DNA from: a virus | Virus genome (UHGV): UHGV-0224961 | Length of the DNA stretch: 39,860 bases | Reading direction: 5' to 3' (one strand) | In this document: one piece after another, positions 1-39,860 of the stretch | Layout of the letters: the number at the start of each line of letters is the position of its first letter | Numbering within the stretch: position 1 is the stretch's first letter | Made by a program: the position numbers and the translations under genes | The notes under the pieces: generated by a model | What the model saw: the letters and a program-made list of their open reading frames with translations, nothing else | What the model was told of the DNA's origin: nothing | The model's database searches: none

Positions 1-48
1 TTAACAGCTAACTCATAGCAAATCATTCCTATTCAGATGCCAACTCAA

Positions 49-79
49 CCCTCTGTTTTTGCAGAGGGTTTTTGTTTTT
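49..79 (+). terminator. Terminator-like hairpin upstream of int (ccctctg-N6-cagaggg followed by a T-run)
   Basis: 7-bp GC-rich stem at 49-55/62-68 followed by tttttgttttt; closely resembles the hairpin at 38472-38497. Confidence 0.5.
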
Positions 80-192
80 ACGTATTCATTTCTATTCACT
101 CTACACCATATTTTTCGGCGGTACAGGTGACGGTATTACCTTAAAGGTATACTCTCATACCGTCATGAAAATGGTTTCTATACGGGTGAATT

Positions 193-1443
193 GTGCTTAC
201 CGATACAAAATTAAAAAACCTCAAGCCACAGGACAAACTGTACAAAGTTTCCGATCGTGACGGGCTGTATGTAGCTGTGCTTACGTCAGGTACGGTCTCG
301 TTTCGCTATGACTACCGTATCAACGGTCGCCGCGAAACACTGGTAATCGGGCAGTATGGGCGTGACGGTATCAGCCTGGCAGAAGCGCGAGAAGAACTGA
401 TTGCTGCAAAGAAGCTGCTTAAAGCAGGCCAGTCGCCGGCTGCGGCTAAACGTGACGGTATCAAAAAGATTCGTGGTGCCGAGACGTTTGCGGTACATAC
501 CGACAGTTATATGAAACACGTCATCCTGGCTGAAAGTACCCGCGCAATGAAGCAGGCGGTGATCGACCGTGACATACTTCCGGTTCTTGGCAACAAAATG
601 ATGGCTGAAATTACCACATCGATGGTTCGTGATTTGTGTGACCGGATTGTCGAACGCGGTGGTCGGGCAACAGCAGTACAGGCCAGGGAGATCATCAGCA
701 GCGTATACCGTCACGCCAATGACCGTGGTCATGGTTTGTTTAATCCTGCTGCTGACATTAAACCTTCGTCTATCGCCATATTTAAACCACGAGAGCGAAC
801 ACTGACACCAGAAGAAATTGGTCTGTTCTTCCGCACGCTGGATGCCATTGGTGCTATGGGCACTATGAAAATGGCTTTAAAGCTGGTGCTTATCACTATG
901 GTTCGTAAAGGCGAATTCACCAATGCAACGTGGGATGAAATAGATTTTAAAAAATGGACATGGACAATTCCTTCAGACCGCATGAAGGGAAGCCGGGCGC
1001 ATGTTATTTACCTGCCTAAACAGGCTCAGGATATATTGGTCGGGTTGCAGATGTGCGCTGGTGGAAGTGAATATCTGGTTCCTGGTCGTTACAATTTCAG
1101 GAAGCCATTATCTAATGCCGCGCTGAACTCTCTGATCGACAGAACGGTGAAAATAATAAATGAAGATGGTGAGCATATTCAGGACTTCACCGTACACGAT
1201 ATGCGCCGTACAGCCAGTACGTTGTTGCATGAGGCTGGTTATCCTTCAGACTGGATTGAAAAGGCTCTGGCACATGAGCAGAAAGGTGTGCGCGCCGTAT
1301 ATAACAAAGCGGAATACGCCAGACAGCGCGCCTACATGTTGCAGCAGTGGTCCGATATGATTGATTCCTGGATTAACGGGGAGCATACGGATCTGATTCC
1401 GTTCTCCCCGTCGAAGTTTGAGAAGTGGATGGCGGGGGAATAA
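193..1443 (+). CDS. int: Tyrosine integrase, P4-type
   Basis: 416 aa; GTG start; N-terminus LTDTKLKNLKP..KLYKVSDRDGLY matches the conserved P4-like integrase arm-binding N-terminal domain; C-terminal catalytic region with HDMRRT and Y. Confidence 0.9.
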   Translation: MLTDTKLKNLKPQDKLYKVSDRDGLYVAVLTSGTVSFRYDYRINGRRETLVIGQYGRDGISLAEAREELIAAKKLLKAGQSPAAAKRDGIKKIRGAETFAVHTDSYMKHVILAESTRAMKQAVIDRDILPVLGNKMMAEITTSMVRDLCDRIVERGGRATAVQAREIISSVYRHANDRGHGLFNPAADIKPSSIAIFKPRERTLTPEEIGLFFRTLDAIGAMGTMKMALKLVLITMVRKGEFTNATWDEIDFKKWTWTIPSDRMKGSRAHVIYLPKQAQDILVGLQMCAGGSEYLVPGRYNFRKPLSNAALNSLIDRTVKIINEDGEHIQDFTVHDMRRTASTLLHEAGYPSDWIEKALAHEQKGVRAVYNKAEYARQRAYMLQQWSDMIDSWINGEHTDLIPFSPSKFEKWMAGE

Positions 1444-1446
1444 CGT

Positions 1447-1641
1447 TTAATAGTTCTGCTGATTTTCTTCCATCTCTGCTTCTGCTGCCAGTGATTCAAT
1501 TTTGTTTTCGAATATTGCTGACAGTGTTGCAAATTCAGCATCAGTGACAGCGGGAATTGGAACAAACCTGATCCCGCTGTGTGCAAGCATGTTTGCAGTT
1601 TCAAGGCATTTCCTTAAATCTGCTGGTGATGCCCTGTTCAT
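1447..1641 (-). CDS. Hypothetical small protein (64 aa), translationally coupled to the upstream methyltransferase
   Basis: In-frame ATG at 1641 forms an ATGA overlap with the methyltransferase stop; last gene of the leftward operon. Confidence 0.4.
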   Translation of the reverse strand: MNRASPADLRKCLETANMLAHSGIRFVPIPAVTDAEFATLSAIFENKIESLAAEAEMEENQQNY

Positions 1642-2288
1642 GCTGCACGCTCCCGCCCCTGGTTGTCTGTTGGTGACAGCGGAGCATTGCTGAATGCATT
1701 TGTTAATCTGGCAATATCCAACGCGTATCCAGGGTGTAGTTGCACTGCCGGGTCTTCGCACTGATTACCCCAAACATCGAAGCCATGAGACGACTGGCGG
1801 GCGAACAGTTCAATGCGAGAAACATCGCCTAACAATTGCACAAGTTTTTCACGAACGACATCTGGTTTTCTTGAATGCTCAAGCCGCGGTGCGGTAAATG
1901 ACTGAACGATCCCTGCATTAATGCGCGTAGGTAGTTTTCCCTTTACCGCAAACAGGCAATCTTCACTATTGGCGCGAGTCATGTGTCCCATACCCATAAC
2001 CAGTTTATCTGGTTGTCGACTACCACATTTTATCCACGTGAAGCCCTTCATGGTCATCAGACGGAATCCCCAGGCTTCAACAACTTTTAGTGCTTCGAGT
2101 GGTTGTGTTGGCACCCACCACATGGCCAACAGACAGTTTTCAGCGGTCAAATCCCACACAGGAAGGCGGCAGATATCCAGCACACTCATAACTGGATATT
2201 TAAAACCGGCACCGCGATTACCATCTGCGGCTTTGTCCCGGTATACCCATGGTGGATCTGCATAGATTAGCGTGTATTTCTTAGTCAT
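1638..2288 (-). CDS. MT-A70-family DNA N6-adenine methyltransferase
   Basis: 216 aa; N-terminal YADPPWVY (DPPW catalytic motif typical of the MT-A70 family). Confidence 0.8.
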   Translation of the reverse strand: MTKKYTLIYADPPWVYRDKAADGNRGAGFKYPVMSVLDICRLPVWDLTAENCLLAMWWVPTQPLEALKVVEAWGFRLMTMKGFTWIKCGSRQPDKLVMGMGHMTRANSEDCLFAVKGKLPTRINAGIVQSFTAPRLEHSRKPDVVREKLVQLLGDVSRIELFARQSSHGFDVWGNQCEDPAVQLHPGYALDIARLTNAFSNAPLSPTDNQGRERAA

Positions 2289-2580
2289 AAACCACCCCGC
2301 AACATCCTATGCCGCTATAGTCGCCACGGCGAAGGCCGTTACCTTTTGTGATACATTGGTCCCTGCGAACCGCGATCCTTGCACGCTCAACATCACCAGA
2401 AGCAACATCCATACACTGAAGCCAAAGGTGGGCGGCAATGCGGAACTGCCCTTTTTTCTCTCTTTCAATCGCGCGTTTTTCGAACTCTATCGCCGCAGGA
2501 GTAACGGCGATAACCTTTGAAGGACGGCGCATTGAAACCTTGTTCATGTGATATTTTTCAAGTCGGCTTAACTTTCTCAC
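2281..2580 (-). CDS. Hypothetical protein (start may be the internal Met near 2547)
   Basis: ORF on the operon strand, ending 2 nt before the methyltransferase start; no recognisable motif. Confidence 0.4.
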   Translation of the reverse strand: MRKLSRLEKYHMNKVSMRRPSKVIAVTPAAIEFEKRAIEREKKGQFRIAAHLWLQCMDVASGDVERARIAVRRDQCITKGNGLRRGDYSGIGCCGVVYD

Positions 2581-2689
2581 TTAATCCAACCCTCTCTGAA
2601 AATTAATGCCAGCAGATAAAGCCATGCTGAAACAGAGGCCAGGAATAAGTACCATCCTGACCATTTGCTCCAGTGCCTTAGCAGCGCAC

Positions 2690-2938
2690 TCATGCAGCGT
2701 TGCTCACAGGACGATATACACGTTGCTGAACAGGAGGCTTTTTACCCTGGAACTCTGCCGGGCTTGCTGCCTGACGTTCATCAAGCCAACGCTCAACTTC
2801 GTCACGGTTCCATGCGCAGCGTTTGTCAGTGATATACCAGCGTTTAGGAAATTCCCCTGCGCGCTCCATACGGTCGATAGTGCTCCATGACAGTGGCACC
2901 ACCGCCAGGAGTTCCTTCTTACCTAATGCACCTTTCAT
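2690..2938 (-). CDS. AlpA-family HTH regulator / excisionase candidate
   Basis: 82 aa; LLAVVPLSWSTIDRMERAGEFPKRWYITDKRCAWNRDEVERWL is the typical AlpA/Xis-like MerR-type HTH signature. Confidence 0.75.
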   Translation of the reverse strand: MKGALGKKELLAVVPLSWSTIDRMERAGEFPKRWYITDKRCAWNRDEVERWLDERQAASPAEFQGKKPPVQQRVYRPVSNAA

Positions 2939-2987
2939 AAATACCTCTCTTGGTTGCAGTGCGGCGCGCGTGGCGCCGCGGTGGTGG

Positions 2988-3869
2988 TTACATAGATGTT
3001 TCGTTTAATTCTTCCCGACGAACGCTGTAAACGTCGGTGGCTTTTGCCAGCAGTTCGTCATCATCTGAAAGTTTTTGTGCAATGTATTTGTAAGCCTTAT
3101 CCAGTTCGGAGACAGTGCTGTAATTCATCGCTGCGCTGGTAAAGGCCATCAGCATTTCTTCTGGATCACGGCTATCCGCTTTACGCGTTTGCTCATCAGG
3201 CTTTTTCACTGGTTTAGCGTTGATCAGACTGTTCATTCCCGCAGCAGTAGTCGTTTGCGGAGTAATGTCTCGCTCAACGCGCGGTGCCGTTTCCTGTAAT
3301 TCGTCAGGGGTGTAAACACCGAGAAGTACATCAGGAGCGTGCAGGCGAGCCCATCGTTTCGTGCAAAGATAGGCAAGCTGCTGGCGCGGATCCTGTTCCC
3401 ACAATGGAGAGTTACGCACTCCGGCTTGCGCCATACTGATGGTAAGCTCACGGGGTTCTGCTTCTCCTTTAAGAACTGCTGACACAGTTACCGTCAGATT
3501 CGGTGATTTATCTGTTTTGCCGTTAACATTCGACCAGTCACCGCTCCAGCGATAATTCAGGCGTGTCGCTAGCAGGCTGGAAGAGGATACGACCGCATTT
3601 ACCAACTGTGCTTCGTAGCCTAACGTTCCGTTTACCACATGCGTTTTCTGCGCCACGGCGAAAGGGTTCATTCCCCACTGTGCCGCCTGCATGGTCACCG
3701 CCAGACAATCGGCAGGTTTGCCTTCAAGATGTTTCGGTACAGTCGCTTTGCTTTGTGACATCAACTCCGCGAAACGCACCAGTTGATTCATGCCCTCCGG
3801 GCTGAAGATTGCCGCAGCAGTACCTACAGTTGCGCCTGGTTGTGATGTGATTGCGATATCATTGCTCAT
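2988..3869 (-). CDS. Single-strand annealing protein (Bet/Redbeta/RecT superfamily)
   Basis: 293 aa; WGMNPF and ERDITP segments resemble lambda Bet as recalled; directly downstream of and overlapping the Exo-like gene. Confidence 0.65.
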   Translation of the reverse strand: MSNDIAITSQPGATVGTAAAIFSPEGMNQLVRFAELMSQSKATVPKHLEGKPADCLAVTMQAAQWGMNPFAVAQKTHVVNGTLGYEAQLVNAVVSSSSLLATRLNYRWSGDWSNVNGKTDKSPNLTVTVSAVLKGEAEPRELTISMAQAGVRNSPLWEQDPRQQLAYLCTKRWARLHAPDVLLGVYTPDELQETAPRVERDITPQTTTAAGMNSLINAKPVKKPDEQTRKADSRDPEEMLMAFTSAAMNYSTVSELDKAYKYIAQKLSDDDELLAKATDVYSVRREELNETSM

Positions 3870-4687
3870 ACGTACATATCCTGTTTACGTGCCCAGTCAG
3901 GGCGTTTAATAATTTCCACTCCGCCCCACTCATCGTTGATGCGGCATTCGTGATAGGTATTCAGATCCCGGCGGAACAGAGCGTGCCCGGCATCGACATC
4001 CGGCGCATCCAGCTCGAACACGCGTACCGGATACCGACCACAATCAATGCTTTCGCTCACGGCAAGAAAGAAAAAACCATGCGGCTGACCAGTAACCCTC
4101 ATTGCGCCTTCGCGGTACATTGCGTCCTGCACGTGGTAGCGGAATTCCTCGATGTGGCGTGCAAAACGGTCCATATCTGCAACCTTTTTCACGTCGACGA
4201 TCACGTTGTGCTCGTTCAGCCATTTGTCTGGACGAATGCGGCACAACTCACCAGTCTCTTCATCATTCCAGTACATTGATGCTTCGCAGTAACCAGGTGC
4301 TTCCAGCATCCAGCGTGCCGCCGGGTGAGCCATTGCGCTATCACGCATAAGCTCCAGTTTCCGCCACTGCTCGGCATCAAGTACCGTAATCCCCATATCC
4401 GCTACATCACGAAGAAATGCTTCTTCGTCAGCTTTACCTTGTTTCGTCCGACGATCGAATTTCGGTGAAACAATGAAGCGTTTGTTGAATTCTCCAGGCT
4501 CCAGAAGCAGACAGTGCAATGCGGTTCCCATATCCAGTGCAGACTTTTTCTCTTCGTCTTCTGGTGCTGCCTGAACCCATTTAAGAAGCGCCGGATTCTT
4601 GGCAACCATGTCCAGTTGCGACTTACTCACGCCGTCACCGGCGTGGTAGTCTTCGTTGCTGATGTCGAAATAAATTCCCGGTTTCAT
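3866..4687 (-). CDS. YqaJ/lambda-Exo-like PD-(D/E)xK exonuclease
   Basis: 273 aa; IRPDKW...DVKK motif; paired with the annealing protein as a Red-like recombination module. Confidence 0.7.
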   Translation of the reverse strand: MKPGIYFDISNEDYHAGDGVSKSQLDMVAKNPALLKWVQAAPEDEEKKSALDMGTALHCLLLEPGEFNKRFIVSPKFDRRTKQGKADEEAFLRDVADMGITVLDAEQWRKLELMRDSAMAHPAARWMLEAPGYCEASMYWNDEETGELCRIRPDKWLNEHNVIVDVKKVADMDRFARHIEEFRYHVQDAMYREGAMRVTGQPHGFFFLAVSESIDCGRYPVRVFELDAPDVDAGHALFRRDLNTYHECRINDEWGGVEIIKRPDWARKQDMYV

Positions 4688-4983
4688 GCCGCGTCCCTCT
4701 GTCCATCAAGCTGATCCGCCAGATCCCAGCGGGCGATAATTGCCATTGCCTCTCGCCGATAGGCATCCATCAGTTCTTCGAACTCAGGGCTGTCTTTAGC
4801 AGCCTCCAGTACTTCCTGACGAACGCCTTTACCTGTTACAACGTCGAAAGTTGAGGACAGTTGATGAAGTCGGATGCTCTCAATCAGTTCAACTTGTCGG
4901 TCATATAGCTGTTCTGACAGGCGGTAGTCCTTGTCGAATGCCAGCATGATTTTTTGAAGATTTTTCTGCTGATTAACGTTCAT
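4684..4983 (-). CDS. Hypothetical early protein
   Basis: Start at ATG 4983 with GGGAGGG RBS 7 nt upstream; ATGA overlap with the exonuclease gene. Confidence 0.55.
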   Translation of the reverse strand: MNVNQQKNLQKIMLAFDKDYRLSEQLYDRQVELIESIRLHQLSSTFDVVTGKGVRQEVLEAAKDSPEFEELMDAYRREAMAIIARWDLADQLDGQRDAA

Positions 4984-4985
4984 TA

Positions 4986-5138
4986 TCAGCCCTCCCATAT
5001 CTCGTTATCGTTGGCCACATCGCGAGCTTCTTTGCTGACGAAAGCCCACTTGATGCCTTCCTGTAAGGTGCGGAACTTCCAGCTCATGAATCCGCATGCA
5101 GTAACGCAGTACCAACCGTTGATGATTTTCCACTGCAT
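4986..5138 (-). CDS. Small hypothetical protein (50 aa), first gene of the leftward early operon
   Basis: Hand-translated MQWKIINGWYCVTACGFMSWKFRTLQEGIKWAFVSKEARDVANDNEIWEG; GAGG RBS; stop overlaps the next start (TGATAATG); below the ORF-track size cutoff. Confidence 0.35.
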   Translation of the reverse strand: MQWKIINGWYCVTACGFMSWKFRTLQEGIKWAFVSKEARDVANDNEIWEG

Positions 5139-5144
5139 AACTTG

Positions 5145-5234
5145 TTACCTCGGTCTGTTACCGTTGAGGTAATGATTATGCGTATTTGGTTTGGTGTCAA
5201 TAGATATGAGTTAAAAAAATTACCCGTTAGGTAA
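5145..5234. promoter_or_regulatory. OL-like operator cluster: two perfect TTACC-N5-GGTAA palindromes (5158-5172, 5220-5234) plus a TTACC half-site
   Basis: Palindromes lie between the repressor terminator and the first leftward early gene. Confidence 0.6.
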
Positions 5235-5245
5235 TCAAATAAGCA

Positions 5246-5269
5246 ATAAAAAAGCCGCCAGAAGGCGGC
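5246..5269 (-). terminator. Rho-independent terminator of the repressor transcript
   Basis: gccgcc-agaa-ggcggc stem-loop with an A-run on the plus strand (U-run on minus) immediately 3' of the repressor stop. Confidence 0.65.
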
Positions 5270-5291
5270 TTACTTACTGAAAAATATGTTT

Positions 5292-5876
5292 TTATTGTTT
5301 GTTTTTTTCGTTCTGGTTGATGACAAATTCAATGTAACTTTCGATCTTTGCCTTCTCTGTTTCAGGTAACAATGCGTAGCGCGAGCGGTCATAGTTGATA
5401 GTCGCGGGGTCGTGCGGGTGAATCAGTAATTCATATCCGTGACGCCCAAATGCGGATGCAACATTCTCCAGGGTGGAAATGGAAACGCTGACCTCATTGT
5501 TTAACAGGCGGCTGATTGTTACCTGGGCGACGCCGGATGCGCGGTGAAGTTTTCCCTGCGTTGAAAGGTCGCGGCTTTCGCTCATCCAGCGTTCCAGGTT
5601 GTGAGCCGCCAGTTGACCAATGTCGCTTGGTCCGACAGGCTGAAAACCTTCCTGAGAAAGCGAGCGATCGATATCAAGCCAGTTACGGGGTTTATTGGCG
5701 GCAGCTTCAATTTTTCGCGCAACCTGGTCGCCGATAACCTTCTTGCCAAGAGCCCAGCGGTTTACCAGATTTGCCTGAGTTCCAAGTTTTTCAGCCATCC
5801 GCGTCTGAACACCATTGAATTCACGGTCGATCAAGTCGTTGAGATTTTGCCTGCGGACGTCCTGGATACTTTTCAT
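5292..5876 (-). CDS. CI-like repressor with two HTH-like regions and no S24 peptidase domain
   Basis: 194 aa; N-terminal XRE-type HTH (TRMAEKLGTQANLVNRWALGKK); second HTH-like segment (ASGVAQVTISRLLNNE); no G-S-M / Lys autocleavage motifs seen; flanked by operator clusters. Confidence 0.75.
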   Translation of the reverse strand: MKSIQDVRRQNLNDLIDREFNGVQTRMAEKLGTQANLVNRWALGKKVIGDQVARKIEAAANKPRNWLDIDRSLSQEGFQPVGPSDIGQLAAHNLERWMSESRDLSTQGKLHRASGVAQVTISRLLNNEVSVSISTLENVASAFGRHGYELLIHPHDPATINYDRSRYALLPETEKAKIESYIEFVINQNEKNKQ

Positions 5877-5931
5877 TTTCTGGAAAATCGCCTCATATCT
5901 GAATCAGAAGATGATTCAATTTAAAGCAATA

Positions 5932-5994
5932 TTACCCAACAGGTAAATGCACCTCATGGGTAACTATCCTTGATTTTTGTTACCTTATAGGTGA
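5932..5994. promoter_or_regulatory. OR-like operator cluster: TTACC-CAACA-GGTAA (5932-5946), GCACC-TCATG-GGTAA (5949-5963), TTACC-TTATA-GGTGA (5980-5994)
   Basis: One perfect and two imperfect palindromes in the 154-bp divergent region between the repressor and the cro-like gene. Confidence 0.65.
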
Positions 5995-6030
5995 ATATTT
6001 ATTATCTGAAATAAATATCAGGCAATAGCT

Positions 6031-6261
6031 ATGAGCGATAACGGACATTTCGATTTCAAAAAGCACTGGCTTGCACTTACTCCGGATGAGCGTGAAGCCT
6101 TCGCACAGGAAGCCGGAACGACGAGTCACTATATCCAGACTCACTTAACAGGTAAGCGCAAAATGCCAGGTAAGGTATTGATGAATGGGCTTTTTAAAGC
6201 CTGTAAATCAAGACAATGGCTGCGCTCAAAAGCAGAACTGGCATACTTCTTCTACTCATGA
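6031..6261 (+). CDS. Cro-like HTH protein
   Basis: 76 aa; divergent from the repressor; HTH-like segment LTPDEREAFAQEAGTTSHYIQTHLTGKRK. Confidence 0.65.
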   Translation: MSDNGHFDFKKHWLALTPDEREAFAQEAGTTSHYIQTHLTGKRKMPGKVLMNGLFKACKSRQWLRSKAELAYFFYS

Positions 6262-6411
6262 TATCCAGCCACAACCCTCTGTAGACCGCCATCCGGCGGT
6301 CTTTTCATATCTATTCGCACCTTGAGGGTAATAAAAAACCAAATGTGGTTGATCTTTTTTTTGTGTCAGCACAAAATGACCGTAATCCCAATACAAATAA
6401 CAGGGCTTACC

Positions 6412-6612
6412 ATGGAAATCATTACACGTATTGATGCCGCAAAGCGCGGACTTAAACGCTACTACACCGGAAAACCATGTAAGCACGGACATGACAGTGA
6501 ACGCTGGGTTTACAACGGACACTGTGTTGAGTGCACCATGGAATCAAACCGTCGTATCAGGGCAGAGATTAAGCAGATCATGATTAATTCCTCCCCACAA
6601 CATTCAAGCTGA
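6412..6612 (+). CDS. Small Cys/His-rich putative zinc-binding protein
   Basis: 66 aa from ATG 6412 (the track ORF extends to 6322); CKHGH...HCVEC cluster. Confidence 0.45.
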   Translation: MEIITRIDAAKRGLKRYYTGKPCKHGHDSERWVYNGHCVECTMESNRRIRAEIKQIMINSSPQHSS

Positions 6613-6627
6613 TAGCGGAGATTAATC

Positions 6628-7419
6628 ATGAGCAGACATGCAACAGATTGGGCCTGGGAGACAGATCCAGGTAGCTCGTCATTAAAGCTCATACTGCTCT
6701 CGATGGCTGACAGAGCAGATGAATATAACCTCTGCTACCCCAGCATAGAACGCCTCGTTAAAGACACTTGCCTGAATAAAAAAACCGTGCAGGCCGGGCT
6801 TATATCGCTCATGAAAATGGGGCTTATTTCAGATACCGGAGAGAGAAAGGGAGCGACAAAAAGAGTGCGGGTTTTCTCTCTTAATATAACCAAAAACGGG
6901 AACATTAAAGGCAACCGGGAGGGGGGCAATGAACCCGAAAACGGTAATGTTACCGAAAACGGGAATATACCCAAAAACGGGATGTTGAATGATCCCAAAA
7001 ACGGGATCCAGAACCAGTCATATAACCAGTCATTTAACCAAGAGAGGGAGAGCAGGACAAAAAACGGGGATTCTGTGCATCATGACCCCAACGCAAACAA
7101 CGCCGTGATGAATAACTTTGTTCCTCCTGGTGGGCCAGGGCAATTAGGCAAATTTGTCATGCATGAACAATGGCAGCCATCAGATGACTTTCTTCGGAAA
7201 AGCTCATTGCAGGGGATCTACCTGGACAGTCTGCCAACGGCACAGGAACTTGCAGAGTTCAGAATTTACTGGATGGCTGAGGGTAAGGCATACCATCAGG
7301 CACAGTGGGAGCAGAAGCTGGCAAGGCGGCTGCAGATTAGCAGACAGAAGCAATCAACATTACCTGATAACAACGTTCCGCACTGGAACAGCCCTGAAGC
7401 ATGGGAGGATTTCTTGTGA
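6628..7419 (+). CDS. Replication initiator (lambda O-like role; N-terminal winged-HTH-like domain)
   Basis: 263 aa; iterons embedded in the central coding region; immediately upstream of the P-like gene. Confidence 0.7.
   Translation: MSRHATDWAWETDPGSSSLKLILLSMADRADEYNLCYPSIERLVKDTCLNKKTVQAGLISLMKMGLISDTGERKGATKRVRVFSLNITKNGNIKGNREGGNEPENGNVTENGNIPKNGMLNDPKNGIQNQSYNQSFNQERESRTKNGDSVHHDPNANNAVMNNFVPPGGPGQLGKFVMHEQWQPSDDFLRKSSLQGIYLDSLPTAQELAEFRIYWMAEGKAYHQAQWEQKLARRLQISRQKQSTLPDNNVPHWNSPEAWEDFL
6889..7070. repeat. Origin-like iteron array inside the initiator gene
   Basis: Six or more copies of CC(C/G)AAAACGG(G/T)A at 6890, 6934, 6953, 6970, 6994 and 7057, followed by a direct repeat aaccagtcat x2 (7012-7033). 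Confidence 0.6.
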
Positions 7420-8201
7420 ACAACGTTTTTACCGCGATACAAAACCGTGACGGAGAAGCCCTTTCTCGCATGTCAGGTTATGAGCATCAGTACGTCAACA
7501 ATGACAATGTGGTGAACATGTCAGCAGAGAGGCTTGTTGATGCTCTTTTCAAACAGCTGAAACAGCTGTTTCCGGCGGCAGTGGTAACCAACCTGAAGAC
7601 GCCAGAGCAGGAAGTTGCTGCAAAACAGCAGTGGATTGCTGCGTTTGCCGAAGGTGGGATCCGAACCCGTGAACAGGTTTCTGCTGGTATGCGCCACGCC
7701 CGCGCCAGTGAATCTCCGTTCTGGCCGTCGCCAGGGCAATTTATCAAGTGGTGCAAAGACAGCAAGATGGTTCTTGGCGTCACCATTGACGATGTGATGG
7801 CGGAGTTTCACCGGTACAGCAAGGAAAAAAGTTTATATCCTGGTGGTCCCGAAAGATTCCCGTGGCGACATCCGGTTATGTACTGGGTCGTATGTGATAC
7901 CCGCCGTGCAATGTATCAGCGCCAGCTTAGCGAGATTGAGGTTGAGAAACACGCGCGCAGGCTGCTCGATGATTGGGCGAAAAAGGTGGCTTCCGGACAG
8001 CAGATACCCGATCCGGTGATCAGCATACAGGCAAAGCCAGAACCCATGAGTACGCCTCCGGACACAGGGAGAGACGTTTACCATCCACCAGGGCGAAGTT
8101 TCGGGTGTATGCCTAACGCCGCCACCCTGGGGGGAATAACACCGGCGCAGTGGCTGATGGAGGAATACAGGCGGGGAAAGGCGGCAGGATTTATCAAGTA
8201 A
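7416..8201 (+). CDS. Replication protein P-like (DnaB helicase loader)
   Basis: SPGQFIKWCKD and FPWRHPVMYWVV match lambda P segments as recalled; GTG 7416 with GGAGGA RBS, overlapping the initiator stop. Confidence 0.8.
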   Translation: MNNVFTAIQNRDGEALSRMSGYEHQYVNNDNVVNMSAERLVDALFKQLKQLFPAAVVTNLKTPEQEVAAKQQWIAAFAEGGIRTREQVSAGMRHARASESPFWPSPGQFIKWCKDSKMVLGVTIDDVMAEFHRYSKEKSLYPGGPERFPWRHPVMYWVVCDTRRAMYQRQLSEIEVEKHARRLLDDWAKKVASGQQIPDPVISIQAKPEPMSTPPDTGRDVYHPPGRSFGCMPNAATLGGITPAQWLMEEYRRGKAAGFIK

Positions 8202-8206
8202 TACCA

Positions 8207-8226
8207 GCGCGATAGCGCATTTTTTT
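8207..8226 (+). terminator. Weak terminator-like hairpin with T-run after the P-like gene
   Basis: gcgc-gata-gcgc followed by tttttt; stem only 4 bp. Confidence 0.3.
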
Positions 8227-8238
8227 ACGCCCACATGA

Positions 8239-8315
8239 TTACCTGATGGGTAATAAAATATTCTAGTATCTATTGATTTCATGTCTTATGTGGTTTTTAA
8301 TTACCTAAGGGGTAA
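8239..8315. promoter_or_regulatory. Two perfect TTACC-N5-GGTAA palindromes (8239-8253, 8301-8315) bracketing a TATCTA-N14-TATGTGGTT promoter-like motif
   Basis: Second palindrome ends 3 nt before the ATG at 8319. Confidence 0.55.
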
Positions 8316-8318
8316 ATC

Positions 8319-8663
8319 ATGAGAAAACAGATACAGGCTCTTGGTCGGCTCAAAACAGGCCAGATGAACAAAACAGAATCTGCGTATTGCCAGCACCTTG
8401 AGCTGCGTAAACGTGCAGGGGAAATCGCATGGTATCGATTCGAGGGTATCAAGCTGCGGTTAGCTGACAACACGTTCTATACGCCAGATTTCGCTGTGAT
8501 GCTCGCCACCGGAGAGATGGAACTGCACGAAGTGAAAGGTTTCTGGACCGACGACGCCAGGGTGAAAACCAAAGTCGCCGCAGATCAGTATCCGTTCCGA
8601 ATCATCGGGGTAACGGTTAAACCAAAGAAAGCAGGTGGTGGCTGGAACATCGAAGAGTTCTGA
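8319..8663 (+). CDS. Small PD-(D/E)xK-like nuclease (VRR-NUC/DUF1064-like)
   Basis: 114 aa; PDF...ELHEVKG arrangement consistent with a D-E-K nuclease core. Confidence 0.5.
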   Translation: MRKQIQALGRLKTGQMNKTESAYCQHLELRKRAGEIAWYRFEGIKLRLADNTFYTPDFAVMLATGEMELHEVKGFWTDDARVKTKVAADQYPFRIIGVTVKPKKAGGGWNIEEF

Positions 8664-8724
8664 ATCGACGATCTTTTTAGTTATCAATGTAATCAATAAG
8701 TTATGTGGATAAGCGAGGGTAAAG

Positions 8725-9153
8725 ATGGAAAGTAATATCAAAGGGTTAGTTGCCGCCGGGCATGAGATGGCTTCGGAACTGAAAGCAGAATGTGGTGCCG
8801 TTGATATGCGCAGTGTGGCAAAGCTGATCAGCGATTTGGCAACGCAACTGGAAGTGCAACTGGTGCGTGCTAATGCGCTGGCGGCGGAGAATGCAAAGCT
8901 GAAGAAGTTCTGCAAAGACGCTGCATTCGATGCCGATTACGAAGCAGAGCTAGGTATGGAGCGTGGTGGATTCAGTGATGCGCTTAACGAAATCAAAACC
9001 CCAGCCACCGATGCTTTTCTGGCTGAAGTACGGGCGCAGGGCGTGGAGATGGCTATGGAACATATGCAGTCGAGCGGTTCGTTAACATTTGGAGATTGCT
9101 ACATATCACTTAACGAGTTCGCCGCAGAGCTTCGCAAAGGAGGCAGCCAGTGA
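8725..9153 (+). CDS. Ea22-like family protein (paralog 1)
   Basis: C-terminal ATDAFLAEVRAQGV...FAAELRKGGSQ shared with the ORF at 10263. Confidence 0.55.
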   Translation: MESNIKGLVAAGHEMASELKAECGAVDMRSVAKLISDLATQLEVQLVRANALAAENAKLKKFCKDAAFDADYEAELGMERGGFSDALNEIKTPATDAFLAEVRAQGVEMAMEHMQSSGSLTFGDCYISLNEFAAELRKGGSQ

Positions 9154-9638
9154 CTGGAAATGCAGCAATCCTCGACATGTGCTGTGGCAGTCGCATGTTC
9201 TGGTTCGATAAGAATGACGACCGGGCGATATTTAGCGATATCAGAAAGGAAGAGCACACATTATGTGATGGACGACGCCTGATTATCAGTCCTGACCTGA
9301 TAGCTGATTTTCGTGCACTACCATTTGCAGACGCATCCTTTTCGATGGTTGTATTCGACCCTCCGCATCTTGAGCGTGTTGGTGATAACGCCTGGATGGG
9401 AAAGAAATATGGACGGCTGAATAAAGATACCTGGCGTGATGATTTGCGGCAGGGGTTTAAAGAAGCCTTTCGGGTGTTGTGGCCACACGGCGTTCTGATT
9501 TTTAAATGGAATGAAACGCAAATACCTGTTCGCCAGATATTGGCACTGACCGACAGAAAGCCTGTTATCGGTCAACGAACAGGAAAGGGTGACAAGACCC
9601 ACTGGATTATTTTTATGAAGGAGGCATCCAGTGAGTAA
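9150..9638 (+). CDS. Putative DNA amino-methyltransferase (DPPH motif)
   Basis: 162 aa; LDMCCGS (motif I-like) and VVFDPPH (motif IV-like); GTG start 6 nt after AAAGGAGG. Confidence 0.55.
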   Translation: MTGNAAILDMCCGSRMFWFDKNDDRAIFSDIRKEEHTLCDGRRLIISPDLIADFRALPFADASFSMVVFDPPHLERVGDNAWMGKKYGRLNKDTWRDDLRQGFKEAFRVLWPHGVLIFKWNETQIPVRQILALTDRKPVIGQRTGKGDKTHWIIFMKEASSE

Positions 9639-10275
9639 CCGTTTTTACATGATGTGCTTGCGTGAAACTGTGGGTAATAACGCCTCATTCCATTGCCATA
9701 ACGGCAATGGTTACAGTTCTGATATCGATCGCGCTCATGTTTACACGCTAGAAGAAGCCCAAAAAGCCTGGAATTGTGGGCGAGATATCGATCAGCCTGT
9801 TTGTGCCGATAGTGTGGATGCAATTGCTGTGTGGCACGTTGATTGCCAGTACATCCCTACAGAAAGCCTGATTGAGTCAGATTGCACTGCGTATGTGGCC
9901 TACAAAAAAGGTAGCTGGAACGGCAACGATGTTTACTGGCTTCAACACGGTGGATTGCCAACAGATGATTTCAGTAAAGCGACCATCTTTAGCGTCGCCA
10001 ACAAAAACGAACCAGGAATAGTTTGGTTGCCATTTCCCATTGCTGATGCAGCAAAGCGCCGGACGTTCAATATCAATAACTTTAACCGCAGAACAATGGT
10101 TCAGGGCGCAGGTTTGGTCATGCCTGACTGGTTGAAAGAGCAGAACAGAAGAAAGAAGTCGCGAAGCGGGAAGGTGCGTTGGAATTGTCCGCATTGCGGA
10201 AAAATCACCTGGCAGTACAGCCCATATGATTTTGAAGGCTGTAGTGATTACAACTGTGAAGGATGGCGAGAATGA
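9631..10275 (+). CDS. Hypothetical protein with C-terminal zinc-ribbon (CPHCG...C..C)
   Basis: 214 aa; overlapping gene starts typical of phage operons. Confidence 0.5.
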   Translation: MSNRFYMMCLRETVGNNASFHCHNGNGYSSDIDRAHVYTLEEAQKAWNCGRDIDQPVCADSVDAIAVWHVDCQYIPTESLIESDCTAYVAYKKGSWNGNDVYWLQHGGLPTDDFSKATIFSVANKNEPGIVWLPFPIADAAKRRTFNINNFNRRTMVQGAGLVMPDWLKEQNRRKKSRSGKVRWNCPHCGKITWQYSPYDFEGCSDYNCEGWRE

Positions 10276-10955
10276 CAATTGACTATCAGGTACTGCGCGA
10301 GGCGGCGGAACAGGCAACGCAAGATGAATGGGTAGCATATATTTTGCCGGGGCAAAACGGCACTTATCCTGCGCATACGTCTGAGGGTAGGCATTGCGGA
10401 TACTTTATTGACTGGCCTGGCATTGATGGACAGAGAAACGCTGGTGCCAATGCCCGTTATATCGCGGCTATCCCACCCAAAGTTGTGCTGGCTCTACTGG
10501 ATGAAATTAAGCGCCTGGAGGACACAAATATTGATGCTATGTGTCGAATTGCAGAGCTTGAGACTAATCTCGCGGCGCTGGTGGCGGAGAATGTGGGGCT
10601 AAAGGCGATATGTGATGACCGTCGCAGGTTCATCATGAATGGGGTGCAGATGGGTTATATCAAGGTGCCAGCAGCGGAAACAGATCCAGACCTTGAGACA
10701 ATTCGCATTGCTATATCACCACAAAAGCCCATTCCAGCCACTGATGCTTTCCTGTCTGAAGTGTGGGCGCAGGGGGTGGATGCTGCTATAGAAGCTGCAA
10801 AAAATCTGGTGGTCCAAGAATATGAGTATAAGGATTTCAAAGCGGCGCAGAGTGATTGCTGTATGCACCCTGGTTCAGACCTGGTAGGGAAGGTTGAAAT
10901 GACTGAGTGGTTAGTTGACTTTGCTGCCCAGCTTCGCAAAGGAGGCAACCAGTGA
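10263..10955 (+). CDS. Ea22-like family protein (paralog 2, mosaic)
   Basis: N-terminus IDYQVLREAAEQA resembles the ORF at 10952; C-terminus resembles the ORF at 8725. Confidence 0.55.
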   Translation: MARMTIDYQVLREAAEQATQDEWVAYILPGQNGTYPAHTSEGRHCGYFIDWPGIDGQRNAGANARYIAAIPPKVVLALLDEIKRLEDTNIDAMCRIAELETNLAALVAENVGLKAICDDRRRFIMNGVQMGYIKVPAAETDPDLETIRIAISPQKPIPATDAFLSEVWAQGVDAAIEAAKNLVVQEYEYKDFKAAQSDCCMHPGSDLVGKVEMTEWLVDFAAQLRKGGNQ

Positions 10956-11377
10956 GCGAAATTAATTACCAGGCACTGCGTGAGGCAGCACAGAACGCGA
11001 AAGATTTAGGTGAGATTAAGAATTACAAGCGAGGTGAGCAAGCTGTTGCCGAATTTGAGTCCTTAATAACGCCACGCATTGTGCTGGCGCTTCTGGATGA
11101 ACGGGAAAGAAACCAGCAATACATAAAACGCCGCGACCAGGAGAACGAGGATATTGCTCTTACTGTTGGGAAGCTGCGTGTTGAGCTTGAAGCCGCAGAG
11201 AAGCGCATTGCAGAACTGTCTGCTAGCCACAGCAAATTGCGCGACACAATGGCTGGCATCCACAACACAATCCGAATGGATGGCGGCTATACGCCACTGG
11301 CAGCAATCCTTAACGCTGCTAAACGCGCATATGAAGAATCAGCAAGCGCAGCTGGCATTCGCATCAAAGGAGAGTGA
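10952..11377 (+). CDS. Ea22-like family protein (paralog 3), coiled-coil
   Basis: N-terminus INYQALREAAQ and PRIVLALLDE shared with paralog 2. Confidence 0.55.
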   Translation: MSEINYQALREAAQNAKDLGEIKNYKRGEQAVAEFESLITPRIVLALLDERERNQQYIKRRDQENEDIALTVGKLRVELEAAEKRIAELSASHSKLRDTMAGIHNTIRMDGGYTPLAAILNAAKRAYEESASAAGIRIKGE

Positions 11378-11580
11378 GTGATATGGATAAAAATACCCCT
11401 GCTTACTGGAGTTTATCACTTGATACCGAATGTCCCAAATGTGGTCACAATTTCGATCTGCTTTGTGATCCAGATTTTTGGGAGTTTTCTGGAGCTAAAC
11501 AGGCATGTGAAGAAATAAAAGGTTACGAAACATGCTGTCCAGAATGTAACCATGAATTTAAAACAGATTTCGTGTATTGA
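11374..11580 (+). CDS. Small zinc-ribbon protein (CPKCG...CPEC)
   Basis: 68 aa with two CxxC pairs. Confidence 0.5.
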   Translation: MSDMDKNTPAYWSLSLDTECPKCGHNFDLLCDPDFWEFSGAKQACEEIKGYETCCPECNHEFKTDFVY

Positions 11581-11590
11581 GGCATAACAA

Positions 11591-12493
11591 ATGACCACTA
11601 TTACCAAAGAACAACTAATTGATCATATTAATGATCGCAAAGATGTCCGTCAGAGAATGTTGGATACCGCGACGGTTTCTTCTGGATTCCGAGAATATCT
11701 TGAAAGAGAACTTGCCACCGATCAGATTGCTCTGGCGTCGCTGGAAGCTGAACCTGTCCTGTATCAGTCCTGCACTCGCCCCACCTGGAATAGCGGTGTT
11801 CCGTGGACGGAATGGAAAGAACGTAGTCGTGAGGGCTACGAAGACGATTTGCGCTTTACAGACACGCCTGACCATGCCGGTTGGATATACAAATGTCGAA
11901 AACTATATACCACTCCGCCAGCGCCGATAGCGTTAGAGTCCATTGAAAACGCAATTGAATACATCCGCAGTATCGCTTTTCACATCGATGAAGACGATTA
12001 CCACGGCAAACATATTGCGTATTTCATGCAGCAAGCATTGGCCTGGCTGGAAGGGCATTCATGCAGCGACGACAGACTGGGTAAAGCCGAGAATCAACCA
12101 GTACGCGGCAACCAGGCTGCCGAATCCAATCGCGGTAATGAGTGGACTGGCAATCCTGATATTGATAACGCCATCATCATGCTCGACCGCATAGATACGG
12201 CGGAAAGTTGCGATGATGACCGTATTGAGGCTGTTAAGGCTGTTTTGCGTAGACTGGCTGGCAACTATCCGGTAACTCCGGATGGTTGGATAAGCTGTAG
12301 TGAGCGAATGCCGGAAGACACCAAAATGTTACTGGCATTTAGTCAAGGTGAAATCGTGGCCGCATATTGGAACTGGGTTGTAAATCCAATTGATTACAAA
12401 AAATATAGAGCTTTCACGTATTTATCAGGATATATCTTGGATGACGTAACTCACTGGATGCCGCTACCAGAACCTCCGCAGGAGGTGAAGTGA
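11591..12493 (+). CDS. DUF551-domain phage protein
   Basis: C-terminal WISCSERMPE...HWMPLPEPP signature recalled for DUF551. Confidence 0.55.
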   Translation: MTTITKEQLIDHINDRKDVRQRMLDTATVSSGFREYLERELATDQIALASLEAEPVLYQSCTRPTWNSGVPWTEWKERSREGYEDDLRFTDTPDHAGWIYKCRKLYTTPPAPIALESIENAIEYIRSIAFHIDEDDYHGKHIAYFMQQALAWLEGHSCSDDRLGKAENQPVRGNQAAESNRGNEWTGNPDIDNAIIMLDRIDTAESCDDDRIEAVKAVLRRLAGNYPVTPDGWISCSERMPEDTKMLLAFSQGEIVAAYWNWVVNPIDYKKYRAFTYLSGYILDDVTHWMPLPEPPQEVK

Positions 12494-12843
12494 TGGACTA
12501 TTCACAGTTAAGTGATTTTGAAATTAACAGAATGGTAGGAGACATAATTTTTAAAGGCCTTTGGGCGTGTAAACCGGAAACATCAGGGAATAACACCAAC
12601 AAATGGTATTACGGAAATACTGATACAACTTTTGAGCCATTAAACCCTTTACCTGACTACTGCAATAATCCATCGGATGCATGGCCTATTATTGTTGATA
12701 ATAAAATCAGTCTAACCTGCCACCAATCTCGCGGTGAGTGGTCAGCTGTTTTTAATACCGAGAATATTTGCTTTCATGCGAATAATCCACTCCGAGCCGC
12801 CATGATTGTATTTCTCATGATGCAGGAAAATCAGAATGGCTAA
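12490..12843 (+). CDS. NinX-like (DUF2591-like) protein
   Basis: N-terminus MDYSQLSDFEINRMV resembles NinX family proteins as recalled. Confidence 0.4.
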   Translation: MMDYSQLSDFEINRMVGDIIFKGLWACKPETSGNNTNKWYYGNTDTTFEPLNPLPDYCNNPSDAWPIIVDNKISLTCHQSRGEWSAVFNTENICFHANNPLRAAMIVFLMMQENQNG

Positions 12844-13174
12844 ATCAGCAGCAGAGCGCAAAGCCGCTCAGAGAGCCAGACAAGCTGCATCTGGTGTGCG
12901 TAAGCTGGAAATTGTGCTTGATGCTCAGGAAATTGAAATGCTGGAGCGTAACTGTGCCACGCGTCGCCCCGGGCGTGCGCCTTACGAATTTGGTGAGTAT
13001 ATAGCGTTACTGATCCGCCAGGATGATGCACGCGTGCGCGGGCGTATAAAATCGATCAGCAGAAAATGTTGCGGTAAGTGCGGCGAGAGAGTTCCAGTTA
13101 ATTCATGCCCGTGTAATGGTGACTCGCAATGCTGGATGACTAAAGGCTGGCATGAAACGAAATTAATAGTGTGA
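12836..13174 (+). CDS. Hypothetical protein with C-terminal Cys cluster; candidate regulator
   Basis: 112 aa; basic N-terminus; C-terminal CCGKCG...CPC...C; stop codon lies inside the GTGACATGTCAC palindrome. Confidence 0.5.
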   Translation: MAKSAAERKAAQRARQAASGVRKLEIVLDAQEIEMLERNCATRRPGRAPYEFGEYIALLIRQDDARVRGRIKSISRKCCGKCGERVPVNSCPCNGDSQCWMTKGWHETKLIV

Positions 13175-13182
13175 CATGTCAC
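13171..13182. promoter_or_regulatory. Perfect 12-bp palindrome GTGACATGTCAC at an operon end
   Basis: Same palindrome at 32649-32660 and a variant at 15436-15447. Confidence 0.45.
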
Positions 13183-13223
13183 GAGTAGATTATGCATGAT
13201 GAATTTGATGGGTTTTGAATACT

Positions 13224-13249
13224 GCCGCCAACTATGGCGGCTTTATTTT
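13224..13249 (+). terminator. Rho-independent terminator before the terminase operon
   Basis: gccgcca-acta-tggcggc followed by tttatttt. Confidence 0.65.
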
Positions 13250-13260
13250 GCATGGTACTA

Positions 13261-13293
13261 TTACCACAACGGTAACTATTACCACGGTGGTTA
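13261..13293. promoter_or_regulatory. Operator-like TTACC-ACAAC-GGTAA (13261-13275) plus imperfect TTACC-ACGGT-GGTTA (13279-13293) immediately upstream of terS
   Basis: Same palindrome family as at the repressor gene. Confidence 0.5.
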
Positions 13294-13295
13294 TG

Positions 13296-13889
13296 ATGCC
13301 TGCTGAACCTAAAACCTATAAACGCAAATCAACGCAATTTAAGCCACTAACAGCAATGCAGGAGGCTTATTGCCAGTCATACATCAAAACGCCTGAAAAC
13401 CAGACTCAGGCAGCGATTAACGCAGGATTCTCCCCAAATACAGCGGCAGTTAAAGCCAGTGTCATGATGCGCGATGAACGCATTCAAAAACGGATTGCCG
13501 AGTTGATGGAGGAGCGCAACAAACGAATGCGCGTCAGTGCTGATTACGTTCTCATGCGCCTGGTGGAGATCGACCAGATGGACGTGATAGACATCCTCAA
13601 CGACGATGGGAGCCTTAAACCAATCCGCGAGTGGCCGAAAATCTGGCGCACTACGCTTAGCGGCTTTGATCTGTCATCGACCATCATGAACATGAACGAG
13701 GATTCGATAGAGACAATCCTCAAAAAAATTAAATGGCCTGACAAGGTGAAGAACCTTGAGCTGATTGGTAAGCACGTCGATGTCAATGCATTCAAAGAAC
13801 GCCTGGATGTTAATGTGAATGTGACAATTGCTGATCGCATAGCGGCAGCCAGGAAGAGACTGAAAGAACGTCAGGATGGCAATCAGTGA
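13296..13889 (+). CDS. Terminase small subunit
   Basis: Directly upstream of and overlapping TerL; start taken at ATG 13293/13296 (the track ORF begins at a TTG at 13215 that runs through the operator and terminator). Confidence 0.65.
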   Translation: MPAEPKTYKRKSTQFKPLTAMQEAYCQSYIKTPENQTQAAINAGFSPNTAAVKASVMMRDERIQKRIAELMEERNKRMRVSADYVLMRLVEIDQMDVIDILNDDGSLKPIREWPKIWRTTLSGFDLSSTIMNMNEDSIETILKKIKWPDKVKNLELIGKHVDVNAFKERLDVNVNVTIADRIAAARKRLKERQDGNQ

Positions 13890-15361
13890 CAGATGCAGCG
13901 TTATCTCCTGAAGAGCAGTTGATCGAGGATATTGCAGGGTTCACTCACGATCCGCTTGGCTATGCCCTCTATGCGTTCCCGTGGGGGGAAGAGGGGACTG
14001 AATTAGCACATGCCACCGGTCCACGTCAGTGGCAGGCTGATGCGTTCAGAGAGATACGTGATCACCTGCAGAATCCAGAGACGCGATATCAGCCGCTTAT
14101 GCTGGCACGTGCTTCTGGTCACGGTATTGGTAAATCCGCATTCATCTCAATGCTGATCAACTGGGGCATGTCCACTTGCGAGGATTGTAAGGTCGTGGTG
14201 ACCGCCAACACCGACAACCAGCTACGAACGAAGACCTGGCCGGAAATTATCAAGTGGTCGAACCTTGCTATCACGAAAGACTGGTTTACCTGTACCGCTA
14301 CCGCGATGTACAGCAATGACCCTGGGCACGACAAGCGGTGGCGAGCTGACGCAATCCCTTGGTCTGAGCACAACACTGAGGCATTCGCCGGACTACACAA
14401 CGAGCGCAAACGCATCATCGTGGTATTCGATGAGGCGTCGAACATTGCGGATCTGGTGTGGGAAGTTGCCGAGGGTGCGCTAACGGACGAAGACACTGAG
14501 ATTATCTGGGTGGCGTTCGGAAACCCGACGCGTAATACCGGACGTTTCCGCGAATGTTTCCGCAAATATAAACACCGCTGGAAAACTGCGCAGATTGACA
14601 GCCGGACGGTGGAAGGCACTAACAAACAGCAGTTGCAGAAATGGGTTGATGACTACGGGGAAGACAGCGACTTCGTTAAAATCCGTGTGCGCGGCATATT
14701 CCCGGATGCATCTGAATTGCAGTTTATCCCTACCGGACTTACTGACGAGGCAATGAAACGGGTGGTCACCGCTGCGCAGGTGGCACATGCTCCGGTGATA
14801 ATCGGCGTTGACCCGGCATACTCCGGCGTTGATGACGCTGTGATATACCTGCGGCAGGGGCTGCACAGTAAGGTGCTGTGGACTGGCAACAAGACCACTG
14901 ACGATCTGATTATGGCGAAGCGTATCGCTGACTTTGAAGACCAGTACCAGGCTGACGCGGTGTTCATCGACTTCGGTTACGGTACCGGGCTGAAGTCAAT
15001 CGGTGACGGTTGGGGGCGTACATGGCAACTTGTTCCGTTCGGTGGCGCGTCTACTGACCCGCAGATGCTAAACAAGCGCGGGGAGATGTTCAACAGCTGC
15101 AAAACGTGGCTGAAGCTGGGCGGGATGCTGGATGACCAGGAAACAGCGGACGACCTGTCGGCGGCAGAGTACAAAGTTCGCGTGGACGGTAAAATCGTTA
15201 TCGAACCGAAGGAAGATATCAAGGAGCGGCTTGGGCGTTCGCCGGGTAAAGGCGATGCGCTACTGCTGACGTTTGCTTTCCCTGTGTCTAAGCGCCTGCG
15301 AATTCCCGGGCAGCAGAACCAGCAAGGTAAGGCCATCACAGATTACGATCCCTATGCTTAA
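13886..15361 (+). CDS. Terminase large subunit
   Basis: 491 aa; Walker A-like ARASGHGIGKS; C-terminal nuclease-like domain with acidic residues; GTG start overlapping the terS stop. Confidence 0.9.
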   Translation: MTDAALSPEEQLIEDIAGFTHDPLGYALYAFPWGEEGTELAHATGPRQWQADAFREIRDHLQNPETRYQPLMLARASGHGIGKSAFISMLINWGMSTCEDCKVVVTANTDNQLRTKTWPEIIKWSNLAITKDWFTCTATAMYSNDPGHDKRWRADAIPWSEHNTEAFAGLHNERKRIIVVFDEASNIADLVWEVAEGALTDEDTEIIWVAFGNPTRNTGRFRECFRKYKHRWKTAQIDSRTVEGTNKQQLQKWVDDYGEDSDFVKIRVRGIFPDASELQFIPTGLTDEAMKRVVTAAQVAHAPVIIGVDPAYSGVDDAVIYLRQGLHSKVLWTGNKTTDDLIMAKRIADFEDQYQADAVFIDFGYGTGLKSIGDGWGRTWQLVPFGGASTDPQMLNKRGEMFNSCKTWLKLGGMLDDQETADDLSAAEYKVRVDGKIVIEPKEDIKERLGRSPGKGDALLLTFAFPVSKRLRIPGQQNQQGKAITDYDPYA

Positions 15362-15411
15362 TCCGCTGGTGGGGATAATGTCGTTGATATCCTCTGATGA
15401 GGATAAAACAA

Positions 15412-15447
15412 AGCCAGCTTATCGGCTGGCTGTTTGTGACGTGTCAC
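15412..15447 (+). terminator. Hairpin (agccagc/gctggct) followed by palindrome GTGACGTGTCAC downstream of TerL
   Basis: Weak T-run; may act as a partial terminator or protein-binding site. Confidence 0.3.
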
Positions 15448-15488
15448 GACATTAAAATCCATCGAATTCGTATTTCATGATTCACACC

Positions 15489-15514
15489 TTAAAAAAATGC
15501 CCGGCGAACCGGGC
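15489..15514 (-). terminator. Rho-independent terminator on the minus strand
   Basis: gcccgg-cgaa-ccgggc with a 7-A run on plus (U-run on minus). Confidence 0.55.
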
Positions 15515-15591
15515 GAACTGGAAGCAATGAGTTATGCCTTCCGTGGCTGTACTGGTTTACAGCATGAAGTCATCGCAATGGCGTCCTGCTG

Positions 15592-15634
15592 TAAAAAGGG
15601 CGGTGATAGTCCTTCAAGGGAAACCATCACCGCC
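15592..15634 (-). terminator. Minus-strand terminator-like hairpin about 45 nt 3' of the tRNA
   Basis: 9-bp stem ggcggtgat/atcaccgcc followed on minus by UUUUU. Confidence 0.5.
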
Positions 15635-15677
15635 AAGCCCCTGGAACTTCTGGCATCACGGTCCTTAGGCGTGATTC

Positions 15678-15754
15678 TGGCGTGGCATGCAGGATTCGAA
15701 CCTGCGACCAACCGCTTAGAAGGCGGTTGCTCTGTCCAACTGAGCTAATGCCAC
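15678..15754 (-). tRNA. tRNA-Arg (anticodon UCU), phage-encoded
   Basis: Reverse complement folds as a canonical 77-nt cloverleaf: acceptor GTGGCAT/ATGCCAC, D-stem GCTC/GAGC, anticodon stem ACCGC/GCGGT, loop CTTCTAA, T-stem GCAGG/CCTGC, TTCGAAT loop, discriminator G, CCA encoded. Confidence 0.85.
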
Positions 15755-16076
15755 AACGCTGAGAGCACTTAGCCTGTTAAGGCGCCACACTTTGTCGCGG
15801 CTCCATAAATGCTCTCATCGTTGTACCCTCGTCTCTTCCGAGGCGTCACACCGAATCGCCGGGATGGTGAATCCCCGTGCGCGGAATAAAACCGCTCGAC
15901 TTGCACATTCCGGCTACCTGGTTCGTTTGCCCGAGCAAGGGAGGGTGCCCCTTAAACGTATCCAGACCGCTATCGTCGCATGTGCCATACGCCGTACTGC
16001 TCAAAATAAAAGCTCACTCCACCTGTTCAATTTAACGACAAGCCAGTCAGGTTAGTAACTGGAATGAACTCTTTGG

Positions 16077-16143
16077 TTACCTGAAAGGTAATAATTCTCG
16101 CGTTAAATGTCAACTATCTACGATAAATAAATCATATGTGGTT
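16077..16143. promoter_or_regulatory. Perfect operator TTACC-TGAAA-GGTAA (16077-16091) plus TATCTA-N14-TATGTGGTT motif (16115-16143) upstream of the head operon
   Basis: A minus-strand TTGACA -35-like hexamer at 16108-16113 points leftward toward the tRNA. Confidence 0.5.
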
Positions 16144-16181
16144 AAATTGGTAATAATTTAATTGCGTACGGAGTCATTGAT

Positions 16182-16388
16182 ATGTGCATGGGTAGCTCAC
16201 CATCAGTGCCTGCAACACCAGAAGTTCAGGCAGCACCACAGGAGCAGGATGCCGCCGTTGTTGATGCCCGCGACGAAGAAACACGTCGCCGTCGCGCTGC
16301 TGCTGGTCGTAGTTCTACGCTGCTTACCGGTTCTCAGGGCGACACATCAACCGCTAATACCAGCGGTAAAACGCTGCTTGGTCAGTAA
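16182..16388 (+). CDS. Small hypothetical head-operon protein (68 aa)
   Basis: Preferred over the overlapping 16162 frame because the 12 nt upstream (cggagtcattga) are identical to those upstream of the portal start. Confidence 0.5.
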   Translation: MCMGSSPSVPATPEVQAAPQEQDAAVVDARDEETRRRRAAAGRSSTLLTGSQGDTSTANTSGKTLLGQ

Positions 16389-16402
16389 CCGGAGTCATTG
16401 AA

Positions 16403-18082
16403 ATGGCGGAAACAACTAAAGAGCGATTGAACAAACAGTTCGCACAACTTGAAAGCGAGCGTCAGTCGTTCGAGCCGCACTGGCGCGAGTTGAGTGATTA
16501 CATCAACCCGCGTGGTTCCCGCTTTCTGACTTCTGAGGTCAACCGTAACGATCGACGCAATACACGCATTATTGATTCTACCGGTACTATGGCGGCGCGC
16601 ACTCTCGCCAGCGGCATGATGTCAGGCATCACAAGCCCCGCGCGTCCGTGGTTTCGCCTGGCTACGCCAGATCCTGAAATGATGGATTATGGCCCTGTTA
16701 AGTTGTGGCTTGAGGCGGTGCAGAACCGCATGAACGATATGTTCAATAAGTCGAATCTCTACCAGTCTCTTCCGCAGTTATACGGAAGCCTCGGCACATA
16801 CAGCACTGGTGCAATGGCGGTGCTGGAGGATGACGAGGACATCATTCGCACAATGCCATTCCCGATAGGCAGTTACTACCTGGCTAACTCACCTCGTGGC
16901 AGTGTGGACACCTGTTTTCGCAAGTTCTCTATGACTGTTCGTCAGCTTGTTCAGGAGTTCGGGCTAAATAACGTCAGCGAATCCGTAAAAAGCATGTGGG
17001 AAAGCGGCACCTACGAGAAGTGGATTGAAGTGATGCATTCGGTTTACCCGAACATTGACCGCGATACATCGAAGCTGGATAGCAAGAACAAGCCATTCAA
17101 ATCGGTTTATTACGAGGTTGGTGGCGATAACGACAAGTTGTTGCGTGAGTCCGGATTCGATGAGTTTCCAATTATGGCTCCGCGCTGGGAAGTTAACGGC
17201 GAAGATGTTTATGGATCATCATGCCCGGGTATGCTGGCGCTTGGACCTGTTAAGGCATTGCAGCTTCTCCAGAAGCGCAAGTCGCAGTTGATTGATAAAG
17301 CCACCAATCCGCCGATGGTTGCTCCGACTTCCCTCAAGAATCAGCGCGCCTCCCTTCTTCCTGGCGACATCACGTATATCGATCAGATTACTGGTCAGGA
17401 TGGTTTCAGGCCTGCTTATCTGGTTAACCCCAGTACAGCAGATCTGGTAGCAGACATTCAGGACACCCGCCAAATCATTAACAGCGCCTACTTTGTCGAT
17501 CTGTTCATGATGTTGCAGAACATCAATACCCGCTCGATGCCTGTTGAAGCGGTGATCGAAATGAAAGAAGAAAAACTTCTGATGTTGGGGCCGGTTCTGG
17601 AGCGTCTGAACGACGAATGTCTTAATCCTCTCATTGACCGCGCTTTCTCGATGATGGTGCGTAAAAACATGCTGCCGCCACCGCCTGACGCGATGGAAGG
17701 TATGCCCCTGAAGGTCGAATACATTTCTGTCATGGCTCAGGCGCAGAAGTCTATCGGCCTGTCCAGTCTGGCGTCCACGGTTAACTTCATTGGTCAACTT
17801 GCGCAAGCGAAACCAGAAGCTCTCGACAAACTCAACGTTGATCAGGCGATCGATGCATTCGCTGATATGTCCGGAGTGTCTCCAACCGTCATTGTTCCGC
17901 AGGAACAGGTTGAGCAGGCTCGCCAGCAACGGGCACAGCAACAACAGCAGCAACAAATGATGGCGATGGGGATGGCGGCGGCACAGGGTGCCAAGACGCT
18001 AAGCGAAGCTAAAACTTCGGATCCGAGTGTTTTGTCAGCTATGGCGAATGCAGTTAGTGGTCAGGGTGGGCAATCACAATGA
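16403..18082 (+). CDS. Portal protein
   Basis: 559 aa, follows TerL, precedes scaffold and capsid; Q-rich C-terminal tail. Confidence 0.8.
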   Translation: MAETTKERLNKQFAQLESERQSFEPHWRELSDYINPRGSRFLTSEVNRNDRRNTRIIDSTGTMAARTLASGMMSGITSPARPWFRLATPDPEMMDYGPVKLWLEAVQNRMNDMFNKSNLYQSLPQLYGSLGTYSTGAMAVLEDDEDIIRTMPFPIGSYYLANSPRGSVDTCFRKFSMTVRQLVQEFGLNNVSESVKSMWESGTYEKWIEVMHSVYPNIDRDTSKLDSKNKPFKSVYYEVGGDNDKLLRESGFDEFPIMAPRWEVNGEDVYGSSCPGMLALGPVKALQLLQKRKSQLIDKATNPPMVAPTSLKNQRASLLPGDITYIDQITGQDGFRPAYLVNPSTADLVADIQDTRQIINSAYFVDLFMMLQNINTRSMPVEAVIEMKEEKLLMLGPVLERLNDECLNPLIDRAFSMMVRKNMLPPPPDAMEGMPLKVEYISVMAQAQKSIGLSSLASTVNFIGQLAQAKPEALDKLNVDQAIDAFADMSGVSPTVIVPQEQVEQARQQRAQQQQQQQMMAMGMAAAQGAKTLSEAKTSDPSVLSAMANAVSGQGGQSQ

Positions 18083-18375
18083 CAGATTACGAAGATGATC
18101 AACTGAAAGAAGAAAACGCCCGTAAGCAACGTGACATGGCACAGCGTGAAATTGATGACATTCGCTTTGTCATGAGCAGTGAACAGGGGCGTCGCGTTGT
18201 CTGGTCGGTGCTGGAGAAAGGCCGTGTGTTTTCCGCTATCTCACCGATGGACGCTATGGCAATGGCATTTAATGAGGGGCAACGCAATCTGGCGCTGGAA
18301 CTGTTTCAGCGCGTTATGGCGCATTGCCCTGAACAGTATTTGAAGATGGCCAAAGAGGCCAGTGAACAGGAGTGA
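18079..18375 (+). CDS. Hypothetical head-assembly protein
   Basis: 98 aa, overlapping starts and stops with portal and scaffold. Confidence 0.5.
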   Translation: MTDYEDDQLKEENARKQRDMAQREIDDIRFVMSSEQGRRVVWSVLEKGRVFSAISPMDAMAMAFNEGQRNLALELFQRVMAHCPEQYLKMAKEASEQE

Positions 18376-18377
18376 TC

Positions 18378-19073
18378 ATGAATTTATTTGAGCGTTTGCT
18401 GTATCGCCGTCTTTGCAATGAGCAACCAGTCGATGGTGGAGCAGCTCCGGCTGCGTCAGAACCGTCAGCGCCTGCAGGTGATACCCCTGCTCCAGTTGGT
18501 GATCCATCACAACAGGAAGGTGATAAGCCACAACCTGTTGCTGATGGCGATAAACCTGCTGATGACAAAAAGCCTGAAAACGATAAGCAGGATGAAAAAA
18601 AGGGCGGCGATAAACCAGAGGGTGCGCCTGAGAAGTACGAGTTTCAGGCTGCCGAAGGCGTAGAGCTGGATACAGAAGCGTTGAAGGAATTCGAGCCGGT
18701 GGCGCGAGAACTTAACCTGACCAACGAGCAAGCGCAAAAGCTGGTTGATGCTTATCCGAAGATTCTGGCAGGTGTTCAGCAGCGCCAGGCAGAAGCCTGG
18801 CAGAAAACAACCGAGCAGTGGGCTGCGGATGTAAAAGCTGACAAAGAAATCGGTGGCGACAAGTTGATTTCTAACCTTAGCGCCGCACAGCGTGCGCTTG
18901 ACCAGTTCGGGACACCTGAACTCAAAGAATATCTGAACACCACCGGGCTGGGTAATCACCCTGATCTGGTCAAAACGTTCGTGAAAATCGGAAAGGCGAT
19001 GTCTGAAGATGGCATGGTCACCGGTGGTAATGAAGGCCAGCGTAGTGCGGCCGAAGTGCTCTATGGCAAATAA
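18378..19073 (+). CDS. Scaffolding protein candidate
   Basis: Acidic, low-complexity Pro/Asp/Lys-rich N-terminal half, helical C-terminal half; located between portal and major capsid. Confidence 0.6.
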   Translation: MNLFERLLYRRLCNEQPVDGGAAPAASEPSAPAGDTPAPVGDPSQQEGDKPQPVADGDKPADDKKPENDKQDEKKGGDKPEGAPEKYEFQAAEGVELDTEALKEFEPVARELNLTNEQAQKLVDAYPKILAGVQQRQAEAWQKTTEQWAADVKADKEIGGDKLISNLSAAQRALDQFGTPELKEYLNTTGLGNHPDLVKTFVKIGKAMSEDGMVTGGNEGQRSAAEVLYGK

Positions 19074-19081
19074 GAGAGGAA

Positions 19082-20074
19082 ATGACAATGGCTGTTAAAG
19101 GCTTAACTGCGCTAACGCTGGTTGACTGGGGTAAGCGCGTCGATCCAAACGGGAAAGTCGATAAGATTATCGAGCTTCTCGGTCAAACTAACCCGATCCT
19201 TCAGGATATGCCTTTTGTCGAAGGGAACCTTCCTACCGGACACCGAACCACCATTCGTTCTGGTTTACCTTCAGCTACCTGGCGTTTGCTGAACTATGGC
19301 GTACAGCCAAGCAAATCAACCACGGTGCAGGTCACCGATTACGTTGGCATGCTGGAAACCTATGCTGAAGTCGATAAGTCACTGGCTGATCTGAACGGCA
19401 ATACCGCCGAATTCCGCCTGTCTGAAGACCGCGCATTTATTGAAGCGATGAATCAGGCGATGGCGCAGACGCTGTTTTACGGTGATTCCAGCGTTAACCC
19501 TCAGCAGTTTATGGGACTGTCCTCCCGCTATTCCAGCCTGTCTGCGGGTAATGCTCAGAACATCATTGATGCTGGTGGCACGGGTACAGATAACACTTCA
19601 ATCTGGTTAGTGGTGTGGGGCGAAAACACCGTGCATGGCATCTTCCCGAAAGGGCAGAAGGCTGGCATCCAGATGGAAGATAAAGGCCAGGTGACACTGG
19701 AAGATGCTAATGGCGGCAAGTACGAAGGTTATCGTACCCATTATAAGTGGGACAACGGGCTGACATTGCGTGACTGGCGCTATGTTGTTCGCATTGCAAA
19801 CATCGATGTCAGCAATCTTTCAGAACCTTCCTCTGCCGCAAATATTGCGAAGTTGATGGTTAAAGCACTGCATCGCATTCCAAACCGTGGCATGGGCCGC
19901 CCGGTGTTCTACATGAACCGCACTGTAGGCCAGGCTCTTGATCTGCAGTCTCTGGAGAAAACATCTCTGGCTATCAGCGTAAAAGAGACTGAAGGCGAGT
20001 GGTGGACTTCATTCCGTGGTGTACCAATCCGTGAAACTGATGCGCTTCTGGAAACAGAAGCCCGCGTGGTGTAA
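19082..20074 (+). CDS. Major capsid protein
   Basis: 330 aa, position after scaffold; size matches epsilon15-type capsid proteins. Confidence 0.8.
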   Translation: MTMAVKGLTALTLVDWGKRVDPNGKVDKIIELLGQTNPILQDMPFVEGNLPTGHRTTIRSGLPSATWRLLNYGVQPSKSTTVQVTDYVGMLETYAEVDKSLADLNGNTAEFRLSEDRAFIEAMNQAMAQTLFYGDSSVNPQQFMGLSSRYSSLSAGNAQNIIDAGGTGTDNTSIWLVVWGENTVHGIFPKGQKAGIQMEDKGQVTLEDANGGKYEGYRTHYKWDNGLTLRDWRYVVRIANIDVSNLSEPSSAANIAKLMVKALHRIPNRGMGRPVFYMNRTVGQALDLQSLEKTSLAISVKETEGEWWTSFRGVPIRETDALLETEARVV

Positions 20075-20125
20075 CGCCTGTTATTAACCTGTGGGTCGTA
20101 ACAGACCCACTAATGGAGAAAGAAG

Positions 20126-20563
20126 ATGATCACCGACAAACTGTTGATGTTCTCCGAAGCTCAGGCGGTTACGAATACCGCGGCTTCTACTGACGTAATC
20201 GATCTCGGTCCAATTGATGGAAACCGTCGCGATATCGGCGTGGGTTATCCGCTTGAGTTTTGGGTGCTGGTTAACGAAGCCGCCACGGCAAGTGGTGAGG
20301 CAACTGTAAACATCCAGTTGCAGACGAGTGAGAATAACAGCTCATGGTCCACTATTTATGATAGTGGCGCACTGGCAAAGGCTACCCTGACAGCAGGTAA
20401 ACGAGTTGTTTCTGCAAAGGTGCCTGCCGGTGTTCAGCGATATCTGCGTGTTAACTACTCCGTCGCAACTGGCCCACTAACGGCCGGCAAATTCACTGCG
20501 GGTATCAGTCTGGATGTTGATGCCAATACGCCGTACCCGATCCGCTCAAAAGTAACTGGTTAA
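20126..20563 (+). CDS. Virion-associated protein (capsid decoration candidate)
   Basis: 145 aa, beta-rich composition, immediately after the capsid gene. Confidence 0.5.
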   Translation: MITDKLLMFSEAQAVTNTAASTDVIDLGPIDGNRRDIGVGYPLEFWVLVNEAATASGEATVNIQLQTSENNSSWSTIYDSGALAKATLTAGKRVVSAKVPAGVQRYLRVNYSVATGPLTAGKFTAGISLDVDANTPYPIRSKVTG

Positions 20564-20564
20564 G

Positions 20565-20909
20565 GTGATATCGATGTCAGGTGAGAAACCAAGATACCGC
20601 GTTCTGCGCCTCTCTCATATCCATAACACACTGTGGCCGGAGGGGGCAGAAATCGAATACGAAGGTGAGCCTGGTAGCGCACTGGAACCTGTTAACGATG
20701 CAGCCAGACAGGCAAAAGCAAAGGTAGCAGGAAAGGTGTCTATGGCAGCAACCAGCACCAAAATCATCAACGATGTGTCAGATGATGGTGAACTGGATAA
20801 GCTCCGTGAAGAGTACGAATTGCTCTTTAACGAGAAGCCACACCATAACGCTAAAGCCGAAACGCTCCGCGAGAAGATCGCAGATAAGCGTAAAGAACTG
20901 GGCGTGTAA
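20565..20909 (+). CDS. Hypothetical structural-region protein
   Basis: 114 aa. Confidence 0.5.
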   Translation: MISMSGEKPRYRVLRLSHIHNTLWPEGAEIEYEGEPGSALEPVNDAARQAKAKVAGKVSMAATSTKIINDVSDDGELDKLREEYELLFNEKPHHNAKAETLREKIADKRKELGV

Positions 20910-20925
20910 GCCTCGCGAATCCGAC

Positions 20926-20947
20926 AAGGGGCTTCGGCCCCTTTATT
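20926..20947 (+). terminator. Rho-independent terminator after the head module
   Basis: aaggggc-ttcg-gcccctt followed by tattg. Confidence 0.6.
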
Positions 20948-20959
20948 GCAGGAGTGTAT

Positions 20960-21283
20960 ATGGAACTCGTAAACCTCAAAACCGGCACTGACAGCTACCA
21001 GGATGAGAGCGGAGAAACCAGAACTCGCGATGAATACCCGTGGGGGCTGTGCATCACTCTTAATAACGACACATTGAATAAGCTGAAGGCGCAACCTCAG
21101 GGCGTCGGAACAGAAGTGATGATAACTGCAAAGGCTGTTATTCGAGGCCTGTCTGCCAGAGAAACTGACGATGGTGTTAATCGCAGCGCCGATCTGCAGA
21201 TCACTGATATGGCGATCGCTCCTGTTTCCAGGGATGTAGAAAAATCAGCGGCTGAAACTCTGTACGGTAACGGAGGTGAGTGA
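20960..21283 (+). CDS. Hypothetical virion protein
   Basis: 107 aa from ATG 20960 with GGAG RBS. Confidence 0.5.
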   Translation: MELVNLKTGTDSYQDESGETRTRDEYPWGLCITLNNDTLNKLKAQPQGVGTEVMITAKAVIRGLSARETDDGVNRSADLQITDMAIAPVSRDVEKSAAETLYGNGGE

Positions 21284-21888
21284 TGGCCTCTGTAGTAGAG
21301 ATCTGTAATCGTGCGCTGTCCAATATTGGCAACAGCCGCAGTATTAACAGCCTGACGGAAGCCAGCAAGGAAGCGGGTGAATGTTCGCTGCACTTTGAGG
21401 CCTGCCGTGATGCTGTTCTTTCTGATTTTGACTGGAACTTTGCTACCAAACGCGTGGCGCTTGCAGATACGAGCAATCCACCGCCTGACTGGGAATATGC
21501 GTACCAGTACCCGTCCGATTGTCTGCGCATTACTGAAATTATGCTTCCTGGTGTACGCAATCCAACAGCAGCAATGCGCGTTCAGTACGAAGTTGGTGCA
21601 GACACCAACGGAACAGGAAAGTTGATCTACACAGACCAGCCGCAGGCATGGCTCAAGTATGTCTCTCGCGTTTCAGATGTGAACATGTTTGATGCCATTT
21701 TTATGGAGGCGTTGGCCTGGCGTCTTGCGGCAGCTATTAACATGGCGCTGACTGGGAATGCAGACCTCGGTACGTTTGCCCTCAATATGTACAATCGCGT
21801 GATTCTTAGTGCTGGCTCGCATAGCCAGAATGAATCACAGGAACCACAGCCACCGGTTGACGAGTTTACCATTGCGAGGTTGTCCTGA
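21283..21888 (+). CDS. Tail tubular protein A-like (T7 gp11-like adaptor)
   Basis: 201 aa; N-terminal pattern resembles T7 gp11 as recalled; position before the gp12-like gene. Confidence 0.55.
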   Translation: MASVVEICNRALSNIGNSRSINSLTEASKEAGECSLHFEACRDAVLSDFDWNFATKRVALADTSNPPPDWEYAYQYPSDCLRITEIMLPGVRNPTAAMRVQYEVGADTNGTGKLIYTDQPQAWLKYVSRVSDVNMFDAIFMEALAWRLAAAINMALTGNADLGTFALNMYNRVILSAGSHSQNESQEPQPPVDEFTIARLS

Positions 21889-24359
21889 TGGCTATCAGTT
21901 GGATCCAGCCCAGCTTTGCCGGTGGTGAGATTGGACCGTCGTTGTACGGTCGTATCGACATGGCGAAGTACCAGGTGGCATTGCGCAAGTGCGATAACTT
22001 TATCGTGCGGCAGTATGGCGGCGTTGAGAATCGACCTGGTACGCGTTTTGTCGGTGCCGCCAAATACCCAAATCGGAAATGCCGCCTGATCCCGTTCCAG
22101 TTCTCGACGGTTCAGACTTATGCTCTGGAGTTCGGACACCAGTACATGCGCGTTATCAAAGATGGTGCGTTGGTGCTGAACAGCAGCAATGTTATTTATG
22201 AAATTGCCACGCCATATACTGAAGCCGATCTGTACCGAATTAAATTCACGCAAAGCGCAGACGTGCTTACGCTGGTTCATCCGGCATACCCGCCGAAAGA
22301 GTTGCGCCGCTATGCGCATGACAACTGGCAACTGGTTGATGTGGTAACGAAGAACGGGCCATTTGAAGATATCAATATTGACGATTCAGTGACGGTTTAT
22401 GCCAGCGCCAGCACCGGGACAATTACGTTAACGGCAAGCGCCTCAATTTTTGGCGCGGAGCAGGTAGGCAAATTGTTCTATCTGGAACAGCCTGCAGTGG
22501 ATTCTGTGCCGGTATGGGAAACCAGTAAGAGTACGTCGATTGGCGATATTCGCCGTGCAGACAGTAACTACTATCGCGCCGTTACAGCAGGCAAAACAGG
22601 CACTTTGCGCCCTTCGCATACAGAAGGCACATCATGGGATGGCTGGGGCGGATCCGGTGATGATGATACCGGCATTGAGTGGGAGTATCTGCACAGTGGT
22701 TTTGGCATTGCCCGTATCTCTGCTGCAAATGGAACTACTGCAACTGCCGAGGTGATTTCCTATATCCCTTCGCAGGTAGTTGGCGAGGATAATGCCAGCT
22801 ATAAATGGGCTAAATATGCCTGGAACAGTATTAACGGTTATCCTGGCACTGTTGTTTATTATCAACAACGCCTTTACTTCGCCGCATCGACTGCGTTCCC
22901 TCAGACTATCTGGGCCAGCCGTACCGGGGATTATAAGGATTTTGGCAAAAGCAATCCTACGCAGGATGACGACAGAATTATCTACACCTATGCCGGGCGT
23001 CAGGTTAATGAGATCCGTCACCTGATTGATGTTGGTTCGCTGGTGGCGCTGACTTCCGGAGGTGAGTACGTCATCACTGGCGACCAGAACAAAGTGCTTA
23101 CCCCATCATCATTTGCATTCAGCTCTCAGGGATCAAATGGCTCGAGCAATATCCCACCAATTGCCGTGGCGAATATTGCTCTGTTCGTCCAGGAGAAAGG
23201 CAGTGTTGTCCGTGATCTGGCCTACTCATTCGATGTTGACGGCTATCAGGGGAACGACCTGACCATCCTTGCCAATCATCTTTTTCAGAAGCACAGCATT
23301 GTTGACTGGTGCTTCTCGATTGTCCCTTACTCCAGCGCCTTCTGCATTCGTGATGACGGTAAATTACTGGTGATGACATATTTGCGTGATCAGCAGGTTT
23401 TTGCATGGGCACCACAATCCAGTACCGGAAAATATGAAAGCACATGCAGTATCAGCGAAGGCAATGAAGATGCGGTGTATTTCGTCGTTAACCGAACCGT
23501 TAACGGGCAAACAGTGAGATACATAGAGCGACTGTCCAGCCGTTTATTTACCAGCGATGAAGATGCTTTCTTTGTTGATTCTGGCCTTAGCTATGATGGA
23601 AGAAATACGTCTGACAGAACGATGATCGTCACTGGTGGTTCTGGCGAATGGGATTACCGCGCGGAATATACAATCAGTGTTTCTGGTGGTGCGTACTTCA
23701 CCAGTAGTGATGTCGGTGCTCAACTACAGTTCCCGTATACCGGAACTGATCCTGATACTGGCGATGAAGTGTCAAAAGAATTACGTTGCGACATCATTTC
23801 TGTAACCAGCAATACCGCTGTAGTGGTTCGTGCTAACAGGAACGTCCCGCCATCCCTCAGGAATGTGGCTACCACGAACTGGCAGATGGCGCGCCGGACA
23901 TTTGGAGGCCTGTCTCATCTTGAAGGCCAGACCGTAAACATTCTCTCTGATGCGAACGTGGAACCACAGAAAGTGGTTTCCGGAGGTGCCGTCACGCTGG
24001 AATCACCTGGGGCTGTTGTGCACATCGGCCTGCCAATAACTGCTGAATTCGAAACACTGGATATCAACATTAACGGACAGGAAACGCTGCTGGACAAAAA
24101 ACAGGTGATCCCGTCCGTTACTCTGGTTGTGAATGCCAGTCGCGGCATCTGGGCGACTACGCCCGGCGGTAAATGGTACGAATATCCACAGCGTGAATTC
24201 GAGTTCTACGATGATCCTGTTGATGACGCTACCGGAAAAGTAGAAGTGAAACTGGACAGTAACTGGGGCAAAAACGGACGTGTAAGAATCCGTCAGCTTG
24301 ACCCGTTGCCGCTGTCTGTTCTTGCCGTTATTCCTCGTCTTACTGTTGGGGGATTCTGA
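21888..24359 (+). CDS. Tail tubular protein B-like (T7 gp12-like nozzle)
   Basis: 823 aa; N-terminus with GGEIGPS resembles the gp12 N-terminus as recalled. Confidence 0.6.
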   Translation: MAISWIQPSFAGGEIGPSLYGRIDMAKYQVALRKCDNFIVRQYGGVENRPGTRFVGAAKYPNRKCRLIPFQFSTVQTYALEFGHQYMRVIKDGALVLNSSNVIYEIATPYTEADLYRIKFTQSADVLTLVHPAYPPKELRRYAHDNWQLVDVVTKNGPFEDINIDDSVTVYASASTGTITLTASASIFGAEQVGKLFYLEQPAVDSVPVWETSKSTSIGDIRRADSNYYRAVTAGKTGTLRPSHTEGTSWDGWGGSGDDDTGIEWEYLHSGFGIARISAANGTTATAEVISYIPSQVVGEDNASYKWAKYAWNSINGYPGTVVYYQQRLYFAASTAFPQTIWASRTGDYKDFGKSNPTQDDDRIIYTYAGRQVNEIRHLIDVGSLVALTSGGEYVITGDQNKVLTPSSFAFSSQGSNGSSNIPPIAVANIALFVQEKGSVVRDLAYSFDVDGYQGNDLTILANHLFQKHSIVDWCFSIVPYSSAFCIRDDGKLLVMTYLRDQQVFAWAPQSSTGKYESTCSISEGNEDAVYFVVNRTVNGQTVRYIERLSSRLFTSDEDAFFVDSGLSYDGRNTSDRTMIVTGGSGEWDYRAEYTISVSGGAYFTSSDVGAQLQFPYTGTDPDTGDEVSKELRCDIISVTSNTAVVVRANRNVPPSLRNVATTNWQMARRTFGGLSHLEGQTVNILSDANVEPQKVVSGGAVTLESPGAVVHIGLPITAEFETLDININGQETLLDKKQVIPSVTLVVNASRGIWATTPGGKWYEYPQREFEFYDDPVDDATGKVEVKLDSNWGKNGRVRIRQLDPLPLSVLAVIPRLTVGGF

Positions 24360-24823
24360 TGATCGATGTTCGAATTATTCCCGCCACCGAAGAGCATCTT
24401 CAGATGATTTTGCCGGATGTTCGTCAGGCTGATATTGACGAACTGTATGCGGTATCGCTGATGACTACCGAAGATGCGCTGCGTGTTGGTCTTCGCACTG
24501 CGACTATGGCCTGGTCAGGGTTCGCGAACGGAGAACTGGTAACCATGTTTGGTGTATCTCCGGCGTCAATGATCGGTGGCAATGGTACACCCTGGCTGGT
24601 CGGAACCAGCCGTATTGAAAAATATCAGAAGACATTTCTTCGCCACTGCCGACCTGTATTGCAGCAGATGCTGGCAGTTTATCCGCGCCTGGAAAACTAC
24701 GTCGACGAGCGAAACCATGTTGCCAAAGCATGGCTGCACTGGCTTGGATTCAGGCTTGAAGAAGCCGCGCCTTATGGTGCTCTTGGTCTTAATTTCCACA
24801 GATTTCACATGGAGAGAAAATAA
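24359..24823 (+). CDS. Internal virion protein (gp13-like position)
   Basis: 154 aa, ATGA-coupled. Confidence 0.45.
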   Translation: MIDVRIIPATEEHLQMILPDVRQADIDELYAVSLMTTEDALRVGLRTATMAWSGFANGELVTMFGVSPASMIGGNGTPWLVGTSRIEKYQKTFLRHCRPVLQQMLAVYPRLENYVDERNHVAKAWLHWLGFRLEEAAPYGALGLNFHRFHMERK

Positions 24824-25368
24824 TGTGCGATCCGGTTATTGCTGGTGGCGCAATGCTCGCCATGAGTGGCATTCAGGCATACACCCAGTACCAACAGGGA
24901 AAGTATGCCTCGAAGGTTGCAGAAGCGAACGCAGATATAGCCACTGCTCAGGCAAATGATGCAATAAACAGAGGTAACGCTGAAGCTGAGCAACGGCGCA
25001 GAGAGACCCGACAGCGGCTTGGTACACAAGCGGCGACAATGGGGGCGACCGGCGCCGATTTATCTACCGGTAACGCGCTGGATATATTTGGCGACACTGC
25101 CCAGTTTGGCGCTCTTGATTCGCTGACGACGGTGAATAACGCGCAACGCGAGGCTTACGGTTATCAGGTTCAGGCTGCCAACTATAAAGCAGAAGCCAGT
25201 TCAGCCCGTAAACAGGGGAATGTGGGAGCAGCAACAACATTGCTCACTGCGCCTCTGAAGGCATACGGTGCGTACCAGATGTTTGGTGGGACGTGGAGTC
25301 CGTTTACTCAAAGCACCCCTGCGCCAATCGGGGCAGCAGCAGGAACCAGATTACCCGGAGGATTATAA
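24823..25368 (+). CDS. Internal virion / ejection protein (gp14-like position)
   Basis: 181 aa, Ala/Gln-rich. Confidence 0.45.
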   Translation: MCDPVIAGGAMLAMSGIQAYTQYQQGKYASKVAEANADIATAQANDAINRGNAEAEQRRRETRQRLGTQAATMGATGADLSTGNALDIFGDTAQFGALDSLTTVNNAQREAYGYQVQAANYKAEASSARKQGNVGAATTLLTAPLKAYGAYQMFGGTWSPFTQSTPAPIGAAAGTRLPGGL

Positions 25369-27881
25369 TGCCAGTCGTACCAACAGTATCCGGACGCCAG
25401 GTTGAGAGCCGTGGAGTTCAGTCAGCAGGCTTGCAGACGTTTTCTCAGCCAGGTATTGGTGATGCTTTTGTTCGGGCAGGGACAGAGGCAATTGATGTTT
25501 TGGGGCAGGCAAAACAGCGTGCCAATATCGCTCTGGCTCAGGAGGCATCTCTTAACCTCAGTCAGATAAGCAGTGATCTGCTGAATAACCCTGAAACAGG
25601 TTTGCTTAACCTGAAAGGGAAAAATGCTATTGGAAAAGGCCATGAGTATACGCAGCAGTTTGATGCTCAGGTCGAACAACTGGCTATGTCGCTGCCGGAT
25701 GAACAGGCTCGTAATGCTTTCATGCAGCAGGCGCAGCAGCAGCGCATTCAGTTCACTACGCAGGCCGGGCGGCACGAGATAGGGCAAATTAATGCCTACG
25801 AAGAAGGTCAGTTTCAGGCGACGCTGCTGAACAATGGTAAAAATGCCGCAGCATTATATGGCGACAATGCCGCATACGTATTGGCTAATAAGCAAACTTT
25901 CCAGCAAATTGAGGAGTACGGTGCTGCACATGGCTGGAGCGACGAGCAAATACAGGCCAAGAAAATCGAGTTTAAAGAGAAGGTTGCTGATGCAGCATTG
26001 TCCCAGTGGTCGGCAAACAATGCGACCGCATTCATCCAAAGTAATGGCGAGTTAAGTGATACTGCTGCTGGAGCTCGCCGTGCTGTAACAGATAGTGGCT
26101 CTTCCGAGCGTGTCCGTGGCATACGCAACAATAACCCCGGAAATCTCGAATACAGCAAAACTAATCCGTGGGTAGGCCAGACCGGTGATGATGGTAGATT
26201 TGCTAAATTCGAAACACCTGAACACGGGATTCGTGCATTAGGGCGGAACCTGATGTCGTATCAGCGGCAGGGTATTGATACCGTCAGCGAGATAATTAAT
26301 CGCTGGGCACCGCCTACTGATAAAAATGACACTATGTCGTATATCAAAGCAGTGTGCGAACAACTTGGCGTTTCTGCTGATGAGCCTCTCGATGCATCAA
26401 ATCCTGATACCCTGAAGGCGCTTTGTGCAGCCATTATCCATCATGAGAACGGTAGCCAGCCATACAGTGATCAGCAGTTAACTGCTGGTGTCAGTGCAGC
26501 ACTTGGTTTATCAACAATTCCAACCAACACCAAACGCTATACCGGTAATGCAGCATTCGATGCGGCATCTCCTGAGGCTCAGGCAAGTTTTATGCGGCAG
26601 GCGGATCAACTGCGTCGGCAGCAGCAGGCTGAATATAAAACGATGATTGACAGCCAGGTTCGCGATGCGACGGCTGCGTATATGCGTGGCGTTGAATTTC
26701 CTAACCCACCTGGTGAGGCTGATTTTATTGCAGCTTATGGAGTCAGAGAAGGAAACCTGCGATATACCGAGTTTAAGAATACGCAGATCGCCGGACAGTA
26801 TATAGGCTCTTTCCGCAACATGCCGACAAGCAGCATTACAGCATATGTTGAGCAATTACGCCCGGATACTGGTGAGACAGGGGAGGGTTATGCGGCTCGC
26901 GCAGCTCTTTATGACAACGTTGTTTCGGCTGCAAATCAGGTGATAAAGCAGCGGCAGTCTGATCCTGTGCAGTTCTCTCTTGCCTCTGGACAGGCAAAGC
27001 CTATCGACATGAGCAATAAGGATAACTTTGGACAGAGCGTTGCCTTGCGTGCCGCTCAGGTCAGTGACCTTGCTAAGTCATATGGCACTCCACTGACGTT
27101 CTTTTCCAAAGACGAGGCCAATCAGATCGGTGTTTTTTTTCGTGATGCTCCAGTTTCCCAACAGGCAGCATATCTCGATACCATCAGGCAGAGCACTGGT
27201 GGTGGGCAGGTGTATATGTCAGCACTACAGCAGATCAGTGCCAACGCTCCATCTGCTGCCGTTGCCGGGATACTGATGGATAAGCCTGGTGGTATTTTGG
27301 CAGAAAAAAACTGGTTTAATCCGGATGTTTCCGTGTCTCCTGAAACCGCTGCGCAGACAATTCTTGCTGGCGCGGCGGCTCGTAAAGGTACTGATGATGC
27401 GAAAGGTATTCCGATGCCTAAAGATGCTGATCTTCGCCTTGAGTTTTCTGACATGGTGAAGGATGCATTTGCTGGTGACGCTCAGGGGGCATCAATGGCA
27501 TACGAGATCGCAAAGGATTATTACGCTGGTGTGATGGCGAAAAAAGGCGTGGTATCAGGCGAAATTGACAATGATGTATGGAAACAGGCTGTTAACGTAG
27601 CTACAGGTGGCGTGCATGACTATAACGGAATGGGGAATGTCCTTTTGCCGTGGGGAATGTCTGCAGAGCAATTCGATAAGCAGGTTAATCAGGCTTGGAA
27701 TGAACAAGTTGTCGGCTCTGGGATAAAAACACCGCCTGGTCAGTATGGTTTGCAAAGTTACGGCGATAGTCAGTACCTGGTGAAACTTGGTACTGGTTAT
27801 CTGCTGAAAGATGATGGTTCTCCCGTTGTTCTTAATCTGACACAGAAGCGTCAGAGATTCTCCGGAGATATTCCGCAATGA
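25368..27881 (+). CDS. Internal core / ejection protein (gp15-like position)
   Basis: 837 aa from ATG 25368 (TAATG overlap with the previous gene). Confidence 0.6.
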   Translation: MPVVPTVSGRQVESRGVQSAGLQTFSQPGIGDAFVRAGTEAIDVLGQAKQRANIALAQEASLNLSQISSDLLNNPETGLLNLKGKNAIGKGHEYTQQFDAQVEQLAMSLPDEQARNAFMQQAQQQRIQFTTQAGRHEIGQINAYEEGQFQATLLNNGKNAAALYGDNAAYVLANKQTFQQIEEYGAAHGWSDEQIQAKKIEFKEKVADAALSQWSANNATAFIQSNGELSDTAAGARRAVTDSGSSERVRGIRNNNPGNLEYSKTNPWVGQTGDDGRFAKFETPEHGIRALGRNLMSYQRQGIDTVSEIINRWAPPTDKNDTMSYIKAVCEQLGVSADEPLDASNPDTLKALCAAIIHHENGSQPYSDQQLTAGVSAALGLSTIPTNTKRYTGNAAFDAASPEAQASFMRQADQLRRQQQAEYKTMIDSQVRDATAAYMRGVEFPNPPGEADFIAAYGVREGNLRYTEFKNTQIAGQYIGSFRNMPTSSITAYVEQLRPDTGETGEGYAARAALYDNVVSAANQVIKQRQSDPVQFSLASGQAKPIDMSNKDNFGQSVALRAAQVSDLAKSYGTPLTFFSKDEANQIGVFFRDAPVSQQAAYLDTIRQSTGGGQVYMSALQQISANAPSAAVAGILMDKPGGILAEKNWFNPDVSVSPETAAQTILAGAAARKGTDDAKGIPMPKDADLRLEFSDMVKDAFAGDAQGASMAYEIAKDYYAGVMAKKGVVSGEIDNDVWKQAVNVATGGVHDYNGMGNVLLPWGMSAEQFDKQVNQAWNEQVVGSGIKTPPGQYGLQSYGDSQYLVKLGTGYLLKDDGSPVVLNLTQKRQRFSGDIPQ

Positions 27882-29680
27882 GTTACTTTGGCCTTAATCC
27901 AGTAAACCAGAATCAGCAGCTTGACGAAGCAGCATCAAATCCAGCTGGCTTTAACAGCGATGTTGGTTTTTTCGACAATGCTGTAGGAGCGGCATTGTCT
28001 GGTTTGTACTCAGGGCTGGTGGCAAAGCCAGATCAGTTGCTATGGGCAGGGATGGATAAAATCGTATCCCCGATTGCTCAGTTTGTTAACGAAAACACCT
28101 CGCTCAATGATACTTCAGTTTCATACATTGCCGAGCAGAGAAAACTAGCAGAGCAGCAGGTTAAGCGGCTGACGCCTGATGCCGCGACAACTGGAACCGC
28201 TGGGCAGGTTCTTTATGGGTTGTTCGATATGGGCGGGCAGGCTGTTGTCGGTACAACGCTCGGTGGTTCTGTCGGAGGTGCAGCAGCGGTAACTTCGCTA
28301 CAGGGTTTTTCTGAGTTTGAACGGCTGACAGCACAGGGTGTTGATTTCAGGACGGCGCAGGAAGCGGGATTAGTGCAGGGCATTACTGCTGGTGCCGGAA
28401 CGCTGATCCCTATGAGCCTCGGGTTACGTGCTGGTGGTGCGCTGGCGGAAGGTGTGGCGGCTCAGCTTGCGCGGACGGGTGAGAGTTCAGTGCGACGCGC
28501 CGCAGCAACAGCAGTACGTGCAACGCCAGATATTGCCTATGCCGCAGGTACAAATATTGCGTTCGGTATGGCACAGCGTGGGCTTACTGCAAAAACACTT
28601 CGTGATGGTGGCTATAGCGAAATGGCTAACCAGTATGATGTGTTGGATCGACAGGCAATTGCTATTGATGCTGTTCTTGGGGTGGCGTTTGGTGGTGTCG
28701 GCAGATTTATTAACTCTCGCGGCGAGTCTACAAACGCACCAAATTTTTCACCAGTTGATATCGATGCTGCACTGGCGGCGAATGCCGCTCATCATGCTGA
28801 AATTGATATTGCGCCCGGCGTGCCGATCAACGTGCTTTCGCGCAATTCTCACATTCAGGCTCTGCGAAAAGCTATGTCTGATGTTAGCCAGGGGAGACCT
28901 GTAGACGTTGCCAGCATTGTTGAGTCTGCATCTTTCAGTGAAATTCCTTGGCGCAAGAGTCTGCTGTCTCAGGCAGTTAATGAGGCTCTGTCATCTGTAG
29001 ATGATGGAGTAACGGCGCGCGCTATAGAAAATCGGTTGCTTGAAGAACAGGCCGCGCAGCTTTTGCCGCGTGGAGATAGACAGGTTTACCAGTCTGAAAT
29101 CGCTAATAGCCAACGAATTATTGAAAATCTCACTGAACAGCGTGCACAAATTCTTGCAGAAGAGCCAACCGGTAGCGGTAAAGCTTTGTCTCGTGCTCGA
29201 TCAGATAAACAGGCCAGACTTCGCGATATTGATCAACGAATCCGGCAGGCACAAGAACGCCTGGAATTTTCCCGTAACGCGTTGGCACCGCACGAGCCTG
29301 GCGGTCAGTTTTTTGAAGCTCGAGCAGAACTGGCTCGGAGACAGCAGGCAGAAAGTGAACTTAATGCTCAGGCTGTTTCATTCTATAAAACAGCAGAGGT
29401 CAGGACGCCAGACGAAGTAGCTCCTTTTGAGCCTGATAAAATATTGCAACAGGCAGAACAAAAAATGATGTCAGATCAGGCAGGAGATATTGATCTGCGC
29501 ATAGCTGAAGACTCGCTGCTTGAATCACCTGACATGATAATCACCGTGCTGGATGATGATGGTAATCCACAATCGCGCAGTGCGCGTGAAGTACTGGATG
29601 AAGCGAACAGGGAAAGTGAGCAGGTAATACAGGATTCCAGCCTGTTTGATGTTGCTGTGGCGTGTTTCTTGAGAGGTTAA
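27878..29680 (+). CDS. Internal core / ejection protein
   Basis: 600 aa; Ala/Gly-rich N-terminal half. Confidence 0.55.
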   Translation: MSYFGLNPVNQNQQLDEAASNPAGFNSDVGFFDNAVGAALSGLYSGLVAKPDQLLWAGMDKIVSPIAQFVNENTSLNDTSVSYIAEQRKLAEQQVKRLTPDAATTGTAGQVLYGLFDMGGQAVVGTTLGGSVGGAAAVTSLQGFSEFERLTAQGVDFRTAQEAGLVQGITAGAGTLIPMSLGLRAGGALAEGVAAQLARTGESSVRRAAATAVRATPDIAYAAGTNIAFGMAQRGLTAKTLRDGGYSEMANQYDVLDRQAIAIDAVLGVAFGGVGRFINSRGESTNAPNFSPVDIDAALAANAAHHAEIDIAPGVPINVLSRNSHIQALRKAMSDVSQGRPVDVASIVESASFSEIPWRKSLLSQAVNEALSSVDDGVTARAIENRLLEEQAAQLLPRGDRQVYQSEIANSQRIIENLTEQRAQILAEEPTGSGKALSRARSDKQARLRDIDQRIRQAQERLEFSRNALAPHEPGGQFFEARAELARRQQAESELNAQAVSFYKTAEVRTPDEVAPFEPDKILQQAEQKMMSDQAGDIDLRIAEDSLLESPDMIITVLDDDGNPQSRSAREVLDEANRESEQVIQDSSLFDVAVACFLRG

Positions 29681-29685
29681 ATTAA

Positions 29686-32160
29686 ATGAGACAGGAATGT
29701 ATACAAGCGGTCCAGCAGGCGGCGCAGCGCACGTTAACGGCGCGAGAAATACAGAACATTGAAGACCGCATTTATCGAAATATGCGCTCCATTGCTCGTG
29801 ATGACCCGATGTCGTGGCGACAACTTTCCGAATCAGAACGGTTGTATCGTGCAGCACAATTGGCATCTGAAGAATTACAGCGAGAAGCGGCATTAAAGAA
29901 ACGTCGTGTGGCCCTCACTATAGCCGCACGTCAGAGATTGGATAAATTTATCAATAGCTATCAAGGGGCTGATGGGAAACTTGGCGCTCTTAACCGTACT
30001 ATTGCTTTTAATGCAGACGGTAAATCGAATTTCCTCTCTGTTGAATCCAGAACAAAAGCCACCCGTGATTATGCATTGAGTCAATTGCAGGAGGCATTCG
30101 AAGCAGTTGATCCTCGCTTTTTTGGTCTGTTTGAAGATGAAGCGGGCGTACGTGACCTGGTATATGAAATGCGGGGGCAAAATACTGGCAATGCTAAAGC
30201 AAGAAAAGGTGCTAAGGCGTGGAGAGAAGTTACAGAGCTGCTGCGCCGCAGGTTTAATGATGCTGGTGGGGACATTGGCTATCTCGAAAACTGGGGGATC
30301 CCTCAACATCATTCTATGGAAAAGGTTGGGGCGGTATCAAAAGATAAATGGGTTAGCGATGTTATAGGTAAGCTGGATCGCAAATATTATACCCGAGCCG
30401 ATGGACAACTGATGAACGATGCCGAGTTGTCTGCATTTCTTGGAGAGGCTTATAACACGATCGCTACTGGTGGGCTGAATAAGCTTACTGATACCGGAAT
30501 GCGAATTTCCGGCGCACGTGCTAACCGTGGTAATGCATCACGACAGATACATTTCAAAGATGCAGATTCCTATCTGCAATATCAGCAACTTTATGGCGAT
30601 CGCTCTCTATGGGAAATCATGGTCGGTCACCTTGAAGGTATCAGTAAAGATATTGCACTGGTGGAAACATATGGCCCAAACCCCGATCATGTTTTCCGCT
30701 CTCTTCTTGATCAGGTGAAGGCAGAAACGGCAACAGCTAACCCGAGTAAAACCGGTAAAGTCGAGCGGCTGGCGAACAACACAGAGAATCTGTACAACTT
30801 TATTTCCGGAAAGACACAGCCTGTAGCGAATCCGCACATCGCGCGATGGTCTGACAATATCCGCAACTGGCTGGTTGCCAGCAGACTCGGATCCGCGTTG
30901 CTGTCATCGTTCTCTGATCTTGGAACCATGTATCTGTCTGCGAAGGTTACCAACCTTCCAATGAACCAGTTATTCCGCAACCAGCTTGAAGCTATGGACC
31001 CAACGAACCGTACAGAACTTGCGCGGGCGCGCCGCGCTGGTCTGGCGATGGAATCTCTACTTGGCAGCGTTAACCGCTGGGCGATGGATAATATGGGGCC
31101 GTCTGTGTCTCGTTGGGCTGCAACGGCGGTAATGCGTGCCAGTGGGCTTACAGCATGGTCAGATGCGCACAAGCGCGCCTATGGCGTAACCATGATGGGA
31201 AGCCTGGGAGAAGTAGTGTCACGGACACCAGACCTTCGTAGCCTCGATGATTCTGATTTTCGTATCCTGAAAAGCAAAGGGATTACTGACACAGACTGGA
31301 GCGTATGGAAGCTGGCGCAACAGGAGGACTGGGGGAACGGCAATAATACGATGCTGACACCGGAAAGCATTATGCGTATCCCTGATTCAGCAGTTAAACA
31401 TCTTGGTGAGCCTGAACGCGTGAAATTTGAGGCAATGCGTAAACTGCTCGGTGCCGTAACTGAAGAAGTTGATATGGCTGTTATTACACCGGGAGCACGT
31501 GAGCAACTGATAACCGGTTCTGGTATTCAGCGTGGAACATGGAAAGGTGAATTAACGAGAAGTGTTTTCCTGTTTAAATCGTTCCCTATCTCGGTGGTTA
31601 TGCGTCACTGGTCACGCGCTATGGGTATGCCGTCTGCTGGTGGGCGTGCGGCATATATTGCGACGTTTATTGCCAGTACGACCATTCTTGGCGCTTTGTC
31701 GCAGCAACTTAACGACCTTGCGTCTGGTCGTAATCCTCGCGAGATGACAGGAGAAGATGCTGCTAAATTTTGGCTTGGTGCTCTACTGAAAGGTGGTGGT
31801 CTTGGCCTTTACGGTGACTTTTTATTGTCAGATCACACTAGGTACGGAAGCGGCGCGCTGGCGTCGATGCTTGGCCCGGTAGCTGGTCTGGTTGATGACG
31901 TAGTGAAGATTGCTCAGGGCATACCGTTAAATGCTGTGGAAGGGAAGAGTGAGCAGACTGGTGGTGATCTGGTGAAGCTGGGGAAAGGTTTGATGCCAGG
32001 TGCGAATCTCTGGTACTTAAAGGCGGCTCTCGATCATATGATCTTTAACCAGATGCAGGAGTATTTTTCACCAGGCTATTTGCGTAAAATGGAGCAACGT
32101 TCGAAGAAAGAGTTTAACCAGACATACTGGTGGCGACCTCAGGATGTCACTCCGCAATAA
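29686..32160 (+). CDS. Internal core / ejection protein (gp16-like position)
   Basis: 824 aa; last large gene before the tailspike region. Confidence 0.55.
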   Translation: MRQECIQAVQQAAQRTLTAREIQNIEDRIYRNMRSIARDDPMSWRQLSESERLYRAAQLASEELQREAALKKRRVALTIAARQRLDKFINSYQGADGKLGALNRTIAFNADGKSNFLSVESRTKATRDYALSQLQEAFEAVDPRFFGLFEDEAGVRDLVYEMRGQNTGNAKARKGAKAWREVTELLRRRFNDAGGDIGYLENWGIPQHHSMEKVGAVSKDKWVSDVIGKLDRKYYTRADGQLMNDAELSAFLGEAYNTIATGGLNKLTDTGMRISGARANRGNASRQIHFKDADSYLQYQQLYGDRSLWEIMVGHLEGISKDIALVETYGPNPDHVFRSLLDQVKAETATANPSKTGKVERLANNTENLYNFISGKTQPVANPHIARWSDNIRNWLVASRLGSALLSSFSDLGTMYLSAKVTNLPMNQLFRNQLEAMDPTNRTELARARRAGLAMESLLGSVNRWAMDNMGPSVSRWAATAVMRASGLTAWSDAHKRAYGVTMMGSLGEVVSRTPDLRSLDDSDFRILKSKGITDTDWSVWKLAQQEDWGNGNNTMLTPESIMRIPDSAVKHLGEPERVKFEAMRKLLGAVTEEVDMAVITPGAREQLITGSGIQRGTWKGELTRSVFLFKSFPISVVMRHWSRAMGMPSAGGRAAYIATFIASTTILGALSQQLNDLASGRNPREMTGEDAAKFWLGALLKGGGLGLYGDFLLSDHTRYGSGALASMLGPVAGLVDDVVKIAQGIPLNAVEGKSEQTGGDLVKLGKGLMPGANLWYLKAALDHMIFNQMQEYFSPGYLRKMEQRSKKEFNQTYWWRPQDVTPQ

Positions 32161-32169
32161 GGAAGTGTT

Positions 32170-32343
32170 GTGTTTTTAATTATTTTGAGTGTGATAATTT
32201 CTGGTGGGTTGTTATTTATTGACCGCTACAAATATTTTCTTAACCCTCAGACTCAAGCTATTTGCTGGTTCATCTTTGTTGTGCAGGGAATAGTTCTTGT
32301 TGCAAGCCTTATTGAGGGGAGGCCTCTGATTTTTACTGGGTAA
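32170..32343 (+). CDS. Small hydrophobic protein (57 aa; GTG start)
   Basis: Hand-translated VFLIILSVIISGGLLFIDRYKYFLNPQTQAICWFIFVVQGIVLVASLIEGRPLIFTG; GGAAG RBS; below the ORF-track cutoff. Confidence 0.3.
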   Translation: MFLIILSVIISGGLLFIDRYKYFLNPQTQAICWFIFVVQGIVLVASLIEGRPLIFTG

Positions 32344-32355
32344 ATAGGTGACTAC

Positions 32356-32652
32356 ATGCAAGCTATAGGATTCATTGTTTATATCGTCGTTGGTCTTTTT
32401 CAGTTGGCAGCAATTATGGCTGGGCTTGAATCATGGTGGGGATTGCACTGGATAATTGCAGCCCCCATTGCTTTCATCGTGAGCTATATTCCATTTGTTG
32501 GAGCGATTGTTGGTATGGTTGGCGCTGTGGATGTATGGCGGTGGGAGTGGTGGCAGGCTGGCCTTCTCTTCTTTGGTGGGATCATCTTTGCTATTGTCTG
32601 CGGTGGAATGTCATCATTTTTCGAATGGCTATCATTCAGAAAAAGAGCGTGA
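32356..32652 (+). CDS. Small integral membrane protein (about 3 TM segments)
   Basis: 98 aa, very hydrophobic; stop codon lies inside GTGACATGTCAC. Confidence 0.5.
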   Translation: MQAIGFIVYIVVGLFQLAAIMAGLESWWGLHWIIAAPIAFIVSYIPFVGAIVGMVGAVDVWRWEWWQAGLLFFGGIIFAIVCGGMSSFFEWLSFRKRA

Positions 32653-32660
32653 CATGTCAC
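32649..32660. promoter_or_regulatory. Perfect 12-bp palindrome GTGACATGTCAC
   Basis: Identical to 13171-13182; followed by the hairpin at 32661-32678. Confidence 0.45.
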
Positions 32661-32686
32661 AGGCCGCTCTTGCGGCCTTTAAATTT
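32661..32686. terminator. Terminator-like hairpin aggccgc-tctt-gcggcct between convergent genes
   Basis: 7-bp stem followed by ttaaattt. Confidence 0.5.
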
Positions 32687-32942
32687 ACCGGGTTTGTTTT
32701 CGTAATTGTTCGGCACAATAGTCGAGATGTGTTTGCAGATCCCGCATAGACATCTGTGAGCTGGTGACGTAGTTAATCAGTGCAGTCAGTTCGGCAAGTG
32801 GGCCATCGACATTAAATCCATCCTTATCGAGATCCCGGAGTAATTTCATCAAGTGCGATCCCTCCACCAGTGACCTGACGCCTCCCGGCGTGTGAATCCT
32901 TTCGGTAAATCCGTCTTCCAGTGGATAGTGATACTGCTGCAT
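32685..32942 (-). CDS. Small protein (85 aa) behind a LexA box; candidate SOS-inducible antirepressor
   Basis: Start ATG 32942 with GGAGAAG RBS; LexA box 22-37 nt upstream; an alternative start at 33008 would place the box inside the coding sequence. Confidence 0.5.
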   Translation of the reverse strand: MQQYHYPLEDGFTERIHTPGGVRSLVEGSHLMKLLRDLDKDGFNVDGPLAELTALINYVTSSQMSMRDLQTHLDYCAEQLRKQTR

Positions 32943-32963
32943 CTTATCTTCTCCATGCAATAA

Positions 32964-32979
32964 CTGTATATTTATACAG
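32964..32979. promoter_or_regulatory. LexA (SOS) box CTGT-ATATTTAT-ACAG
   Basis: aACTGTATATTTATACAGTa matches the E. coli consensus TACTGT(AT)4ACAGTA with one spacer change; contains a TATAAAT -10-like element on the minus strand. Confidence 0.7.
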
Positions 32980-33018
32980 TAGCAAATAATTTGTTTGCTA
33001 TCCAGCACGTTTTGCGAA

Positions 33019-33073
33019 TCACCTGAAAGGTAATATCTGTTCGTATTTATGGGTTATCTATCCATATGTGGTT
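33019..33073. promoter_or_regulatory. Operator-like TCACC-TGAAA-GGTAA (33019-33033) plus TATCTA...TATGTGGTT motif (33055-33073) upstream of the tailspike
   Basis: Same motif family as at 8239 and 16077. Confidence 0.5.
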
Positions 33074-33137
33074 TTTCAGGTAATAGAATAACCGGATATG
33101 CGGCGCAACGGGTGCTGCGACTATCTGGAGATTTAAC

Positions 33138-36113
33138 ATGACGGTCTCAACCGAAGTTGACCACAACGAATACACAGGTAACGGCGTTACGACATCATTT
33201 CCGTATACCTTTAGGGTTTTCAAGGAATCTGATCTGGCAGTACAGGTGGTTGACCTTGACGAAAATATCGCTGTGCTGGCTCTTGATACTGATTACACTG
33301 TCACTGGGGCTGGTGGATATAATGGCGGTAATGTAATTCTGTCGAAGGCGTTAGCTAACGGTTATCAGATTTCTATATCACGAGAGCTACCGGTTACGCA
33401 GGAAACTGATCTGCGAAATCAGGGAAAGTTTTTCGCTGAGGTGCATGAAGACGCGTTAGATAAGCTGACGATGCTGATACAGCAAGTCCGCAGTTGGTTT
33501 AGCCTGGCGCTGCGCAAACCATCATTTGTGGCAAACTATTACGATGCTTTGAATAATTACATCCGTAATTTGCGCGATCCTTCCAAGCCTCAAGATGCAG
33601 CTACAAAGAATTATGTTGATAATATTGTTAATGTGAATATTAACAGGACATTACGGGTTCCAGATAATTTTATTGAACCACTTCCTCCAGTTCATTTACT
33701 GGAAGAAACTGTCATTGGTATCGTCAATGGTAAACCTATAGGTGTACCTGTGCCTTCTGGCAGTGCCGCAGATGTTCTTCTGCAATTATCTAGCGCAGGA
33801 GAAGGAAAAGGTGATGCATTAATTGGTGTAAGGCAGCCATTTGCCGGGGCTGTAACTATAACTCAGCATGAAAACAATGCTCTTTTCTTAAATGTAAAAC
33901 AATTCGGAGCAATTGGGGATGGGAAATATCATCCATTATCTGAGAGGTTTTCTTCAATTTCTGAAGCAAAATCCTTATATCCTTTTGTTGACTCATTATC
34001 TCAGTCAATAGACTGGGCCGCGTGGCAAGCTGCCATTAACACAGGAAAGGTTATTTATGGTACTGATAATGCGTATGTAATAACGGATACGTTAACACCT
34101 GTTTCTGGTGGTGGGATAATTGGTCTTGGTGTGGGCAAATGGGTCTCTGGATATACTGCAACATTTGCTCCTGATATTACCACAGGGACCACATTCCTGA
34201 TGTACGGTGTAGGAAATAAAAAATATACTGTAGATTGTGTTTCTAATATGGATGTTAGTGGTGGTGTGGTTTCTAATCCATCTTCCGAAGACCCGTATAC
34301 AACAACGGCACCTGCGTCATCATATGATTTATTGGATTTTACTAACGGTGATGCTAATGGGGCTACAAGAGCCACGCTTAAACCATTCTCTGCCGCAATA
34401 TTGATGCCAGAGACAGGATGTGTTCGCCTTGAGAACTTTCGTATTGTTCCATATTTCAATGGGCTGGATGGTTATAAAGACATTGCAAATACCGGTCTTG
34501 GCGATGAGTGGGATGTAGGTATTTGGTCACGTGCGTCTTTTGGCAATGAATACCGCAATTTGCAGGTGGTTGGATACTGGCGCAAGACGGCACTTTTAAA
34601 AACGAACATTCCTGTATCTGGCACGCTGGCCGCTCAGGGCGAGGATGAAAACTATTATCACTGTAGATTCCAGGGATTCAAGGGTGTTTCGATCCGCGCC
34701 CATGATGTATTCCGAATTACAGCGGTAACGTCCAGCACTATCGAAATCCCATGGTCATCAAGCCACACCTTCGAAACGTCCGGGGTTTTAAGATCGGGAG
34801 GCAGGAATTTCACTTATTCAGGATTATCCGTATCCGGTGATAAGTTAGTATTTACTGGAGTGTCTAACGCTTCTGAGGCAACAGTAGGTTCTACTATACG
34901 GCGAAATGACATAGATAACTTTGGTATGGCGGGAACGCAATTTTTCGATTGCTACATTACCAGCCTGTATCACCACACACATCTGCTTGCCACATCGCAA
35001 TACCTGTCTCAGCCATTCAGCCGGCCATCAGAGTGTATGGAGGTTTCAGGGGAACCAGTTCGCGGTGTACAGGTACATGCGGGAACCATTCAGGGATGGG
35101 ATGATGTTCTTATTCATCTGCATGACTGTGGAAATATGAACTTTTACAGTACATATTTCGAAAGCCAGCAAGCATATGTAACTATAAATGGTGGTAATGC
35201 TATTGGTTATGGAGCACGTATGATAGCTTCCCGGCAATCAACAAGCTCATTACCATATGCAGCAGGGAATACTCGAGTGCTTAGAATGGTCGGGTGCTCT
35301 GAAGGCAATGGCGTTGACTGGGGTCCTGTATTTAACAACTATACAGGAGGAAGATATAATTCTGGAGACGGTGTATTTAACCCCCGCGATGCATTTATAG
35401 ACCATAAATCTCTTCCTGAGCAGTCAGGAGGTGAGTCAAGACTCGTATCACAAAAAGGAAATGCCAGAGTAGTATGTGGTGTTGGTAAAACTGTACTGCT
35501 TGGACCAACGTCAGGAGATTGTAATTTACAGAGCAATACTGGAAGTTTAAATATTAGAAGTGGGATAAGAGTAAGAATCGGTCACGCTGATGGAACAGAC
35601 TGGTGGTTGGCAGATGCTAATAAAATAGCTCCTGTTGATGATAATGTTAAAGCTATTGGACAGCCATCAAACAGATGCTCTGTTATCTATGCAGGAACCG
35701 GGTCAATCAATACGTCAGATGAAACTCTTAAAACAAGATATGATATTCTTAATGCAGAGCGTAATGCCGCTATTGAAATAAAGTCAGTCATCTATAAATT
35801 TAAATTTAATGACTCAATTAATCACAAAGGAATTGAGTCGTCCAGGTATCATTTTGGCGTTGGCGCTCAAACCGTAGGGGATATTCTTAGAAAGCATGGT
35901 TTAAACCCTGAGCAATATGCTTTTTGGTGTTACGATGAATGGCCTGACGTATGGGATGAAGAGGTGATAACTGAAGAGAGCACAGATCCTGATACAGGTG
36001 AGAAAATTTATTCTCAATATAAAACAGGAGATATGATTCTTGTAAAAAAAGCAGGAGGACGCTACGGAATTCGTTATGACGAATTAGCCATGTTTATATT
36101 AATGTCAATGTAA
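33138..36113 (+). CDS. Tailspike with C-terminal intramolecular chaperone-like domain
   Basis: 991 aa; central region likely beta-helix (FGAIGDGKYHP); C-terminal region resembles S74-type self-cleaving chaperone domains of tail fibres as recalled; AT-rich from about 33500 onward. Confidence 0.8.
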   Translation: MTVSTEVDHNEYTGNGVTTSFPYTFRVFKESDLAVQVVDLDENIAVLALDTDYTVTGAGGYNGGNVILSKALANGYQISISRELPVTQETDLRNQGKFFAEVHEDALDKLTMLIQQVRSWFSLALRKPSFVANYYDALNNYIRNLRDPSKPQDAATKNYVDNIVNVNINRTLRVPDNFIEPLPPVHLLEETVIGIVNGKPIGVPVPSGSAADVLLQLSSAGEGKGDALIGVRQPFAGAVTITQHENNALFLNVKQFGAIGDGKYHPLSERFSSISEAKSLYPFVDSLSQSIDWAAWQAAINTGKVIYGTDNAYVITDTLTPVSGGGIIGLGVGKWVSGYTATFAPDITTGTTFLMYGVGNKKYTVDCVSNMDVSGGVVSNPSSEDPYTTTAPASSYDLLDFTNGDANGATRATLKPFSAAILMPETGCVRLENFRIVPYFNGLDGYKDIANTGLGDEWDVGIWSRASFGNEYRNLQVVGYWRKTALLKTNIPVSGTLAAQGEDENYYHCRFQGFKGVSIRAHDVFRITAVTSSTIEIPWSSSHTFETSGVLRSGGRNFTYSGLSVSGDKLVFTGVSNASEATVGSTIRRNDIDNFGMAGTQFFDCYITSLYHHTHLLATSQYLSQPFSRPSECMEVSGEPVRGVQVHAGTIQGWDDVLIHLHDCGNMNFYSTYFESQQAYVTINGGNAIGYGARMIASRQSTSSLPYAAGNTRVLRMVGCSEGNGVDWGPVFNNYTGGRYNSGDGVFNPRDAFIDHKSLPEQSGGESRLVSQKGNARVVCGVGKTVLLGPTSGDCNLQSNTGSLNIRSGIRVRIGHADGTDWWLADANKIAPVDDNVKAIGQPSNRCSVIYAGTGSINTSDETLKTRYDILNAERNAAIEIKSVIYKFKFNDSINHKGIESSRYHFGVGAQTVGDILRKHGLNPEQYAFWCYDEWPDVWDEEVITEESTDPDTGEKIYSQYKTGDMILVKKAGGRYGIRYDELAMFILMSM

Positions 36114-36123
36114 TAATAAATGC

Positions 36124-36160
36124 AATAACCCCGAATAAAACAGCGGGGTTATTGTTATTA
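36124..36160 (+). terminator. Terminator hairpin after the tailspike
   Basis: 10-bp stem aataaccccg/cggggttatt followed by T-rich sequence. Confidence 0.55.
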
Positions 36161-36519
36161 TAATAATGCTCTTAACTTCTTAAATGATATTTATATGCAC
36201 TTAGATTATTAAATCTATATTATGCCTGTTATTTATGTGTTCTGTTATATGTTTTGCAGGCACTGTTGGCAGCATTAAAGGAAATTGTATTTATGGCGAA
36301 ATAGCTGGTATCGTGTTTTTATTGTGCGTAAAAATAACAGACTGCATATATTATTGTATAAAGTTTTGGAAATGAAAACACTCAAACTTACCGCTGTGGA
36401 TATGTTTTGACCATCGCGAATTGGATTGGTAATATTGGGTAACAAAAAACCATAAATGGTTTATCATGCGTAATGCTTTACTGTTCAGGAGGTAGTTATG
36501 CATATAAACGGTGGAAAAC

Positions 36520-36924
36520 ATGTCAGCTCAACTAACCAGTGAAACTTTAAATCAGTGGCTTAGCATGAGTTCTTTGGCGGCAGTGATAGCAGGAGTTCCT
36601 CCTGAGGTTGCTTTGGGGTCTTTGGCTGGGGCGGTGATTTTTGTTACCTCTGCGGTAGAGTATCCCATTCGTCGTCGCGTGCTCTTGTCGATGCTTAGCT
36701 TTCTCTGCGGACTTCTATTCTACAAACCAGCAGCATCAATTCTTATCGGCATAGCCAGCCTGATCCCTACAATCACACAGGATTCTTTCGAGAAAGGGAT
36801 TGTTTTCTCTGCCGGTGCATTTGTGTCAGCAATCGTCGCTGTGCGAATTGGGATCTGGCTCTATCACCGTTCCGATAATCCACGCGAGTTAATTCCGGGG
36901 AGAAAAGACGATGGTAACTCATGA
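36520..36924 (+). CDS. Holin-like membrane protein
   Basis: Multiple TM segments; first gene of the lysis cassette; start ambiguous between GTG 36511 and ATG 36520. Confidence 0.5.
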   Translation: MSAQLTSETLNQWLSMSSLAAVIAGVPPEVALGSLAGAVIFVTSAVEYPIRRRVLLSMLSFLCGLLFYKPAASILIGIASLIPTITQDSFEKGIVFSAGAFVSAIVAVRIGIWLYHRSDNPRELIPGRKDDGNS

Positions 36925-37219
36925 GCTTTTTTTGCTTATCACCAATGCGGTTATTTGCGCCGGTATAGCAGTTCGAGTTGCCACATTTCGGAGAAACGGT
37001 TCTCAACACAGGCGATGGGGTGGGTGGCTTGCTTATTTCCTGATTGTTGCTGCGGCCAGCATTCCAGTTCGTGTCGCTTATGCAATCTGGTTACGCACGC
37101 CAATGGTTGTGGATTTATCTGAGGTCATTATCAACGCTGTCATGCTTGCTGCAGTCATTAAAACGCGCGGTAACGTAGTTCAGATTTTCAAAATAACGAG
37201 GTCTAAACATGGAGATTAA
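36911..37219 (+). CDS. Holin / holin-associated membrane protein
   Basis: 102 aa, about 3 TM segments, charged C-terminus; overlaps the endolysin start. Confidence 0.5.
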
Positions 37220-37838
37220 ACAATTCCAGCGAGCTGCTGGTATCAGCGAGGAACTGGCCGCTCGCTGGTTCTCGCATATAACTTCTGCGATGAAAGAGTT
37301 TGGTATCAGCAAACCAGAAGATCAGGCAATGTTTATTGCTCAGGTCGGGCATGAGTCTGGAGGCTTCACCCGGTTGCAGGAAAATTTCAACTACAGCGTA
37401 ACCGGATTGGCTAACTTCGTTCGGGCTGGGCGTCTCACTCAGGGGCAGGCTAATGCACTTGGTCGCCGTGCTGGTGAACCACCATTGCCACTCGAGCGCC
37501 AGCGCGCGATCGCAAATCTGGTGTACAGCAAACGCATGGGGAACAATGCCCCTGGTGATGGCTGGAATTACCGTGGGCGCGGGCTTATCCAGATTACCGG
37601 TTTGAATAACTATCGTGACTGTGGAAACGGTCTGAAAGTTGACCTGCTGGAGAATCCTGAACTGTTGGCGCAGGACGAATACGCGGCTCGTAGCGCGGCG
37701 TGGTTCTTCTCCAGCAAAGGTTGCATGAAGTATACCGGAGATATTGCACGTGTAACTCTGCTTATCAATGGTGGCCGGAACGGCATTGATGACCGGCGCG
37801 CGCGATACATCACTGCCAGTAAGGTGCTGGCGGTATGA
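37209..37838 (+). CDS. Endolysin, glycoside hydrolase family 19-like
   Basis: 209 aa; [12 protein letters not shown] and GRGLIQITG motifs typical of GH19 phage endolysins. Confidence 0.85.
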
Positions 37839-38317
37839 TCTGGGCATTCGCAAAAGCATACTGGAAACAGTTGGTTATCATGGCGATGCTTGCTGTTCTG
37901 GTCATATCAGGAGTTGTAGCCTGGAATGCACACGGCAGTCGTCAGTACGATGCCGGGTATGCGCAGGCGAAGGAAGACCGCAAAGCTGAAGATGAGATAG
38001 TTCGTCAGCACTACGAACAGGAGAAATCGATCAATGAACGTGAAGCGCAGCAGAGGATCGACCAGGCGCGCAATGATTCTCTTGATGCTGCCGCTCGCGC
38101 TGGCCGGTTGCAGCAACAACTCTTTGCCATCCGTGAGCAGCTCAGGCAGTATAACGCCATTGTCGGCGCTGGGACGTCAGCCGCAGACACCGGAGTTTTG
38201 CTTGCCGACGTGCTCAGCAAATCTCTCGAGAGAAACAGACAACTGGCAGAGTATGCTGACCGGGCAGCCGAAGCCGGAAGAGTCTGCGAAAAACAATACG
38301 ACACCCTGACCAGATAG
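37835..38317 (+). CDS. Rz-like i-spanin
   Basis: N-terminal TM ([18 protein letters not shown]) followed by charged coiled-coil; ATGA overlap with the endolysin. Confidence 0.75.
38034..38309 (+). CDS. Rz1-like o-spanin lipoprotein embedded in Rz (+1 frame)
   Basis: Lipobox LALAGC; Pro-rich mature part; start could be 38034 or 38073. Confidence 0.6.
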   Translation: MNVKRSRGSTRRAMILLMLPLALAGCSNNSLPSVSSSGSITPLSALGRQPQTPEFCLPTCSANLSRETDNWQSMLTGQPKPEESAKNNTTP

Positions 38318-38471
38318 CATGGCATTTTTCATGGTACTGATTTCCGGTGACGGTATATAAAACGGTACTAGAAAAATGAAGTTTTGGAAAAATGTTATCA
38401 CTCAATTGGTTATGATTGTCGTAAATAATTGAGTGGGAATGATTTGATCCCTGCACTATGAATTAGCAAAA

Positions 38472-38497
38472 CCCTCTGTTACTACAGAGGGTTTTTT
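38472..38497 (+). terminator. Rho-independent terminator ccctctg-ttacta-cagaggg + TTTTTT
   Basis: Near-duplicate of the hairpin at 49-79. Confidence 0.65.
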
Positions 38498-38535
38498 ATA
38501 CTCACGAATCATAGGATTGAAGTTACTGACATCGC

Positions 38536-39075
38536 TTAGTTAAACCAGCTGTCCGATTTGTTCTCTTCTGCTTTGCCCACGCTTTTCATCAGATCGCGAC
38601 CGCCTTCAGTCATATTCCTGTTTGCGTCAGCTTCAGATTGCACCACATCGGTTTGCGCAGCTTTGTGCTTCAGTTCCTGATCGATAAATTCGTTTTCTCG
38701 CTTAACGCGGGCTTCTTCTTTCGCCAGCGCCAGTTTTTGTTTCTGAATCTCTAAGCTGCGTAGCTCATCTTCATAACTTTGATCGCGTTTCTTGTCCGCA
38801 GTGGCTTCGGCGTCCAGTTTATCCTGACGAGCTTTCTTATTCGCCGCTGCCGTTGCCGCTCTTTTATTAGCCGCGGCCTGGGCGTTTGCGCGACGTTGCT
38901 TCTCTTGCTGGATTTCCCTGTTGCGCTCCGCGACCCATTCGTCATGCTGCCTTTGCTCTTCATTTTTACCTTGCTGTTCCGCTTCTGCGACAGCAGAGAG
39001 TTGATCCTGCAATGATGAGGCGATAGCCGGATAGCTTAAGGAGGCTAAGATGGCGCAAAGAAAAACTTTCTTCAT
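38536..39075 (-). CDS. Secreted charged coiled-coil protein (probable host or cargo gene)
   Basis: Signal peptide MKKVFLCAILASLSYPAIA; Lys/Glu/Ala/Gln-rich. Confidence 0.6.
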   Translation of the reverse strand: MKKVFLCAILASLSYPAIASSLQDQLSAVAEAEQQGKNEEQRQHDEWVAERNREIQQEKQRRANAQAAANKRAATAAANKKARQDKLDAEATADKKRDQSYEDELRSLEIQKQKLALAKEEARVKRENEFIDQELKHKAAQTDVVQSEADANRNMTEGGRDLMKSVGKAEENKSDSWFN

Positions 39076-39090
39076 GACTCCTCCTGATTA

Positions 39091-39609
39091 TTAGCTCTTT
39101 TCAGGACATTTGGTATTTGGCTGAATACGCGTTTCGTTATACGTCGTGGTAATAACAACGGCTAAACCTGTCGTAAACTGGCACTCTTTACCCACCTGGG
39201 TGGAGGTATACACTTTGGTGCCTTCCTTATACGTTAGAGAAACACCTTCCACTAAGGTTTTATCATTCACCATAGAACCTGCTGCCGCGCCAACAGCTCC
39301 GCCGCCAACTGCACCTGCCGTCGTTCCGGAATTGCTGCCAGACCCCACGTTGTGGCCGATAACACCGCCAGCGACTGCACCAATAAGCGCGCCGAAGGCT
39401 TGTGCGTTTCGTTTATTTTGGGAGTTGTCTACGGCAACTTTTGCGGGAAGAATGGAAATAATATTAACGGTTTTAGTTTCTTGTTTGGTATTCAGTTGAT
39501 CGGTTTGATAAACATCGGCGGCATGATCATCAGCATTTGACTGGCATCCTGCCAGAGTGAATGACGCTAACATTGCCACAGGCAGAAGACATTTTTTAAA
39601 TTTCATCAC
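39091..39609 (-). CDS. Lipoprotein with glycine-zipper motif (YcfJ-like)
   Basis: Lipobox FTLAGC; GALIGAVAGGVIGHNVGSG glycine zipper. Confidence 0.7.
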   Translation of the reverse strand: MMKFKKCLLPVAMLASFTLAGCQSNADDHAADVYQTDQLNTKQETKTVNIISILPAKVAVDNSQNKRNAQAFGALIGAVAGGVIGHNVGSGSNSGTTAGAVGGGAVGAAAGSMVNDKTLVEGVSLTYKEGTKVYTSTQVGKECQFTTGLAVVITTTYNETRIQPNTKCPEKS

Positions 39610-39733
39610 TATTCCTTGTTATACACATTACGAAAAATAAGATATTTAAGATCATCAAAAGAGGAAAGTAAATGTATTGCGTATAAAGGAATAGATTAAA
39701 TTTATTAAAATTCATGCTGGAAATAATTTATAA

Positions 39734-39771
39734 AAATACATCATCACAACATATGTATTAATGATGTATTT
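39734..39771. repeat. Inverted repeat AAATACATCAT-N16-ATGATGTATTT in the AT-rich upstream region
   Basis: Perfect 11-bp arms; spacer contains the ACATATGT palindrome. Confidence 0.5.
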
Positions 39772-39860
39772 ATTTCGCAGCCGAACAGGATGAACTTCAG
39801 TCAGAACAAAGACGTAAAATTTAAGATGAAAGAATATCTGCCGCTTTGATAATCTCAAAG

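Follow-up and report, generated by a model that had tools for sequence, protein, structure and literature searches.

The window analysed here (a 39,860-nucleotide stretch of virus genome UHGV-0224961) is, judged by its sequence, an essentially complete genome of a phiV10-like (Uetakevirus) temperate phage of E. coli, sharing ~97% nucleotide identity with phiV10, phiv142-3 and others. It contains two intact SAM-dependent methyltransferase genes of different families, ORF A and ORF B, both at the positions where the first-pass annotation had placed them (Table 1). These are ordinary genes with prior annotation: among 5426 complete E. coli genomes the ORF A gene is present in 538 (10%) and the ORF B gene in 945 (17%), and phiV10 itself carries ORF A and lacks ORF B. 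The GC contents of both are close to that of the window, their profile matches are far beyond chance, and their products are putative exocyclic amino group methyltransferases belonging to two unrelated families.

Table 1. Coordinates of the two methyltransferase genes, their motifs and flanking features in the window.
Feature	Coordinates	Strand	Remarks
DUF1382 gene	1447–1641	-	PF07131, E 7e-30; overlaps ORF A stop by 4 nt
ORF A	1638–2288	-	Predicted MT-A70 (beta-class, permuted) SAM-dependent adenine-N6 methyltransferase, 216 aa; equivalent of PhiV10p33
ORF A C-terminal tail	1638–1727	-	aa 188–216; BLASTP alignment with the Stx-phage enzyme ends at aa 187
ORF A ELFAR block	1797–1811	-	aa 160–164; C-terminal conserved block; aligns to EIFAR of MTA1
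ORF A DPPW	2247–2258	-	aa 11–14; catalytic motif IV; aligns to DPPW of MTA1
PerC-like gene	2281–2547	-	PerC-family small protein, 88 aa from ATG at 2547; PF06069, E 5.6e-7; PHROG 868, 5e-61
Promoter-like site	5172–5200	-	TTGACA-17-AATCAT, 10/12 matches (consensus match only); head of the leftward string ending with ORF A
Ead/Ea22-like gene	8725–9153	+	PHROG 492; ribosome-binding site of ORF B within its last codons; stop overlaps the GTG start of ORF B
39-nt direct repeat, left copy	9115–9153	+	Family D3; 85% identity
ORF B	9150–9638	+	Predicted minimal stand-alone class I SAM-dependent amino-methyltransferase, 162 aa, without target-recognition domain
ORF B motif I, DMCCGS	9174–9191	+	aa 9–14; presumed SAM-binding loop; aligns to motif I of PH0226 / 1ve3
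ORF B motif IV, DPPH	9357–9368	+	aa 70–73; invariant in 56 homologues (alignment A1)
Downstream gene	9631–10275	+	PHROG 2457; cysteine-rich C-terminus; overlaps ORF B end by 8 nt; not a conserved partner
39-nt direct repeat, right copy	10917–10955	+	Family D3

ORF A (ATG at 2288, stop at 1638) matches the MT-A70 profile PF05063 over positions 1–172 of 172 (E 4.6e-22; 79.2 bits against a cut-off of 23.9), and is also matched by PHROG 359 (9e-120) and by a REBASE-derived Type II methyltransferase model (1.1e-78). The ELFAR block, in which E160 and F162 are invariant (alignment A2), is taken to be the equivalent of the SAM-binding motif I of MT-A70 enzymes; it follows motif IV and the motif order is thus permuted, as in the beta class. 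The predicted structure resembles METTL3 and MTA1, although METTL3-METTL14 and the ciliate MTA1-MTA9 are obligate heterodimers with extra domains whose substrates are mRNA or ApT sites in DNA, whereas ORF A is a bare 216-aa domain. Its C-terminal tail is modelled at low confidence (pLDDT 44–62), and the same tail is present in phage Tyrion.

ORF A lies at the far end of a leftward early gene string in the order PerC-like gene, methyltransferase, DUF1382 gene, integrase, and is translationally coupled to the genes on both sides of it. The PerC-like frame is open further up to a GTG at 2580, and its stop codon overlaps the start of ORF A (ATGACTAA). Among 80 related IMG/VR loci a PerC-like gene is situated upstream of the methyltransferase gene in 77 and a DUF1382 gene is present in 58. 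The orthologous gene of phiV10 (PhiV10p33; ~97% nucleotide identity) and its equivalents in Tyrion, SPN1S and epsilon15-like phages occupy the same position and operon; nothing substantial sets ORF A apart from PhiV10p33, the annotation of which rests on similarity only, but in Tyrion and SPN1S the genes immediately upstream differ from that in the window. Other ORF A homologues follow NinB or an HTH_ParB gene, or have no called gene immediately upstream, and those at 66–84% identity stand alone in nin or replication modules.

Over aa 1–187 ORF A is 83% identical (E 3e-124) to M.EcoPA8orf6770P (= M.ECPA8_3172P) of the Stx2a phage PA8, with which it shares an MT-A70 domain with DPPW, a location near the integrase end and a coupled small gene upstream. 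The PA8 methyltransferase gene is also followed by a DUF1382 gene, whose product matches that of the window at E 1e-27. The differences are that PA8 is an Stx phage and the window a Uetakevirus podovirus, that the last ~29 residues of the two enzymes are unrelated, and that the position of the PerC-like gene is filled in PA8 by the gene for PNB-2, a 143-aa winged-helix protein. Bound to PNB-2, M.EcoPA8orf6770P prefers 16S rRNA and 30S subunits (Gong, Chakraborty and Koudelka, NAR 2024, PMC10810198), and the rRNA targeting is described for this holoenzyme only (PMC10810198).

This likeness to an enzyme with an upstream-encoded partner (PMC10810198; bioRxiv 10.1101/2023.09.20.558713) suggests an alternative in which ORF A would be the catalytic subunit of a two-subunit RNA methyltransferase with the PerC-like protein as its targeting subunit, modifying host rRNA or other RNA so as to tune translation or prophage induction and giving no protection to DNA. 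Such an arrangement would agree with the frequency of heteromers among MT-A70 enzymes (PMC7544214), with the PerC-like overlap at the ORF A start in 77 of the 80 loci with this allele, and with two independent natural in-frame PerC::MT-A70 fusions (P0244 and P0245). In each of the six phages compared (the window, PA8, Tyrion, SPN1S, a Klebsiella phage and Stean) the methyltransferase start is moreover overlapped by a gene, but overlapping genes are normal in phage operons. The PerC-like protein is unlike PNB-2, with no similarity in a direct alignment, and tblastn searches of the whole window with PNB-2 and PNB-1 yield only matches with E > 1. The C-terminal ~27 residues that the authors tie to the presence of PNB-2, and propose to bind it, are missing from ORF A and replaced by its own tail. 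Nor do tails track partners, as Tyrion has the tail found in the window but a different gene immediately upstream, a Klebsiella PNB-2 homologue goes with a different methyltransferase tail, and the close homologues of ORF A have no common neighbour. The published rRNA assignment is based on a SAM-consumption assay, and the preprint's rationale of shielding ribosomes against Shiga toxin does not apply to a phiV10-like phage. A two-subunit RNA methyltransferase is an unlikely reading of ORF A.

The data on DNA as a substrate come from the same group of enzymes. The purified Stx-phage homologue has near-background activity on DNA, including DNA with unmethylated GATC (PMC10810198), and when overproduced it reportedly methylates DNA at GATC. 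For M.EcoGV of E. coli O104:H4 C227-11, PMC10810198 and Table 3 of PMC6602927, which cite Fang et al. 2012, give a GATC specificity; like ORF A this enzyme is orphan and prophage-borne, and PMC10810198 calls it highly similar to the PA8 enzyme. The O104:H4 Stx2 phage phiON-2011 codes for a protein 82% identical to ORF A. By its family ORF A would be expected to make N6-methyladenine. Since there is no PNB-2 and homologues occur alone in nin and replication modules, it would most likely methylate DNA, either at GATC, the site reported for M.EcoGV, or at another site of similar shortness. In E. coli GATC is already methylated by the host Dam, so activity at this site would add little protection there.

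ORF B begins with a GTG codon at 9150 that overlaps the stop of the preceding gene and has an AAGGAGG Shine-Dalgarno sequence just upstream. The motif order is linear, with motif I preceding motif IV. Among 56 homologues motif I is invariant at D9, C11 and C12 and almost invariant at G13 and S14; of the acidic residues of motifs II and III, D53 is invariant and D30 almost so. The model has a seven-stranded Rossmann-like methyltransferase fold in which the catalytic core takes up all 162 residues, with no room for a target-recognition domain; N-terminal extensions in homologues are heterogeneous. ORF B falls below the Pfam gathering thresholds of Methyltransf_11 (20.3 bits against 21.2) and Methyltransf_25 (18 against 27), assignments that its Firmicutes homologues carry, and is matched by PHROG 954 'DNA methyltransferase' (1.3e-88) and PADLOC MTase_II (4.6e-74), both labels being names given by similarity.

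Comparisons with characterised enzymes point in several directions. There is no significant match of ORF B to a curated DNA methylase family (PF01555, PF02384, PF05869 and similar); the motif IV region has sub-threshold similarity to the DNA methylase TTHA0409 and to PF01555, and two distant homologues match PF01555 around this motif at E values of only about 0.002–0.003. In the structure comparisons small-molecule, RNA and uncharacterised methyltransferases, and not DNA methyltransferases, match best; M.TaqI, M.BceJIV, TTHA0409 and an N4C DNA methyltransferase occur elsewhere in the list of fold matches. RNA enzymes of the Trm11, TrmN, RsmC and RsmD type, likewise found as structural matches, share with ORF B the I-to-IV order, a (D/N)PPx motif and a compact Rossmann core, but have extra RNA-binding domains (THUMP, N-terminal extensions) or partners such as Trm112, and no significant sequence similarity to ORF B.

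The ORF B cassette is bracketed by the pair of 39-nt direct repeats, which lie at the 3′ ends of two Ead/Ea22-like genes; repeat families D1 and D2 have the same spacing as D3. E. coli records label the ORF B flanks ead/Ea22-like, and the best E. coli match stops at the ORF B stop codon. The neighbours at 70 loci fall into 69 clusters, so ORF B has no fixed partner there, and no nuclease. Members of the family are present in phages of several phyla at 46–63% identity; in Streptococcus phage Javan85 the homologue likewise has the replication genes on one side and the terminase genes on the other, and the GC content of the Streptococcus homologue is close to that of its own phage. ORF B shares 96% identity with proteins that are widespread in E. 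coli prophages and is a typical member of the PHROG 954 / PADLOC PDLC03288 and PDLC03730 family, with nothing to set it apart. The NCBI name for this family is 'class I SAM-dependent methyltransferase' and not DNA methyltransferase, and a literature search found no published characterisation or experimental substrate for it.

Because ORF B has neither a recognition domain nor a conserved neighbour, it would most likely work by itself or as a homo-oligomer and methylate an amino group of nucleic acid, with low sequence specificity, during phage DNA replication. A possible functional analogue for a methyltransferase without a recognition domain is M.EcoGII (PMC5778455), a non-specific phage adenine methyltransferase that is orphan and prophage-borne and for which broad protection has been proposed, although it is a DPPY enzyme of the beta class, 349 aa long, with a recognition region of normal size, is unrelated in sequence to ORF B and is not of the MT-A70 family. 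It is also conceivable, if somewhat less so, that ORF B is not a DNA methyltransferase and instead modifies a host molecule that is conserved universally, such as a base of rRNA or tRNA (giving e.g. m2G or m6A) or a side chain of a protein, so as to adjust host translation or evade an RNA-targeting defence. The 46–63% identity across phyla would also fit a target of this kind, and none of the characterised DNA methyltransferases is known to be so small (162 aa). Fold matches inside the Rossmann methyltransferase superfamily are, however, a poor indicator of substrate and here include DNA enzymes, in phages that differ widely the gene is surrounded by genes for DNA replication and recombination, and the PHROG and REBASE-derived PADLOC models name the family DNA methyltransferase, if by similarity only.

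Several elements of the first-pass annotation are borne out by these data. ORF A is an MT-A70-type protein with DPPW at the end of a leftward string, and ORF B a compact DPPH-motif protein in the rightward accessory region. Their assignment to separate operons is reasonable, since they are on opposite strands in opposed gene strings, each with its own promoter-like site (that of the rightward string at 5977–6005). That they are unrelated agrees with the beta4-DPPx strand being the sole detectable sequence similarity between the two families. The proposal that they have different folds does not stand, because both share the Rossmann methyltransferase fold and differ in family and motif order. 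Their description as orphans is upheld: the neighbours of the two genes encode PerC-like, DUF1382, Ead/Ea22-like and PHROG 2457 proteins, and no restriction endonuclease is present among the neighbour genes examined. The suggestion that two methyltransferases block two restriction systems is a guess, and the interpretation as a whole is only partly supported.

Whether one or both genes might be decaying, inactive prophage passengers and their pairing functionally meaningless can also be considered, as lysogens often do not express their prophage methyltransferases (PMC5778455, PMC4659465) and databases hold truncated and fused variants of these enzymes. However, both frames are full-length with catalytic and SAM motifs intact, both have good ribosome-binding contexts, and both are common in E. 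coli and under purifying selection (dN/dS of 0.18 for ORF A and 0.08 for ORF B). The Pfam shortfall of ORF B concerns generic models, the family-specific ones matching at 1e-74 to 1e-88. Decay is very improbable. The preferred reading, to which we give about an even chance, is of two orphan methyltransferases, ORF A acting most likely on DNA and ORF B on a nucleic-acid amino group; protection from restriction would be a plausible consequence of both predicted activities.

The small proteins encoded upstream of the methyltransferase differ between phages, with PNB-2 in Stx and Klebsiella phages, the PerC-like protein in the window and a small winged-helix protein in Tyrion. A more speculative and quite improbable proposal is that the MT-A70 core is a catalytic module with swapped small upstream proteins, of which the PerC-like one would give ORF A a new target in RNA or DNA, while ORF B would be a domain-minimal methylase of a universally conserved host RNA. 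If this were true, it would link the PerC/Pch-type virulence regulator family to nucleic-acid methylation, and the phage would reprogram its host with two methyltransferases, neither of them mainly for restriction evasion.

The 39.9-kb window is essentially the genome of a single phiV10-like (genus Uetakevirus) temperate phage of E. coli, since phiV10 and many of its relatives (phiv142-3, PAS61, TL-2011b, and others) share ~97% nucleotide identity with its first 12 kb, and the phiV10 annotation corresponds gene for gene (integrase, DUF1382, methyltransferase, PerC-like activator, AlpA-like regulator, RecE/RecT, repressor, replication genes, and DUF1064). Two opposed gene strings are each headed by a promoter-like site (Table). 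Separate ORFs with a 4-nt overlap encode a RecE-like protein of 273 aa and a RecT protein of 293 aa, whereas the phiV10 record has a single fused recET gene of 1761 nt at this place. In a region otherwise transcribed rightwards, a leftward tRNA-Arg gene (anticodon TCT) separates the large terminase ORF from the large ORF that follows it, which probably encodes the portal. The lysis cassette is followed by two leftwards-transcribed genes that look like lysogenic-conversion or exclusion morons; one encodes a DUF5384 protein (E = 4e-62) and the other a protein with a glycine-zipper domain and a weakly matching TraT-like region. Between positions 32000 and 37000 the GC content falls to 0.39–0.45 around the ORF for a 991-aa tail spike with weak similarity to the catalytic domain of an endosialidase and to the Peptidase_S74 chaperone domain; this suggests that the tail-spike region is an exchanged host-range module relative to the remaining phage.

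Table. Locations of the methyltransferase genes, associated features, and upstream genes overlapping MT-A70 methyltransferase starts in other phages.
Feature	Genome	Coordinates	Strand	Remarks
ORF A, MT-A70 family methyltransferase	Window	2288–1638	minus	216 aa
RecE-like and RecT ORFs	Window	2988–4687	minus
Promoter-like site	Window	5200–5172	minus
Promoter-like site	Window	5977–6005	plus
Direct repeats	Window	8875–9153 and 10575–10955		Three families of 45, 60, and 39 nt; 71–85% identity; spacing ~1.7–1.8 kb
ORF B, DPPH methyltransferase	Window	9150–9638	plus	162 aa
Large terminase ORF	Window	13886–15361
tRNA-Arg gene	Window	15678–15754	minus
Large ORF, probably portal	Window	16403–18082
Tail-spike ORF	Window	33138–36113
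Two genes after lysis cassette	Window	38536–39609	minus
Overlapping upstream gene	Phage PA8			PNB-2
Overlapping upstream gene	Klebsiella phage ST13-OXA48phi12.5 (locus L086)	1073–3299 (region)		Homologue of PNB-2, 53% identical to that of PA8
Overlapping upstream gene	Phage Tyrion			75-aa winged-helix protein
Overlapping upstream gene	Phage Stean			Hypothetical protein
Overlapping upstream gene	Salmonella phage SPN1S (locus L085)	509–1504		331-aa protein with FDGQHR motif

The genome contains the two orphan methyltransferase genes described in the first-pass annotation, ORF A and ORF B, and these belong, as proposed there, to unrelated families and separate operons; they differ in motif order and lie in the opposed gene strings, each with its own promoter-like site. 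A SAM-binding fold is predicted for both products. The further description of the two enzymes as having different folds is incorrect, because both share the same Rossmann-type fold and differ in family and motif order; profile-profile comparison finds only a 14-column beta4-DPPx strand in common. Phage phiV10 itself lacks ORF B, both genes occur together in at least one other phiV10-like IMG/VR contig (loci L044 and L092), and their combination in one phage is an outcome of mosaic gene exchange.

The ORF A match covers the Pfam MT-A70 profile from end to end (E = 4.6e-22), and ORF A also matches PHROG 359 (9e-120). DPPW (aa 11–14) precedes ELFAR (aa 160–164), which reads as the permuted motif order typical of beta-class enzymes. 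Among 59 distinct IMG/VR alleles dN/dS is 0.18, in a sample (also used for synteny) whose members are all at least 97% identical, with no wider diversity in the set. The GC content of the gene is close to that of the window, and of 5426 complete E. coli genomes 538 carry it at ≥95% nucleotide identity, under the annotation 'MT-A70 family methyltransferase'. M.EcoGIX is plasmid-borne and specific for single-stranded DNA and thus unrelated to ORF A, and M.EcoGII and M.EcoGI are 349-aa DPPY beta-class enzymes rather than MT-A70 proteins.

An MT-A70/DPPW homologue from the Stx2a phage PA8, M.EcoPA8orf6770P, was studied by Gong, Chakraborty and Koudelka (PMC10810198). Without a partner it has near-background activity on RNA and DNA, including DNA from dam- strains; PNB-2, which is encoded by the co-transcribed gene upstream, joins it in a 1:1 complex that prefers 16S rRNA and 30S subunits. 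Its gene increases virulence and the spontaneous induction of the prophage, and the DPPW-to-APPA mutant does neither (PMC10810198). Expression of this gene in the prophage state is also reported. A follow-up preprint (10.1101/2023.09.20.558713) proposes that the rRNA methylation shields ribosomes against Shiga toxin. Over aa 1–187 ORF A and the PA8 enzyme share 83% identity, but the last 29 residues of ORF A are unrelated. Both phages have a downstream DUF1382 gene; upstream, PA8 has PNB-2 and the window has a PerC family member (PF06069, PHROG 868). The PerC-like protein has no similarity to PNB-2, and there are no PNB-1 or PNB-2 homologues anywhere in the window. Non-Stx (phiV10-like) phages thus also carry the catalytic core of the 16S rRNA methyltransferase reported from Stx phages, with another upstream gene and another tail. 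In the Klebsiella phage, the MT-A70 gene preceded by the PNB-2 homologue encodes a protein only 46% identical to the PA8 enzyme, and a C5-cytosine methyltransferase gene comes next; the pairing of PNB-2 with MT-A70 thus extends beyond Stx phages, at odds with the published statement.

It is possible that the activity of ORF A is directed by the PerC-like protein. Of 80 IMG/VR loci with this ORF A allele, 77 have the PerC-like gene overlapping the start of ORF A. Among relatives of window 1638–2580, public assemblies also contain two distinct PerC::MT-A70 fusions, natural and in frame: P0244 (297 aa, three member sequences) and P0245 (263 aa, two members); these could be indel accidents or a hint that both proteins cooperate. 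More generally, the methyltransferase start is overlapped by an upstream gene in the window and in five other phages, although the gene varies (Table); the SPN1S product resembles DndB/DGQHR-domain proteins. However, the tail type is independent of the partner type, which argues against a required partner: Tyrion combines the tail seen in the window with a winged-helix gene directly upstream, and a different tail accompanies the PNB-2 homologue of the Klebsiella phage, so co-variation of tail and partner was rejected. Homologues of ORF A at 66–84% identity likewise sit after NinB (in a P22-like nin region) or after an HTH_ParB gene, and another has ~680 nt upstream without a called gene. Our conclusion is that the MT-A70 core forms a mobile and largely self-sufficient module, with the PNB-2 partnership as a specialisation.

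For ORF A in this phage, adenine methylation of DNA (GATC-like) is somewhat more likely than RNA methylation. REBASE-based tables list GATC for M.EcoGV, the relative in E. coli O104:H4 C227-11 (PMC6602927), for which the data of Fang et al. are taken as cited in PMC10810198. GATC is present 149 times in the window against 197 expected (ratio 0.76), a depletion that is uninformative because several other palindromes are similarly or more strongly depleted.

ORF B begins with a GTG codon located seven bases past AAGGAGG and overlapping the stop codon of the preceding gene, and its product contains DMCCGS (motif I, aa 9–14) and DPPH (motif IV, aa 70–73). It scores below threshold with generic Pfam methyltransferase models and is matched by the family-specific PHROG 954 (1.3e-88), PADLOC MTase_II (4.6e-74), and oMTase (5.7e-50) profiles. 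The gene is present in 945 of 5426 complete E. coli genomes (17%), annotated as 'class I SAM-dependent methyltransferase'; word-index searches gave about 8000 scored relatives each, and an exhaustive profile search returned 2855 family representatives at 50% identity, 1373 of them with E ≤ 1e-10. The family spans phages of Gram-positive and Gram-negative hosts, with homologues at 46–63% identity in phages of Streptococcus, Listeria, Staphylococcus, Lactobacillus, Gordonia, Corynebacterium, Acinetobacter, Vibrio, Bacteroides, and Porphyromonas. Homologues have a dN/dS of 0.08, and an alignment of 56 sequences has 34 invariant residues, among them D9, C11, C12, D53, DPPH, Y87-G88, and an RVL..G.L.FKW block. 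The GC content of ORF B is similar to that of the window, and that of the Streptococcus homologue is similar to its own phage.

Direct repeats of 82–85% identity lie on either side of a segment made up of ORF B and the next gene (PHROG 2457); they correspond to the ends of two paralogous Ead/Ea22-like genes, both of which end ...LRKGG(S/N)Q followed by GTGA. ORF B is flanked by ead/Ea22-like genes in other E. coli prophages too, and its homologue in Streptococcus phage Javan85 lies between the replication and terminase genes. ORF B behaves as an exchangeable cassette, and the repeats may be recombination points for its gain and loss. Across 70 proteobacterial phage loci its immediate neighbours fall into 69 clusters, with no conserved partner or nuclease.

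The DPPH motif indicates that ORF B would methylate an exocyclic amino group. Its module context favours a nucleic acid substrate, probably DNA with little sequence specificity. The catalytic core fills all 162 residues, leaving no space for a recognition domain. If active on DNA, it would be smaller than any characterised DNA methyltransferase known to us. A serious alternative, kept in play by the strong cross-phylum conservation, the absent recognition domain, and structural matches to RNA enzymes, is that ORF B acts on a conserved host RNA. When ORF B, singly or as a profile, was compared with the sequences of solved structures, only weak generic matches came up. The N- and C-terminal extensions of some homologues (Ead-like coiled coils, DUF6291, a membrane segment, low-complexity sequence) were considered as clues to the substrate and rejected; they are heterogeneous and mutually unrelated, and have the look of read-through products or wrongly called starts. 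Pneumophage SpSL1 cds16, reported to show 'no adenine methylation', was also rejected as an ORF B homologue: it is a DPPY protein of the beta class with no relationship to ORF A or ORF B. Literature searches found no experimental work or substrate report for the DPPH family, and no Pfam-based survey of phage methyltransferases.

Of the interpretation in the first-pass annotation, two orphan, unrelated enzymes in separate operons therefore stand, and protection against more than one restriction specificity is not supported by evidence: the candidate GATC specificity duplicates that of host Dam, the best-studied ORF A homologue is reported as an rRNA methyltransferase regulating prophage induction, and ORF B has no recognisable means to read DNA sequence. 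Two or more orphan methyltransferases are frequent in temperate phages, and ORF A and ORF B are ordinary representatives of known families, already annotated in hundreds of E. coli genomes, so that the presence of two in one phage, as originally claimed, is of little weight. The modest interest lies in two side results: the minimal DPPH family, whose substrate is the question it raises, is very widespread, and the catalytic core of an rRNA methyltransferase described as Stx-phage-specific occurs in non-Stx phages with other upstream genes, which bears on whether ORF A acts on DNA or RNA and on what determines this.

Follow-up and report, generated by a model that had tools for sequence, protein, structure and literature searches.

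The palindrome TTACC-N5-GGTAA, which recurs throughout the window (the whole stretch of DNA analysed, 39,860 nucleotides), is very probably, on sequence grounds, the operator of the Rep repressor of the prophage that carries it. The complete model, in which the 17-bp box ATTACC-N5-GGTAAT would be the Rep operator and each transcription unit would be shut off locally in the lysogen, is given a probability of roughly three in four. The window represents a Uetakevirus prophage of the phiV10/epsilon15 type, with guaA as its integration site; the immunity region of this prophage is present in 539 of 5,426 complete E. coli genomes (~10%). The boxes are an ordinary feature of such phages, their sequence and genome-wide placement being already known from the authors' public record of epsilon15 (GenBank AY150271.2 / NC_004775.2), where they are annotated as 'protein_bind, repressor, lysogeny'. 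All seven 'repressor' features of that record contain TTACC-N5-GGTAA, the annotated box being ATTACC-N5-GGTAAT, and boxes are annotated before terS, gp3 (head operon), the tailspike and the post-replication gene, as well as to the left of rep; these sites may themselves be predictions. A full-text literature search for operator descriptions in Uetakevirus found none.

An exact search of the whole window located seven perfect copies (5158, 5220, 5932, 8239, 8301, 13261 and 16077), in keeping with the seven starts listed in the preliminary description and not with the six that it counted; 0.02 copies are expected, and seven or more were obtained in none of 100 shuffles. When up to one mismatch was allowed, the window contained 12 sites against 0.66 expected, the one-mismatch sites being those at 5980, 13279 and 33019, which had been described before, and those at 136 and 36644, which had not. 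The four imperfect copies reported previously are real, each having one mismatch except that at 5949 (GCACCTCATGGGTAA), which has two and whose orthologue in epsilon15 and in Kp4865-1 is a perfect box. According to the gene map of this analysis, non-coding DNA makes up 5.8% of the prophage, and it holds all seven perfect sites (P ~2e-9 for the seven) and four of the five with one mismatch. The claim that the listed copies are confined to intergenic DNA therefore stands, with the proviso that 13261 and 13279 count as non-coding only if terS starts at ATG 13293/13296 and not at TTG 13215. The ATG start matches epsilon15 and phiv142-3, and the phiV10 RefSeq record probably places the terS start too far upstream. 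The site at 36644 was rejected as a box: it lies within a gene of the lysis cassette, its counterpart is absent in epsilon15, Tyrion and SPC32H, and the match is probably a chance one.

The orthologous positions of the boxes were obtained from anchored alignments of 10 genomes. In a comparison of 11 orthologous boxes across five diverged genomes, identity reaches 97% in the half-sites, 51% in N5 and 61% in the flanks, and ACC and GGT are kept in 55 out of 55 boxes. Moreover, the spacings are rigid over the 10 genomes despite the divergence of the intervening DNA, amounting to 62 bp at PL (63 bp in one genome), 62 bp at the post-replication unit, 62 bp at the head operon and 50 bp at the tailspike. 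The accessory cassettes of relatives have boxes of their own, for example at 20497 in phiV10, at 5138 and 6153 in phiv142-3, and at 33333, 34385 and 34478 in TL-2011b.

The repressor and the elements connected with its inactivation are the following (here and below, boxes are given without strand):

5292..5876, minus strand: rep, encoding a repressor of 194 aa; its N-terminus has an HTH, its C-terminus an HTH_3-like oligomerisation domain
32685..32942, minus strand: ant, encoding a small antirepressor of 85 aa, 87% identical to SPC32H Ant (E 4e-56)
32964..32979: LexA box CTGTATATTTATACAG, 22 bp upstream of ant

Residues 1-190 of Rep match PDB 5D50 (SPC32H Rep) with E 4e-42, and no S24 peptidase domain was found in the protein with Pfam or NCBIfam, the sole Pfam match being HTH_3. 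In repressors of the SPC32H/epsilon15 type, an N-terminal HTH is joined to a C-terminal domain for tetramerisation and Ant binding. Within the N-terminal HTH domain, NLVNRW is invariant across six diverged homologues while the whole of Rep drops to 42% identity; it is the probable recognition helix, and its invariance matches that of the half-sites. Rep is 100% identical to ORF21 of ZX5, overexpression of which lowered the mRNA of holin and endolysin by over 99.9% and abolished free phage, direct and indirect repression not being separated in that experiment (PMC9782041); promoters were predicted in the same paper, operators were not (PMC9782041). According to secondary accounts, Rep binds palindromic sites as a tetramer which is dismantled by Ant (PMC9638917, PMC9986798). 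The CTGT-N8-ACAG of the LexA box is kept in nine of 10 genomes, the right arm being ACAT in Kp4865-1. By analogy with SPC32H, whose Rep/Ant/LexA switch has reportedly been dissected structurally, Rep is most likely inactivated by LexA-controlled Ant, a route which the preliminary description overlooked. DNA damage would remove LexA from the ant promoter and Ant would then strip Rep from the DNA, whereas RecA cleavage would not be the route.

Around rep and the early promoters, the following features were recognized:

5158..5172: OL-down box, perfect; adjoins the -10 of the leftward PL and covers +1, a layout shared by 10 genomes
5200-5195 and 5177-5172, leftward: PL, TTGACA and AATCAT separated by 17 bp
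5220..5234: OL-up box, perfect; 62 bp from OL-down, its centre at about -62 of PL
5932..5946: OR-a box, perfect; closest to rep
5949..5963: OR-b box, two mismatches (GCACC...GGTAA); 17 bp from OR-a
5970-5975 and 5993-5998, rightward: PR, TTGATT and GAATAT as read by eye; the alternative given by the tool is TTGTTA 5977 / TATTAT 6005
5980..5994: OR-c box, one mismatch; within the spacer of PR
6031..6261, plus strand: p41, the gene in cro position, encoding a 76-aa HTH protein (phrog_35) that shares 78% identity with epsilon15 gp39, the HTH being invariant
6317..6331: weak box, two mismatches, overlooked previously; right after the terminator of the cro-like gene and before the replication unit

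Boxes are therefore present on both sides of rep, which bears out the suggestion that they bracket the gene as OL and OR. The OL-up to OL-down distance is 62 bp in nine genomes and 63 bp in one, while the three boxes at 5932, 5949 and 5980, between the divergent rep and p41, make up a tripartite operator. Between PR and the terminator at 6283-6302 there is no gene other than p41, and the weak box that follows has one-mismatch orthologues in phiV10 (33112) and Tyrion (35365).

The post-replication, terS and int units have these boxes:

8239..8253: post-replication upstream box, perfect; preceded by the terminator-like GCGCATTTTTTTAC
8301..8315: post-replication downstream box, perfect; 62 bp from 8239, adjoining the -10 and extending to the Shine-Dalgarno sequence of the gene that starts at 8319
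13261..13275: terS box 1, perfect; its first position is the final T of an extended -10 (TGg TACTAT, 13253-13261) that is conserved
13279..13293: terS box 2, one mismatch; 18 bp from box 1, spanning the Shine-Dalgarno sequence and reaching the terS ATG
136..150: int box, one mismatch (TTACC-N5-GGTAT), overlooked previously; 43 bp upstream of int

The post-replication promoter (TTGATT 8273-8278, 17 bp, TTTAAT 8296-8301) was identified by eye and shows conservation in 10 genomes; it was not called by the promoter scan tool. The extended -10 of terS comes directly after the terminator at 13224-13241. As regards the int box, the GGTAT form occurs in 10 out of 10 genomes, and over the five diverged ones its half-sites are invariant and its N5 variable.

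At the late promoters, boxes are accompanied in two cases by a partial copy, here called a pseudo-box:

16077..16091: head-operon box, perfect; centre at about -79 of a putative late promoter
16139..16153: head pseudo-box TGGTTAAATTGGTAA, in which the right half-site alone is intact; overlaps the -10 (TAATAA 16151-16156)
33019..33033: tailspike box, one mismatch (TCACC); in the gap separating the divergently oriented ant and tailspike genes, its centre at about -67 of the tailspike promoter
33069..33083: tailspike pseudo-box TGGTTTTTCAGGTAA; beside the tailspike -10 and 50 bp from the box in 10 out of 10 genomes
36388..36402: lysis box, degenerate (two mismatches), overlooked previously; upstream of the lysis cassette

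The head box and its half-site pseudo-box are exactly 62 bp apart in 10 of 10 genomes, and contact of Rep with the latter may be envisaged. The tailspike box is perfect in phiv142-3, epsilon15, Tyrion, SPC32H, BUCT554, 65FD and Kp4865-1. In relatives, the lysis box is perfect or has one mismatch and lies 65 bp before the -10 (six genomes); here it is degenerate because the lysis region was replaced. Both late pseudo-boxes retain one half-site, and the lysis promoter has no pseudo-box. The palindrome thus stands ahead of the post-replication, terminase, head and tailspike units, as had been proposed, and the orthologous boxes of epsilon15 are those annotated as repressor-binding. Nevertheless, with centres at about -79 (head), -67 (tailspike) and -70 (lysis), the late boxes are outside the core promoter. 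The promoter elements at terS, head and tailspike were read by eye from conserved alignments, a sigma-70 consensus scan having called no promoter at any of the three. The head, tailspike and lysis promoters are without a good -35, and a second conserved element is common to them; therefore, positive control is probably also present there, beside Rep.

Taken as a mechanism, the genome would be split into short transcription units, most of them opening with a terminator and each with its own Rep box or boxes, and Rep would silence every unit locally instead of acting on two early promoters followed by a cascade. At PL and the post-replication promoter, Rep would occupy one box that both adjoins the -10 and covers +1, together with a second one past the -35, at a distance of 62 bp on the upstream side; at PR, it would fill the -35/-10 spacer and two further boxes upstream toward rep; and at terS, tandem boxes extending from the extended -10 to the start codon would be covered. 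The positions of the boxes at these four promoters are those of classical occlusion. A tetrameric Rep, with its two DNA-binding pairs, could in addition bridge paired boxes about six helical turns apart, enclosing the promoter. The direct silencing of each operon put forward in the preliminary description is consequently supported by the box positions at the early and terS promoters and less so at head, tailspike and lysis, where the boxes are upstream of the core promoter and where we infer it; the upstream box might there act together either with the -10 half-site GGTAA or with a further factor that occupies the core promoter.

Other readings of the boxes have to be weighed against local control by Rep. 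They could mainly serve as Rep roadblocks or insulators behind terminators, which stop read-through and do not control the local promoter. This would explain why, at three same-direction junctions, a terminator is followed within ~10-20 bp by a box (6283-6302/6317, GCGCATTTTTTTAC/8239 and 13224-13241/13261), and why the terS boxes are 0-35 bp ahead of the start codon. It is nonetheless considered rather unlikely, since conserved -35/-10 or extended -10 elements interlock with the boxes at PL, PR, the post-replication promoter and terS, no unit running in the same direction immediately precedes the head and tailspike boxes, and the sites are palindromic and without orientation bias, unlike known stoperators. 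A roadblock function and promoter occlusion are compatible with each other. A function at the RNA level, where UUACC-N5-GGUAA would form a hairpin in leaders and affect translation or stability, agrees with the overlap of boxes 8301 and 13279 with Shine-Dalgarno regions; yet it is very improbable, because boxes 5220, 8239, 16077 and 33019 are located upstream of the -35, so that no transcript would include them, the half-sites show neither variation nor compensatory changes, and the stem would be merely 5 bp long. Finally, the idea that the motif is a site for a host factor, or a repeat due to chance or composition, which has nothing but the AT-rich intergenic composition in its favour, can practically be discarded in view of the 0.02 sites expected and of the conservation of position and spacing across five diverged genomes. 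In the 200 kb of the E. coli K-12 chromosome searched, the one perfect site is within the coding sequence of yacL, and the 1.4 kb of host flank in the window has no perfect palindrome; in this sample the motif is rare in host DNA, unlike the common host element that had been considered before.

It is also conceivable, if quite improbable, that p41 is the protein using the boxes, at least the late upstream ones, turning early promoters down and late ones up in an early-to-late switch. In fact, p41 is alone on the PR unit before the terminator, has an HTH and a weak similarity to the N-domain of Rep, and is better conserved than Rep (78% vs 42%); the rigid distances of the late boxes at -67 to -79 would suit an activator as well as a repressor, and no Q/N homologue was found among the proteins scanned. 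On the other hand, the predicted recognition helices differ (SHYIQTH in p41, NLVNRW in Rep), the DNA target of p41 being purely conjectural, the late box centres at -79, -70 and -67 are not in a common helical phase, and the epsilon15 record credits the sites to the repressor. Homologues of Rep and p41 are confined to the same ~35 Uetakevirus records, and the boxes always co-occur; as Rep, the cro-like p41 and the boxes are always found together, co-occurrence cannot assign the boxes to one protein. A scan of viral contigs with the Rep alignment gave, among the 80 matches listed, only loci with 100% identity, offering no covariation to exploit. In phage ZF40, which has no Rep, no boxes were found.

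The absence of an N- or Q-like antiterminator, noted previously, was borne out for the proteins scanned, since no such family was found with Pfam, PHROGs or NCBIfam among the early-left proteins covered, the early-right ones (p41, p42, post-replication operon) and the regulator proteins, a scan restricted to protein families and, on the early-right side, to genes other than the two for replication (6628-8201). Candidate regulators are the PerC-like protein, the cro-like p41 and the following gene:

12836-13174: phrog_536 regulator, just before terS

This last protein has no Pfam family and its homologues are all named 'hypothetical'; its AlphaFold model is poor (pLDDT 64), with a strand-helix-helix core and an unmodelled Cys-rich tail, and Foldseek found no match to the model in the PDB. 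Its role as a late activator was left unsupported by ZF40, in which a 67%-identical homologue is beside a Q-like gene and both Rep boxes and the second element are lacking. We tentatively consider it possible that the late (head, tailspike, lysis) and the delayed (replication, accessory) units are under a two-key control undescribed for the genus. The first key would be a Rep box at a fixed distance upstream, and the second a conserved palindrome-like element (AACCATATATGGTT / CATATGTGGTT) in the -35/spacer region, to which a conserved phage factor may bind, p41, the PerC-like protein and the phrog_536 regulator being examples. If this were true, timing would come from an activator at promoters vetoed singly by Rep, and antitermination would not be needed.

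As a discovery, the boxes are of little weight; their practical value lies in the annotation of phiV10-type prophages, which, including O157 reporter and typing phages, have the same operator set, unannotated. Furthermore, the fixed spacings and the second conserved element provide concrete constructs for tests of silencing and activation at the late promoters.

The closest known systems are epsilon15 and SPC32H (PDB 5D50, 5D4Z), of the same genus, with the same 17-bp box, a homologous Rep, an 87% identical Ant and a LexA box before ant. They share with the present prophage the boxes to the left of rep, in the gap between rep and the cro-like gene, and at the post-replication unit, terS, the head operon and the tailspike. 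The Salmonella Rep is 42% identical to that described here (54% in the N-domain and 40% in the C-domain), PL has two boxes here and three in epsilon15, and the one-mismatch tailspike box and the degenerate lysis box differ from the epsilon15/SPC32H type. Records of the phiV10 type, for their part, lack operator annotation.

The likeness to lambda CI/Cro lies in the divergent rep and cro-like genes with three operators between them, one of these boxes being in the PR spacer and the upstream ones beside the rep promoter, and in the operators at a leftward PL. Unlike lambda, the S24 autocleavage domain is absent, induction would proceed via an antirepressor, N/Q homologues were not found, and operators also precede the replication, accessory, packaging, head, tailspike, lysis and int units. 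In P1, one immunity repressor, C1, controls many separate operons through scattered operators and induction involves an antirepressor (Coi/Ant), although the operators are asymmetric 17-mers and the late genes are controlled indirectly via the C1-controlled activator Lpa; the dispersed operators and the antirepressor are alike in both systems, whereas the sequences are unrelated. Global silencing of the prophage from tens of sites of a single repressor in short intergenic gaps is also known from the gp71 stoperators of L5 and the conserved inverted repeats of phiC31. While the L5 sites are asymmetric, orientation-dependent and block elongation, those of the present prophage are symmetric and interlocked with promoter elements, and many of them are upstream of the -35.

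The best explanation for the distribution of the palindrome TTACC-N5-GGTAA (the box) is one repressor, the 194-aa Rep (gene rep, 5292-5876, minus strand), with operators at every unit. The exact search of the window returned the seven perfect copies listed in the preliminary description (5158, 5220, 5932, 8239, 8301, 13261 and 16077) against 0.02 expected, while 12 boxes were found with up to one mismatch (0.66 expected) and 39 with up to two (10.9 expected). The imperfect copies described were all real, those at 5980, 13279 and 33019 having one mismatch and that at 5949 two. Intergenic placement was also upheld, since a map of the genes, drawn up from the list of ORFs together with the annotations of near-identical phages, located all seven perfect and four of the five one-mismatch boxes in the non-coding 5.8% of the prophage. 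The one-mismatch copy at 36644, within a lysis-cassette gene, was discarded as probably a chance match. Three weaker conserved boxes were absent from the preliminary description:

136-150, upstream of int
6317-6331, past the terminator of the cro-like gene
36388-36402, ahead of the lysis genes

Around the int-upstream box, TTACCTTAAAGGTAT, there is a longer inverted repeat, also conserved (GACGGTAT...ATACCGTC, 126-166). The epsilon15 record annotates this repeat with sites of two kinds, RNase III and integrase arm, so this box may serve two functions or some other function.

The window holds a prophage belonging to genus Uetakevirus (the epsilon15/phiV10 group), with about 97% identity to phiv142-3, phiV10, ZX5 and TL-2011b over the aligned parts. 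The attachment core ATTGAGTGGGAATGATT, which the ZX5 paper places at the guaA 3' end, was found at 38428-38444 and marks the right prophage end; therefore, the final 1.4 kb (38445-39860) is host DNA, where no boxes were found, and the window begins at the opposite junction. Among 5,426 complete genomes of E. coli, 539 carry the segment comprising rep and its flanking operators OL and OR, which makes the prophage a very common one. Between the terminase and head operons lies a tRNA-Arg gene (anticodon TCT; 15678-15754, minus strand), the same position being occupied in SPC32H and phiv142-3.

Box positions were identical in the 10 genomes compared. For 11 orthologous boxes in the five diverged genomes, mean pairwise identity was 97% in the ten half-site positions, 51% in the N5 spacer and 61% in the flanks, with ACC and GGT retained in 55/55 boxes. 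Rep itself falls to 42% identity, with the motif NLVNRW of its N-terminal HTH domain invariant; this is the probable recognition helix, which fits the unchanged half-site. As to a common host element, the motif proved scarce in host DNA (one perfect site, within yacL, in 200 kb of K-12 DNA). Phage ZF40 has no perfect box, and no Rep homologue either.

Rep contains HTH motifs and resembles SPC32H Rep (PDB 5D50) across its whole length (E 4e-42), and the domain search detected no S24 cleavage domain in it. According to secondary accounts, palindromic sites are bound by a tetramer of SPC32H Rep in which the pairs that bind DNA come from different dimers, and the tetrameric antirepressor Ant takes this assembly apart (PMC9638917; PMC9986798). 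Overexpression of ZX5 ORF21, which encodes a protein identical to Rep, abolished free phage, and the mRNAs of holin and endolysin fell by over 99.9% (ZX5 study).

The majority of units open with a terminator followed by a box. Two promoters share one layout:

PL (leftward early), TTGACA-17-AATCAT, called by the promoter scan
post-replication promoter, TTGATT-17-TTTAAT, with boxes 8239 and 8301, recognized by eye in the ten-genome alignment

In PL, box 5158 starts on the final base of the -10, and box 5220 lies 62 bp upstream. This spacing, about six helical turns, holds in 10/10 genomes at the post-replication promoter and in 9/10 at PL (63 bp in the other); a tetramer with two DNA-binding pairs would suit boxes paired in this way. 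At PR, the rightward early promoter, box 5980 occupies the spacer, 5932 and 5949 lying upstream and adjoining rep, and at the terminase gene terS the terminator (13224-13241) precedes an extended -10 of conserved sequence, TGnTAnTAT, which is directly joined to two tandem boxes extending to the start codon. Judged from sequence, these four layouts would represent classical occlusion. In the phiV10 RefSeq record (NC_007804.2, 41-715) terS starts at an upstream TTG, by which both boxes fall within coding sequence (window 13215-13296); the epsilon15, SPC32H and phiv142-3 records start at the ATG right behind the boxes (window 13293/13296), and the longer version probably reflects a wrongly assigned start.

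The promoters of the head, tailspike and lysis units have no good -35, and the scan called no promoter at head or tailspike. A strong box lies upstream of each core promoter, at about -79, -67 and -70, respectively, and its distance to the core is constant in every genome despite diverged intervening DNA: 62 bp at the head promoter, measured to a GGTAA half-site at its -10, 50 bp at the tailspike and, measured to the -10, 65 bp at lysis. At these promoters Rep probably works jointly with a partner located at the core. The segment between tailspike and lysis genes (36114-36520) is unlike that of phiV10 and epsilon15: its opposite strand is devoid of genes for an O-antigen acetylase or polymerase, and in place of the Rep box that normally precedes the lysis promoter stand a two-mismatch box and a promoter-like TTGACC-17-TAATAT with direct GGTAA repeats.

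A second palindrome-like element (core CATATNTGGTT, full form AACCATATATGGTT; 13 matches against 2.9 expected with up to one mismatch) occupies the region of the -35 and spacer in six promoters that have boxes:

6337-6350, second element
8283-8296, second element
16130-16143, second element
33060-33073, second element
36448-36461, second element
5178-5191, second element, weaker

The element is conserved across the genus, ends 7 bp ahead of the -10 at the head, tailspike and lysis promoters, and bears no annotation in the epsilon15 record. Three candidate regulators are encoded:

2281-2580, PerC-like protein
6031-6261, p41, HTH protein in the cro position, 78% identical to its epsilon15 counterpart
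12836-13174, phrog_536 'regulator', last gene before terS

The p41 gene is the sole one ahead of the first rightward terminator. The phrog_536 protein, with homologues in N15, phiKO2, ZF40 and Yersinia and Vibrio phages, has a basic N-terminal helix, conserved C-terminal cysteines (C79, C82, C91, C93 and C99) and a strand-helix-helix core predicted in a low-confidence model (pLDDT 64); it matched no Pfam family, and no tie to late control was found. As had been noted from the sequence, no N- or Q-family protein was detected among those scanned. The proposal drawn from this, direct silencing of each operon by the repressor, is plausible where early, accessory and packaging units are concerned and unproven for late units.

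Induction involves a further gene:

32685-32942, minus strand, ant, Ant homologue 87% identical to SPC32H Ant
32964-32979, perfect LexA box CTGTATATTTATACAG, 22 bp upstream of ant

The CTGT-N8-ACAG form is retained in 9/10 genomes, the right arm being ACAT in Kp4865-1. Kim and Ryu are said, in 2013, to have placed ant under LexA control. With an Ant homologue preceded by a LexA box, induction is expected to proceed via LexA and Ant rather than by repressor cleavage. Box 33019 separates ant from the tailspike gene and could act on both. Identity to the Salmonella phages is uneven (Rep 42%, about 40% in its C-terminal, Ant-binding half; Ant 87%; p41 78%; operator half-sites unchanged); the pairing of a near-constant Ant with such strongly diverged Rep C-domains is puzzling, as is the basis of immunity specificity. 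In relatives, accessory cassettes near ant, with Bro-N or other antirepressor-like genes and a toxin gene, bring their own perfect boxes (phiv142-3, 5138 and 6153; phiV10, 20497; TL-2011b, 33333, 34385 and 34478), and newly acquired genes seem to be put under Rep control.

Operators are not annotated in phiV10-type records, where terminators are, and none is named in the ZX5 paper, which names PL and PR. The epsilon15 record (RefSeq and the authors' GenBank entry) holds seven features 'protein_bind, repressor, lysogeny', all containing TTACC-N5-GGTAA:

one before terS
one before gp3, first gene of the head operon
one ahead of the tailspike gene
three on the left side of the repressor gene
one before the first gene past the replication genes

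The distribution ahead of separate units described for the window is the same. Both the observation and the main reading correspond to what has already been annotated in a phage of the same genus, and the reading rests on a structurally characterised Rep/Ant system.

Follow-up and report, generated by a model that had tools for sequence, protein, structure and literature searches.

The immunity region of an integrated phiV10-like E. coli prophage encodes an S24-less, two-domain repressor and an Ant homologue preceded by a LexA box

The window analysed here, a stretch of 39,860 nucleotides, holds an integrated phiV10-like Uetakevirus (epsilon15-type podovirus) prophage of E. coli. The DNA surrounding the repressor gene rep is 98.5% identical to phiV10. 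In phiV10 coordinates, window position 1 is 26735 and window position 38444 is 26736, two neighbouring positions, and the guaA-type att core ATTGAGTGGGAATGATT is found at 38428-38444, at the right prophage end. This core sequence, from the 3' end of guaA, is given for phage ZX5 (PMC9782041). Since its ends map in this way and the att core lies at 38428-38444, the window consists of the integrated prophage and about 1.4 kb of host DNA past 38444, with two leftward ORFs (38536-39075 and 39091-39609). The immunity region is present in 539 of 5426 complete E. coli genomes (about 10%). A tRNA-Arg gene (anticodon TCT; 15678-15754, minus strand) separates the terminase module from the head module, an arrangement also seen in SPC32H. 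The genes of the switch and the parts of the repressor are located as follows.

5252-5271, minus strand: Rho-independent terminator directly 3' of rep
5292-5876, minus strand: rep, immunity repressor Rep, 194 aa, ATG start, 100% identical to phiV10 gp40 and ZX5 ORF21
5295-5624, minus strand: Rep C-terminal domain, aa 85-194, homologous to SPC32H Rep 92-198
5436-5561, minus strand: XRE/HTH_3 fold in the C-terminal domain, aa 106-147, followed by C-terminal helices
5691-5876, minus strand: Rep N-terminal domain, aa 1-62, basic Cro/CI-like HTH
5748-5774, minus strand: Rep recognition helix, aa 35-43, carrying the genus-invariant NLVNRW (aa 36-41, 5754-5771)
6031-6261, plus strand: cro-like gene for a 76-aa protein (phrog_35, transcriptional repressor), divergent from rep
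32685-32942, minus strand: ant, antirepressor of 85 aa sharing 87% identity with SPC32H Ant; ribosome-binding site GGAG
32964-32979: LexA (SOS) box core CTGTATATTTATACAG, CTGT-N8-ACAG, 22 nt upstream of the ant ATG

The start of Rep, MKSI, is invariant in homologues of six phage clades. No recognisable Shine-Dalgarno sequence is found within 10 nt of the rep ATG (5877-5900), likewise in SPC32H, and no rep promoter is picked up by the consensus scan. The transcript that maintains rep expression may have no leader, or its translation may be weak, as with the lambda cI message made from PRM.

With 30 homologues as input, AlphaFold2 predicts for Rep (mean pLDDT 78) a wholly helical protein of two domains, aa 1-62 and aa 85-193, connected by a disordered linker in which aa 74-81 have pLDDT below 50. 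The preliminary description, made from the sequence alone, had presented the protein as a 194-aa repressor with two HTH-like regions. This agrees with the two helical domains of the model and with the Pfam matches, one to HTH_3 and one, weak, to a Cro/YdaS-type HTH. The second region, placed near residues 110-130, coincides with HTH_3 (PF01381, XRE-type) at aa 106-147 (E=1.2e-9, 38.5 bits against a gathering cutoff of 23). The N-terminal region had been called XRE-type, which is correct only in part. An HTH is present at aa 21-61, but it is of the weak Cro/YdaS type (YdaS_toxin, sub-threshold, 21 bits against 30), and the XRE/HTH_3 threshold is passed only by the C-terminal one. PHROG repressor families match aa 1-76 (E=3e-11 and 4e-10), and a PHROG repressor match also covers the whole protein.

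The claimed lack of an autocleavage domain and of an Ala-Gly cleavage site is borne out as well. The Pfam profile HMM search returns no Peptidase_S24 match in Rep even at E<=10, the 194 residues contain neither an Ala-Gly nor a Cys-Gly dipeptide, and Rep has no cysteine. Since the predicted model is all-helical and without a beta strand, the S24 fold is absent from Rep. Among the clusters of Rep homologues the S24 domain is found in 0 of 86.

Rep is homologous to SPC32H Rep (5D50_A), which matches it over its full length (aa 1-190, E=4e-42, 42% global identity) and shares with it the two-domain layout and the Pfam pattern. The C-terminal fragment of SPC32H Rep, 5D4Z, matches with E=4e-20. Foldseek with the Rep model ranks 5D50 and 5D4Z at the top, with TM of 0.65-0.74 for the C-terminal domain, and the next matches are ordinary XRE-family HTH proteins, for example NHTF and SinR. 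The two repressors differ along their length, with 54% identity in the N-terminal domain, 25% in the linker and 37.5% in the C-terminal domain. Besides phiV10 gp40 (PhiV10p40) and ZX5 ORF21, several further E. coli Uetakevirus repressors are identical to Rep. The phiV10 record describes gp40 as having 'two helix-turn-helix motifs (PF01381); similar to putative repressor epsilon15p38'. In the SPC32H study the C-terminal domain of Rep is reportedly the tetramer core and the Ant-binding site, not a DNA-binding site.

We infer that the N-terminal domain of Rep reads the operator DNA, because NLVNRW of its recognition helix and the TTACC/GGTAA half-sites of the operators are both invariant and because the N-terminal domain is basic (computed pI 10.0), whereas the C-terminal domain is not (pI 6.2). 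Both the helix and the half-sites are unchanged over six Rep clades of 42-100% identity. This invariance spans Uetakeviruses of Salmonella, E. coli, Enterobacter and Klebsiella, and only the 5-bp spacers of the operators differ. In lambdoid phages immunity specificity diversifies through half-site changes. Unlike there, it seems not to have been diversified in this way in Uetakevirus.

With at most one mismatch to TTACC-N5-GGTAA, 12 sites are found in the window against 0.66 expected, and none of 100 shuffles reaches 12. The list with two mismatches is mostly background (39 sites against 10.9 expected), and sites from it were accepted only if positionally conserved in relatives. The promoters named below are consensus matches only. 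The operators and control regions are arranged as follows.

136-150: operator-like site preceding int, 1 mismatch, with the same sequence in phiV10 and SPC32H
5158-5234: leftward (PL-like) control region, operators 5158-5172 and 5220-5234, 62 bp apart
5200-5172, minus strand: predicted leftward promoter of the recombination operon, TTGACA-17-AATCAT, flanked by the PL-like operators
5932-5994: rep/cro divergent control region, operators 5932-5946 (exact), 5949-5963 (2 mismatches) and 5980-5994 (1 mismatch)
5977-6005: predicted rightward promoter, TTGTTA-17-TATTAT, overlapping operator 5980-5994
6317-6331: weaker operator with 2 mismatches (1 in phiV10), past the terminator of the cro-like gene
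8239-8315: two operators 62 bp apart, 8239-8253 and 8301-8315, on either side of the promoter for the operon that follows the replication genes
13261-13293: neighbouring operators 13261-13275 and 13279-13293, immediately before the start of the terminase small-subunit gene (terS)
16077-16091: single operator upstream of the head/portal operon
33019-33033: operator with 1 mismatch in the ant/tail-fibre divergent intergenic region

The operator positions match their equivalents in phiV10 and SPC32H, and the epsilon15 GenBank record labels their counterparts as repressor-binding: at terS, the head operon, gp19(ant)/tailspike, PL (three sites) and after the replication genes, the same places as here. 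The three rep-cro operators are spaced by 17 and 31 bp, against 17 and 30 bp in SPC32H. Other details set the two phages apart, as the operator spacers are of mixed sequence here and A/T-rich in SPC32H, and two operators lie left of rep here against three there. The sites before int, the post-replication operon, terS, the head operon and the tail-fibre gene imply that Rep would directly repress nearly every transcription unit. The site at 136-150 could be an att-arm or Int-related element rather than an operator.

Operator pairs 62-63 bp apart are kept in seven genomes, and the 17-18-bp spacing is kept in five of those seven. This conserved pairing fits a Rep tetramer occupying two palindromes, not a simple dimer. 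The preliminary description had taken the 15-bp operator to fit a dimeric binder. The palindrome itself, TTACCCAACAGGTAA at 5932-5946, stands, and each palindrome would take two N-terminal domains, but the dimer is an incomplete account, as the operators are paired and SPC32H Rep, according to secondary accounts, binds DNA as a tetramer with paired DNA-binding domains from different dimers (PMC9638917; bioRxiv 10.1101/2025.11.27.690993). In SPC32H Rep the palindromes are bound by the N-terminal domains, and tetramer assembly and Ant binding fall to the C-terminal domain (PMC9638917). For this reason we do not take the C-terminal domain of Rep for a DNA binder, although it is of XRE type.

The preliminary description had also expected induction to depend on a partner protein and had pointed to the LexA-controlled gene at 32685-32942, and both suggestions are supported by the relationship to SPC32H. 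The product of this gene, Ant, is 87% identical to SPC32H Ant (5D50_E, E=1.4e-46). The gene sits between the virion genes and the tail-spike gene, in the same position as in SPC32H, with which the prophage shares its gene order. No Pfam family covers Ant, and its PHROG matches are limited to phrog_450, phrog_15539 and the C-terminal part of phrog_1760. In ZX5, phiV10 and epsilon15 it is annotated as hypothetical, the epsilon15 homologue being gp19. By tblastn, no second Ant or Rep paralogue is found in the window.

The predicted LexA box, the 20-mer AACTGTATATTTATACAGTA at 32962-32981, agrees with the consensus at 18 of 20 positions and is the only good LexA box in the window. In each of the four genomes compared (the window, phiV10, SPC32H and epsilon15), 22 nt separate the box from the ant ATG downstream of it. 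Two further occurrences of CTGT-N8-ACAG, at 15547 and 20089, have 8-11 mismatches to the 20 consensus positions and lie inside structural genes; we treat them as chance.

The C-terminal domain of Rep is only 37.5% identical to its SPC32H counterpart, whereas Ant is 87% identical, so that conservation of the Rep-Ant interface is an assumption here. SPC32H Ant reportedly must tetramerise and contact both Rep domains. Tetramerisation and the two-domain contact could explain the strong constraint on Ant. The 33 residues of the Rep C-terminal domain that are invariant genus-wide, in six Rep clades, are candidates for the Ant interface.

We suggest that Rep and Ant of this prophage very probably work by the SPC32H mechanism. 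The N-terminal HTH of Rep would read the 15-bp TTACC-N5-GGTAA palindromes, while the C-terminal XRE-fold domain would assemble the tetramer, so that one tetramer is placed on two palindromes bracketing or overlapping a promoter. The targets would be the leftward and rightward early, post-replication, terminase, head and ant/tail-fibre promoters. Upon DNA damage Rep, having no S24 domain, would stay uncleaved, and autocleavage of LexA would derepress the small ant gene. Ant would then bind Rep, chiefly at the C-terminal domain, and break the DNA-bound tetramer, thus releasing lytic transcription.

We infer from SPC32H, from ZX5 and from induction data that Rep forms a tetramer and is contacted by Ant, that LexA binds its box and that induction takes this route. 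In SPC32H, according to secondary accounts, tetrameric Ant binds two Rep dimers and breaks the Rep tetramer (PMC9638917; bioRxiv 10.1101/2025.11.27.690993). For the SPC32H group of phages PMC7380047 describes a repressor that is not cleaved and that is inactivated by an Ant made after LexA self-cleavage. Overexpression of ZX5 ORF21, the protein identical to Rep, abolishes free phage and lowers endolysin mRNA by 99.99%, with endolysin and holin mRNA both down by more than 99.9% (PMC9782041). ZX5 was found to be mitomycin-C inducible in the same study, and a DNA-damaging microcin induces phiV10-species prophages 21-47-fold (bioRxiv 10.64898/2026.05.26.727859). The model of induction through a partner protein thus appears to be right, its mechanism coming from SPC32H, and it is already published for the genus.

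Two extensions of this mechanism may be considered, and we regard them as unlikely. Ant might be a genus-wide 'universal' inducer that cross-induces Uetakevirus prophages, or Q107, Q118 and R123 might give the C-terminal HTH a DNA- or partner-binding role that is absent from SPC32H Rep.

That both HTHs bind DNA, with the C-terminal XRE/HTH_3 reading a second element and making Rep a dual-specificity binder, we consider very unlikely. The element in question would be, for example, ATGTGGTT, which has four copies only in the window (6343, 8288, 16136 and 33066, plus strand), each in a regulatory intergenic region and always beside operators. Three of them, at 8288, 16136 and 33066, have a Rep operator 30-45 bp upstream, and 4-7 nt after each comes either a GGTAA(T) half-operator or a full operator. 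The fourth, at 6343, is only 12 bp beyond the weak operator 6317-6331, and no operator follows it. The layout is kept in phiV10, SPC32H and epsilon15, and in the latter two the motif is of (T/A)TGTGGTT type. In favour of a second reader, the C-terminal HTH exceeds the Pfam HTH_3 threshold, and Q107, Q118 and R123, at typical XRE DNA-contact positions, are invariant in 30 homologues of at least 52% identity. However, Q107 and Q118 become E and P in SPC32H and epsilon15, and yet the motif is kept there, so that it shows no covariation with the C-terminal helix changes across the genus. The acidic to neutral pI of the C-terminal domain beside the basic N-terminal one, and the role of the C-terminal domain as tetramer core and Ant surface in the published account of SPC32H Rep, speak against it too. 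Moreover, ATGTGGTT falls where the -10 promoter element is expected. We therefore reject it as the DNA target of the C-terminal HTH; it probably serves as the -10 core of rightward promoters under Rep control, or else another regulator binds there.

It is likewise highly improbable that Rep is the repressor but that induction bypasses the small Ant and proceeds through another antirepressor of Bro-N type, through proteolysis or through competition by the Cro-like protein. This possibility is raised by the ZX5 study, in which the Bro-N protein ORF4, not the small Ant, is named as the antirepressor, its overexpression lowering lysogeny (PMC9782041). It may also be argued that Ant, being far more conserved than its presumed target domain, could have another target. 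In phiV10 and ZX5 a Bro-N gene (or a gene for Bro-N plus an Ant-like part) does lie downstream of ant. However, the prophage in the window has no Bro-N gene: the segment 32163-32685 does not align to that part of phiV10, and its place is taken by small membrane-protein ORFs, 32170-32343 and 32356-32652 (phrog_3075; weak holin-like Pfam match). Furthermore, ZX5 ORF4 (L010:2074-2769) is itself a Bro-N domain (aa 17-107) fused to an Ant-like C-terminal domain, the last 74 residues of ORF4 being 43% identical to the Ant described here. Because ORF4 ends in this domain, its effect against lysogeny is indirect support for the action of an Ant domain on an identical Rep. This also clarifies the ZX5 study, as the 'anti-repressor' tested there is a Bro-N protein with an Ant-like C-terminal domain. 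Finally, the only strong LexA box of the window sits on ant.

A cryptic, RecA-stimulated self-cleavage of Rep, as in lambda CI or LexA, with ant being incidental, would also fit the DNA-damage inducibility of phiV10-like prophages, but it is hardly credible, given the missing S24 match, the all-helical fold with none of the S24 beta structure, the missing Ala-Gly and Cys-Gly dipeptides, the S24-free homologue clusters and the different route taken in the SPC32H group (PMC7380047).

The Rep/Ant antirepression switch which we assign to this prophage is already known for the phage genus, its structure has been solved in SPC32H, and the protein identical to Rep has been deposited and partly tested. 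The switch of SPC32H was reportedly described by Kim & Ryu in 2013 (J Virol) and by Kim et al. in 2016 (PNAS), with the structures PDB 5D4Z and 5D50. SPC32H is a Salmonella phage, whereas the host here is E. coli; the domain layout of the repressor, the offset of the LexA box from ant, the operator half-sites and the dispersed operator positions are common to both. In epsilon15, also with a Salmonella host, the repressor gp38 is 42% identical to Rep with a divergent C-terminal domain, and the epsilon15 GenBank record cites 5d50_A. phiV10 and vB_EcoP_ZX5, in which the repressor is identical, differ from the present prophage by the Bro-N (or Bro-N plus Ant-like) gene. The ZX5 study draws no link of its system to SPC32H or LexA (PMC9782041).

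The logic of an uncleavable repressor and a small, SOS-induced inactivator that binds it is shared with 186 Tum, Gifsy/Fels-2 Ant and N15 AntC (PMC7380047). However, we detect no sequence relationship of these proteins to Ant, and the repressor families differ. With the lambda CI/LexA type, Rep has in common the N-terminal HTH followed by a C-terminal oligomerisation domain, the operators flanking divergent rep and cro genes and the SOS-linked induction. Unlike these repressors, it has no S24 domain, cleavage site or Ser/Lys dyad, and its C-terminal domain has an XRE fold made of helices.

In about 10% of complete E. coli genomes rep is now labelled 'helix-turn-helix domain-containing protein' and ant 'hypothetical protein'. 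Both genes can be named, as those of Rep and of the putatively LexA-controlled Ant.

What the first reader, a model, noticed from the sequence alone, without database searches (positions are those of the whole stretch)
6889..7070. Replication origin iterons embedded in the initiator gene
At least six copies of CC(C/G)AAAACGG(G/T)A at 17-44 bp spacing lie inside the O-like gene and encode a repetitive NG/KNG-rich linker; a direct repeat aaccagtcat x2 follows. This is the lambda-type arrangement in which the initiator binds an origin inside its own coding sequence.
Basis: partly seen in the sequence, partly recalled or inferred. Interest (0 to 1): 0.4.

Follow-up and report, generated by a model that had tools for sequence, protein, structure and literature searches.

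The report
Phage replication origin inside initiator gene
The repeats are real and are most likely the replication origin of a phiV10-like E. coli phage, lying inside the gene of the protein that binds it: a lambda-style layout, here found conserved across a large, differently built family of prophage initiators.

Summary
Confirmed with corrections. The window is a phiV10/epsilon15-like (Uetakevirus) E. coli phage. Gene 6628-7419 encodes an N-terminal winged-helix domain (Pfam HTH_36), a linker and a DnaT-like C-terminal domain; a lambda-P-type helicase loader follows. The linker DNA holds five, not six, 16-bp dyad repeats (best copy ATCCCAAAAACGGGAT), then three 12-bp units (AGAACCAGTCAT-like) and a 90% purine tract.

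Comparative evidence points to a DNA-level, initiator-bound element. Every N-domain homologue examined in detail, down to 35% identity, carries the same motif at the same place. In 65 species the motif is 18 times denser there than in the flanks, and often falls in different reading frames of one gene. The outer bases change symmetrically on both half-sites. They also track the first residue of the recognition helix: Arg goes with GT, Glu with CC, Ile with CA/AC, Lys (here) with T/A. Proteins sharing only the C-terminal domain lack the array. Close relatives carry 4-9 copies by strict DNA motif count (up to about 11 read from peptide repeats).

Origin function is inferred, not shown, and this phage's AT-rich stretch is weak. 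I rate it a new member of a known kind, of moderate interest.

The parts
6628..7419 (+). Replication initiator gene (263 aa): N-terminal winged helix, linker that carries the origin, DnaT-like C-terminal domain
   Evidence: Pfam HTH_36 at aa 18-67 (E 1.7e-10) and DnaT at aa 176-244 (E 1.1e-15). phrog_1032 'replication initiation protein', E 3.7e-102. Annotated 'replication initiation protein' in RefSeq phiV10.
6628..6885 (+). Coding region of the winged-helix DNA-binding domain (aa 1-86); Lys51 is the first residue of the recognition helix
   Evidence: AlphaFold2 on a 71-sequence alignment, pLDDT 93.6: helices 3-11, 17-28, 40-47 and 51-63, wing 67-74/80-85. Foldseek finds winged-helix DNA binders, including plasmid RepA N-terminal domains 4pql and 5kbj.
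6887..6902 (+). Iteron 1, TAACCAAAAACGGGAA
6932..6947 (+). Iteron 2, AACCCGAAAACGGTAA
6950..6965 (+). Iteron 3, TTACCGAAAACGGGAA
6968..6983 (+). Iteron 4, TACCCAAAAACGGGAT
   Evidence: This is the 24-bp unit that is duplicated in phiV10, phiv142-3 and PAS61.
6992..7007 (+). Iteron 5, ATCCCAAAAACGGGAT; joint-best dyad (arms ATCCC/GGGAT) and nearest the 12-mers
7010..7045 (+). Three tandem 12-bp units (AGAACCAGTCAT, ATAACCAGTCAT, TTAACCAAGAGA), 36% GC; proposed DNA-unwinding element
   Evidence: TRF 7012-7040, period 12, score 51. Homologous 12-13-bp yAGAAYCwnnCAw units occur 2-3 times directly after the last iteron in 39 of 40 related loci, at 44 per kb against 3.5 per kb elsewhere. The 40-nt window starting at 7006 is less stable than 93% of windows.
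7040..7070 (+).
   Evidence: Sequence read. AT skew of 0.4-0.6 over 6880-7100. The sixth copy has 0 of 8 dyad pairs and varies among relatives.
7144..7395 (+). Coding region of the DnaT-like C-terminal domain (aa 173-256)
   Evidence: PDB DnaT C-terminal domain chains 6aep, 4ou6 and 9zbt, E 7e-21 to 2e-19. NCBIfam DnaT profile positions 86-169.
7401..8201 (+). Lambda-P-type helicase loader gene, overlapping the end of the initiator gene
   Evidence: Pfam Phage_lambda_P, E 1.5e-56. phrog_109 'P-like helicase loader', E 4.7e-92.

Best explanation
This is the phage's origin of replication, built like lambda's and lying in the linker-coding part of the initiator gene.

Proposed mechanism:
1. Dimers of the initiator's N-terminal winged-helix domain bind the five 16-bp dyad iterons at 6887-7007. 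The first residue of the recognition helix (Lys51) reads the outer bases of each half-site.
2. The loaded array strains the adjacent three 12-bp units and the purine-rich tract (7010-7070), which open.
3. The C-terminal DnaT-like domain, together with the P-type loader encoded next door, brings in the host DnaB helicase.
4. The early rightward transcript that expresses the gene also passes through the origin.

Shown here:
- The repeats, their dyad form and their restriction to this one site.
- Conservation as DNA rather than as peptide.
- Linkage to the N-terminal domain.
- Co-variation with the recognition helix.

Inferred only:
- Actual binding.
- Unwinding at 7010-7070.
- Helicase recruitment.
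- Any role for transcription.
For: - **Non-random and unique.** Five hits against 0.99 expected, all within 117 bp.
- **Conserved place.** In PPompW, Vibrio H20, Edwardsiella GF-2, Acinetobacter AP22 and Burkholderia Bcep176 (35-49% identity) the same motif sits right after the N-terminal domain.
- **Family-wide enrichment.** In 65 genomes of different species the motif density is 9.5 per kb in the 330 nt after the domain and 0.53 per kb elsewhere in the loci.
- **DNA-level conservation.** In 23 of 40 loci the sites use 2 or 3 reading frames, and 48 of 154 spacings are not multiples of 3.
- **Dyad co-variation.** Outer pairs (2,15) and (1,16) are complementary in 65% and 57% of 147 distinct sites, against 43% and 33% after shuffling; 0 of 2000 shuffles reach the observed values.
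- **Protein-DNA co-variation.** Residue x of L-N-x-K-T tracks the outer half-site bases. Arg goes with G (80%) and T (92%) in 21 loci, Glu with CC in 6, Ile with CA/AC in 5, and Lys with T/A in 6. A confident model places that residue at the start of the recognition helix.
- **Cassette swap.** Acinetobacter L103 and L114 are 92% identical over aa 1-50 and 58% over aa 51-90. Their iterons change from GTCCC to CACCC, while the visible start of the downstream gene part looks nearly identical by eye (not measured).
- **Negative control.** SPN1S, Tyrion and TL-2011b share only the DnaT-like domain and have no such array.
- **Flanking elements.** 12-13-bp units occur in 39 of 40 loci, and family-average AT content rises by 0.10-0.12 at +30 to +50 after the last iteron.
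- **Partner gene.** A P-type loader lies immediately downstream.
- **Parallel with lambda.** Lambda's iterons (TCCCTCAAAACGAGGGA) sit at the same relative place in gene O. Iteron number also varies among Stx phages (PMC7466680), as it does here: 4-9 copies.
Against: - There is no experimental evidence for binding or origin activity, and I found no paper on it.
- This phage's presumed unwinding region is only moderately unstable: -50 against a window mean of -56.3 kcal/mol per 40 nt, the 93rd percentile. Many intergenic stretches in the window are far less stable.
- Only iterons 3 and 5 reach even 5 of 8 dyad pairs; the other three have 3 of 8.
- The co-variation counts are not corrected for shared ancestry.
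- Homology of the N-terminal domain to lambda O is not demonstrated (hhalign E 0.03, probability 1.65%).
- The GC-skew minimum lies about 1 kb to the left, at the switch in gene orientation, so it does not discriminate.
Confidence: 0.8

Rival explanations
1. The repeats are binding sites for the initiator, but they serve autoregulation, copy control (handcuffing) or a transcription roadblock. Unwinding and initiation would take place elsewhere in the genome.
For: The AT-rich element at this site is weak in this phage, and much less stable stretches exist elsewhere, for example around 5979, 8251 and 36183. Iterons are known from plasmid biology to serve control functions as well; this rests on my general knowledge.
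Against: No second cluster of the motif exists anywhere in the near-complete 39.9-kb genome. The conserved 12-13-bp units and AT or A-rich tract always follow the array across the family, which is the anatomy of an origin. Lambda's origin has the same layout.
Confidence: 0.1
2. The repeats matter only as protein. They would encode a low-complexity NG-rich flexible linker that expands and contracts by slippage, with no function as DNA.
For: Within this phage all five copies are in one reading frame and give xKNG or xENG peptides. Copy number varies by in-frame 18- and 24-bp units among close relatives. One frame (PKNG-like) is preferred across the family.
Against: The same DNA motif occurs in 2-3 frames within single genes and then encodes unrelated peptides such as TQKR, PKTE and SQNR. 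The sites are dyad-symmetric, with matching changes on both half-sites. Their outer bases track a recognition-helix residue. Neither of the last two has a peptide-level explanation.
Confidence: 0.04
3. The repeats are bound by a different protein, either a host factor or another phage protein such as the small product of 6322-6612, rather than by the initiator's own N-terminal domain.
For: No binding experiment exists. The conserved core (CC, an A-rich centre, GG) is nearly invariant across hosts, so a conserved host factor could in principle read it.
Against: The array is found only with this N-terminal domain and is absent from same-genus phages that have another N-terminal domain. The flank bases co-vary with the domain's recognition helix, including in a near-isogenic pair. 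Hosts range from Enterobacterales to Desulfovibrionaceae.
Confidence: 0.05

Closest known systems
Bacteriophage lambda ori within gene O, with the O initiator and P helicase loader; also Stx phages 933W and P27
   Same: Several dyad-symmetric iterons with an A-tract centre lie in the linker-coding middle of the initiator gene, just after the DNA-binding domain (lambda TCCCTCAAAACGAGGGA x4). An AT- or purine-rich stretch follows on the downstream side. A P-family loader gene comes next. Iteron number varies between relatives and changes linker length (4 against 6 in lambda and Stx phages, PMC7466680; 4-9 here). The N-terminal domain and origin travel as one module while the C-terminal part travels with the loader; the GF-2 hybrid shows this.
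   Different: The initiator's N-terminal domain matches Pfam HTH_36, not Phage_rep_O. A direct profile comparison with lambda O is not significant. The iterons are 16 bp with 4-5-bp arms rather than 18-19 bp with 6-bp arms. The C-terminal domain is DnaT-like rather than lambda-O-type. Three tandem 12-bp units lie between the iterons and the purine tract, and the AT-rich stretch is weak.
Iteron-type plasmid origins with winged-helix Rep proteins (for example staphylococcal RepA_N plasmids, PDB 4pql and 5kbj)
   Same: A winged-helix initiator domain would bind repeated sites next to an unwinding element. The predicted N-terminal domain superposes on the RepA N-terminal domain and on a Rep-iteron DNA complex among many winged-helix hits.
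   Different: The fold matches are generic (E 0.003-0.04, TM 0.5-0.6), and MarR, Fur and ArsR regulators score as well or better. No sequence-level relationship was found.
E. coli primosomal protein DnaT, the label most databases give this protein
   Same: The C-terminal 85 residues match the DnaT C-terminal domain (called 'DnaT DNA-binding domain' by Pfam): PDB 6aep and 4ou6, E about 1e-20, and Pfam DnaT.
   Different: Only the C-terminal domain matches. The score of 85.5 bits is far below the NCBIfam DnaT cut-off of 201. The N-terminal winged helix and the embedded iterons have no counterpart in DnaT. Database names such as 'primosomal protein' therefore understate its role as origin-binding initiator.

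Membership tests
Lambda-type origin (ori embedded in the initiator gene) | Three or more repeated initiator-binding sites (iterons), each with internal dyad symmetry, clustered at one site | tested here: met
   Five copies lie in 6887-7007 and none elsewhere in the window. Dyad symmetry is significant across the family, though only iterons 3 and 5 reach 5 of 8 dyad pairs here.
Lambda-type origin (ori embedded in the initiator gene) | Iterons lie inside the initiator's own coding sequence, between the DNA-binding and partner-binding domains | tested here: met
   The iterons fall at gene positions 260-380, between the winged helix (aa 1-86) and the DnaT-like domain (aa 173-256). Lambda's iterons are at L010 535-619, inside O at 187-1086.
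Lambda-type origin (ori embedded in the initiator gene) | AT-rich, strand-asymmetric unwinding region directly downstream of the last iteron | tested here: inconclusive
   Region 7010-7045 is 36% GC, and 7040-7070 is 90% purine on the top strand. Stability reaches only the 93rd percentile of the window. The family average shows AT enrichment of 0.10-0.12 at +30 to +50.
Lambda-type origin (ori embedded in the initiator gene) | Helicase loader gene of the lambda P family immediately downstream | tested here: met
   Pfam Phage_lambda_P, E 1.5e-56.
Lambda-type origin (ori embedded in the initiator gene) | Initiator-dependent replication of the fragment | not testable with these tools
   This needs a plasmid replication assay or in vivo origin mapping.
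Lambda O protein family (Pfam Phage_rep_O, PF04492) | N-terminal domain matches the Phage_rep_O profile | tested here: not met
   There is no Phage_rep_O hit even at E up to 10, whereas lambda O scores 7e-37 in the same call. hhalign against lambda O gives E 0.03 and probability 1.65%. The only link is indirect: both proteins hit phrog_678 and phrog_345.
HTH_36-type phage and prophage replication initiators (phrog_1032 and relatives) | N-terminal HTH_36 winged helix above the Pfam threshold | tested here: met
   41 bits against a cut-off of 25. phrog_1032, E 3.7e-102. A confident winged-helix model.
HTH_36-type phage and prophage replication initiators (phrog_1032 and relatives) | Array of CC-(A-rich 6 bp)-GG dyad sites directly after the domain, then 12-13-bp AGAAYC units. 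This feature is defined in this report, not in the literature. | tested here: met
   The window has five sites and three units. Forty of 71 loci have at least 3 strict sites, and 39 of those 40 have the units. About a third of loci, mostly Acinetobacter, fall below the strict motif and were not analysed further.
Primosomal protein DnaT | Full-length match above the NCBIfam equivalog cut-off | tested here: not met
   85.5 bits against a cut-off of 201, and only profile positions 86-169 match.

The most novel reading that the evidence does not exclude
The module of winged helix, 16-bp dyad iterons, tandem 12-13-bp AGAAYC units and an A-rich tract may be a previously undescribed, widely spread origin cassette of proteobacterial prophages. 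It would have a simple, readable specificity code: the first recognition-helix residue (Arg, Glu, Ile or Lys) sets the outer half-site bases (GT, CC, CA or T/A). That would let co-resident prophages keep separate origins, and the cassette would be swapped as a unit between different C-terminal and helicase-loader modules. The 12-13-bp units may be a sequence-specific single-strand or unwinding signal read by the initiator, not merely AT-rich DNA.
Probability: 0.35. Interest if true: 0.55.

Novelty: new member of a known kind. Interest (0 to 1): 0.38.

Why it matters
- **Annotation.** It would place the replication origin of phiV10/epsilon15-like phages, which are used as reporter and typing phages for E. 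coli O157, and of many related prophages. Their initiator is currently labelled 'primosomal protein', 'DnaT-like' or just 'helix-turn-helix protein'. The phiV10 RefSeq record shows no origin feature in this region.
- **A rule for finding origins.** The family-wide signature allows origins to be found by sequence in hundreds of prophages.
- **A testable specificity code.** The link between the recognition-helix residue and the iteron flank is a concrete prediction about origin specificity and about incompatibility between co-resident prophages.
- **Engineering.** Recoding or truncating this gene will damage the origin, because the two overlap.

Tried and rejected
- **First structure model.** The full-length model, built on 10 near-identical sequences, gave pLDDT 34 and was discarded. 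A second model of the N-terminal domain alone, on 71 diverse sequences, worked.
- **Fold search.** It returned only generic winged-helix matches and no specific initiator family.
- **Homology to lambda O.** BLASTP and hhalign were not significant, so I make no claim of homology.
- **Literature.** Searches on phiV10 plus origin, epsilon15 plus iterons, HTH_36 plus phage replication, and the literal repeat sequences found no description of this origin. The sequence-string hits were unrelated primers.
- **DnaA boxes.** None lies near the site; the only two are at 8704 and 39619, fewer than chance would give.
- **Promoter and terminator scan.** Counts were not above chance. The minus-strand 'terminator' at 6997-6978 is just an iteron dyad followed by a T run.
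- **GC skew.** The minimum, at about 5-6 kb, coincides with the switch in gene orientation and says nothing specific about the origin.
- **Genome scan.** A 4-sequence alignment worked.
- **Viral-contig scan.** It returned only near-identical relatives, useful for copy number but not for diversity.
- **12-mer motif.** My first strict regular expression missed many loci and was replaced by the core [GT]AAYC.
- **12-mers as iteron half-sites.** I considered this; it holds in some lineages (Pseudoalteromonas, Acinetobacter) but not here or in Vibrio, so I rejected it as a general rule (by eye).

Full report
**What the window is.** The region is 94-99.5% identical to phiV10-like E. coli phages of the genus Uetakevirus (the epsilon15 group). 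Gene 6628-7419 (263 aa) has a Pfam HTH_36 domain at aa 18-67 and a DnaT domain at aa 176-244. It matches the PHROG family 'replication initiation protein' at E 3.7e-102. The next gene, 7401-8201, belongs to the lambda P helicase-loader family (E 1.5e-56). The two genes lie downstream of a divergent repressor and cro-like region, as in lambdoid phages.

**Checking the observation.** The pattern CCNAAAACGGKA, with up to one mismatch, occurs five times in the 39,860-bp window. All five lie within 6890-7006. The chance expectation is 0.99, and no shuffle out of 100 reaches five. The repeat finder and TRF recover the same array and the 12-bp tandem repeat at 7012-7040. These two arrays are among the three highest-scoring tandem repeats in the window.

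As 16-mers the copies are 6887-6902, 6932-6947, 6950-6965, 6968-6983 and 6992-7007. The last, ATCCCAAAAACGGGAT, has complementary arms ATCCC/GGGAT and, with iteron 3, the most dyad pairs (5 of 8). I therefore count five, with a possible decayed copy at 6911-6926.

**DNA signal or peptide repeat?** In this phage all copies share one reading frame, so the window alone cannot decide. Relatives can.

- Five phages share only the N-terminal domain, at 35-49% identity: E. coli PPompW, Vibrio H20, Edwardsiella GF-2, Acinetobacter AP22 and Burkholderia Bcep176. All carry 3-6 copies of the same motif at gene positions of about 270-450.
- Within single genes the motif falls in different frames and encodes unrelated peptides. 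Examples are TQKRE against PKNGS in PPompW, TQKRD against PKIG in GF-2, and all three frames in Bcep176.
- A scan of one genome per species gave 65 loci, from Enterobacterales, Vibrionales, Alteromonadales, Moraxellales, Desulfovibrionaceae and others. Motif density is 9.5 per kb in the 330 nt after the domain and 0.53 per kb in the rest of the same loci.
- Of the 40 loci with at least three strict sites, 23 use two or three frames. 48 of 154 spacings are not multiples of three.

**Who binds the repeats?** Four results point to the initiator's own N-terminal domain.

1. *Dyad symmetry.* Among 147 distinct 16-mers, the outer pairs (2,15) and (1,16) are complementary in 65% and 57% of sites. After shuffling the values are 43% and 33%, and none of 2000 shuffles reaches the observed values. 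Lineages differ as TACC..GGTA, TCCC..GGGA and CCCC..GGGG. This is what a dimer site looks like.
2. *Co-variation with the protein.* The outer bases track one residue, x in the conserved L-N-x-K-T. Arg goes with G (80%) and T (92%) in 21 loci. Glu goes with C and C in 6 loci. Ile goes with CA or AC in 5 loci. Lys, as in this phage, goes with T/A in 6 loci. A confident AlphaFold2 model of the domain (pLDDT 93.6) shows a winged helix with recognition helix 51-63, so this residue (Lys51 here) is its first residue. Arg with G and Glu with C are chemically plausible contacts; that last point is my inference.
3. *A near-isogenic contrast.* Acinetobacter loci L103 and L114 are 92% identical over aa 1-50 but 58% over aa 51-90. 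Their iterons switch from GTCCC to CACCC, while the visible start of the downstream gene part looks nearly identical by eye.
4. *A negative control.* SPN1S, Tyrion (both in the same genus as this phage) and TL-2011b share only the DnaT-like C-terminal domain. They have neither this motif nor any comparable array in the gene.

These counts are not corrected for shared ancestry, so they are strong indications rather than proof.

**Anatomy beyond the iterons.** Directly after the last iteron, 39 of 40 loci carry two or three tandem units with consensus yAGAAYCwnnCAw. The units are spaced 12 bp (31 cases) or 13 bp (23 cases), so they are not locked to a reading frame. Their density is 44 per kb against 3.5 per kb elsewhere. 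An A- or AT-rich tract follows, and family-average AT content rises by 0.10-0.12 at +30 to +50.

A tract that is 90% purine on the top strand follows at 7040-7070. In this phage the stretch is only moderately unstable, at the 93rd percentile of 40-nt windows. The unwinding role is therefore an inference resting mainly on position and on conservation across the family.

**Variation among close relatives.** phiV10, phiv142-3 and PAS61 carry one extra exact 24-bp unit, and phiV10 has a third AACCAGTCATAT. Among 80 near-identical viral contigs the strict copy number runs from 4 to 9, with 6 the commonest, through gain and loss of 18- or 24-bp units. Database proteins run from 263 to 311 aa and differ almost only in this repeat. 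Lambda and the Stx phages show the same behaviour, with four against six iterons and 13 extra residues in O (PMC7466680).

**Comparison with lambda.** Lambda's four iterons (TCCCTCAAAACGAGGGA and variants) lie at 39034-39118 within gene O, followed by an A-rich tract. The layout here is the same, and the iteron is a shorter relative in form: TCCC, an A-rich centre, GGGA.

The protein, however, does not match Pfam Phage_rep_O. BLASTP and hhalign against lambda O are not significant. The only link is that both N-terminal regions hit phrog_678 and phrog_345. The Edwardsiella GF-2 initiator joins this N-terminal domain, its iterons and its 12-mers to a lambda-O-type C-terminal part and a P gene. 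AP22 pairs the same N-terminal domain with a DnaB-like helicase gene. So the DNA-binding domain and origin behave as one module, and the C-terminal domain and helicase partner as another. This matches what is established for lambdoid hybrids, a point that rests on my general knowledge.

**Rival explanations.**
- *Pure peptide repeat.* Contradicted by frame independence, dyad symmetry and protein-DNA co-variation.
- *Binding by another protein.* Contradicted by linkage to the N-terminal domain and by the co-variation.
- *Initiator sites used for control, with initiation elsewhere.* Not excluded, because the AT-rich stretch here is weak. However, no second motif cluster exists in the genome, and the conserved 12-mers and A-tract give the site the anatomy of an origin.

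**Novelty.** An origin made of iterons inside the initiator gene is textbook for lambda. I found no paper describing it for phiV10/epsilon15-like phages or for HTH_36-type initiators. One paper notes HTH_36 proteins in Stx-phage replication modules without mentioning iterons (PMC8951638). The library does not cover most subscription journals, so an earlier description, for example in reviews of phage replication modules, cannot be ruled out.

**Verdict.** This is a new member of a known kind, and a specialist would not be surprised. The added value lies in the family-wide signature, the conserved 12-13-bp units and the testable link between the recognition-helix residue and the iteron flank. 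Interest is 0.38, and my confidence in the origin reading is 0.8.

Noticed in passing
L004 (PP488543.1, 131937-138295), matching window ~3600-10000: The record 'Escherichia phage BP9' is a 138-kb Vequintavirus, yet it ends with a 99.5%-identical copy of this Uetakevirus early and replication region. This is probably a chimeric assembly or a contaminating prophage fragment.
   Followed up: no
L007 (Edwardsiella phage GF-2) 1201-2043: This initiator is a hybrid. It joins the HTH_36 N-terminal domain, the iterons and the 12-mers to a lambda-O-type C-terminal part (phrog_277, E 1.9e-63). The junction lies just after the A-rich tract, and the sequence keeps a lambda-like GAGAATTCTGACGAATCCTC.
   Followed up: partly
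L103 and L114 (Acinetobacter prophages) 1501-1970: The two genes are near-identical except for aa 51-90 (recognition helix and wing) and the iteron array, which changes from GTCCC to CACCC. This looks like a swap of a specificity cassette.
   Followed up: partly
L156 (SPN1S) 730-1545 and L157 (Tyrion) 748-1515: These phages are in the same genus as the window, but their initiators have a different, Pfam-unassigned N-terminal part and no repeat array in the gene. Their origins are therefore elsewhere or of another type.
   Followed up: no
Protein hits P0121-P0240: Many database proteins of this N-terminal domain family are only 90-160 aa long or are labelled partial. Contigs or ORF calls may often break within the iteron array.
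   Followed up: no
window 6322-6612 (+): The small ORF just upstream of the initiator gene has a CxH...CxxC motif (CKHGHDSERWVYNGHCVEC) and no Pfam hit. phiV10 annotates a shorter hypothetical protein at this place.
   Followed up: no
window 6897-6907 and 6945-6955: An 11-nt inverted repeat (CGGGAACATTA / TAATGTTACCG) links the right flank of iteron 1 to the left flank of iteron 3. Its significance is unknown.
   Followed up: no
window ~5000-6000: The cumulative GC-skew minimum coincides with the divergent repressor and early-gene boundary, about 1 kb left of the iterons. It is confounded by gene orientation.
   Followed up: no
About 20 loci of L111-L155 (mostly Acinetobacter): About a third of the N-terminal domain homologues have fewer than three strict motif hits. 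They may use a divergent iteron, with sites such as TGCCAAATCCGGCAC and GTCCCAATAATGGAA.
   Followed up: no

Follow-up and report, generated by a model that had tools for sequence, protein, structure and literature searches.

Operators of the epsilon15/SPC32H type (ATTACC-N5-GGTAAT) belong to a system with the repressor Rep and the antirepressor Ant; Rep reportedly binds as a tetramer whose DNA-binding pairs form in trans (PMC9638917). The stretch analyzed here (the window; UHGV-0224961, 39,860 nt) is a Uetakevirus genome, that of a temperate phage resembling phiV10 and epsilon15. In this genome TATGTGGTT is the strong right half of a conserved 14-bp imperfect dyad (consensus AwyCrTATrTGGTT), which is a putative protein-binding site. 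The 14-mer resembles the Rep operators in being a dyad of ~15 bp with an ACC/GGT core, in its spread over many operon starts and in standing in phase with them. It differs in its half-sites (AwyCA/TGGTT), in an ACC-GGT spacing one bp longer, in its constrained center and in an invariant T where the operators have A.

With the CI/Cro switch of phage lambda (OL/OR) the locus shares a divergent pair of paralogous helix-turn-helix (HTH) proteins, operators overlapping promoter cores, and PL operators that flank the -35/-10. In lambda both proteins use the same operators, at OL and OR only, whereas the second motif of this phage is distinct from the Rep operator, missing from OR and present at six promoters, including late ones. 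The L5-type stoperators of mycobacteriophages are likewise regulator sites scattered genome-wide rather than gathered in one immunity region. Stoperators are asymmetric, number 20-30, lie within transcription units and block elongation; the sites described here, in contrast, are six, symmetric and all in promoter cores (Table 1).

Table 1. Features discussed in the text (window coordinates).
Feature	Position	Strand	Remarks
AlpA-family protein, candidate antiterminator reader	2690-2938	-	Pfam E 3e-5; present in all relatives
Motif copy in PL spacer, ATGCGTATTTGGTT	5178-5191	+	Weak left half; weight-matrix score 13.2; 2 mismatches to consensus
Rep repressor gene, candidate trans factor reading TTACC/GGTAA	5292-5876	-	Matches SPC32H repressor structure 5D50, E 4e-42
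Cro-like 76-aa HTH protein, best candidate motif reader (inferred)	6031-6261	+	PHROG 35 'transcriptional repressor', E 9e-13
Motif copy after cro and terminator, before replication genes, AACCAAATGTGGTT	6337-6350	+	Same place in all genomes examined
gp40, zinc-finger-like, candidate activator	6412-6612		
Rep operator pair bracketing site-1 promoter	8239-8315	+	8239-8253 and 8301-8315, centers 62 bp apart; palindrome search
TATCTA, site 1	8267-8272	+	8267-8268 highly polymorphic; 8269-8272 (TCTA) invariant
Motif copy, site 1, in promoter spacer of nin-like operon, TGTCTTATGTGGTT	8282-8295	+	
gp49-like protein, ribbon-helix-helix-like, Cys-rich, just before terS, candidate activator	12836-13174		
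Rep operator, site 2	16077-16091	+	One half doubles as -10 (TACCTT) in a leftward promoter, TTGACA(16113-16108)-N17, that is conserved
TATCTA, site 2	16115-16120	+	Not conserved; 16115-16117 among the region's most polymorphic positions
Motif copy, site 2, before gp3/portal/head genes, AATCATATGTGGTT	16130-16143	+	Mean minor-haplotype count 0.29
Rep operator, site 3, TCACCTGAAAGGTAA	33019-33033	+	
TATCTA, site 3	33055-33060	+	Variable in 65 haplotypes; its final base doubles as 14-mer position 1
Motif copy, site 3, before tailspike gene, ATCCATATGTGGTT	33060-33073	+	Discrete conserved block
Motif copy before lysis operon, AACCATAAATGGTT	36448-36461	+	Weight matrix and degenerate consensus

A sequence-only reading of this DNA had described TATCTA followed by TATGTGGTT downstream of operators at three operon starts. 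The strings are indeed there. TATGTGGTT has exactly three exact matches (8287, 16135 and 33065), all intergenic and on the plus strand, each 30-45 nt 3' of a TTACC-N5-GGTAA palindrome; shuffled sequence gave a mean of 0.38, with 2 of 100 shuffles reaching three. The combination TATCTA-N(3-20)-TATGTGGTT matched three times, at the coordinates given in that reading (N14, N14 and N4), and in none of 100 shuffles, so it is not due to chance. The palindrome itself has 12 matches in the window (0.66 expected). A weight matrix and the degenerate consensus added the PL, post-cro and lysis copies; the element is common to several operon starts, as had been claimed, but the count is six transcription units, including the leftward early PL, rather than three. 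At ≤2 mismatches the degenerate consensus gave 10 strand-matches (one stray, the rest at five of the six sites) versus 2.8 expected, a number equaled in 0 of 100 shuffles. Positions with a matrix score of ≥15 numbered 4-7 per genome, compared to 0.15-0.4 in Markov random sequence. Note that the post-cro and PL copies, absent from the matrix training set, serve as independent validation; both reappear at the corresponding positions of all or most genomes.

The two strings behave differently in the homologous regions of related phages, where the 14-mer with TATGTGGTT is kept and TATCTA is variable or replaced. The window has 13 exact copies of TATCTA (11.2 expected), and five of them adjoin motif sites, so that in this genome the two do not co-occur at random; a TATCTA-TTGACA string of the site 1 type lies on the minus strand at PL (5206-5195). 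At site 1, however, only TCTA is constrained, as the flank of a -35 (CTA-TTGAyw, found at PL too), and at site 2 TATCTA is replaced by GGCCTA in epsilon15, AGCCTA in SPC32H and CCCTA in Tyrion. Among 36-37 distinct haplotypes of near-identical phages at sites 1 and 2, the mean minor-haplotype count was 0.14-0.29 for the 14-mer versus 4.8-5.5 for the first 2-3 bases of TATCTA; the linkers adjoining the nearly invariant 14-mer and the N5 of the Rep operators vary as well. By this comparison TATCTA is not a conserved unit, and only CTA flanking a -35 is kept. The spacing had been described correctly as 14 nt at the first two sites, with 4 nt at the third, but the identity carries no weight, because TATCTA is variable or replaced in relatives. 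The proposed two-part architecture also fails as a -35/-10 pair, since spacings of 14, 14 and 4 nt fall outside 16-18 and no T stands at -7 in TATGTG. It is the 14-bp dyad that forms the conserved unit.

Complementary positions of the dyad are 1/14, 4/11, 5/10 and 7/8, and at least 4 of the 7 pairs are symmetric in 60 of 71 sites. Its ideal form, AACCATATATGGTT, is found 5' of the lysis genes in phiV10 and Tyrion. The left half is degenerate, with site 1 matching at only ~2 of 7 symmetric positions. T14 is invariant in 71/71 sites, where canonical Rep operators carry A; C4 and T8 are fixed, and the center, TATr, is under constraint, unlike the hypervariable N5 of Rep operators. All six window sites lie between genes, and they are conserved in prophages from at least 11 enterobacterial genera. 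PL lacks the motif in epsilon15-type phages, as does site 1 in the prophages of Rahnella, Pantoea and Samsonia; some promoters can therefore do without it. The motif is confined to this immunity module, and structural relatives outside the module do not carry it. None of the records of epsilon15, phiV10, SPC32H, Tyrion and BUCT554 marks the 14-mer.

Each site overlaps a core promoter. At PL the motif occupies 14 of the 17 spacer bases of a predicted leftward promoter (TTGACA 5200-5195, AATCAT 5177-5172); BUCT554 (ATCCTTATGTGGTT) and Tyrion (ATCCATATATGGTT) have strong homologous copies, epsilon15/SPC32H none. Site 1 matches this layout, with TTGATT (8273-8278), three nucleotides, the 14-mer and TTTAAT (8296-8301) between flanking operators; in 37 haplotypes the 3-nt linker is variable and the 14-mer nearly invariant. 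The post-cro copy varies only at positions 5, 9 and 10 (63 haplotypes) and abuts the -35, its final TT opening TTGATC (6349-6354); TTGATC-N16-17-CAAAAT (6372-6377) is retained over a spacer that changes in sequence. At the three late promoters (head, tailspike and lysis) the motif takes the place of the missing -35, and conserved -10-like hexamers follow 7-10 nt 3' of it. At site 2, where no -35-like hexamer is present, GGTAAT (16149-16154) stands 5 nt past the motif and overlaps the -10-like AATAAT (16152-16157); every relative retains this copy, the Rahnella, Pantoea and Klebsiella prophages among them. Site 3 varies only at motif positions 3, 9 and 10, between linkers variable on both sides (65 haplotypes); 5 nt past it lies the conserved GGTAATAGAAT (33079-33089), of which TAnAAT (33084-33089) is kept across genera. 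DNA upstream of the lysis site is mosaic, with a recombination break at the motif's left edge, and motif-N7-[T/C]AT[G/A]AT is kept (50 haplotypes). No sigma-70 consensus promoter was found on the plus strand at sites 1-3. The distance of the shared element from the likely -10 is not constant: the motif lies 0, 7-10 or 21 nt upstream of it. This variability is more in keeping with a regulator site than with an element recognized by polymerase, and a single mode of action cannot cover all sites.

The geometry relative to Rep half-sites is fixed. Rep has Pfam HTH matches at residues 21-61 and 106-147. Its site-1 operators combine invariant half-sites with hypervariable N5 spacers, and OL carries the same 62-bp pair (5158-5172 and 5220-5234). 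The epsilon15 record annotates the equivalent of the site-1 operator as a 'repressor' protein_bind feature and marks 'repressor' sites before terS, gp3, the tailspike gene and a RuvC-like gene. In relatives at site 2, the distance from TGTCAA to TACC is fixed at 17 nt and that from TGTCAA to the motif varies. At the lysis site a full upstream operator, where present, always begins 43-45 nt before the motif; 36 of 50 haplotypes have no canonical operator within 130 nt, and the window has GGTAA (36438-36442) 5 nt upstream of the motif. Overall, a Rep pentamer (GGTAA/TTACC) lies within 14 nt of the motif at 51 of 60 distinct sites, as compared to 6% of random positions, and in 45 of these 51 it is exactly 5 nt from the motif edge. 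The outer pentamers of the motif (AwyCA/TGGTT) are thus separated from the Rep pentamer by the intra-operator spacing, suggesting one in-phase array on the same helix face. This geometry, and that with the promoter hexamers, is observed directly, as are the element, its copies, its conservation and its symmetry.

Protein binding, the binder's identity and the sign of regulation we infer. As the earlier reading had suggested, a phage-specific factor is the most plausible reader. Our best, still tentative, interpretation is that the 14-mer is an operator-type site for a dimeric HTH regulator, phased with Rep half-sites, with the Cro-like paralogue as the best candidate. The HTH of this protein aligns with the N-terminal HTH of Rep (27% identity, E 0.004). 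Its helix AGTTxxY[IVM]xxH is conserved in 18/18 distinct homologues, down to 38% overall identity, and the recognition helix is kept wherever the motif occurs; the HTH of the Rep C-terminal domain, on the other hand, differs between window-type and epsilon15-type phages despite identical motifs. The invariance of T14 and the constrained TATr center point to a reader distinct from the Rep N-terminal domain. Against a Cro analogue, which predicts action at OR, no good motif copy was found there (best scores 3.8-11.5); apart from a related dyad, ATTCAGATATGAAT, OR has just weak look-alikes, 14-28 nt ahead of the start of rep. The Cro-like, gp40, gp49-like and AlpA-like proteins co-occur with the motif in every genome, and among the genomes examined we found no relative with changed specificity, and hence no covariation favoring the Cro-like protein over the other three.

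Alternatively, the motif could be a non-canonical auxiliary Rep site, which we regard as doubtful. A tetramer would place its four N-terminal domains on an operator or half-site and the in-phase AwyCA/TGGTT, silencing the core promoter in lysogens, in keeping with the reported tetramer binding with pairs in trans (PMC9638917) and the 5D50 match of the window Rep. The pentamer-N5-pentamer spacing to canonical half-sites equals that within operators, the ACC/GGT core is common to both, and the second terS operator has GGTTA as a half-site. Moreover, the upstream operators of the late promoters (-60 to -75) are too distant to occlude polymerase, so the core needs covering, and the lysis genes must stay silent in lysogens even in the 36 of 50 haplotypes lacking a canonical operator. 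However, the non-canonical bases T14, C4, T8 and TATr are not free to vary, the ACC-to-GGT spacing is N6 instead of N5, and neighboring canonical operators elsewhere are N2-N3 apart, not N5.

A dedicated late or middle activator other than the Cro-like protein, its box replacing the -35 at late promoters, is unlikely. The late promoters do combine good -10 elements, no -35 and a common box, as with lambda CII (TTGC-N6-TTGC), the T4 MotA box and Mu Mor/C, but the motif is a dyad whose center falls at about -27 to -30 (at PL and site 1, -19.5), atypical for an activator and not at -30 to -43. It also lies inside spacers with a good -35 and, post-cro, upstream of a -35. Candidates would be the gp49-like protein (PHROG 536 'transcriptional regulator'), encoded by the last early gene, and gp40; each gene lies 3' of a motif-bearing promoter in all genomes. 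Pantoea phage AH07, however, has a gp49-like homologue (57% identity) without the motif, the putative beta-strand has one outward-facing residue that differs between phages with an identical motif, and such an activator does not account for Rep pentamers being phased at exactly 5 nt.

Still less probable is a loading site for a processive antiterminator, read by the AlpA-family protein in the manner of the Q-binding element at lambda PR' or the Pseudomonas AlpA-binding element. Those elements sit between -35 and -10 (PMC7969949), as the motif does at PL and site 1, the window and all relatives carry an AlpA-family gene, and intrinsic terminators separate the operons. The known element, GGGACG-N5-GGTA, is however not a dyad and is unrelated in sequence (PMC7969949), and at the other four of six sites the motif overlaps or precedes the -35 region. 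Furthermore, RefSeq calls the epsilon15 protein 'excisionase and transcriptional regulator', no other excisionase being evident, and with its own promoter each operon has no need of readthrough.

Very improbable, too, is a reader from the host, such as a conserved DNA-binding nucleoid protein or global regulator, with which the phage would tune all its promoters. Such a reader predicts the motif's constancy across phages of many enterobacterial genera, but not its confinement to this immunity module or the exact phasing with Rep pentamers, which indicates a phage partner. On inspection against their consensus sequences, the motif is unlike the sites of IHF, DnaA, CRP, Fis, LexA and PhoP, the sigma-54 consensus and the GntR-type TGGT-N-ACCA.

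Finally, plain sigma-70 hexamers (TATCTA as -35, TATGTG as -10) or a duplication remnant, without a separate factor, are scarcely credible: the strings are intergenic and 5' of genes, and the 39-nt colinearity of PL and site 1 (TATCTA-TTGAyw-N3-14mer-hexamer-TACC) could reflect common descent, but besides the spacings, the missing T and the polymorphism of TATCTA given above, the distance from the 14-mer to the conserved -10 differs between sites, and DNA between the conserved blocks diverged freely while the 14-mer did not.

In the proposed mechanism, a dimeric HTH regulator, for which the Cro-like paralogue of the Rep N-terminal domain is the best candidate, would read the dyad as an operator-type site inside six promoter cores: PL, post-cro replication, nin-like, head, tailspike and lysis. 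At PL and site 1 the motif fills the -35/-10 spacer, a position in which bound protein would repress. At the three late promoters, where it lies at about -36 to -20, a bound motif could either replace the -35 contact, resulting in activation, or hold the promoter shut. Rep and the dyad regulator would thus meet or compete at each of the six promoters.

We assigned the window to Uetakevirus, temperate podophages of the phiV10/epsilon15 type, because the region of site 1 (upstream of the nin-like operon) is 97-98% identical to Escherichia phages HEMP4, phiV10 and related records, and that of site 2 (upstream of the head operon) is 98.8% identical to phiV10 and 74-85% identical to epsilon15, SPN1S, Tyrion and BUCT554. 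Uetakeviruses (epsilon15, phiV10, SPC32H/SPN1S) find use as reporters and in biocontrol, and they are the model for antirepressor-driven induction. The operator of their repressor, Rep, consists of inverted TTACC/GGTAA pentamers with 5 unconstrained bases between them. The window contains 12 TTACC-N5-GGTAA palindromes (0.66 expected), counterparts of features that the GenBank record of epsilon15 already annotates as 'repressor' protein_bind at OL and ahead of terS, gp3/portal, the tailspike and the RuvC-like gene. Among near-identical phages the N5 spacers were the most polymorphic intergenic positions and the half-sites were invariant, which is a clean natural repressor footprint.

Motif copies, regulator genes and neighbouring features in the window
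Feature	Position	Strand	Remark
Motif, site 1	8282-8295	+	nin-like operon
Motif, site 2	16130-16143	+	head operon
Motif, site 3	33060-33073	+	tailspike
Motif, post-cro	6337-6350		just after cro and terminator; in every genome examined
Motif, PL spacer	5178-5191		strong in BUCT554 and Tyrion; absent in epsilon15-type phages
Motif, lysis operon	36448-36461		brings the window total to six, all intergenic
-10-like hexamer, site 3	33084-33089		TAGAAT
Rep repressor gene	5292-5876	-	match to solved SPC32H repressor 5D50, E 4e-42
Cro-like gene	6031-6261		76-aa HTH protein
gp40 gene	6412-6612		
gp49-like gene	12836-13174		last early gene
AlpA-family gene	2690-2938	-	
Rep operator N5 spacers (examples)	8244-8248, 8306-8310, 16082-16086		hypervariable
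Dyad ATTCAGATATGA(AT)	5891-5904		inverted, 15-28 nt before rep start codon
tRNA-Arg(tct) gene	15678-15754	-	leftward of site 2
TTGACA-N17-TACCyT promoter	16085-16113	-	-10 inside site-2 Rep operator
Intrinsic terminator before terS	13224-13241		
Rep operators before terS	13261-13275, 13279-13293		adjacent; second uses GGTTA
LexA-box-like palindrome	32964-32979		before leftward ant gene
Lysis leader	36498-36520		ATGCAyAkTAAACGGTGG...

The sequence-only reading had proposed that TATCTA followed by TATGTGGTT marks a common promoter architecture at site 1, site 2 and the tailspike (site 3). TATGTGGTT occurs exactly three times, at these places and always on the plus strand (shuffle mean 0.38; three copies reached in 2/100 shuffles), and the composite TATCTA-N-TATGTGGTT has three matches as well, its gaps being 14, 14 and 4 nt, but none in any of 100 shuffles. 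Thus the observation holds and is non-random. It was incomplete in that the window carries six copies of the underlying motif rather than three, and TATCTA does not hold up as a conserved half of the element. At site 2, epsilon15, SPC32H and Tyrion have GGCCTA, AGCCTA and CCCTA, respectively, in place of the hexamer, with no change in TATGTGGTT or the bases around it. We then counted variants among 36-37 distinct haplotypes from 80 IMG/VR contigs with near-identical portal genes, with the invariant half-sites and hypervariable N5 spacers of the Rep operators as a built-in positive control. The first 2-3 bases of TATCTA were among the most polymorphic positions in the two intergenic regions (mean minor-haplotype count of 5.5 at site 2 and 4.8 at site 1), compared to values of 0.29 and 0.14 for the nearly invariant 14 bases ending in GGTT. 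TATCTA was likewise variable at site 3 (65 haplotypes). The exact hexamer is not in excess in the window (13 copies, 11.2 expected), with five copies adjoining motif sites. Its constrained portion is (T)CTA only, the flank of a -35 hexamer (CTA-TTGAyw) at site 1 and, on the opposite strand, at PL.

TATCTA and TATGTG do not form a sigma-70 pair: the spacings of 14, 14 and 4 nt differ from the required 16-18 bp, TATGTG ends in G instead of the required T at -7, and TATCTA is polymorphic or absent in relatives. A sigma-70 consensus scan of the whole window detected no plus-strand promoter at sites 1-3. A minus-strand candidate at site 1 (AAGACA-16-TAGAAT) was dismissed on two grounds, polymorphism of its -7 T and the lack of the hexamer in other genera.

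Alignment of the regions upstream of five operon starts from six genomes generalised TATGTGGTT to the 14-mer AwyCrTATrTGGTT. In phiV10 and Tyrion, the copy preceding the lysis genes is a perfect palindrome, AACCATATATGGTT. When a weight matrix was trained on four site classes, it recovered two classes outside the training set, the post-cro and PL-spacer copies. Sites scoring at least 15 numbered 4-7 per genome, versus 0.15-0.4 in random sequence, and a search with the IUPAC consensus allowing up to 2 mismatches returned 10 strand-matches (2.8 expected; 10 reached in 0/100 shuffles). Among 71 distinct sites, positions 1, 4, 8, 11, 12, 13 and 14 were nearly invariant and positions 1/14, 4/11, 5/10 and 7/8 were complementary, the right half being the stronger. 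The annotated records of epsilon15, phiV10, SPC32H, Tyrion and BUCT554 do not mark the motif. The motif is a real, conserved cis-regulatory dyad in a known phage group, apparently undescribed.

Promoter positions were deduced from conserved hexamers. The literature read contained no description of how Uetakevirus late genes are switched on, and literature searches found no transcription-start data for the genus. PL and site 1 share a common layout: an operator, CTA-TTGAyw as -35, 3 free bases, the 14-mer, a -10-like hexamer and a second operator, with the paired operators 62 bp apart. At the post-cro copy the final TT of the motif starts TTGATC; TTGATC-N16/17-cAAAAT persists although its spacer varies in sequence, the pattern that characterises a true promoter. 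No -35-like hexamer is seen at the head, tailspike and lysis sites, and a conserved -10-like hexamer lies 7-10 nt downstream of the motif. At site 2 this is AATwAT inside GGTAATwAT (AATAAT in the window), at site 3 TAnAAT, in a conserved block with GGTAAT and a variable 5-nt linker, and at the lysis site [T/C]AT[G/A]AT. From these positions, the motif thus always overlaps a core promoter, in three different registers. The interpretation given by the sequence-only reading is partly supported. The DNA upstream of the lysis site is mosaic, with the break at the left edge of the motif. A full Rep operator within 130 nt of this copy was absent in 36/50 haplotypes; where present, it begins 43-45 nt before the motif.

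Several neighbouring features were noted. The conserved leftward promoter at site 2 faces the tRNA-Arg(tct) gene and an upstream moron, which makes site 2 a divergent promoter region; in SPC32H, too, a tRNA-Arg occupies this place. Directly before the first lysis-operon gene lies a conserved short upstream reading frame or leader, kept across very different upstream contexts; the phiV10 version is an ORF of 6 codons that stops 4 nt short of the ATG. The probable start of terS is 13297 (ATGCCTGCTGAA, as in epsilon15), rather than the TTG at 13215. Upstream of the gene come an intrinsic terminator and then two Rep operators that reach the ribosome-binding site and may constitute a roadblock arrangement; neither the 14-mer nor a clear promoter was found at 13224-13297. 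The same tandem layout is seen at site 1 in Rahnella, Pantoea and Samsonia prophages. Finally, the LexA-box-like palindrome CTGTATATTTATACAG precedes the antirepressor-like ant gene, whose identity is supported by PHROG 450/1760 and for which 32956 is a likelier start codon than the listed GTG at 33008. The palindrome fits SOS control of the antirepressor, as reportedly occurs in SPC32H.

We analyzed the spacing between the motif and Rep half-sites. A GGTAA or TTACC pentamer was present within 14 nt of the motif edge at 51/60 distinct sites, compared to 6% of random positions. In 45 of those 51 the distance was exactly 5 nt (18 upstream GGTAA, 16 downstream GGTAA and 11 downstream TTACC), which is also the gap between the two pentamers inside a Rep operator. 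Rep pentamers and the outer pentamers of the motif thus combine into a single array that repeats every 10 bp, which speaks for a physical relation of Rep to the reader of the motif, via competition or joint binding. Apart from this strict phasing with repressor half-sites at six promoters, its unusual feature, the motif is an ordinary kind of element.

To define the distribution of the motif, species-representative genomes were scanned with the large terminase. Prophages were recovered from Erwinia, Scandinavium, Klebsiella, Pseudocitrobacter, Buttiauxella, Rahnella, Citrobacter, Superficieibacter, Pantoea, Pseudescherichia and Samsonia, and all have Rep operators and the motif at homologous places. 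Distant structural relatives in other bacterial orders (terminase identity up to 58%) have neither, and also lack homologues of the Cro-like, gp40 and gp49-like proteins and of Rep, save one partial 38% match to Rep in a single relative. Given this joint presence and absence, the motif travels with the immunity and early module. A search for heteroimmune or specificity-shifted relatives found none among the enterobacterial phages, all of which keep operators and motif. There is thus no covariation to exploit, since relatives have both elements or neither, the latter also being without the regulator genes. Note that the Samsonia erythrinae prophage is a mosaic with Uetakevirus-type early genes and a different head module. 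At its tailspike promoter (14400-14480 of that prophage) the 14-mer has TTACC and GGTAA placed symmetrically around it, each at a distance of 7 nt (TTACC upstream, GGTAA downstream), resembling a Rep operator split open by the motif.

Which protein reads the motif? Our best candidate, suggested by sequence relationships, is the Cro-like protein (PHROG 35, 'transcriptional repressor'). Its HTH aligns with the N-terminal HTH of Rep (E 0.004), and its helix AGTTxxY[IVM]xxH is conserved down to 38% overall identity. A paralogue of the Rep domain should recognise a dyad of comparable size whose half-sites are related, and the motif is of this kind. OR, the expected Cro site, yielded no good motif copy, just weak look-alikes close to where rep begins and a related dyad, ATTCAGATATGAAT. 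A related but distinct dyad, ATTCAGATATGA(AT), lies just downstream of the PR -10 in epsilon15-type phages (epsilon15 33405-33418) and in inverted orientation before rep in window-type phages; it could be another regulator site in OR. The gp40, gp49-like and AlpA-family proteins are as co-distributed with the motif as the Cro-like protein, and distribution cannot discriminate the Cro-like from the AlpA-like protein because both are confined to the phage group of the motif.

Given the in-phase 5-nt spacing to canonical pentamers, Rep may take part in joint binding. The motif itself does not fit the definition of a Rep operator: its best reading is ACC-N6-GGT, with a T after GGT (T14) in 71/71 sites and a conserved TATr centre instead of the free N5. 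Because these differing bases are invariant, the N-terminal domain of Rep alone is probably not the reader. The other HTH-like region of Rep (residues 106-147, Pfam HTH_3) is probably not the reader either: window-type and epsilon15-type phages have identical motifs yet differ in the putative recognition helix of this region. There is weak evidence against the gp49-like protein, since Pantoea phage AH07 has a 57%-identical homologue and no motif. This 112-aa protein (PHROG 536, 'transcriptional regulator') is basic at its N-terminus and Cys-rich at its C-terminus (CCGKCG...CPC...C), carries a ribbon-helix-helix-like RKLEIVLDAQEIEMLE segment and had no Pfam or PDB match; N15 (gene 46), phiKO2 and phages of Yersinia, Vibrio and Aeromonas encode homologues. 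Compared by eye with consensus sequences, the motif fits none of the host-factor sites considered (IHF, DnaA box, CRP, Fis, PhoP, OmpR, HipB and RutR/GntR-type), nor the sigma-54 promoter consensus.

The putative site works in the manner of an operator or an activator box. Its placement over the -35 region of the head, tailspike and lysis promoters, which have a good -10 and no -35, would suit a CII/MotA/Mor-C type box. It lies in the spacer with a good -35 at PL and site 1, and upstream of the -35 post-cro. Placement between -35 and -10, as in a Q/AlpA loading element, is found at PL and site 1 only. The AlpA-binding element, GGGACG-N5-GGTA between -35 and -10 (PMC7969949), has no sequence resemblance to the motif. 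An RNA element (leader, nut/put-like) was rejected: the right half is invariant while the left degenerates without compensation, and Rfam on the window matched a tRNA only.

A far-reaching scheme, which we regard as unlikely, is that Rep pentamers and Cro-like pentamers are interleaved at one 10-bp phase at nearly every promoter as a genome-wide two-protein switch. The two proteins would compete, or even form a hetero-complex, on the same DNA face, and the Cro-like protein would double as a late-gene activator replacing the missing -35, so that no separate late activator or antiterminator would be needed.

In conclusion, a second conserved cis-element at six promoters, phase-locked to Rep half-sites, provides a concrete handle that is cheap to test, comprising one 14-mer, a few candidate proteins and six predicted transcription starts. 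As an annotation signature, AwyCrTATrTGGTT at 5 nt from GGTAA/TTACC marks promoters in a widespread group of enterobacterial prophages. The motif may account for how lysis and structural promoters without a nearby full Rep operator stay silent in lysogens.

Follow-up and report, generated by a model that had tools for sequence, protein, structure and literature searches.

A probable hypervariable accessory region between the replication and packaging genes of a Uetakevirus prophage

The window, a stretch of 39,860 nucleotides, comprises one whole Uetakevirus (epsilon15/phiV10-like) prophage of E. coli. Between DnaT-like and lambda-P-like genes on one side and the terminase genes on the other, as the first-pass annotation had placed them, ten open reading frames (p1 to p10), all on the + strand, occupy positions 8319-13174; the epsilon15 and phiV10 records already annotate the corresponding block, running from replication protein P to the small terminase. 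The annotation had counted eleven tightly coupled small genes; the coupling stands, and the number is a miscount, since its own gene list also sums to ten. The junctions from p2 to p10 measure, in order, -4, -8, -13, -4, -4, +10, -4 and -8 nt, the 61-nt gap after p1 being the sole wider spacing, and the GTG and ATG starts in the block are preceded by strong AAGGAGG-type Shine-Dalgarno sequences. The genes of the block thus form a single string, co-directional and coupled in translation.

Upstream, this unit is delimited by a weak terminator together with a conserved palindrome pair; downstream, by a strong terminator. The upstream element is a terminator-like hairpin after the replication protein P gene (GCGC-GATA-GCGC plus seven T; 8207-8226, + strand; -8.7 kcal/mol, z -3.2 by RNA folding), at a site equivalent to that of a putative terminator annotated in the phiV10 record. 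Two operator-like palindromes, TTACC-N5-GGTAA, follow at 8239-8253 and 8301-8315, the second overlapping the p1 ribosome-binding site. The motif occurs 12 times in the window against 0.66 expected and coincides with sites annotated 'repressor' in the epsilon15 record; the pair before the block keeps its offset in every one of the 59 relatives, the half-sites being conserved and the spacer variable, and its members are 62 bp apart, as are those at 5158/5220. At the other end, an intrinsic terminator with a 7-bp GC-rich stem and TTTATTTT (13224-13249, + strand; scan and RNA folding, -16.2 kcal/mol, z -4.2) closes the unit and is annotated as a terminator in both phiV10 and epsilon15. A further operator-like palindrome pair (13261-13293) immediately precedes the likely true terS start, the ATG at 13293; epsilon15 displays a 'repressor' site at the equivalent place and begins terS at the equivalent ATG. 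Consensus scanning disclosed no convincing promoter between the operators and p1, and a sigma-70 promoter-like site just past p10 (13171-13200, + strand, 9/12 matches) is weak evidence because such sites are no commoner than chance in the region. Following the epsilon15 annotation, the palindromes are predicted operators of the phage repressor; with these at its start and a terminator at its end, the unit should be silent in the lysogen, and induction or infection would switch it on together with the early/middle genes.

Pfam, PHROG, PADLOC and sequence motifs show the family labels first given to these genes (a PD-(D/E)xK-like nuclease, a DPPH-motif methyltransferase, two zinc-ribbon proteins, a DUF551 protein, a NinX-like protein and a Cys-cluster protein) to be essentially right, the exception being a claim of three Ea22 paralogs. 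The nuclease, p1 (8319-8663), matches DUF1064 (Pfam, 31 bits; cut-off 24.7) and phrog_190 'Holliday junction resolvase' (7e-43), and contains the residues E20, P56-D57 and E71-V72-K73; its best PDB matches, to T7 endonuclease I, are weak, and the epsilon15 counterpart at this position is a RuvC-type resolvase. Judged by its sequence, p1 is likely a Holliday-junction resolvase, which would resolve recombination or replication junctions. The gene at the opposite end, p10 (12836-13174), encodes a 112-aa basic Cys-rich protein (phrog_536, 3.8e-54) with conserved C40, C79, C82, C91, C93 and H106 and a low-confidence predicted structure (pLDDT 57), so that a DNA-binding fold is only putative. Its homologs include epsilon15 gp49 and phiV10 p55, annotated 'transcriptional regulator' in the records, and the best 120 of 722 homologs are at least 73% identical, across genera; p10 may regulate the late operon that begins just downstream.

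Between these ends lie eight genes, including (i) p2 (8725-9153), an Eae-like protein (phrog_492) carrying the C-terminal module of Ea22-type proteins; (ii) the methyltransferase p3 (9150-9638), described below; (iii) p4 (9631-10275), a phrog_2457 protein that comprises an N-terminal alpha/beta region, a basic linker and a C-terminal zinc ribbon with four invariant Cys (C186, C189, C204 and C209); (iv) p5 (10263-10955), an Ead/Ea22-family protein with an N-terminal Ead_Ea22 domain (Pfam 7.4e-21) and the shared C-terminal module (phrog_368, 2e-65); (v) p6 (10952-11377), of the same family (Ead_Ea22, Pfam 1.1e-21); (vi) p7 (11374-11580), a 68-aa acidic zinc-ribbon protein (phrog_4173; C20xxC23 ... 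C55xxC58) with a weakly YnfU-like N-terminus; (vii) p8 (11591-12493), an acidic protein of 300 aa that carries DUF551 at its C-terminus (Pfam 1.5e-21); and (viii) p9 (12490-12843), of the NinX (DUF2591) family (Pfam 5.7e-17). The claim of three Ea22-like paralogs is only partly right: it holds for p5 and p6, but Pfam detects no Ead_Ea22 domain in p2, which has only the C-terminal module in common with p5 (31% identity, E 1.5e-9) and whose positional equivalents are annotated Eae-like. The p4 fold is predicted with confidence and no known relative of it was found, so that it would be an orphan fold. In the relatives, DUF551 occurs in fusions with Ea22 N-termini and with dATP/dGTP pyrophosphohydrolase. 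The literature searched yielded no experiment that demonstrates a function for any of the eight genes.

That gene content would vary among related phages had been anticipated, and it does so to an extreme degree. The comparison set comprised 59 relatives including the window, with small terminases (TerS) at least 99% identical, and it displays 58 different slot sequences, 1737-5790 bp (1.7-5.8 kb) long, that together encode 76 protein clusters. At the DNA level, conservation drops sharply over 8751-12750: only 0-17% of 48 close relatives carry these window bases, whereas 96-100% carry the flanks, 8001-8750 and 13001-15250. As protein clusters, the inner genes each occur in 3-8 of 58 slot versions (three for p3, five for p7, eight for p9), and p2, a mosaic gene, is 41-100% identical or partial in relatives. 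The largest share of the block covered by any phage record is 34%, and by any complete E. coli genome 70%. On the other hand, p1 occurs in 56 of the 58 versions at 96-100% identity and p10 in 57. Thus, p1 and p10 are conserved core and the eight inner genes are cargo swapped wholesale between phages. The idea that the whole block is a conserved set of replication or recombination accessory genes without meaningful variability holds for p1 and p10 and is already refuted for 8725-12843, which leaves it with hardly any credibility for the block.

The points of exchange can be located. A 17-nt junction linker, AAGGAGGCANCCAGTGA, comprising a Shine-Dalgarno sequence, a GTG start and a TGA stop, is repeated on the + strand at 9137-9153, 9618-9634 and 10939-10955, three copies where 0.03 would be expected; 49 copies occur in the slots of the 59 relatives and none in 866 kb outside the slots. 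The match to the nearest E. coli relative breaks off at 9638, and the insert specific to the window begins exactly at the second linker copy and ends at an Ea22 repeat, the right breakpoint lying at about 11080, inside p6, at a conserved VLALLDE-coding repeat (D9) present at 10483 and 11079. Exchange breakpoints coincide with the linker and with a conserved Ea22-domain motif, and the cargo may represent equipment of benefit to the phage, gained and lost via homologous recombination at the linkers.

Taken as a whole, 8319-13174 is probably a hypervariable accessory region of an epsilon15/phiV10-type prophage and corresponds in function to the ea/nin regions of lambdoid phages. The Uetakevirus right-arm early accessory block (epsilon15 gp43-gp49; phiV10 p45-p55) likewise lies between replication protein and terS, follows the same order (junction-resolving nuclease, Eae-like, Ead/Ea22-like, DUF551, small unknowns, gp49-type regulator, terminator) and is preceded by an identical repressor-site motif. 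The middle content differs: the window has, in addition, the small methyltransferase, the phrog_2457 protein, a zinc-ribbon protein and NinX, whereas epsilon15 has its RuvC-type resolvase in place of DUF1064 and carries DNA methyltransferases elsewhere in its genome. The lambdoid nin and ea (exo-xis / b) regions and the phage 'accessory regions' as Silas et al. use the term (bioRxiv 10.1101/2023.04.06.535777) resemble the block in their conserved flanks, variable small co-directional genes and NinX, Ea22/Ead/Eae and DUF551 families, and also in anti-restriction genes such as Lar, which the window's relatives carry. In contrast, the window's phage, a podovirus, belongs to another genus, its block has no recognisable Q antiterminator or NinB/NinG set, and its candidate late regulator is p10.

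The only counter-defence candidate in the cargo is p3, a 162-aa SAM-dependent methyltransferase assigned by PADLOC (MTase_II 4.6e-74, oMTase 5.7e-50), PHROG (phrog_954) and motifs: motif I, L8-D9-x-C-C-G13, precedes motif IV, D70-P71-P72-H73, and both are invariant in 14 diverse homologs. Most likely, p3 would methylate an exocyclic amino group in replicating phage DNA; since it has no target-recognition domain, its sequence specificity would be slight or nil, and progeny so modified could escape restriction in the next host. Neither Pfam nor PADLOC finds a nuclease partner beside it. A less likely alternative is that p3 acts on RNA (e.g. m2G/m6A in rRNA or tRNA), protein glutamine or a small molecule. 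Its small size and missing recognition domain would fit such a substrate, as would the 42-63% identity of its homologs between phages of Actinobacteria, Firmicutes, Bacteroidota and Proteobacteria, which suggests a universal one, and RsmD/HemK-type enzymes, too, have (D/N)PP(F/Y/H) motifs. In the same direction, the NCBI name is just 'class I SAM-dependent methyltransferase', Pfam returns generic models only (Methyltransf_11/25) and no informative solved relative was found, the best being a generic class I enzyme. DNA is nevertheless favoured by the REBASE-derived PADLOC models and the PHROG, which group p3 with DNA methyltransferases, by weak N6_N4_Mtase similarity in 4 of the 14 homologs, and by genomic context: genes of this type consistently lie in DNA replication or recombination modules, and in eight unrelated phages they adjoin primase, SSB, RusA, NinB, a replication initiator or other DNA methylases, the last in two instances. 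Among the closest known systems are prophage-borne orphan DNA methyltransferases of the M.EcoGII type (PMC5778455), which likewise have an amino-methyltransferase motif IV and no partner nuclease; both are expected to stay silent in the lysogen and to shield phage DNA against restriction. M.EcoGII, however, is a beta-class enzyme of 349 aa (DPPY, then TRD, then FxGxG), whereas p3 has motif I before DPPH, no recognition domain and a predicted activity.

Phage accessory regions have been described as counter-defence hotspots (bioRxiv 10.1101/2023.04.06.535777), and the block had been proposed to carry anti-defence or defence cargo. The former part survives in reduced form: the slot is variable, and its versions in relatives contain anti-restriction and DNA-modification-type genes (Lar, PAPS-reductase/DndC-like, dATP/dGTP pyrophosphohydrolases, HNH, a weak Mom-like match and the same small methyltransferase), but in the window p3 alone is assignable, with a candidate role, and p1 and p10 are core. 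The block is real but ordinary, because of its eight exchangeable genes only p3 has a plausible counter-defence role. Defence cargo guarding the lysogen against other phages is quite improbable: prophage accessory slots often hold defence genes, and the relatives' HNH and PAPS-reductase/DndC-like proteins match PADLOC component models, yet PADLOC finds no defence system in the block, no protein match in the window except p3, itself lacking an adjacent nuclease, and no complete system among the 76 cluster representatives; in addition, ORF calling and promoter scanning show, within the block, no moron on the opposite strand or with a promoter of its own, and the unit stands behind predicted repressor operators.

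A more serious contender, possible though not our preferred account, is that most of the cargo is unrelated to defence and that the Ea22, Eae, DUF551 and NinX proteins modulate development or host physiology, through a bias between lysis and lysogeny or through the stress response, in the manner of lambda Ea22 from the exo-xis region. The sole experimental link of the Ea22/Eae/DUF551 family is to the lysis-lysogeny decision: Ea22 of lambda and Stx phages favours lysogeny, and DUF551 is part both of a variant of Ea22 and of YfdS, which has been connected with resistance to oxidative stress (PMC10834534). These types make up four of the eight cargo genes; for them, modulation of that decision or of host physiology is probably a better guess than defence, and almost every relative retains at least one Ea22-type gene, so that these genes may be semi-core rather than free cargo. 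Against it, Ea22 function is itself poorly defined, p3 and the relatives' Lar and PAPS-reductase cargo are left out, and extreme turnover with cross-family sharing with P1-like and Stx phages is typical of arms-race genes. In the variable region of P1-like phage-plasmids (P1/P7 upf87-88 region, 'EaA protein'), the stretch in common, about 97% identical in DNA to parts of 9620-12312, includes the phrog_2457 gene and Ea22/DUF551-type genes, but it sits in another replicon among other neighbours and amounts to just about 29% of the window's block.

The window is a complete 39.9-kb Uetakevirus prophage (epsilon15/phiV10-like), and its gene order (integrase, leftward early genes, repressor, replication, block, terminase, portal, head, tail and lysis) agrees with that of the annotated epsilon15 and phiV10 records. 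The block (8319-13174) is flanked at the 5' side by a lambda-P-like replication gene (repP, 7401-8201) and at the 3' side by the small terminase gene (terS), with the best DNA matches found in phages ZX5, HEMP4, TL-2011b and phiV10 and in thousands of E. coli chromosomes. The block is a real accessory region with strong variability; regions of this kind are known, and the phage genus is a well-known one. Its organisation can be found in the existing annotations of epsilon15 and phiV10, and the gene families are all known, most of them uncharacterised; novelty is low because the block represents a new combination of known families.

Ten non-overlapping ORFs, p1 to p10, all on the plus strand, fill the interval, with short overlaps of 4-13 nt at seven junctions, one 10-nt gap, one 61-nt gap, and strong Shine-Dalgarno sequences at the junctions; the tight coupling described in the first-pass annotation is therefore retained, with ten genes instead of eleven. 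The family labels proposed there are borne out for (i) the DUF1064 PD-(D/E)xK nuclease p1 (8319-8663), (ii) the DPPH-motif methyltransferase p3 (9150-9638), (iii) the DUF551 protein p8 (11591-12493), (iv) the NinX-like p9 (12490-12843), (v) the zinc-ribbon proteins p4 (9631-10275) and p7 (11374-11580), and (vi) the Cys-cluster protein p10 (12836-13174). Only two of the three supposed Ea22 paralogs, p5 (10263-10955) and p6 (10952-11377), carry the Ead_Ea22 N-terminal domain (PF13935; 75.6 and 78.3 bits, respectively, against a gathering cut-off of 27). The third, p2 (8725-9153), shows no Pfam match and lacks this domain in the Pfam search, sharing with p5 the C-terminal module alone (31% identity, E 1.5e-9); it matches phrog_492/614, and its positional equivalents in the epsilon15 and phiV10 records are annotated as Eae-like. 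The position of the block is analogous to that of the lambdoid nin region, between replication genes and a late regulator, and NinX is present; on the other hand, NinB, NinG and Q were not detected in the block, where p10 would be the candidate late regulator.

The relatives comprise 80 IMG/VR loci with a small terminase 99-100% identical to that of the window, together with the closest E. coli genome; in total, IMG/VR relatives number 474 and matching E. coli genomes 3,547. Fifty-nine complete repP-terS intervals, so-called slots, including that of the window, display 58 distinct sequences ranging from 1737 to 5790 bp and encoding 76 protein clusters. When the window was tiled against the 48 loci having 9 kb on each side, the tiles at 8751-12750 were present in just 0-17% of them, versus 96-100% for those at 8001-8750 and 13001-15250, at 93-99% identity; likewise, repP, DUF1064, p10 and terS are kept in 96-100% of the relatives at 95-99% identity. 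The block is covered to at most 34% by any phage record and to at most 70% by any complete E. coli genome. The slot is thus a variable one, as had been anticipated, with conserved flanks and differing content, and the opposite outcome, in which all ORFs would be conserved with no variability, is clearly at odds with the data, since the inner tiles, the slot versions and the record coverage all show variability. Protein-cluster counts among the 58 slot versions are 3 for the methyltransferase, 4 for p4, 5 for p7, 3 for the p8 type and 8 for NinX; the Ea22, Eae and DUF551 proteins are near-ubiquitous in the slots, yet as shuffled mosaics. The block constitutes the single sharpest variability hotspot within 18 kb around the packaging genes, the eight inner genes p2-p9 being cargo and the end genes p1 and p10 being core. 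In a very common E. coli prophage type, the core is now separated from the cargo of the hotspot, and counter-defence screening is narrowed from ten genes to eight.

A route for the swapping of cargo is indicated by a reusable 17-nt gene-junction linker, AAGGAGGCANCCAGTGA, in which a Shine-Dalgarno sequence is combined with the TGA stop codon of the preceding gene and the GTG start codon of the following gene. Three copies occupy gene junctions in the window (9137-9153, 9618-9634 and 10939-10955), versus 0.03 expected, and in the 59 relatives 49 copies lie within the slot and none in the 866 kb outside. The window and the closest E. coli genome are 99% identical across 8200-9638 and 11081-13300, and a 1.44-kb insert private to the window contains p4, p5 and the beginning of p6. 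The left boundary of this insert is exactly one linker copy, and the right boundary is the conserved repeat that encodes VLALLDE in the Ea22 domain. Cargo would accordingly be exchanged by homologous recombination at the short shared sequences of the linker and the Ea22 motifs, which fits the established picture of lambdoid mosaicism (for example PMC2327257 and PMC3945230).

At the 5' end of the block, p1 matches DUF1064 (PF06356) with 31 bits against a gathering score of 24.7, and its sequence shows the E...PD...(D/E)xK pattern with the catalytic residues E20, P56-D57 and E71-V72-K73, in line with the prediction by Kosinski et al. that DUF1064 is a PD-(D/E)xK nuclease (PMC1189080). The phrog_190 label is Holliday junction resolvase, and the PDB search hinted weakly at T7 endonuclease I alone (E 0.2-1.3). 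Of the 58 slot versions, 56 contain the DUF1064 gene, which is 96-100% identical among them. Both phiV10 and the window have DUF1064 at this position, whereas epsilon15 encodes a RuvC-type Holliday-junction resolvase (35987-36451 in the epsilon15 record, L098), a non-orthologous replacement at one fixed position that supports the predicted junction-resolving role of p1. At the 3' end, p10 is present in 57 of the 58 slot versions and belongs to a family of 112 aa with 722 detected homologs, of which the best 120 listed share at least 73% identity and span Enterobacterales genera, and the Cys and His residues are invariant in the homolog alignment. It corresponds to epsilon15 gp49 and phiV10 p55, annotated as 'transcriptional regulator'; the predicted structure (pLDDT 57) was too poor for a fold search on the ribbon-helix-helix idea.

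The block is probably a unit under repressor control, silent in the lysogen and expressed once the prophage is induced or a cell is infected. Twelve copies of the 15-bp palindrome TTACC-N5-GGTAA are present in the window, versus 0.66 expected, with copies (i) flanking the repressor gene (5292-5876, minus strand; copies at 5158, 5220, 5932 and 5980), (ii) 5' of the block (8239 and 8301), (iii) 5' of terS (13261 and 13279), and (iv) ahead of other units, at 136, 16077, 33019 and 36644. The two copies ahead of the block stand at fixed offsets in 59 of 59 relatives, with half-sites conserved and spacers free, and none of the 59 has a palindrome inside the slot. The palindrome coincides with epsilon15 sites annotated 'repressor / lysogeny', including one before the resolvase gene. 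The unit is bounded by a weak terminator after repP (-8.7 kcal/mol) and a strong one after p10 (-16.2 kcal/mol, z -4.2), both annotated in phiV10; no site between the operators and p1 passes the promoter scan. Such predicted repressor control would argue for functions that benefit the phage over defence functions that protect the lysogen.

Most transcription units have a palindrome at their start, and, because the palindromes match the epsilon15 'repressor' sites, direct shut-off by a single repressor may extend through these predicted operators to many units beyond the immunity region. Across 13171-13298, p10 is followed, in order, by a promoter-like site, the strong terminator hairpin, two operator palindromes and an ATG-ATG at 13293; given this order, the probable start of terS is 13293, in agreement with the epsilon15 annotation, and not the TTG at 13215 of the automatic annotation. 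The layout is reminiscent of a promoter-terminator cassette requiring antitermination or a late activator.

As regards defence, the ten block proteins were compared with the PADLOC-DB v2 component models, a complete system being required. Only p3 matches (MTase_II/oMTase), the other nine being devoid of significant matches, and no complete defence system was detected by PADLOC in the block or among the 76 slot-cluster representatives, where matches comprise the methyltransferase, a PAPS-reductase-like protein (SspD/BrxP/DndC models) and an HNH protein only. In the Pfam search, the 76 representatives include DUF551 (6), Ead_Ea22 (5), DUF4752 (4), dATP/dGTP pyrophosphohydrolase (3, one fused to DUF551), PAPS reductase (1), Lar restriction alleviation (1; 7.8e-9), HNH (1), DUF7739 and DUF977, as well as a weak Mom-like match (1.2e-4) below the cut-off. 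By annotation, the slot is enriched in DNA-modification and anti-restriction-type genes, which supports the hotspot idea of the first-pass annotation at the population level. Its reading of the block itself as candidate anti-defence or defence cargo divides: the variable cargo stands, defence does not, and anti-defence is plausible for one gene only. Counter-defence activity is hinted at by annotations, namely those of p3 here and of the Lar, PAPS-reductase-like and dATP/dGTP pyrophosphohydrolase proteins in relatives.

The methyltransferase p3 matches the PADLOC Type II MTase model (4.6e-74) and phrog_954 (1.3e-88), and belongs to a very large family of at least 7,983 proteins at E <= 1e-10, whose best 120 matches listed are, where named, almost all 'class I SAM-dependent methyltransferase'. 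Homologs that are 42-63% identical are encoded by phages of Gordonia, Staphylococcus, Streptococcus, Listeria and Lactobacillus, as well as of Porphyromonas, Vibrio, Acinetobacter and Helicobacter. Fourteen homologs from five bacterial phyla share the SAM-binding motif I (LDxCCG) and the catalytic motif IV (DPPH) without variation; the two motifs follow each other in this order ca. 55 residues apart, leaving no room for a target-recognition domain; the alignment of the 14 homologs shows neither such a domain nor any other addition to the 162 aa. Pfam assigns generic Methyltransf_11/25 to the family, with weak N6_N4_Mtase matches in 4 of 14 members (best E 0.0035), and the PDB search with p3 and the methyltransferase profile returned nothing specific. 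The homologs lie in replication/recombination modules in all eight inspected cases, two of them adjoining another DNA methylase. No restriction nuclease was matched beside p3, the neighbours being the Eae-like p2 and the phrog_2457 protein p4.

Taken as a whole, p3 is fairly likely to be a minimal, low-specificity amino-methyltransferase acting on replicating phage DNA, which would confer anti-restriction protection; DNA as the substrate is suggested by the replication-module context and the PADLOC and PHROG labels. Membership of p3 in the beta-class family of M.EcoGII, a 349-aa enzyme with the order DPPY, TRD and FxGxG (PMC5778455), was ruled out by size, motif order and the lack of a recognition domain. 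The literature search on DPPH methyltransferase found no functional study. For a family spread over phages of Actinobacteria, Firmicutes, Bacteroidota, Campylobacterota and Proteobacteria, the 42-63% identity of the p3 homologs is unusually high, and Enterobacterales have variants of ca. 248 aa with an extra domain.

The orphan protein p4 belongs to a family (phrog_2457) of ca. 210-220 aa without a Pfam model, comprising invariant C186, C189, C204 and C209 that follow a basic RRRK linker. The AlphaFold model is confident (pLDDT 91.9, pTM 0.79), and neither the PDB nor viral structure models contain a relative of the predicted fold. Homologs are always located in the early region of a prophage or of a P1-like phage-plasmid, in temperate phages ranging from Enterobacterales to Acinetobacter and Methyloprofundus, and their neighbourhoods in Acinetobacter, Methyloprofundus and Yersinia show no conserved neighbour genes. 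An exhaustive profile search over 1.84 billion representatives recovered 851 relatives, nearly all of ca. 200-220 aa, the longer ones revealing no Pfam domain and no informative fusion. It is rather improbable that p4 and/or p3 act in counter-defence or host takeover as a factor of a new kind, in the case of p3 perhaps by methylating DNA (or nucleic acid) independently of sequence and so protecting broadly against restriction; the minimal methyltransferase p3 and the orphan-fold p4 are the two bench priorities.

Searches of NCBIfam returned nothing informative, and the PDB sequence search for p1, p3, p4, p8, p9 and p10 gave weak or generic matches. The DNA-mimic idea was rejected, since the acidity of the proteins p7, p8 and p9 (pI 4.3-4.8) is not diagnostic. 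The literature search on DUF551 and NinX in anti-defence found no functional study. In relatives, DUF551 occurs as a portable C-terminal domain (locus L075, 7073-7765, and other slots), fused to dATP/dGTP pyrophosphohydrolase, to Ea22 N-terminal/coiled-coil parts and to unrelated N-terminal regions.

Secondary variable spots were observed elsewhere in the window, including (i) the DnaT-like/P-like replication module (6251-7750), present at the DNA level in 69-75% of the 48 relatives, an alternative module being ca. 82% identical at the protein level, and (ii) the tile 22501-22750, present in 15%. In addition, the ca. 0.8 kb that separate the large terminase from the portal region (15361-16160) contain no convincing protein gene and carry, on the minus strand, a tRNA-Arg(TCT) (15678-15754) and three terminator-like hairpins.

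What the first reader, a model, noticed from the sequence alone, without database searches (positions are those of the whole stretch)
12836..13182. Cys-cluster protein at the junction before the terminase operon: candidate late regulator
The 112-aa ORF has a basic N-terminus and a C-terminal CCGKCG...CPC...C cluster, and ends inside the GTGACATGTCAC palindrome just before a terminator and the operator-bearing terS promoter. This is where lambdoid phages place late regulators, and no Q-like gene is evident elsewhere.
Basis: inference. Interest (0 to 1): 0.4.

Follow-up and report, generated by a model that had tools for sequence, protein, structure and literature searches.

The report
Phage DNA-binding protein with linked palindrome
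The small cysteine-rich gene just before the terminase genes of this epsilon15/phiV10-like phage encodes a ribbon-helix-helix DNA-binding protein with a zinc-type tail. The palindrome at its stop codon is almost certainly its own binding site, and it recurs at the ends of the phage's late operons and travels with this gene family through many unrelated phages.

Summary
ORF 12836-13174 (112 aa) has a basic N-terminus and a C-terminal Cys cluster. Its TGA stop lies inside GTGACATGTCAC (13171-13182). A terminator (13224-13241) and prophage-repressor-type operators in front of terS follow.

The main new result is that GTGAC-N2-GTCAC is the family's cognate operator.
- It occurs three times in the window, against 0.04 expected.
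- All three copies sit at the 3' boundaries of consecutive rightward operons: its own, the terminase operon and the structural operon.
- It overlaps or abuts the stop codon of homologs down to 33% identity in at least 12 phage lineages.
- Of 120 viral contigs picked only by the palindrome, 44 carry a family member.

The "late regulator" reading is partly supported. The protein is a regulator tied to late and packaging genes. However, its sites lie in transcribed operon ends rather than promoters. The late operons carry repressor operators. Homologs also coexist with Q, Ogr and Mor. A boundary or roadblock role with autoregulation is my best guess, and a Q-like role is not excluded.

The parts
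12836..13174 (+). ORF112, an RHH plus Cys4-type zinc-module protein. It equals PhiV10p55 / epsilon15 gp49 and belongs to PHROG 536. It is the last gene of the rightward early/nin-like operon.
13170..13183 (.). Operator site 1, TGTGACATGTCACG. It contains the TGA stop of ORF112.
   Evidence: It is invariant in PAT1, Kp4865 and epsilon15 although the flanking DNA diverges.
13224..13249 (+). Intrinsic terminator-like hairpin GCCGCCAACTATGGCGGC plus a T-run, 41 nt after site 1.
   Evidence: The epsilon15 and phiV10 records annotate a terminator at this position.
13260..13294 (.). Two adjacent prophage-repressor-type operators, ATTACCACAACGGTAAC and ATTACCACGGTGGTTAT, immediately before and overlapping the terS ribosome-binding site.
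   Evidence: The epsilon15 record carries 'protein_bind repressor' features on the same motif.
13296..13889 (+). terS (Terminase_2). ATG 13296 is the likely start, because the annotated TTG 13215 would read through the terminator.
13886..15361 (+). terL
15412..15431 (.). Hairpin after terL. It is terminator-like, with the better T-run on the - strand.
   Evidence: phiV10 annotates a terminator here.
15435..15448 (.). Operator site 2, TGTGACGTGTCACG, 4 nt after the terL hairpin.
   Evidence: The same position is occupied in epsilon15 (2142), phiV10 (2262) and Kp4865.
32356..32652 (+). Last ORF of the structural operon. Its TGA stop lies inside operator site 3.
   Evidence: The same holds for epsilon15 gp18.
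32648..32661 (.). Operator site 3, CGTGACATGTCACA.
32661..32678 (+). Intrinsic terminator directly abutting site 3.

Best explanation
ORF112 encodes a small sequence-specific DNA-binding protein.

**Protein anatomy (shown by the model).** A conserved basic helix (R8-K9-x2-Q12-R13-x-R15) comes first. A ribbon-helix-helix core that should dimerise follows. A C-terminal C79-x2-C82...C91...C99 module, presumably zinc-bound, completes the protein.

**Operator (shown comparatively).** Its operator is the palindrome YGTGAC-N2-GTCACR.

**Site placement in this phage.** There are three operators, each at the 3' boundary of a rightward transcription unit:
- its own operon, where the operator overlaps its stop codon
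- the terS-terL operon
- the long structural operon, where the operator again overlaps a stop codon

Each operator lies next to an intrinsic terminator. Each also lies upstream of the next operon's repressor-controlled promoter.

**Mode of action (inferred).** The protein acts on RNA polymerases that arrive at these boundaries, not at promoters. Most probably it is a bound obstacle, working as a roadblock or insulator. This would limit read-through from one unit into the next, for example by polymerases made terminator-resistant in the early operon. At its own gene, it would truncate its own mRNA before the stop codon and so give negative autoregulation, as LacI does at O3. On this reading the protein shapes the early/late junction and late-operon expression, but it is not a lambda-style activator of a late promoter.

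For: **Operator enrichment.** The window holds 3 exact sites against 0.04 expected. epsilon15 has them at the same three positions.

**Operator linkage to the gene.**
- The palindrome overlaps or abuts the stop codon of homologs in Uetakeviruses, ZF40, a P2-like Yersinia phage, Pantoea AH07, N15-like Klebsiella 48ST307 and several metagenomic lineages down to 33% identity.
- In Mu-like prophages the ORF runs across the site, which is kept 25-41 nt inside the 3' end and encodes VTGH.
- In the reverse test, 44 of 120 viral stretches chosen only for TTGTGAC-N2-GTCACAA carry a family member. In 17 of them the palindrome overlaps the member's stop.

**DNA site rather than RNA structure.** The half-site sequence is invariant while the central 2 bp vary freely, which marks a DNA site. 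The most conserved non-Cys residues are in the basic helix.

**Sites lie in transcribed DNA.**
- Between adjacent (apparently co-transcribed) genes in 48ST307.
- Inside terL, 28 nt before portal, in the P2-like L105.
- 11-20 nt before the terS ATG in L208 and K303.

**Late promoters.** The late operons here have their own repressor-type operators.

**General knowledge.** RHH proteins are overwhelmingly repressors.
Against: - No experiment bears on this protein, and the direction of regulation is inferred only from site placement and fold class.
- At sites 1 and 3 an intrinsic terminator follows anyway, so a roadblock looks redundant unless the incoming polymerases are antiterminated. That is itself an inference, drawn from the internal terminators annotated in the phiV10 early operon.
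- A negative factor made from the early operon has no obvious role in switching late genes on.
- In L100, L095 and L208 the gene sits exactly where lambda Q sits, upstream of a strong promoter, a leader hairpin and terminators. No Q was found within the 5 kb upstream in L100.
- Terminator adjacency is not general across the family: 11 of 72 sites lie within 60 nt of a terminator, against 62 of 1100 control positions.
- One 12-bp palindrome may bind a single RHH dimer too weakly to stop RNA polymerase.
Confidence: 0.42

Rival explanations
1. The protein is a positive late regulator. It binds the palindrome and either activates nearby late promoters or, like lambda Q or RfaH at ops, is handed from its DNA site to RNA polymerase. 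The polymerase would then read through the adjacent terminators into terS-terL, the structural genes, and the tail-fibre and lysis genes.
For: - The gene occupies the Q position as the last early gene before the late genes, both here and in L100, L095, L208 and K303.
- No Q-like gene was found in the window or within 5 kb upstream in L100.
- All three sites here adjoin terminators that interrupt one long rightward late transcription path. The last late terminator, after Rz, has no site.
- Extra sites in other phages lie in front of terS.
- In L120/L159 two sites 33 bp apart lie just upstream of a TATAAT that lacks a good -35, which is an activator-like layout.
- There is a weak profile resemblance of residues 49-110 to the RNA-polymerase-binding proteins TraR and YbiI, with E of 0.01-0.03.
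Against: - The sites are not at fixed promoter positions. They lie about 92, 110 and 135 bp upstream of the putative start sites in L100, L095 and L208. Site 1 lies upstream of a terminator rather than in the terS promoter.
- Site 2 lies after the terL hairpin.
- Homologs coexist with Q, Ogr and Mor.
- The late operons carry repressor operators.
- The TraR resemblance is not backed by Pfam or by fold searches.
- The dominant placement at the gene's own 3' end is not explained.
Confidence: 0.27
2. The protein is a DNA-organising or packaging accessory protein. It would work like MatP on matS, bridging its few sites on the phage genome. Here two of them bracket terS-terL. The bridging would loop or mark DNA for packaging or replication rather than control transcription.
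For: - The half-sites are identical to those of matS (GTGAC[AG]N[TC]GTCAC; PMC3116907, PMC3603311).
- Both proteins have a basic helix before the RHH strand.
- Sites flank the terminase genes in epsilon15-like phages and sit at the terL/portal junction or before terS elsewhere.
- There are only 2-3 sites per genome.
Against: - The spacer is 2 bp rather than 3, and the window has no matS-type 13-mer.
- hhalign against MatP is not significant.
- The protein lacks MatP's four-helix bundle and coiled coil.
- Many lineages have a single site, at the gene's own end, which leaves nothing to bridge.
- The gene lies in the early regulatory region, not the packaging module.
Confidence: 0.12
3. The palindrome is bound by a host factor or is an RNA or mRNA-end element, and its closeness to this gene is incidental.
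For: - The palindrome resembles the host MatP and SlmA sites in its outer bases (PMC3116907).
- It lies next to hairpins in this phage.
Against: - Gene and site are associated in both directions across hosts from Escherichia to Vibrio and Aeromonas and across unrelated phage types.
- The half-site sequence is invariant and shows no compensatory changes, and the centre is variable, which argues against an RNA stem.
- No Rfam family matches.
Confidence: 0.05

Closest known systems
Phage and plasmid ribbon-helix-helix regulators (P22 Arc and Mnt, CopG, TacA/ParD antitoxins, AmrZ, TraM)
   Different: No Pfam RHH model reaches its threshold. An extra conserved basic N-terminal helix is present. A C-terminal Cys4-type module has no structural match. 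The operator lies at the 3' end of the protein's own gene rather than in its promoter.
E. coli MatP / matS
   Same: MatP is an RHH protein with a basic helix before the strand. The palindromic site has identical GTGAC/GTCAC half-sites. Sites are few and dispersed.
   Different: matS is 13 bp with a 3-bp spacer, whereas this site is 12 bp with a 2-bp spacer. No significant sequence relation was found. The accessory domains differ. MatP is chromosomal and not a transcription factor.
Lambdoid Q antiterminators with pR'/tR'
   Same: The gene lies immediately upstream of the late genes. In L100, L095 and L208 it is followed by a strong sigma70-like promoter, a conserved leader hairpin and terminators. 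Q-lambda also combines DNA binding with a zinc finger (my own knowledge).
   Different: No similarity to any Q family was found. The site is not inside the promoter and its distance from the promoter varies. In 48ST307 the protein coexists with a genuine Q.
LacI roadblock at O3 with tmRNA tagging (Abo et al. 2000, cited from my own knowledge)
   Same: The regulator's operator overlaps the 3' end of its own coding region, so the bound protein can truncate its own mRNA before the stop codon.
   Different: The fold is unrelated. The mechanism has not been tested here.
DksA/TraR C4 zinc-finger proteins, common in phage nin regions
   Same: The profile of residues 49-110 gives its three best PDB sequence hits to YbiI and TraR, with E of 0.01-0.03. 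The shared pattern is a long helix, then C-x2-C-G-x2-(L/I)-P, then a short C-terminal helix.
   Different: The cysteine spacing is C-x2-C-x8-C-x7-C rather than C-x2-C-x17-C-x2-C. No acidic tip is present. No Pfam hit and no fold hit were found.

Membership tests
PHROG 536 ('transcriptional regulator') | Full-length match to the PHROG profile | tested here: met
   E = 3.8e-54, residues 1-111 against profile positions 2-114 of 115.
Ribbon-helix-helix superfamily (CopG/Arc/MetJ) | Beta-strand, helix, helix core fold | tested here: met
Ribbon-helix-helix superfamily (CopG/Arc/MetJ) | Sequence match to an RHH Pfam model above the gathering score | tested here: not met
   Only sub-threshold hits to RepB-RCR_reg, RHH_5, RHH_1 and TacA1, in 1-3 of 63 members.
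Ribbon-helix-helix superfamily (CopG/Arc/MetJ) | Homodimer with a two-stranded antiparallel ribbon inserted into the major groove | not testable with these tools
   Only monomer prediction was available.
Ribbon-helix-helix superfamily (CopG/Arc/MetJ) | Short palindromic or repeated operator | tested here: met
   The palindrome YGTGAC-N2-GTCACR is linked to the gene in both search directions. Binding itself has not been shown.
Lambdoid antiterminator Q (PF03589, PF06530, PF06323) | Sequence membership | tested here: not met
   No Pfam hit at E <= 1.
Lambdoid antiterminator Q (PF03589, PF06530, PF06323) | Gene directly upstream of the late promoter/terminator unit and the late genes | tested here: met
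   Window; L100, L095 and L208.
Lambdoid antiterminator Q (PF03589, PF06530, PF06323) | Binding element within or next to the late promoter at a fixed distance from a promoter-proximal pause | tested here: not met
   The site lies about 92-135 bp upstream of the putative starts in L100, L095 and L208. In the window it lies upstream of a terminator rather than in the terS promoter.
DksA/TraR zinc finger (PF01258) | C-x2-C-x17-C-x2-C finger and a Pfam match | tested here: not met
   The spacing is C79-x2-C82-x8-C91-x7-C99. No Pfam hit was found. Only weak profile hits to TraR and YbiI, with E of 0.01-0.03.
Ogr/Delta late activators (PF04606) | Ogr_Delta zinc finger | tested here: not met
   ORF112 gives no hit. 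The P2-like Yersinia phage that carries a homolog also has a true Ogr_Delta protein, E = 3.9e-21.
MatP | 13-bp matS site, MatP sequence family, four-helix bundle and C-terminal coiled coil | tested here: not met
   The site is a 12-mer with a 2-bp spacer, and the window has no 13-mer. hhalign is not significant. The model has no such extra domains.
Anti-phage defence proteins (PADLOC) | Match to any PADLOC model | tested here: not met
   No hit for ORF112 or for three distant homologs.

The most novel reading that the evidence does not exclude
The family is a previously unrecognised class of phage transcription-elongation regulators. An RHH-zinc protein would park on a short palindrome inside transcribed DNA, typically at its own stop codon, in the terS leader or beside terminators, and engage passing RNA polymerase. 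In phages such as L100, L095, L208 and epsilon15-like phages that lack Q, it would be the functional counterpart of Q, a DNA-loaded antiterminator with a fold different from all known Q proteins. A second, independent novel reading is that it shares ancestry with MatP, giving a phage origin or a phage mimic of the matS-type half-site.
Probability: 0.2. Interest if true: 0.8.

Novelty: new variant of a known kind. Interest (0 to 1): 0.55.

Why it matters
epsilon15/phiV10-like phages are used for O157 detection, phage typing and structural work, yet how they schedule their late genes is unknown. This analysis turns an anonymous "transcriptional regulator" into a testable protein-operator pair: a 112-aa protein, a defined 14-bp site and three mapped targets at operon boundaries. 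The same pair recurs in P2-like, Mu-like, N15-like, ZF40-like and Vibrio/Aeromonas phages.

If the protein works from inside transcribed DNA, as a roadblock/insulator or as a loaded antiterminator, it would add a new architecture to phage gene timing. It would also provide a compact, orthogonal DNA-binding part. The matS-like half-site raises a further question about cross-talk or shared ancestry with host chromosome-organising proteins.

Tried and rejected
- **Pfam, NCBIfam and PADLOC scans of ORF112.** No family reached threshold. The only hits were a spurious DUF4457 and a sub-threshold 'LexA regulated protein'.
- **Sequence search of the PDB with the single protein.** Nothing meaningful was found.
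- **Foldseek against the PDB and BFVD.** The only hits were a weak RHH protein and a fragment of the same family, so the zinc module has no structural analogue. The afdb50 library was unavailable.
- **TraR/DksA homology.** It is suggested only by profile-to-sequence E-values of 0.01-0.03 and is unsupported by Pfam or fold searches, so I treat it as unproven.
- **MatP homology.** hhalign was not significant, so I keep MatP as an analogy only.
- **A sigma70 promoter using GTGACA of the palindrome as its -35 element.** It scores 9 of 12 at sites 1 and 3(-), but such matches are no commoner than in shuffled sequence, and the element is not conserved in PAT1, ZF40, L095 or L100. Rejected.
- **The palindrome as part of a structured RNA.** No Rfam hit was found, and the half-sites are sequence-invariant without covariation. 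Rejected.
- **General coupling of sites to terminators.** The enrichment is only modest, so the coupling is specific to epsilon15-like phages.
- **The direct repeats ACTATTACCAC as this protein's operator.** They belong to the repressor-type ATTACC-N5-GGTAAT motif instead.
- **Toxin-antitoxin reading.** Neither the upstream nor the downstream gene is conserved as a partner.
- **Alignment-based locus searches.** These failed because no stretch was conserved enough.
- **Literature.** No paper mentions the palindrome. The epsilon15 and SPC32H primary papers are not held.

Full report
**What the window is.** The window is a temperate podophage or prophage of the epsilon15/phiV10 group (genus Uetakevirus). 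Stretches of it match phiV10, PAS61, ZX5, O157 typing phages 9 and 10 and others at 96-98% identity. The ORF in question corresponds to PhiV10p55, which RefSeq labels "transcriptional regulator", and to epsilon15 gp49, labelled "hypothetical; similar to N15 gp46". It is the last gene of the rightward early/nin-like operon and lies directly upstream of terS.

**The observation.**
- ORF 12836-13174 encodes 112 aa, and its start overlaps the stop of the preceding NinX-like gene.
- Its TGA stop (13172-13174) lies inside GTGACATGTCAC (13171-13182).
- A GC-rich hairpin with a T-run follows at 13224-13241.
- Two copies of ATTACC-N5-GGTAAY follow at 13260-13294, ending at the terS start (ATG 13296).
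- That motif has 14 matches in the window against 1.2 expected. It sits in the immunity region and upstream of the 8319 operon, terS, the portal operon and the tail-fibre gene.
- The epsilon15 GenBank record annotates the same motif as repressor binding sites, upstream of terS, gp3/portal and the tailspike gene and at several early-region positions.

**The protein.**
- *Family membership.* ORF112 matches PHROG 536 "transcriptional regulator" at E = 3.8e-54. It matches no Pfam, NCBIfam or PADLOC family.
- *Family size.* The family is small, with 153 representatives at 50% identity among 1.84 billion proteins.
- *Conservation.* In an alignment of 63 full-length members down to 27% identity, R13, C79 and C82 are invariant. 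R8, E54, L59, P87 and C99 are at least 95% conserved. A third Cys sits in the LPxGC column.
- *Predicted structure.* AlphaFold gives a confident model with mean pLDDT 92. It has helix 5-19 (the basic RK..QR.R motif), an extended segment at 20-29, helices 30-42 and 52-74, a cysteine knuckle, and helix 100-108.
- *TraR/YbiI resemblance.* A family profile gives its three best PDB sequence hits to the DksA/TraR-type proteins YbiI and TraR, with E of 0.01-0.03 over residues 49-110. The cysteine spacing differs, and neither Pfam nor fold search supports the link. I record this as a lead only.

**The palindrome is the family's operator.**

This is the main new result.

*In the window and its close relatives.* Exact GTGAC-N2-GTCAC occurs three times in the window, at 13171, 15436 and 32649, against 0.04 expected. 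epsilon15 has three exact copies at the homologous positions, and phiV10 has them too. In PAT1 and Kp4865 the 14-mer TGTGACATGTCACG is invariant although the flanking coding and non-coding DNA differ.

*In unrelated phages.* The same palindrome overlaps or abuts the homolog's stop codon in the following:
- Pectobacterium myophage ZF40
- a P2-like Yersinia phage
- Pantoea phage AH07
- N15-like Klebsiella phage 48ST307
- metagenomic lineages with 33-36% identity (L095, L097, L100, L106, L160)

In Mu-like prophages the ORF extends across the site, which is kept 25-41 nt inside the 3' end and translated as VTGH.

*Reverse test.* I took 120 viral stretches chosen only because they contain TTGTGAC-N2-GTCACAA. 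Of these, 44 carry a family member, falling into 14 protein clusters. In 17 of them the palindrome overlaps the member's TGA stop. For so rare a family this is an enrichment of two to three orders of magnitude.

*DNA site, not RNA stem.* Over 76 distinct sites the half-sites are sequence-invariant, the central two bases vary freely, and the flanks prefer Y and R. This is the signature of a DNA-binding site and not of an RNA stem. No Rfam family matches, and no paper in the library mentions the sequence.

*Resemblance to matS.* The half-sites equal those of matS (GTGAC[AG]N[TC]GTCAC; PMC3116907, PMC3603311), but the spacer is 2 bp rather than 3. The window has no matS-type 13-mer. hhalign against MatP is not significant, although the RHH elements align in register.

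**Where the sites are.** In this phage the layout repeats three times: operon, then site plus intrinsic terminator, then repressor-type operator or promoter, then the next operon.

| Site | Position relative to genes | Position relative to terminator |
|---|---|---|
| 1 | Overlaps the stop of ORF112 | 41 nt before the terminator, which precedes the terS operators |
| 2 | After terL, before a leftward moron region containing tRNA-Arg | 4 nt after the terL hairpin |
| 3 | Overlaps the TGA stop of the last structural-operon ORF (32356-32652) | Abuts a terminator |

After site 3 comes a leftward LexA-box gene, and then the tail-fibre operator.

In other lineages the extra sites also lie at late genes:
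- 11-20 nt before the terS ATG in Vibrio phage K303 and in L208
- inside the 3' end of terL, 28 nt before portal, in the P2-like L105
- before a minor tail gene in L132
- before and within the transposase gene of Mu-like prophages
- in the 5' leader of the family gene itself in an Aeromonas phage and in L131/L132

Many of these positions are unavoidably inside transcribed DNA. Adjacency to terminators is not a general rule: 11 of 72 sites lie within 60 nt of a terminator, against 62 of 1100 random positions.

**What this means for the late-regulator idea.**

*In favour.*
- The protein is a DNA-binding regulator at the early/late junction.
- Its regulon is tied to packaging and structural genes in several unrelated phages.
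- No Q-like protein was found among the window's early genes.
- In L100, L095 and L208 the gene is followed by a conserved unit that resembles lambda pR'/tR'. The unit comprises a sigma70-like promoter (TTGACA-17-TATCTT in L100), a leader hairpin GTGGTG-N-CGCCAC and strong terminators, placed ahead of the lysis and terminase genes. No Q was found within the 5 kb upstream in L100.

*Against a classical activator or Q.*
- The site is not in a promoter, and its distance to the putative promoters varies (about 92, 110 and 135 bp).
- Homologs coexist with a genuine Q (PF06323, E = 1e-86) in 48ST307, with Ogr/Delta in the Yersinia phage and with Mor in a Mu-like prophage.
- The late operons here carry repressor-type operators of their own.
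- The dominant placement at the protein's own 3' end is not explained.

**Best mechanistic reading and its rivals.**

*Best reading, a boundary roadblock (about 0.4).* In roughly 17 of 25 lineages examined the operator lies within -41 to +3 nt of the protein's own stop codon, whatever lies downstream. What follows includes terS, NinB, xis, a LexA-controlled gene, GemA/Mor, or a promoter unit. The context-independent explanation is action on elongating polymerases at the end of its own gene. A bound dimer would stall RNA polymerase before the stop codon. This would give negative autoregulation, as LacI does at O3 (my own knowledge), and polarity on whatever follows. In this phage it would insulate successive repressor-controlled operons and the leftward morons from read-through. 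That includes read-through by polymerases that may have been made terminator-resistant in the early operon, which phiV10 annotates with internal terminators. The fold-class prior also favours a negative role, because RHH proteins are mostly repressors.

*Rival 1, positive regulation (about 0.27).* The DNA-bound protein is handed to passing polymerase and suppresses the adjacent terminators. This would be a Q or RfaH logic carried by a new fold.

*Rival 2, non-transcriptional role (about 0.12).* The protein bridges sites or assists packaging in a MatP-like way.

*Rival 3, incidental palindrome (about 0.05).* A host-factor or RNA explanation of the palindrome is unlikely.

What is shown is the fold class, the Cys conservation, the operator identity by comparative genomics, and the site map. 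What is inferred is zinc binding, dimerisation, which residues read the DNA, and the sign and mechanism of regulation.

**Novelty and verdict.** The family is already labelled "transcriptional regulator" in PHROGs and RefSeq, so the bare idea of a regulator is not new. No member is characterised, however, and there is no Pfam family and no solved structure. The following appear to be undescribed: the operator, its unusual position at stop codons and operon ends, its matS-like half-sites, and its spread through podo-, myo-, Mu-like, P2-like and N15-like phages.

I rate it a new variant of a known kind, namely an RHH regulator with a zinc module and a 3'-end operator. Interest is moderate to good because the hypothesis is now directly testable with one protein and one 14-bp oligonucleotide.

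Noticed in passing
window 5157-5173, 5219-5235, 5931-5947, 8238-8254, 8300-8316, 13260-13294, 16076-16092, 33018-33034: The palindrome ATTACC-N5-GGTAAT has 14 matches against 1.2 expected. It lies in the immunity region and also in front of the 8319 operon, terS, the portal operon and the tail-fibre gene. The epsilon15 record annotates the same motif as repressor sites. Late operons therefore appear to be under direct prophage-repressor control, which is unusual for a lambdoid-style genome.
   Followed up: partly
window 32964-32979 and the - strand ORF ending at 32685 (likely start 32942): A perfect LexA-type box (CTGT-N8-ACAG) lies just upstream of a small leftward gene, between site 3 with its terminator and the tail-fibre operator. 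The gene is a candidate SOS-controlled antirepressor, as I recall being described for the epsilon15-like phage SPC32H.
   Followed up: no
window 15678-15754 (- strand): A tRNA-Arg(TCT) gene lies in a leftward moron region between terL and the portal operon. The region is flanked by leftward terminators at 15499-15514 and 15412-15431.
   Followed up: partly
window 13215-13295: The phiV10 annotation starts terS at a TTG equivalent to 13215. That start would read through the terminator hairpin and the repressor-type operators. ATG 13296, preceded by GGTGG, is the more plausible start.
   Followed up: partly
window about 8283-8296, 16117-16127 and 33062-33075: A shared motif, (C)ATATGTGGTT(T/A), lies next to the repressor-type operators of three operons (8319, portal, tail fibre). 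It may be a promoter element or a second regulator's site.
   Followed up: no
L100 5450-5660; L095 5435-5545; L208 about 8270-8400: A conserved small transcription unit lies downstream of the homolog in three distant lineages. It has a sigma70-like promoter, a leader hairpin GTGGTG-N(4-9)-CGCCAC at about +12 to +32, and strong terminators, and it precedes the lysis and terminase genes. It resembles lambda pR'/6S RNA/tR', or possibly a put-like RNA. It has no Rfam match.
   Followed up: partly
L090 (Klebsiella phage Kp4865-1) 3291-3400: Directly after the homolog's operator, a LexA box (TACTGTTTAAATATACAGTA) overlaps a TTGACT promoter and precedes a gene whose N-terminus (reading by eye) looks UmuD-like. 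I take this to be a moron inserted between the regulator gene and the terminase genes.
   Followed up: no
L104 670-681 and 1111-1122 (oriented coordinates); the same in L157: In Mu-like prophages two further operators lie just before and about 440 bp inside the transposase (A) gene. This suggests feedback on the early operon.
   Followed up: no
L092 251-262 and 3032-3043; L101/L102 6599-6610: A non-palindromic variant site, GTGACCGGACAC, recurs in two independent lineages: an Aeromonas phage and a metagenomic phage. Each copy lies 13-14 nt before a start codon, including that of the family gene itself.
   Followed up: no
window 11374-11580: A 68-aa ORF with two CxxC pairs (CPKCG...CPEC) lies in the nin-like region. 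It matches PHROG 4173 and gives only weak zinc-ribbon hits. It is a second small Cys protein in the same operon.
   Followed up: no
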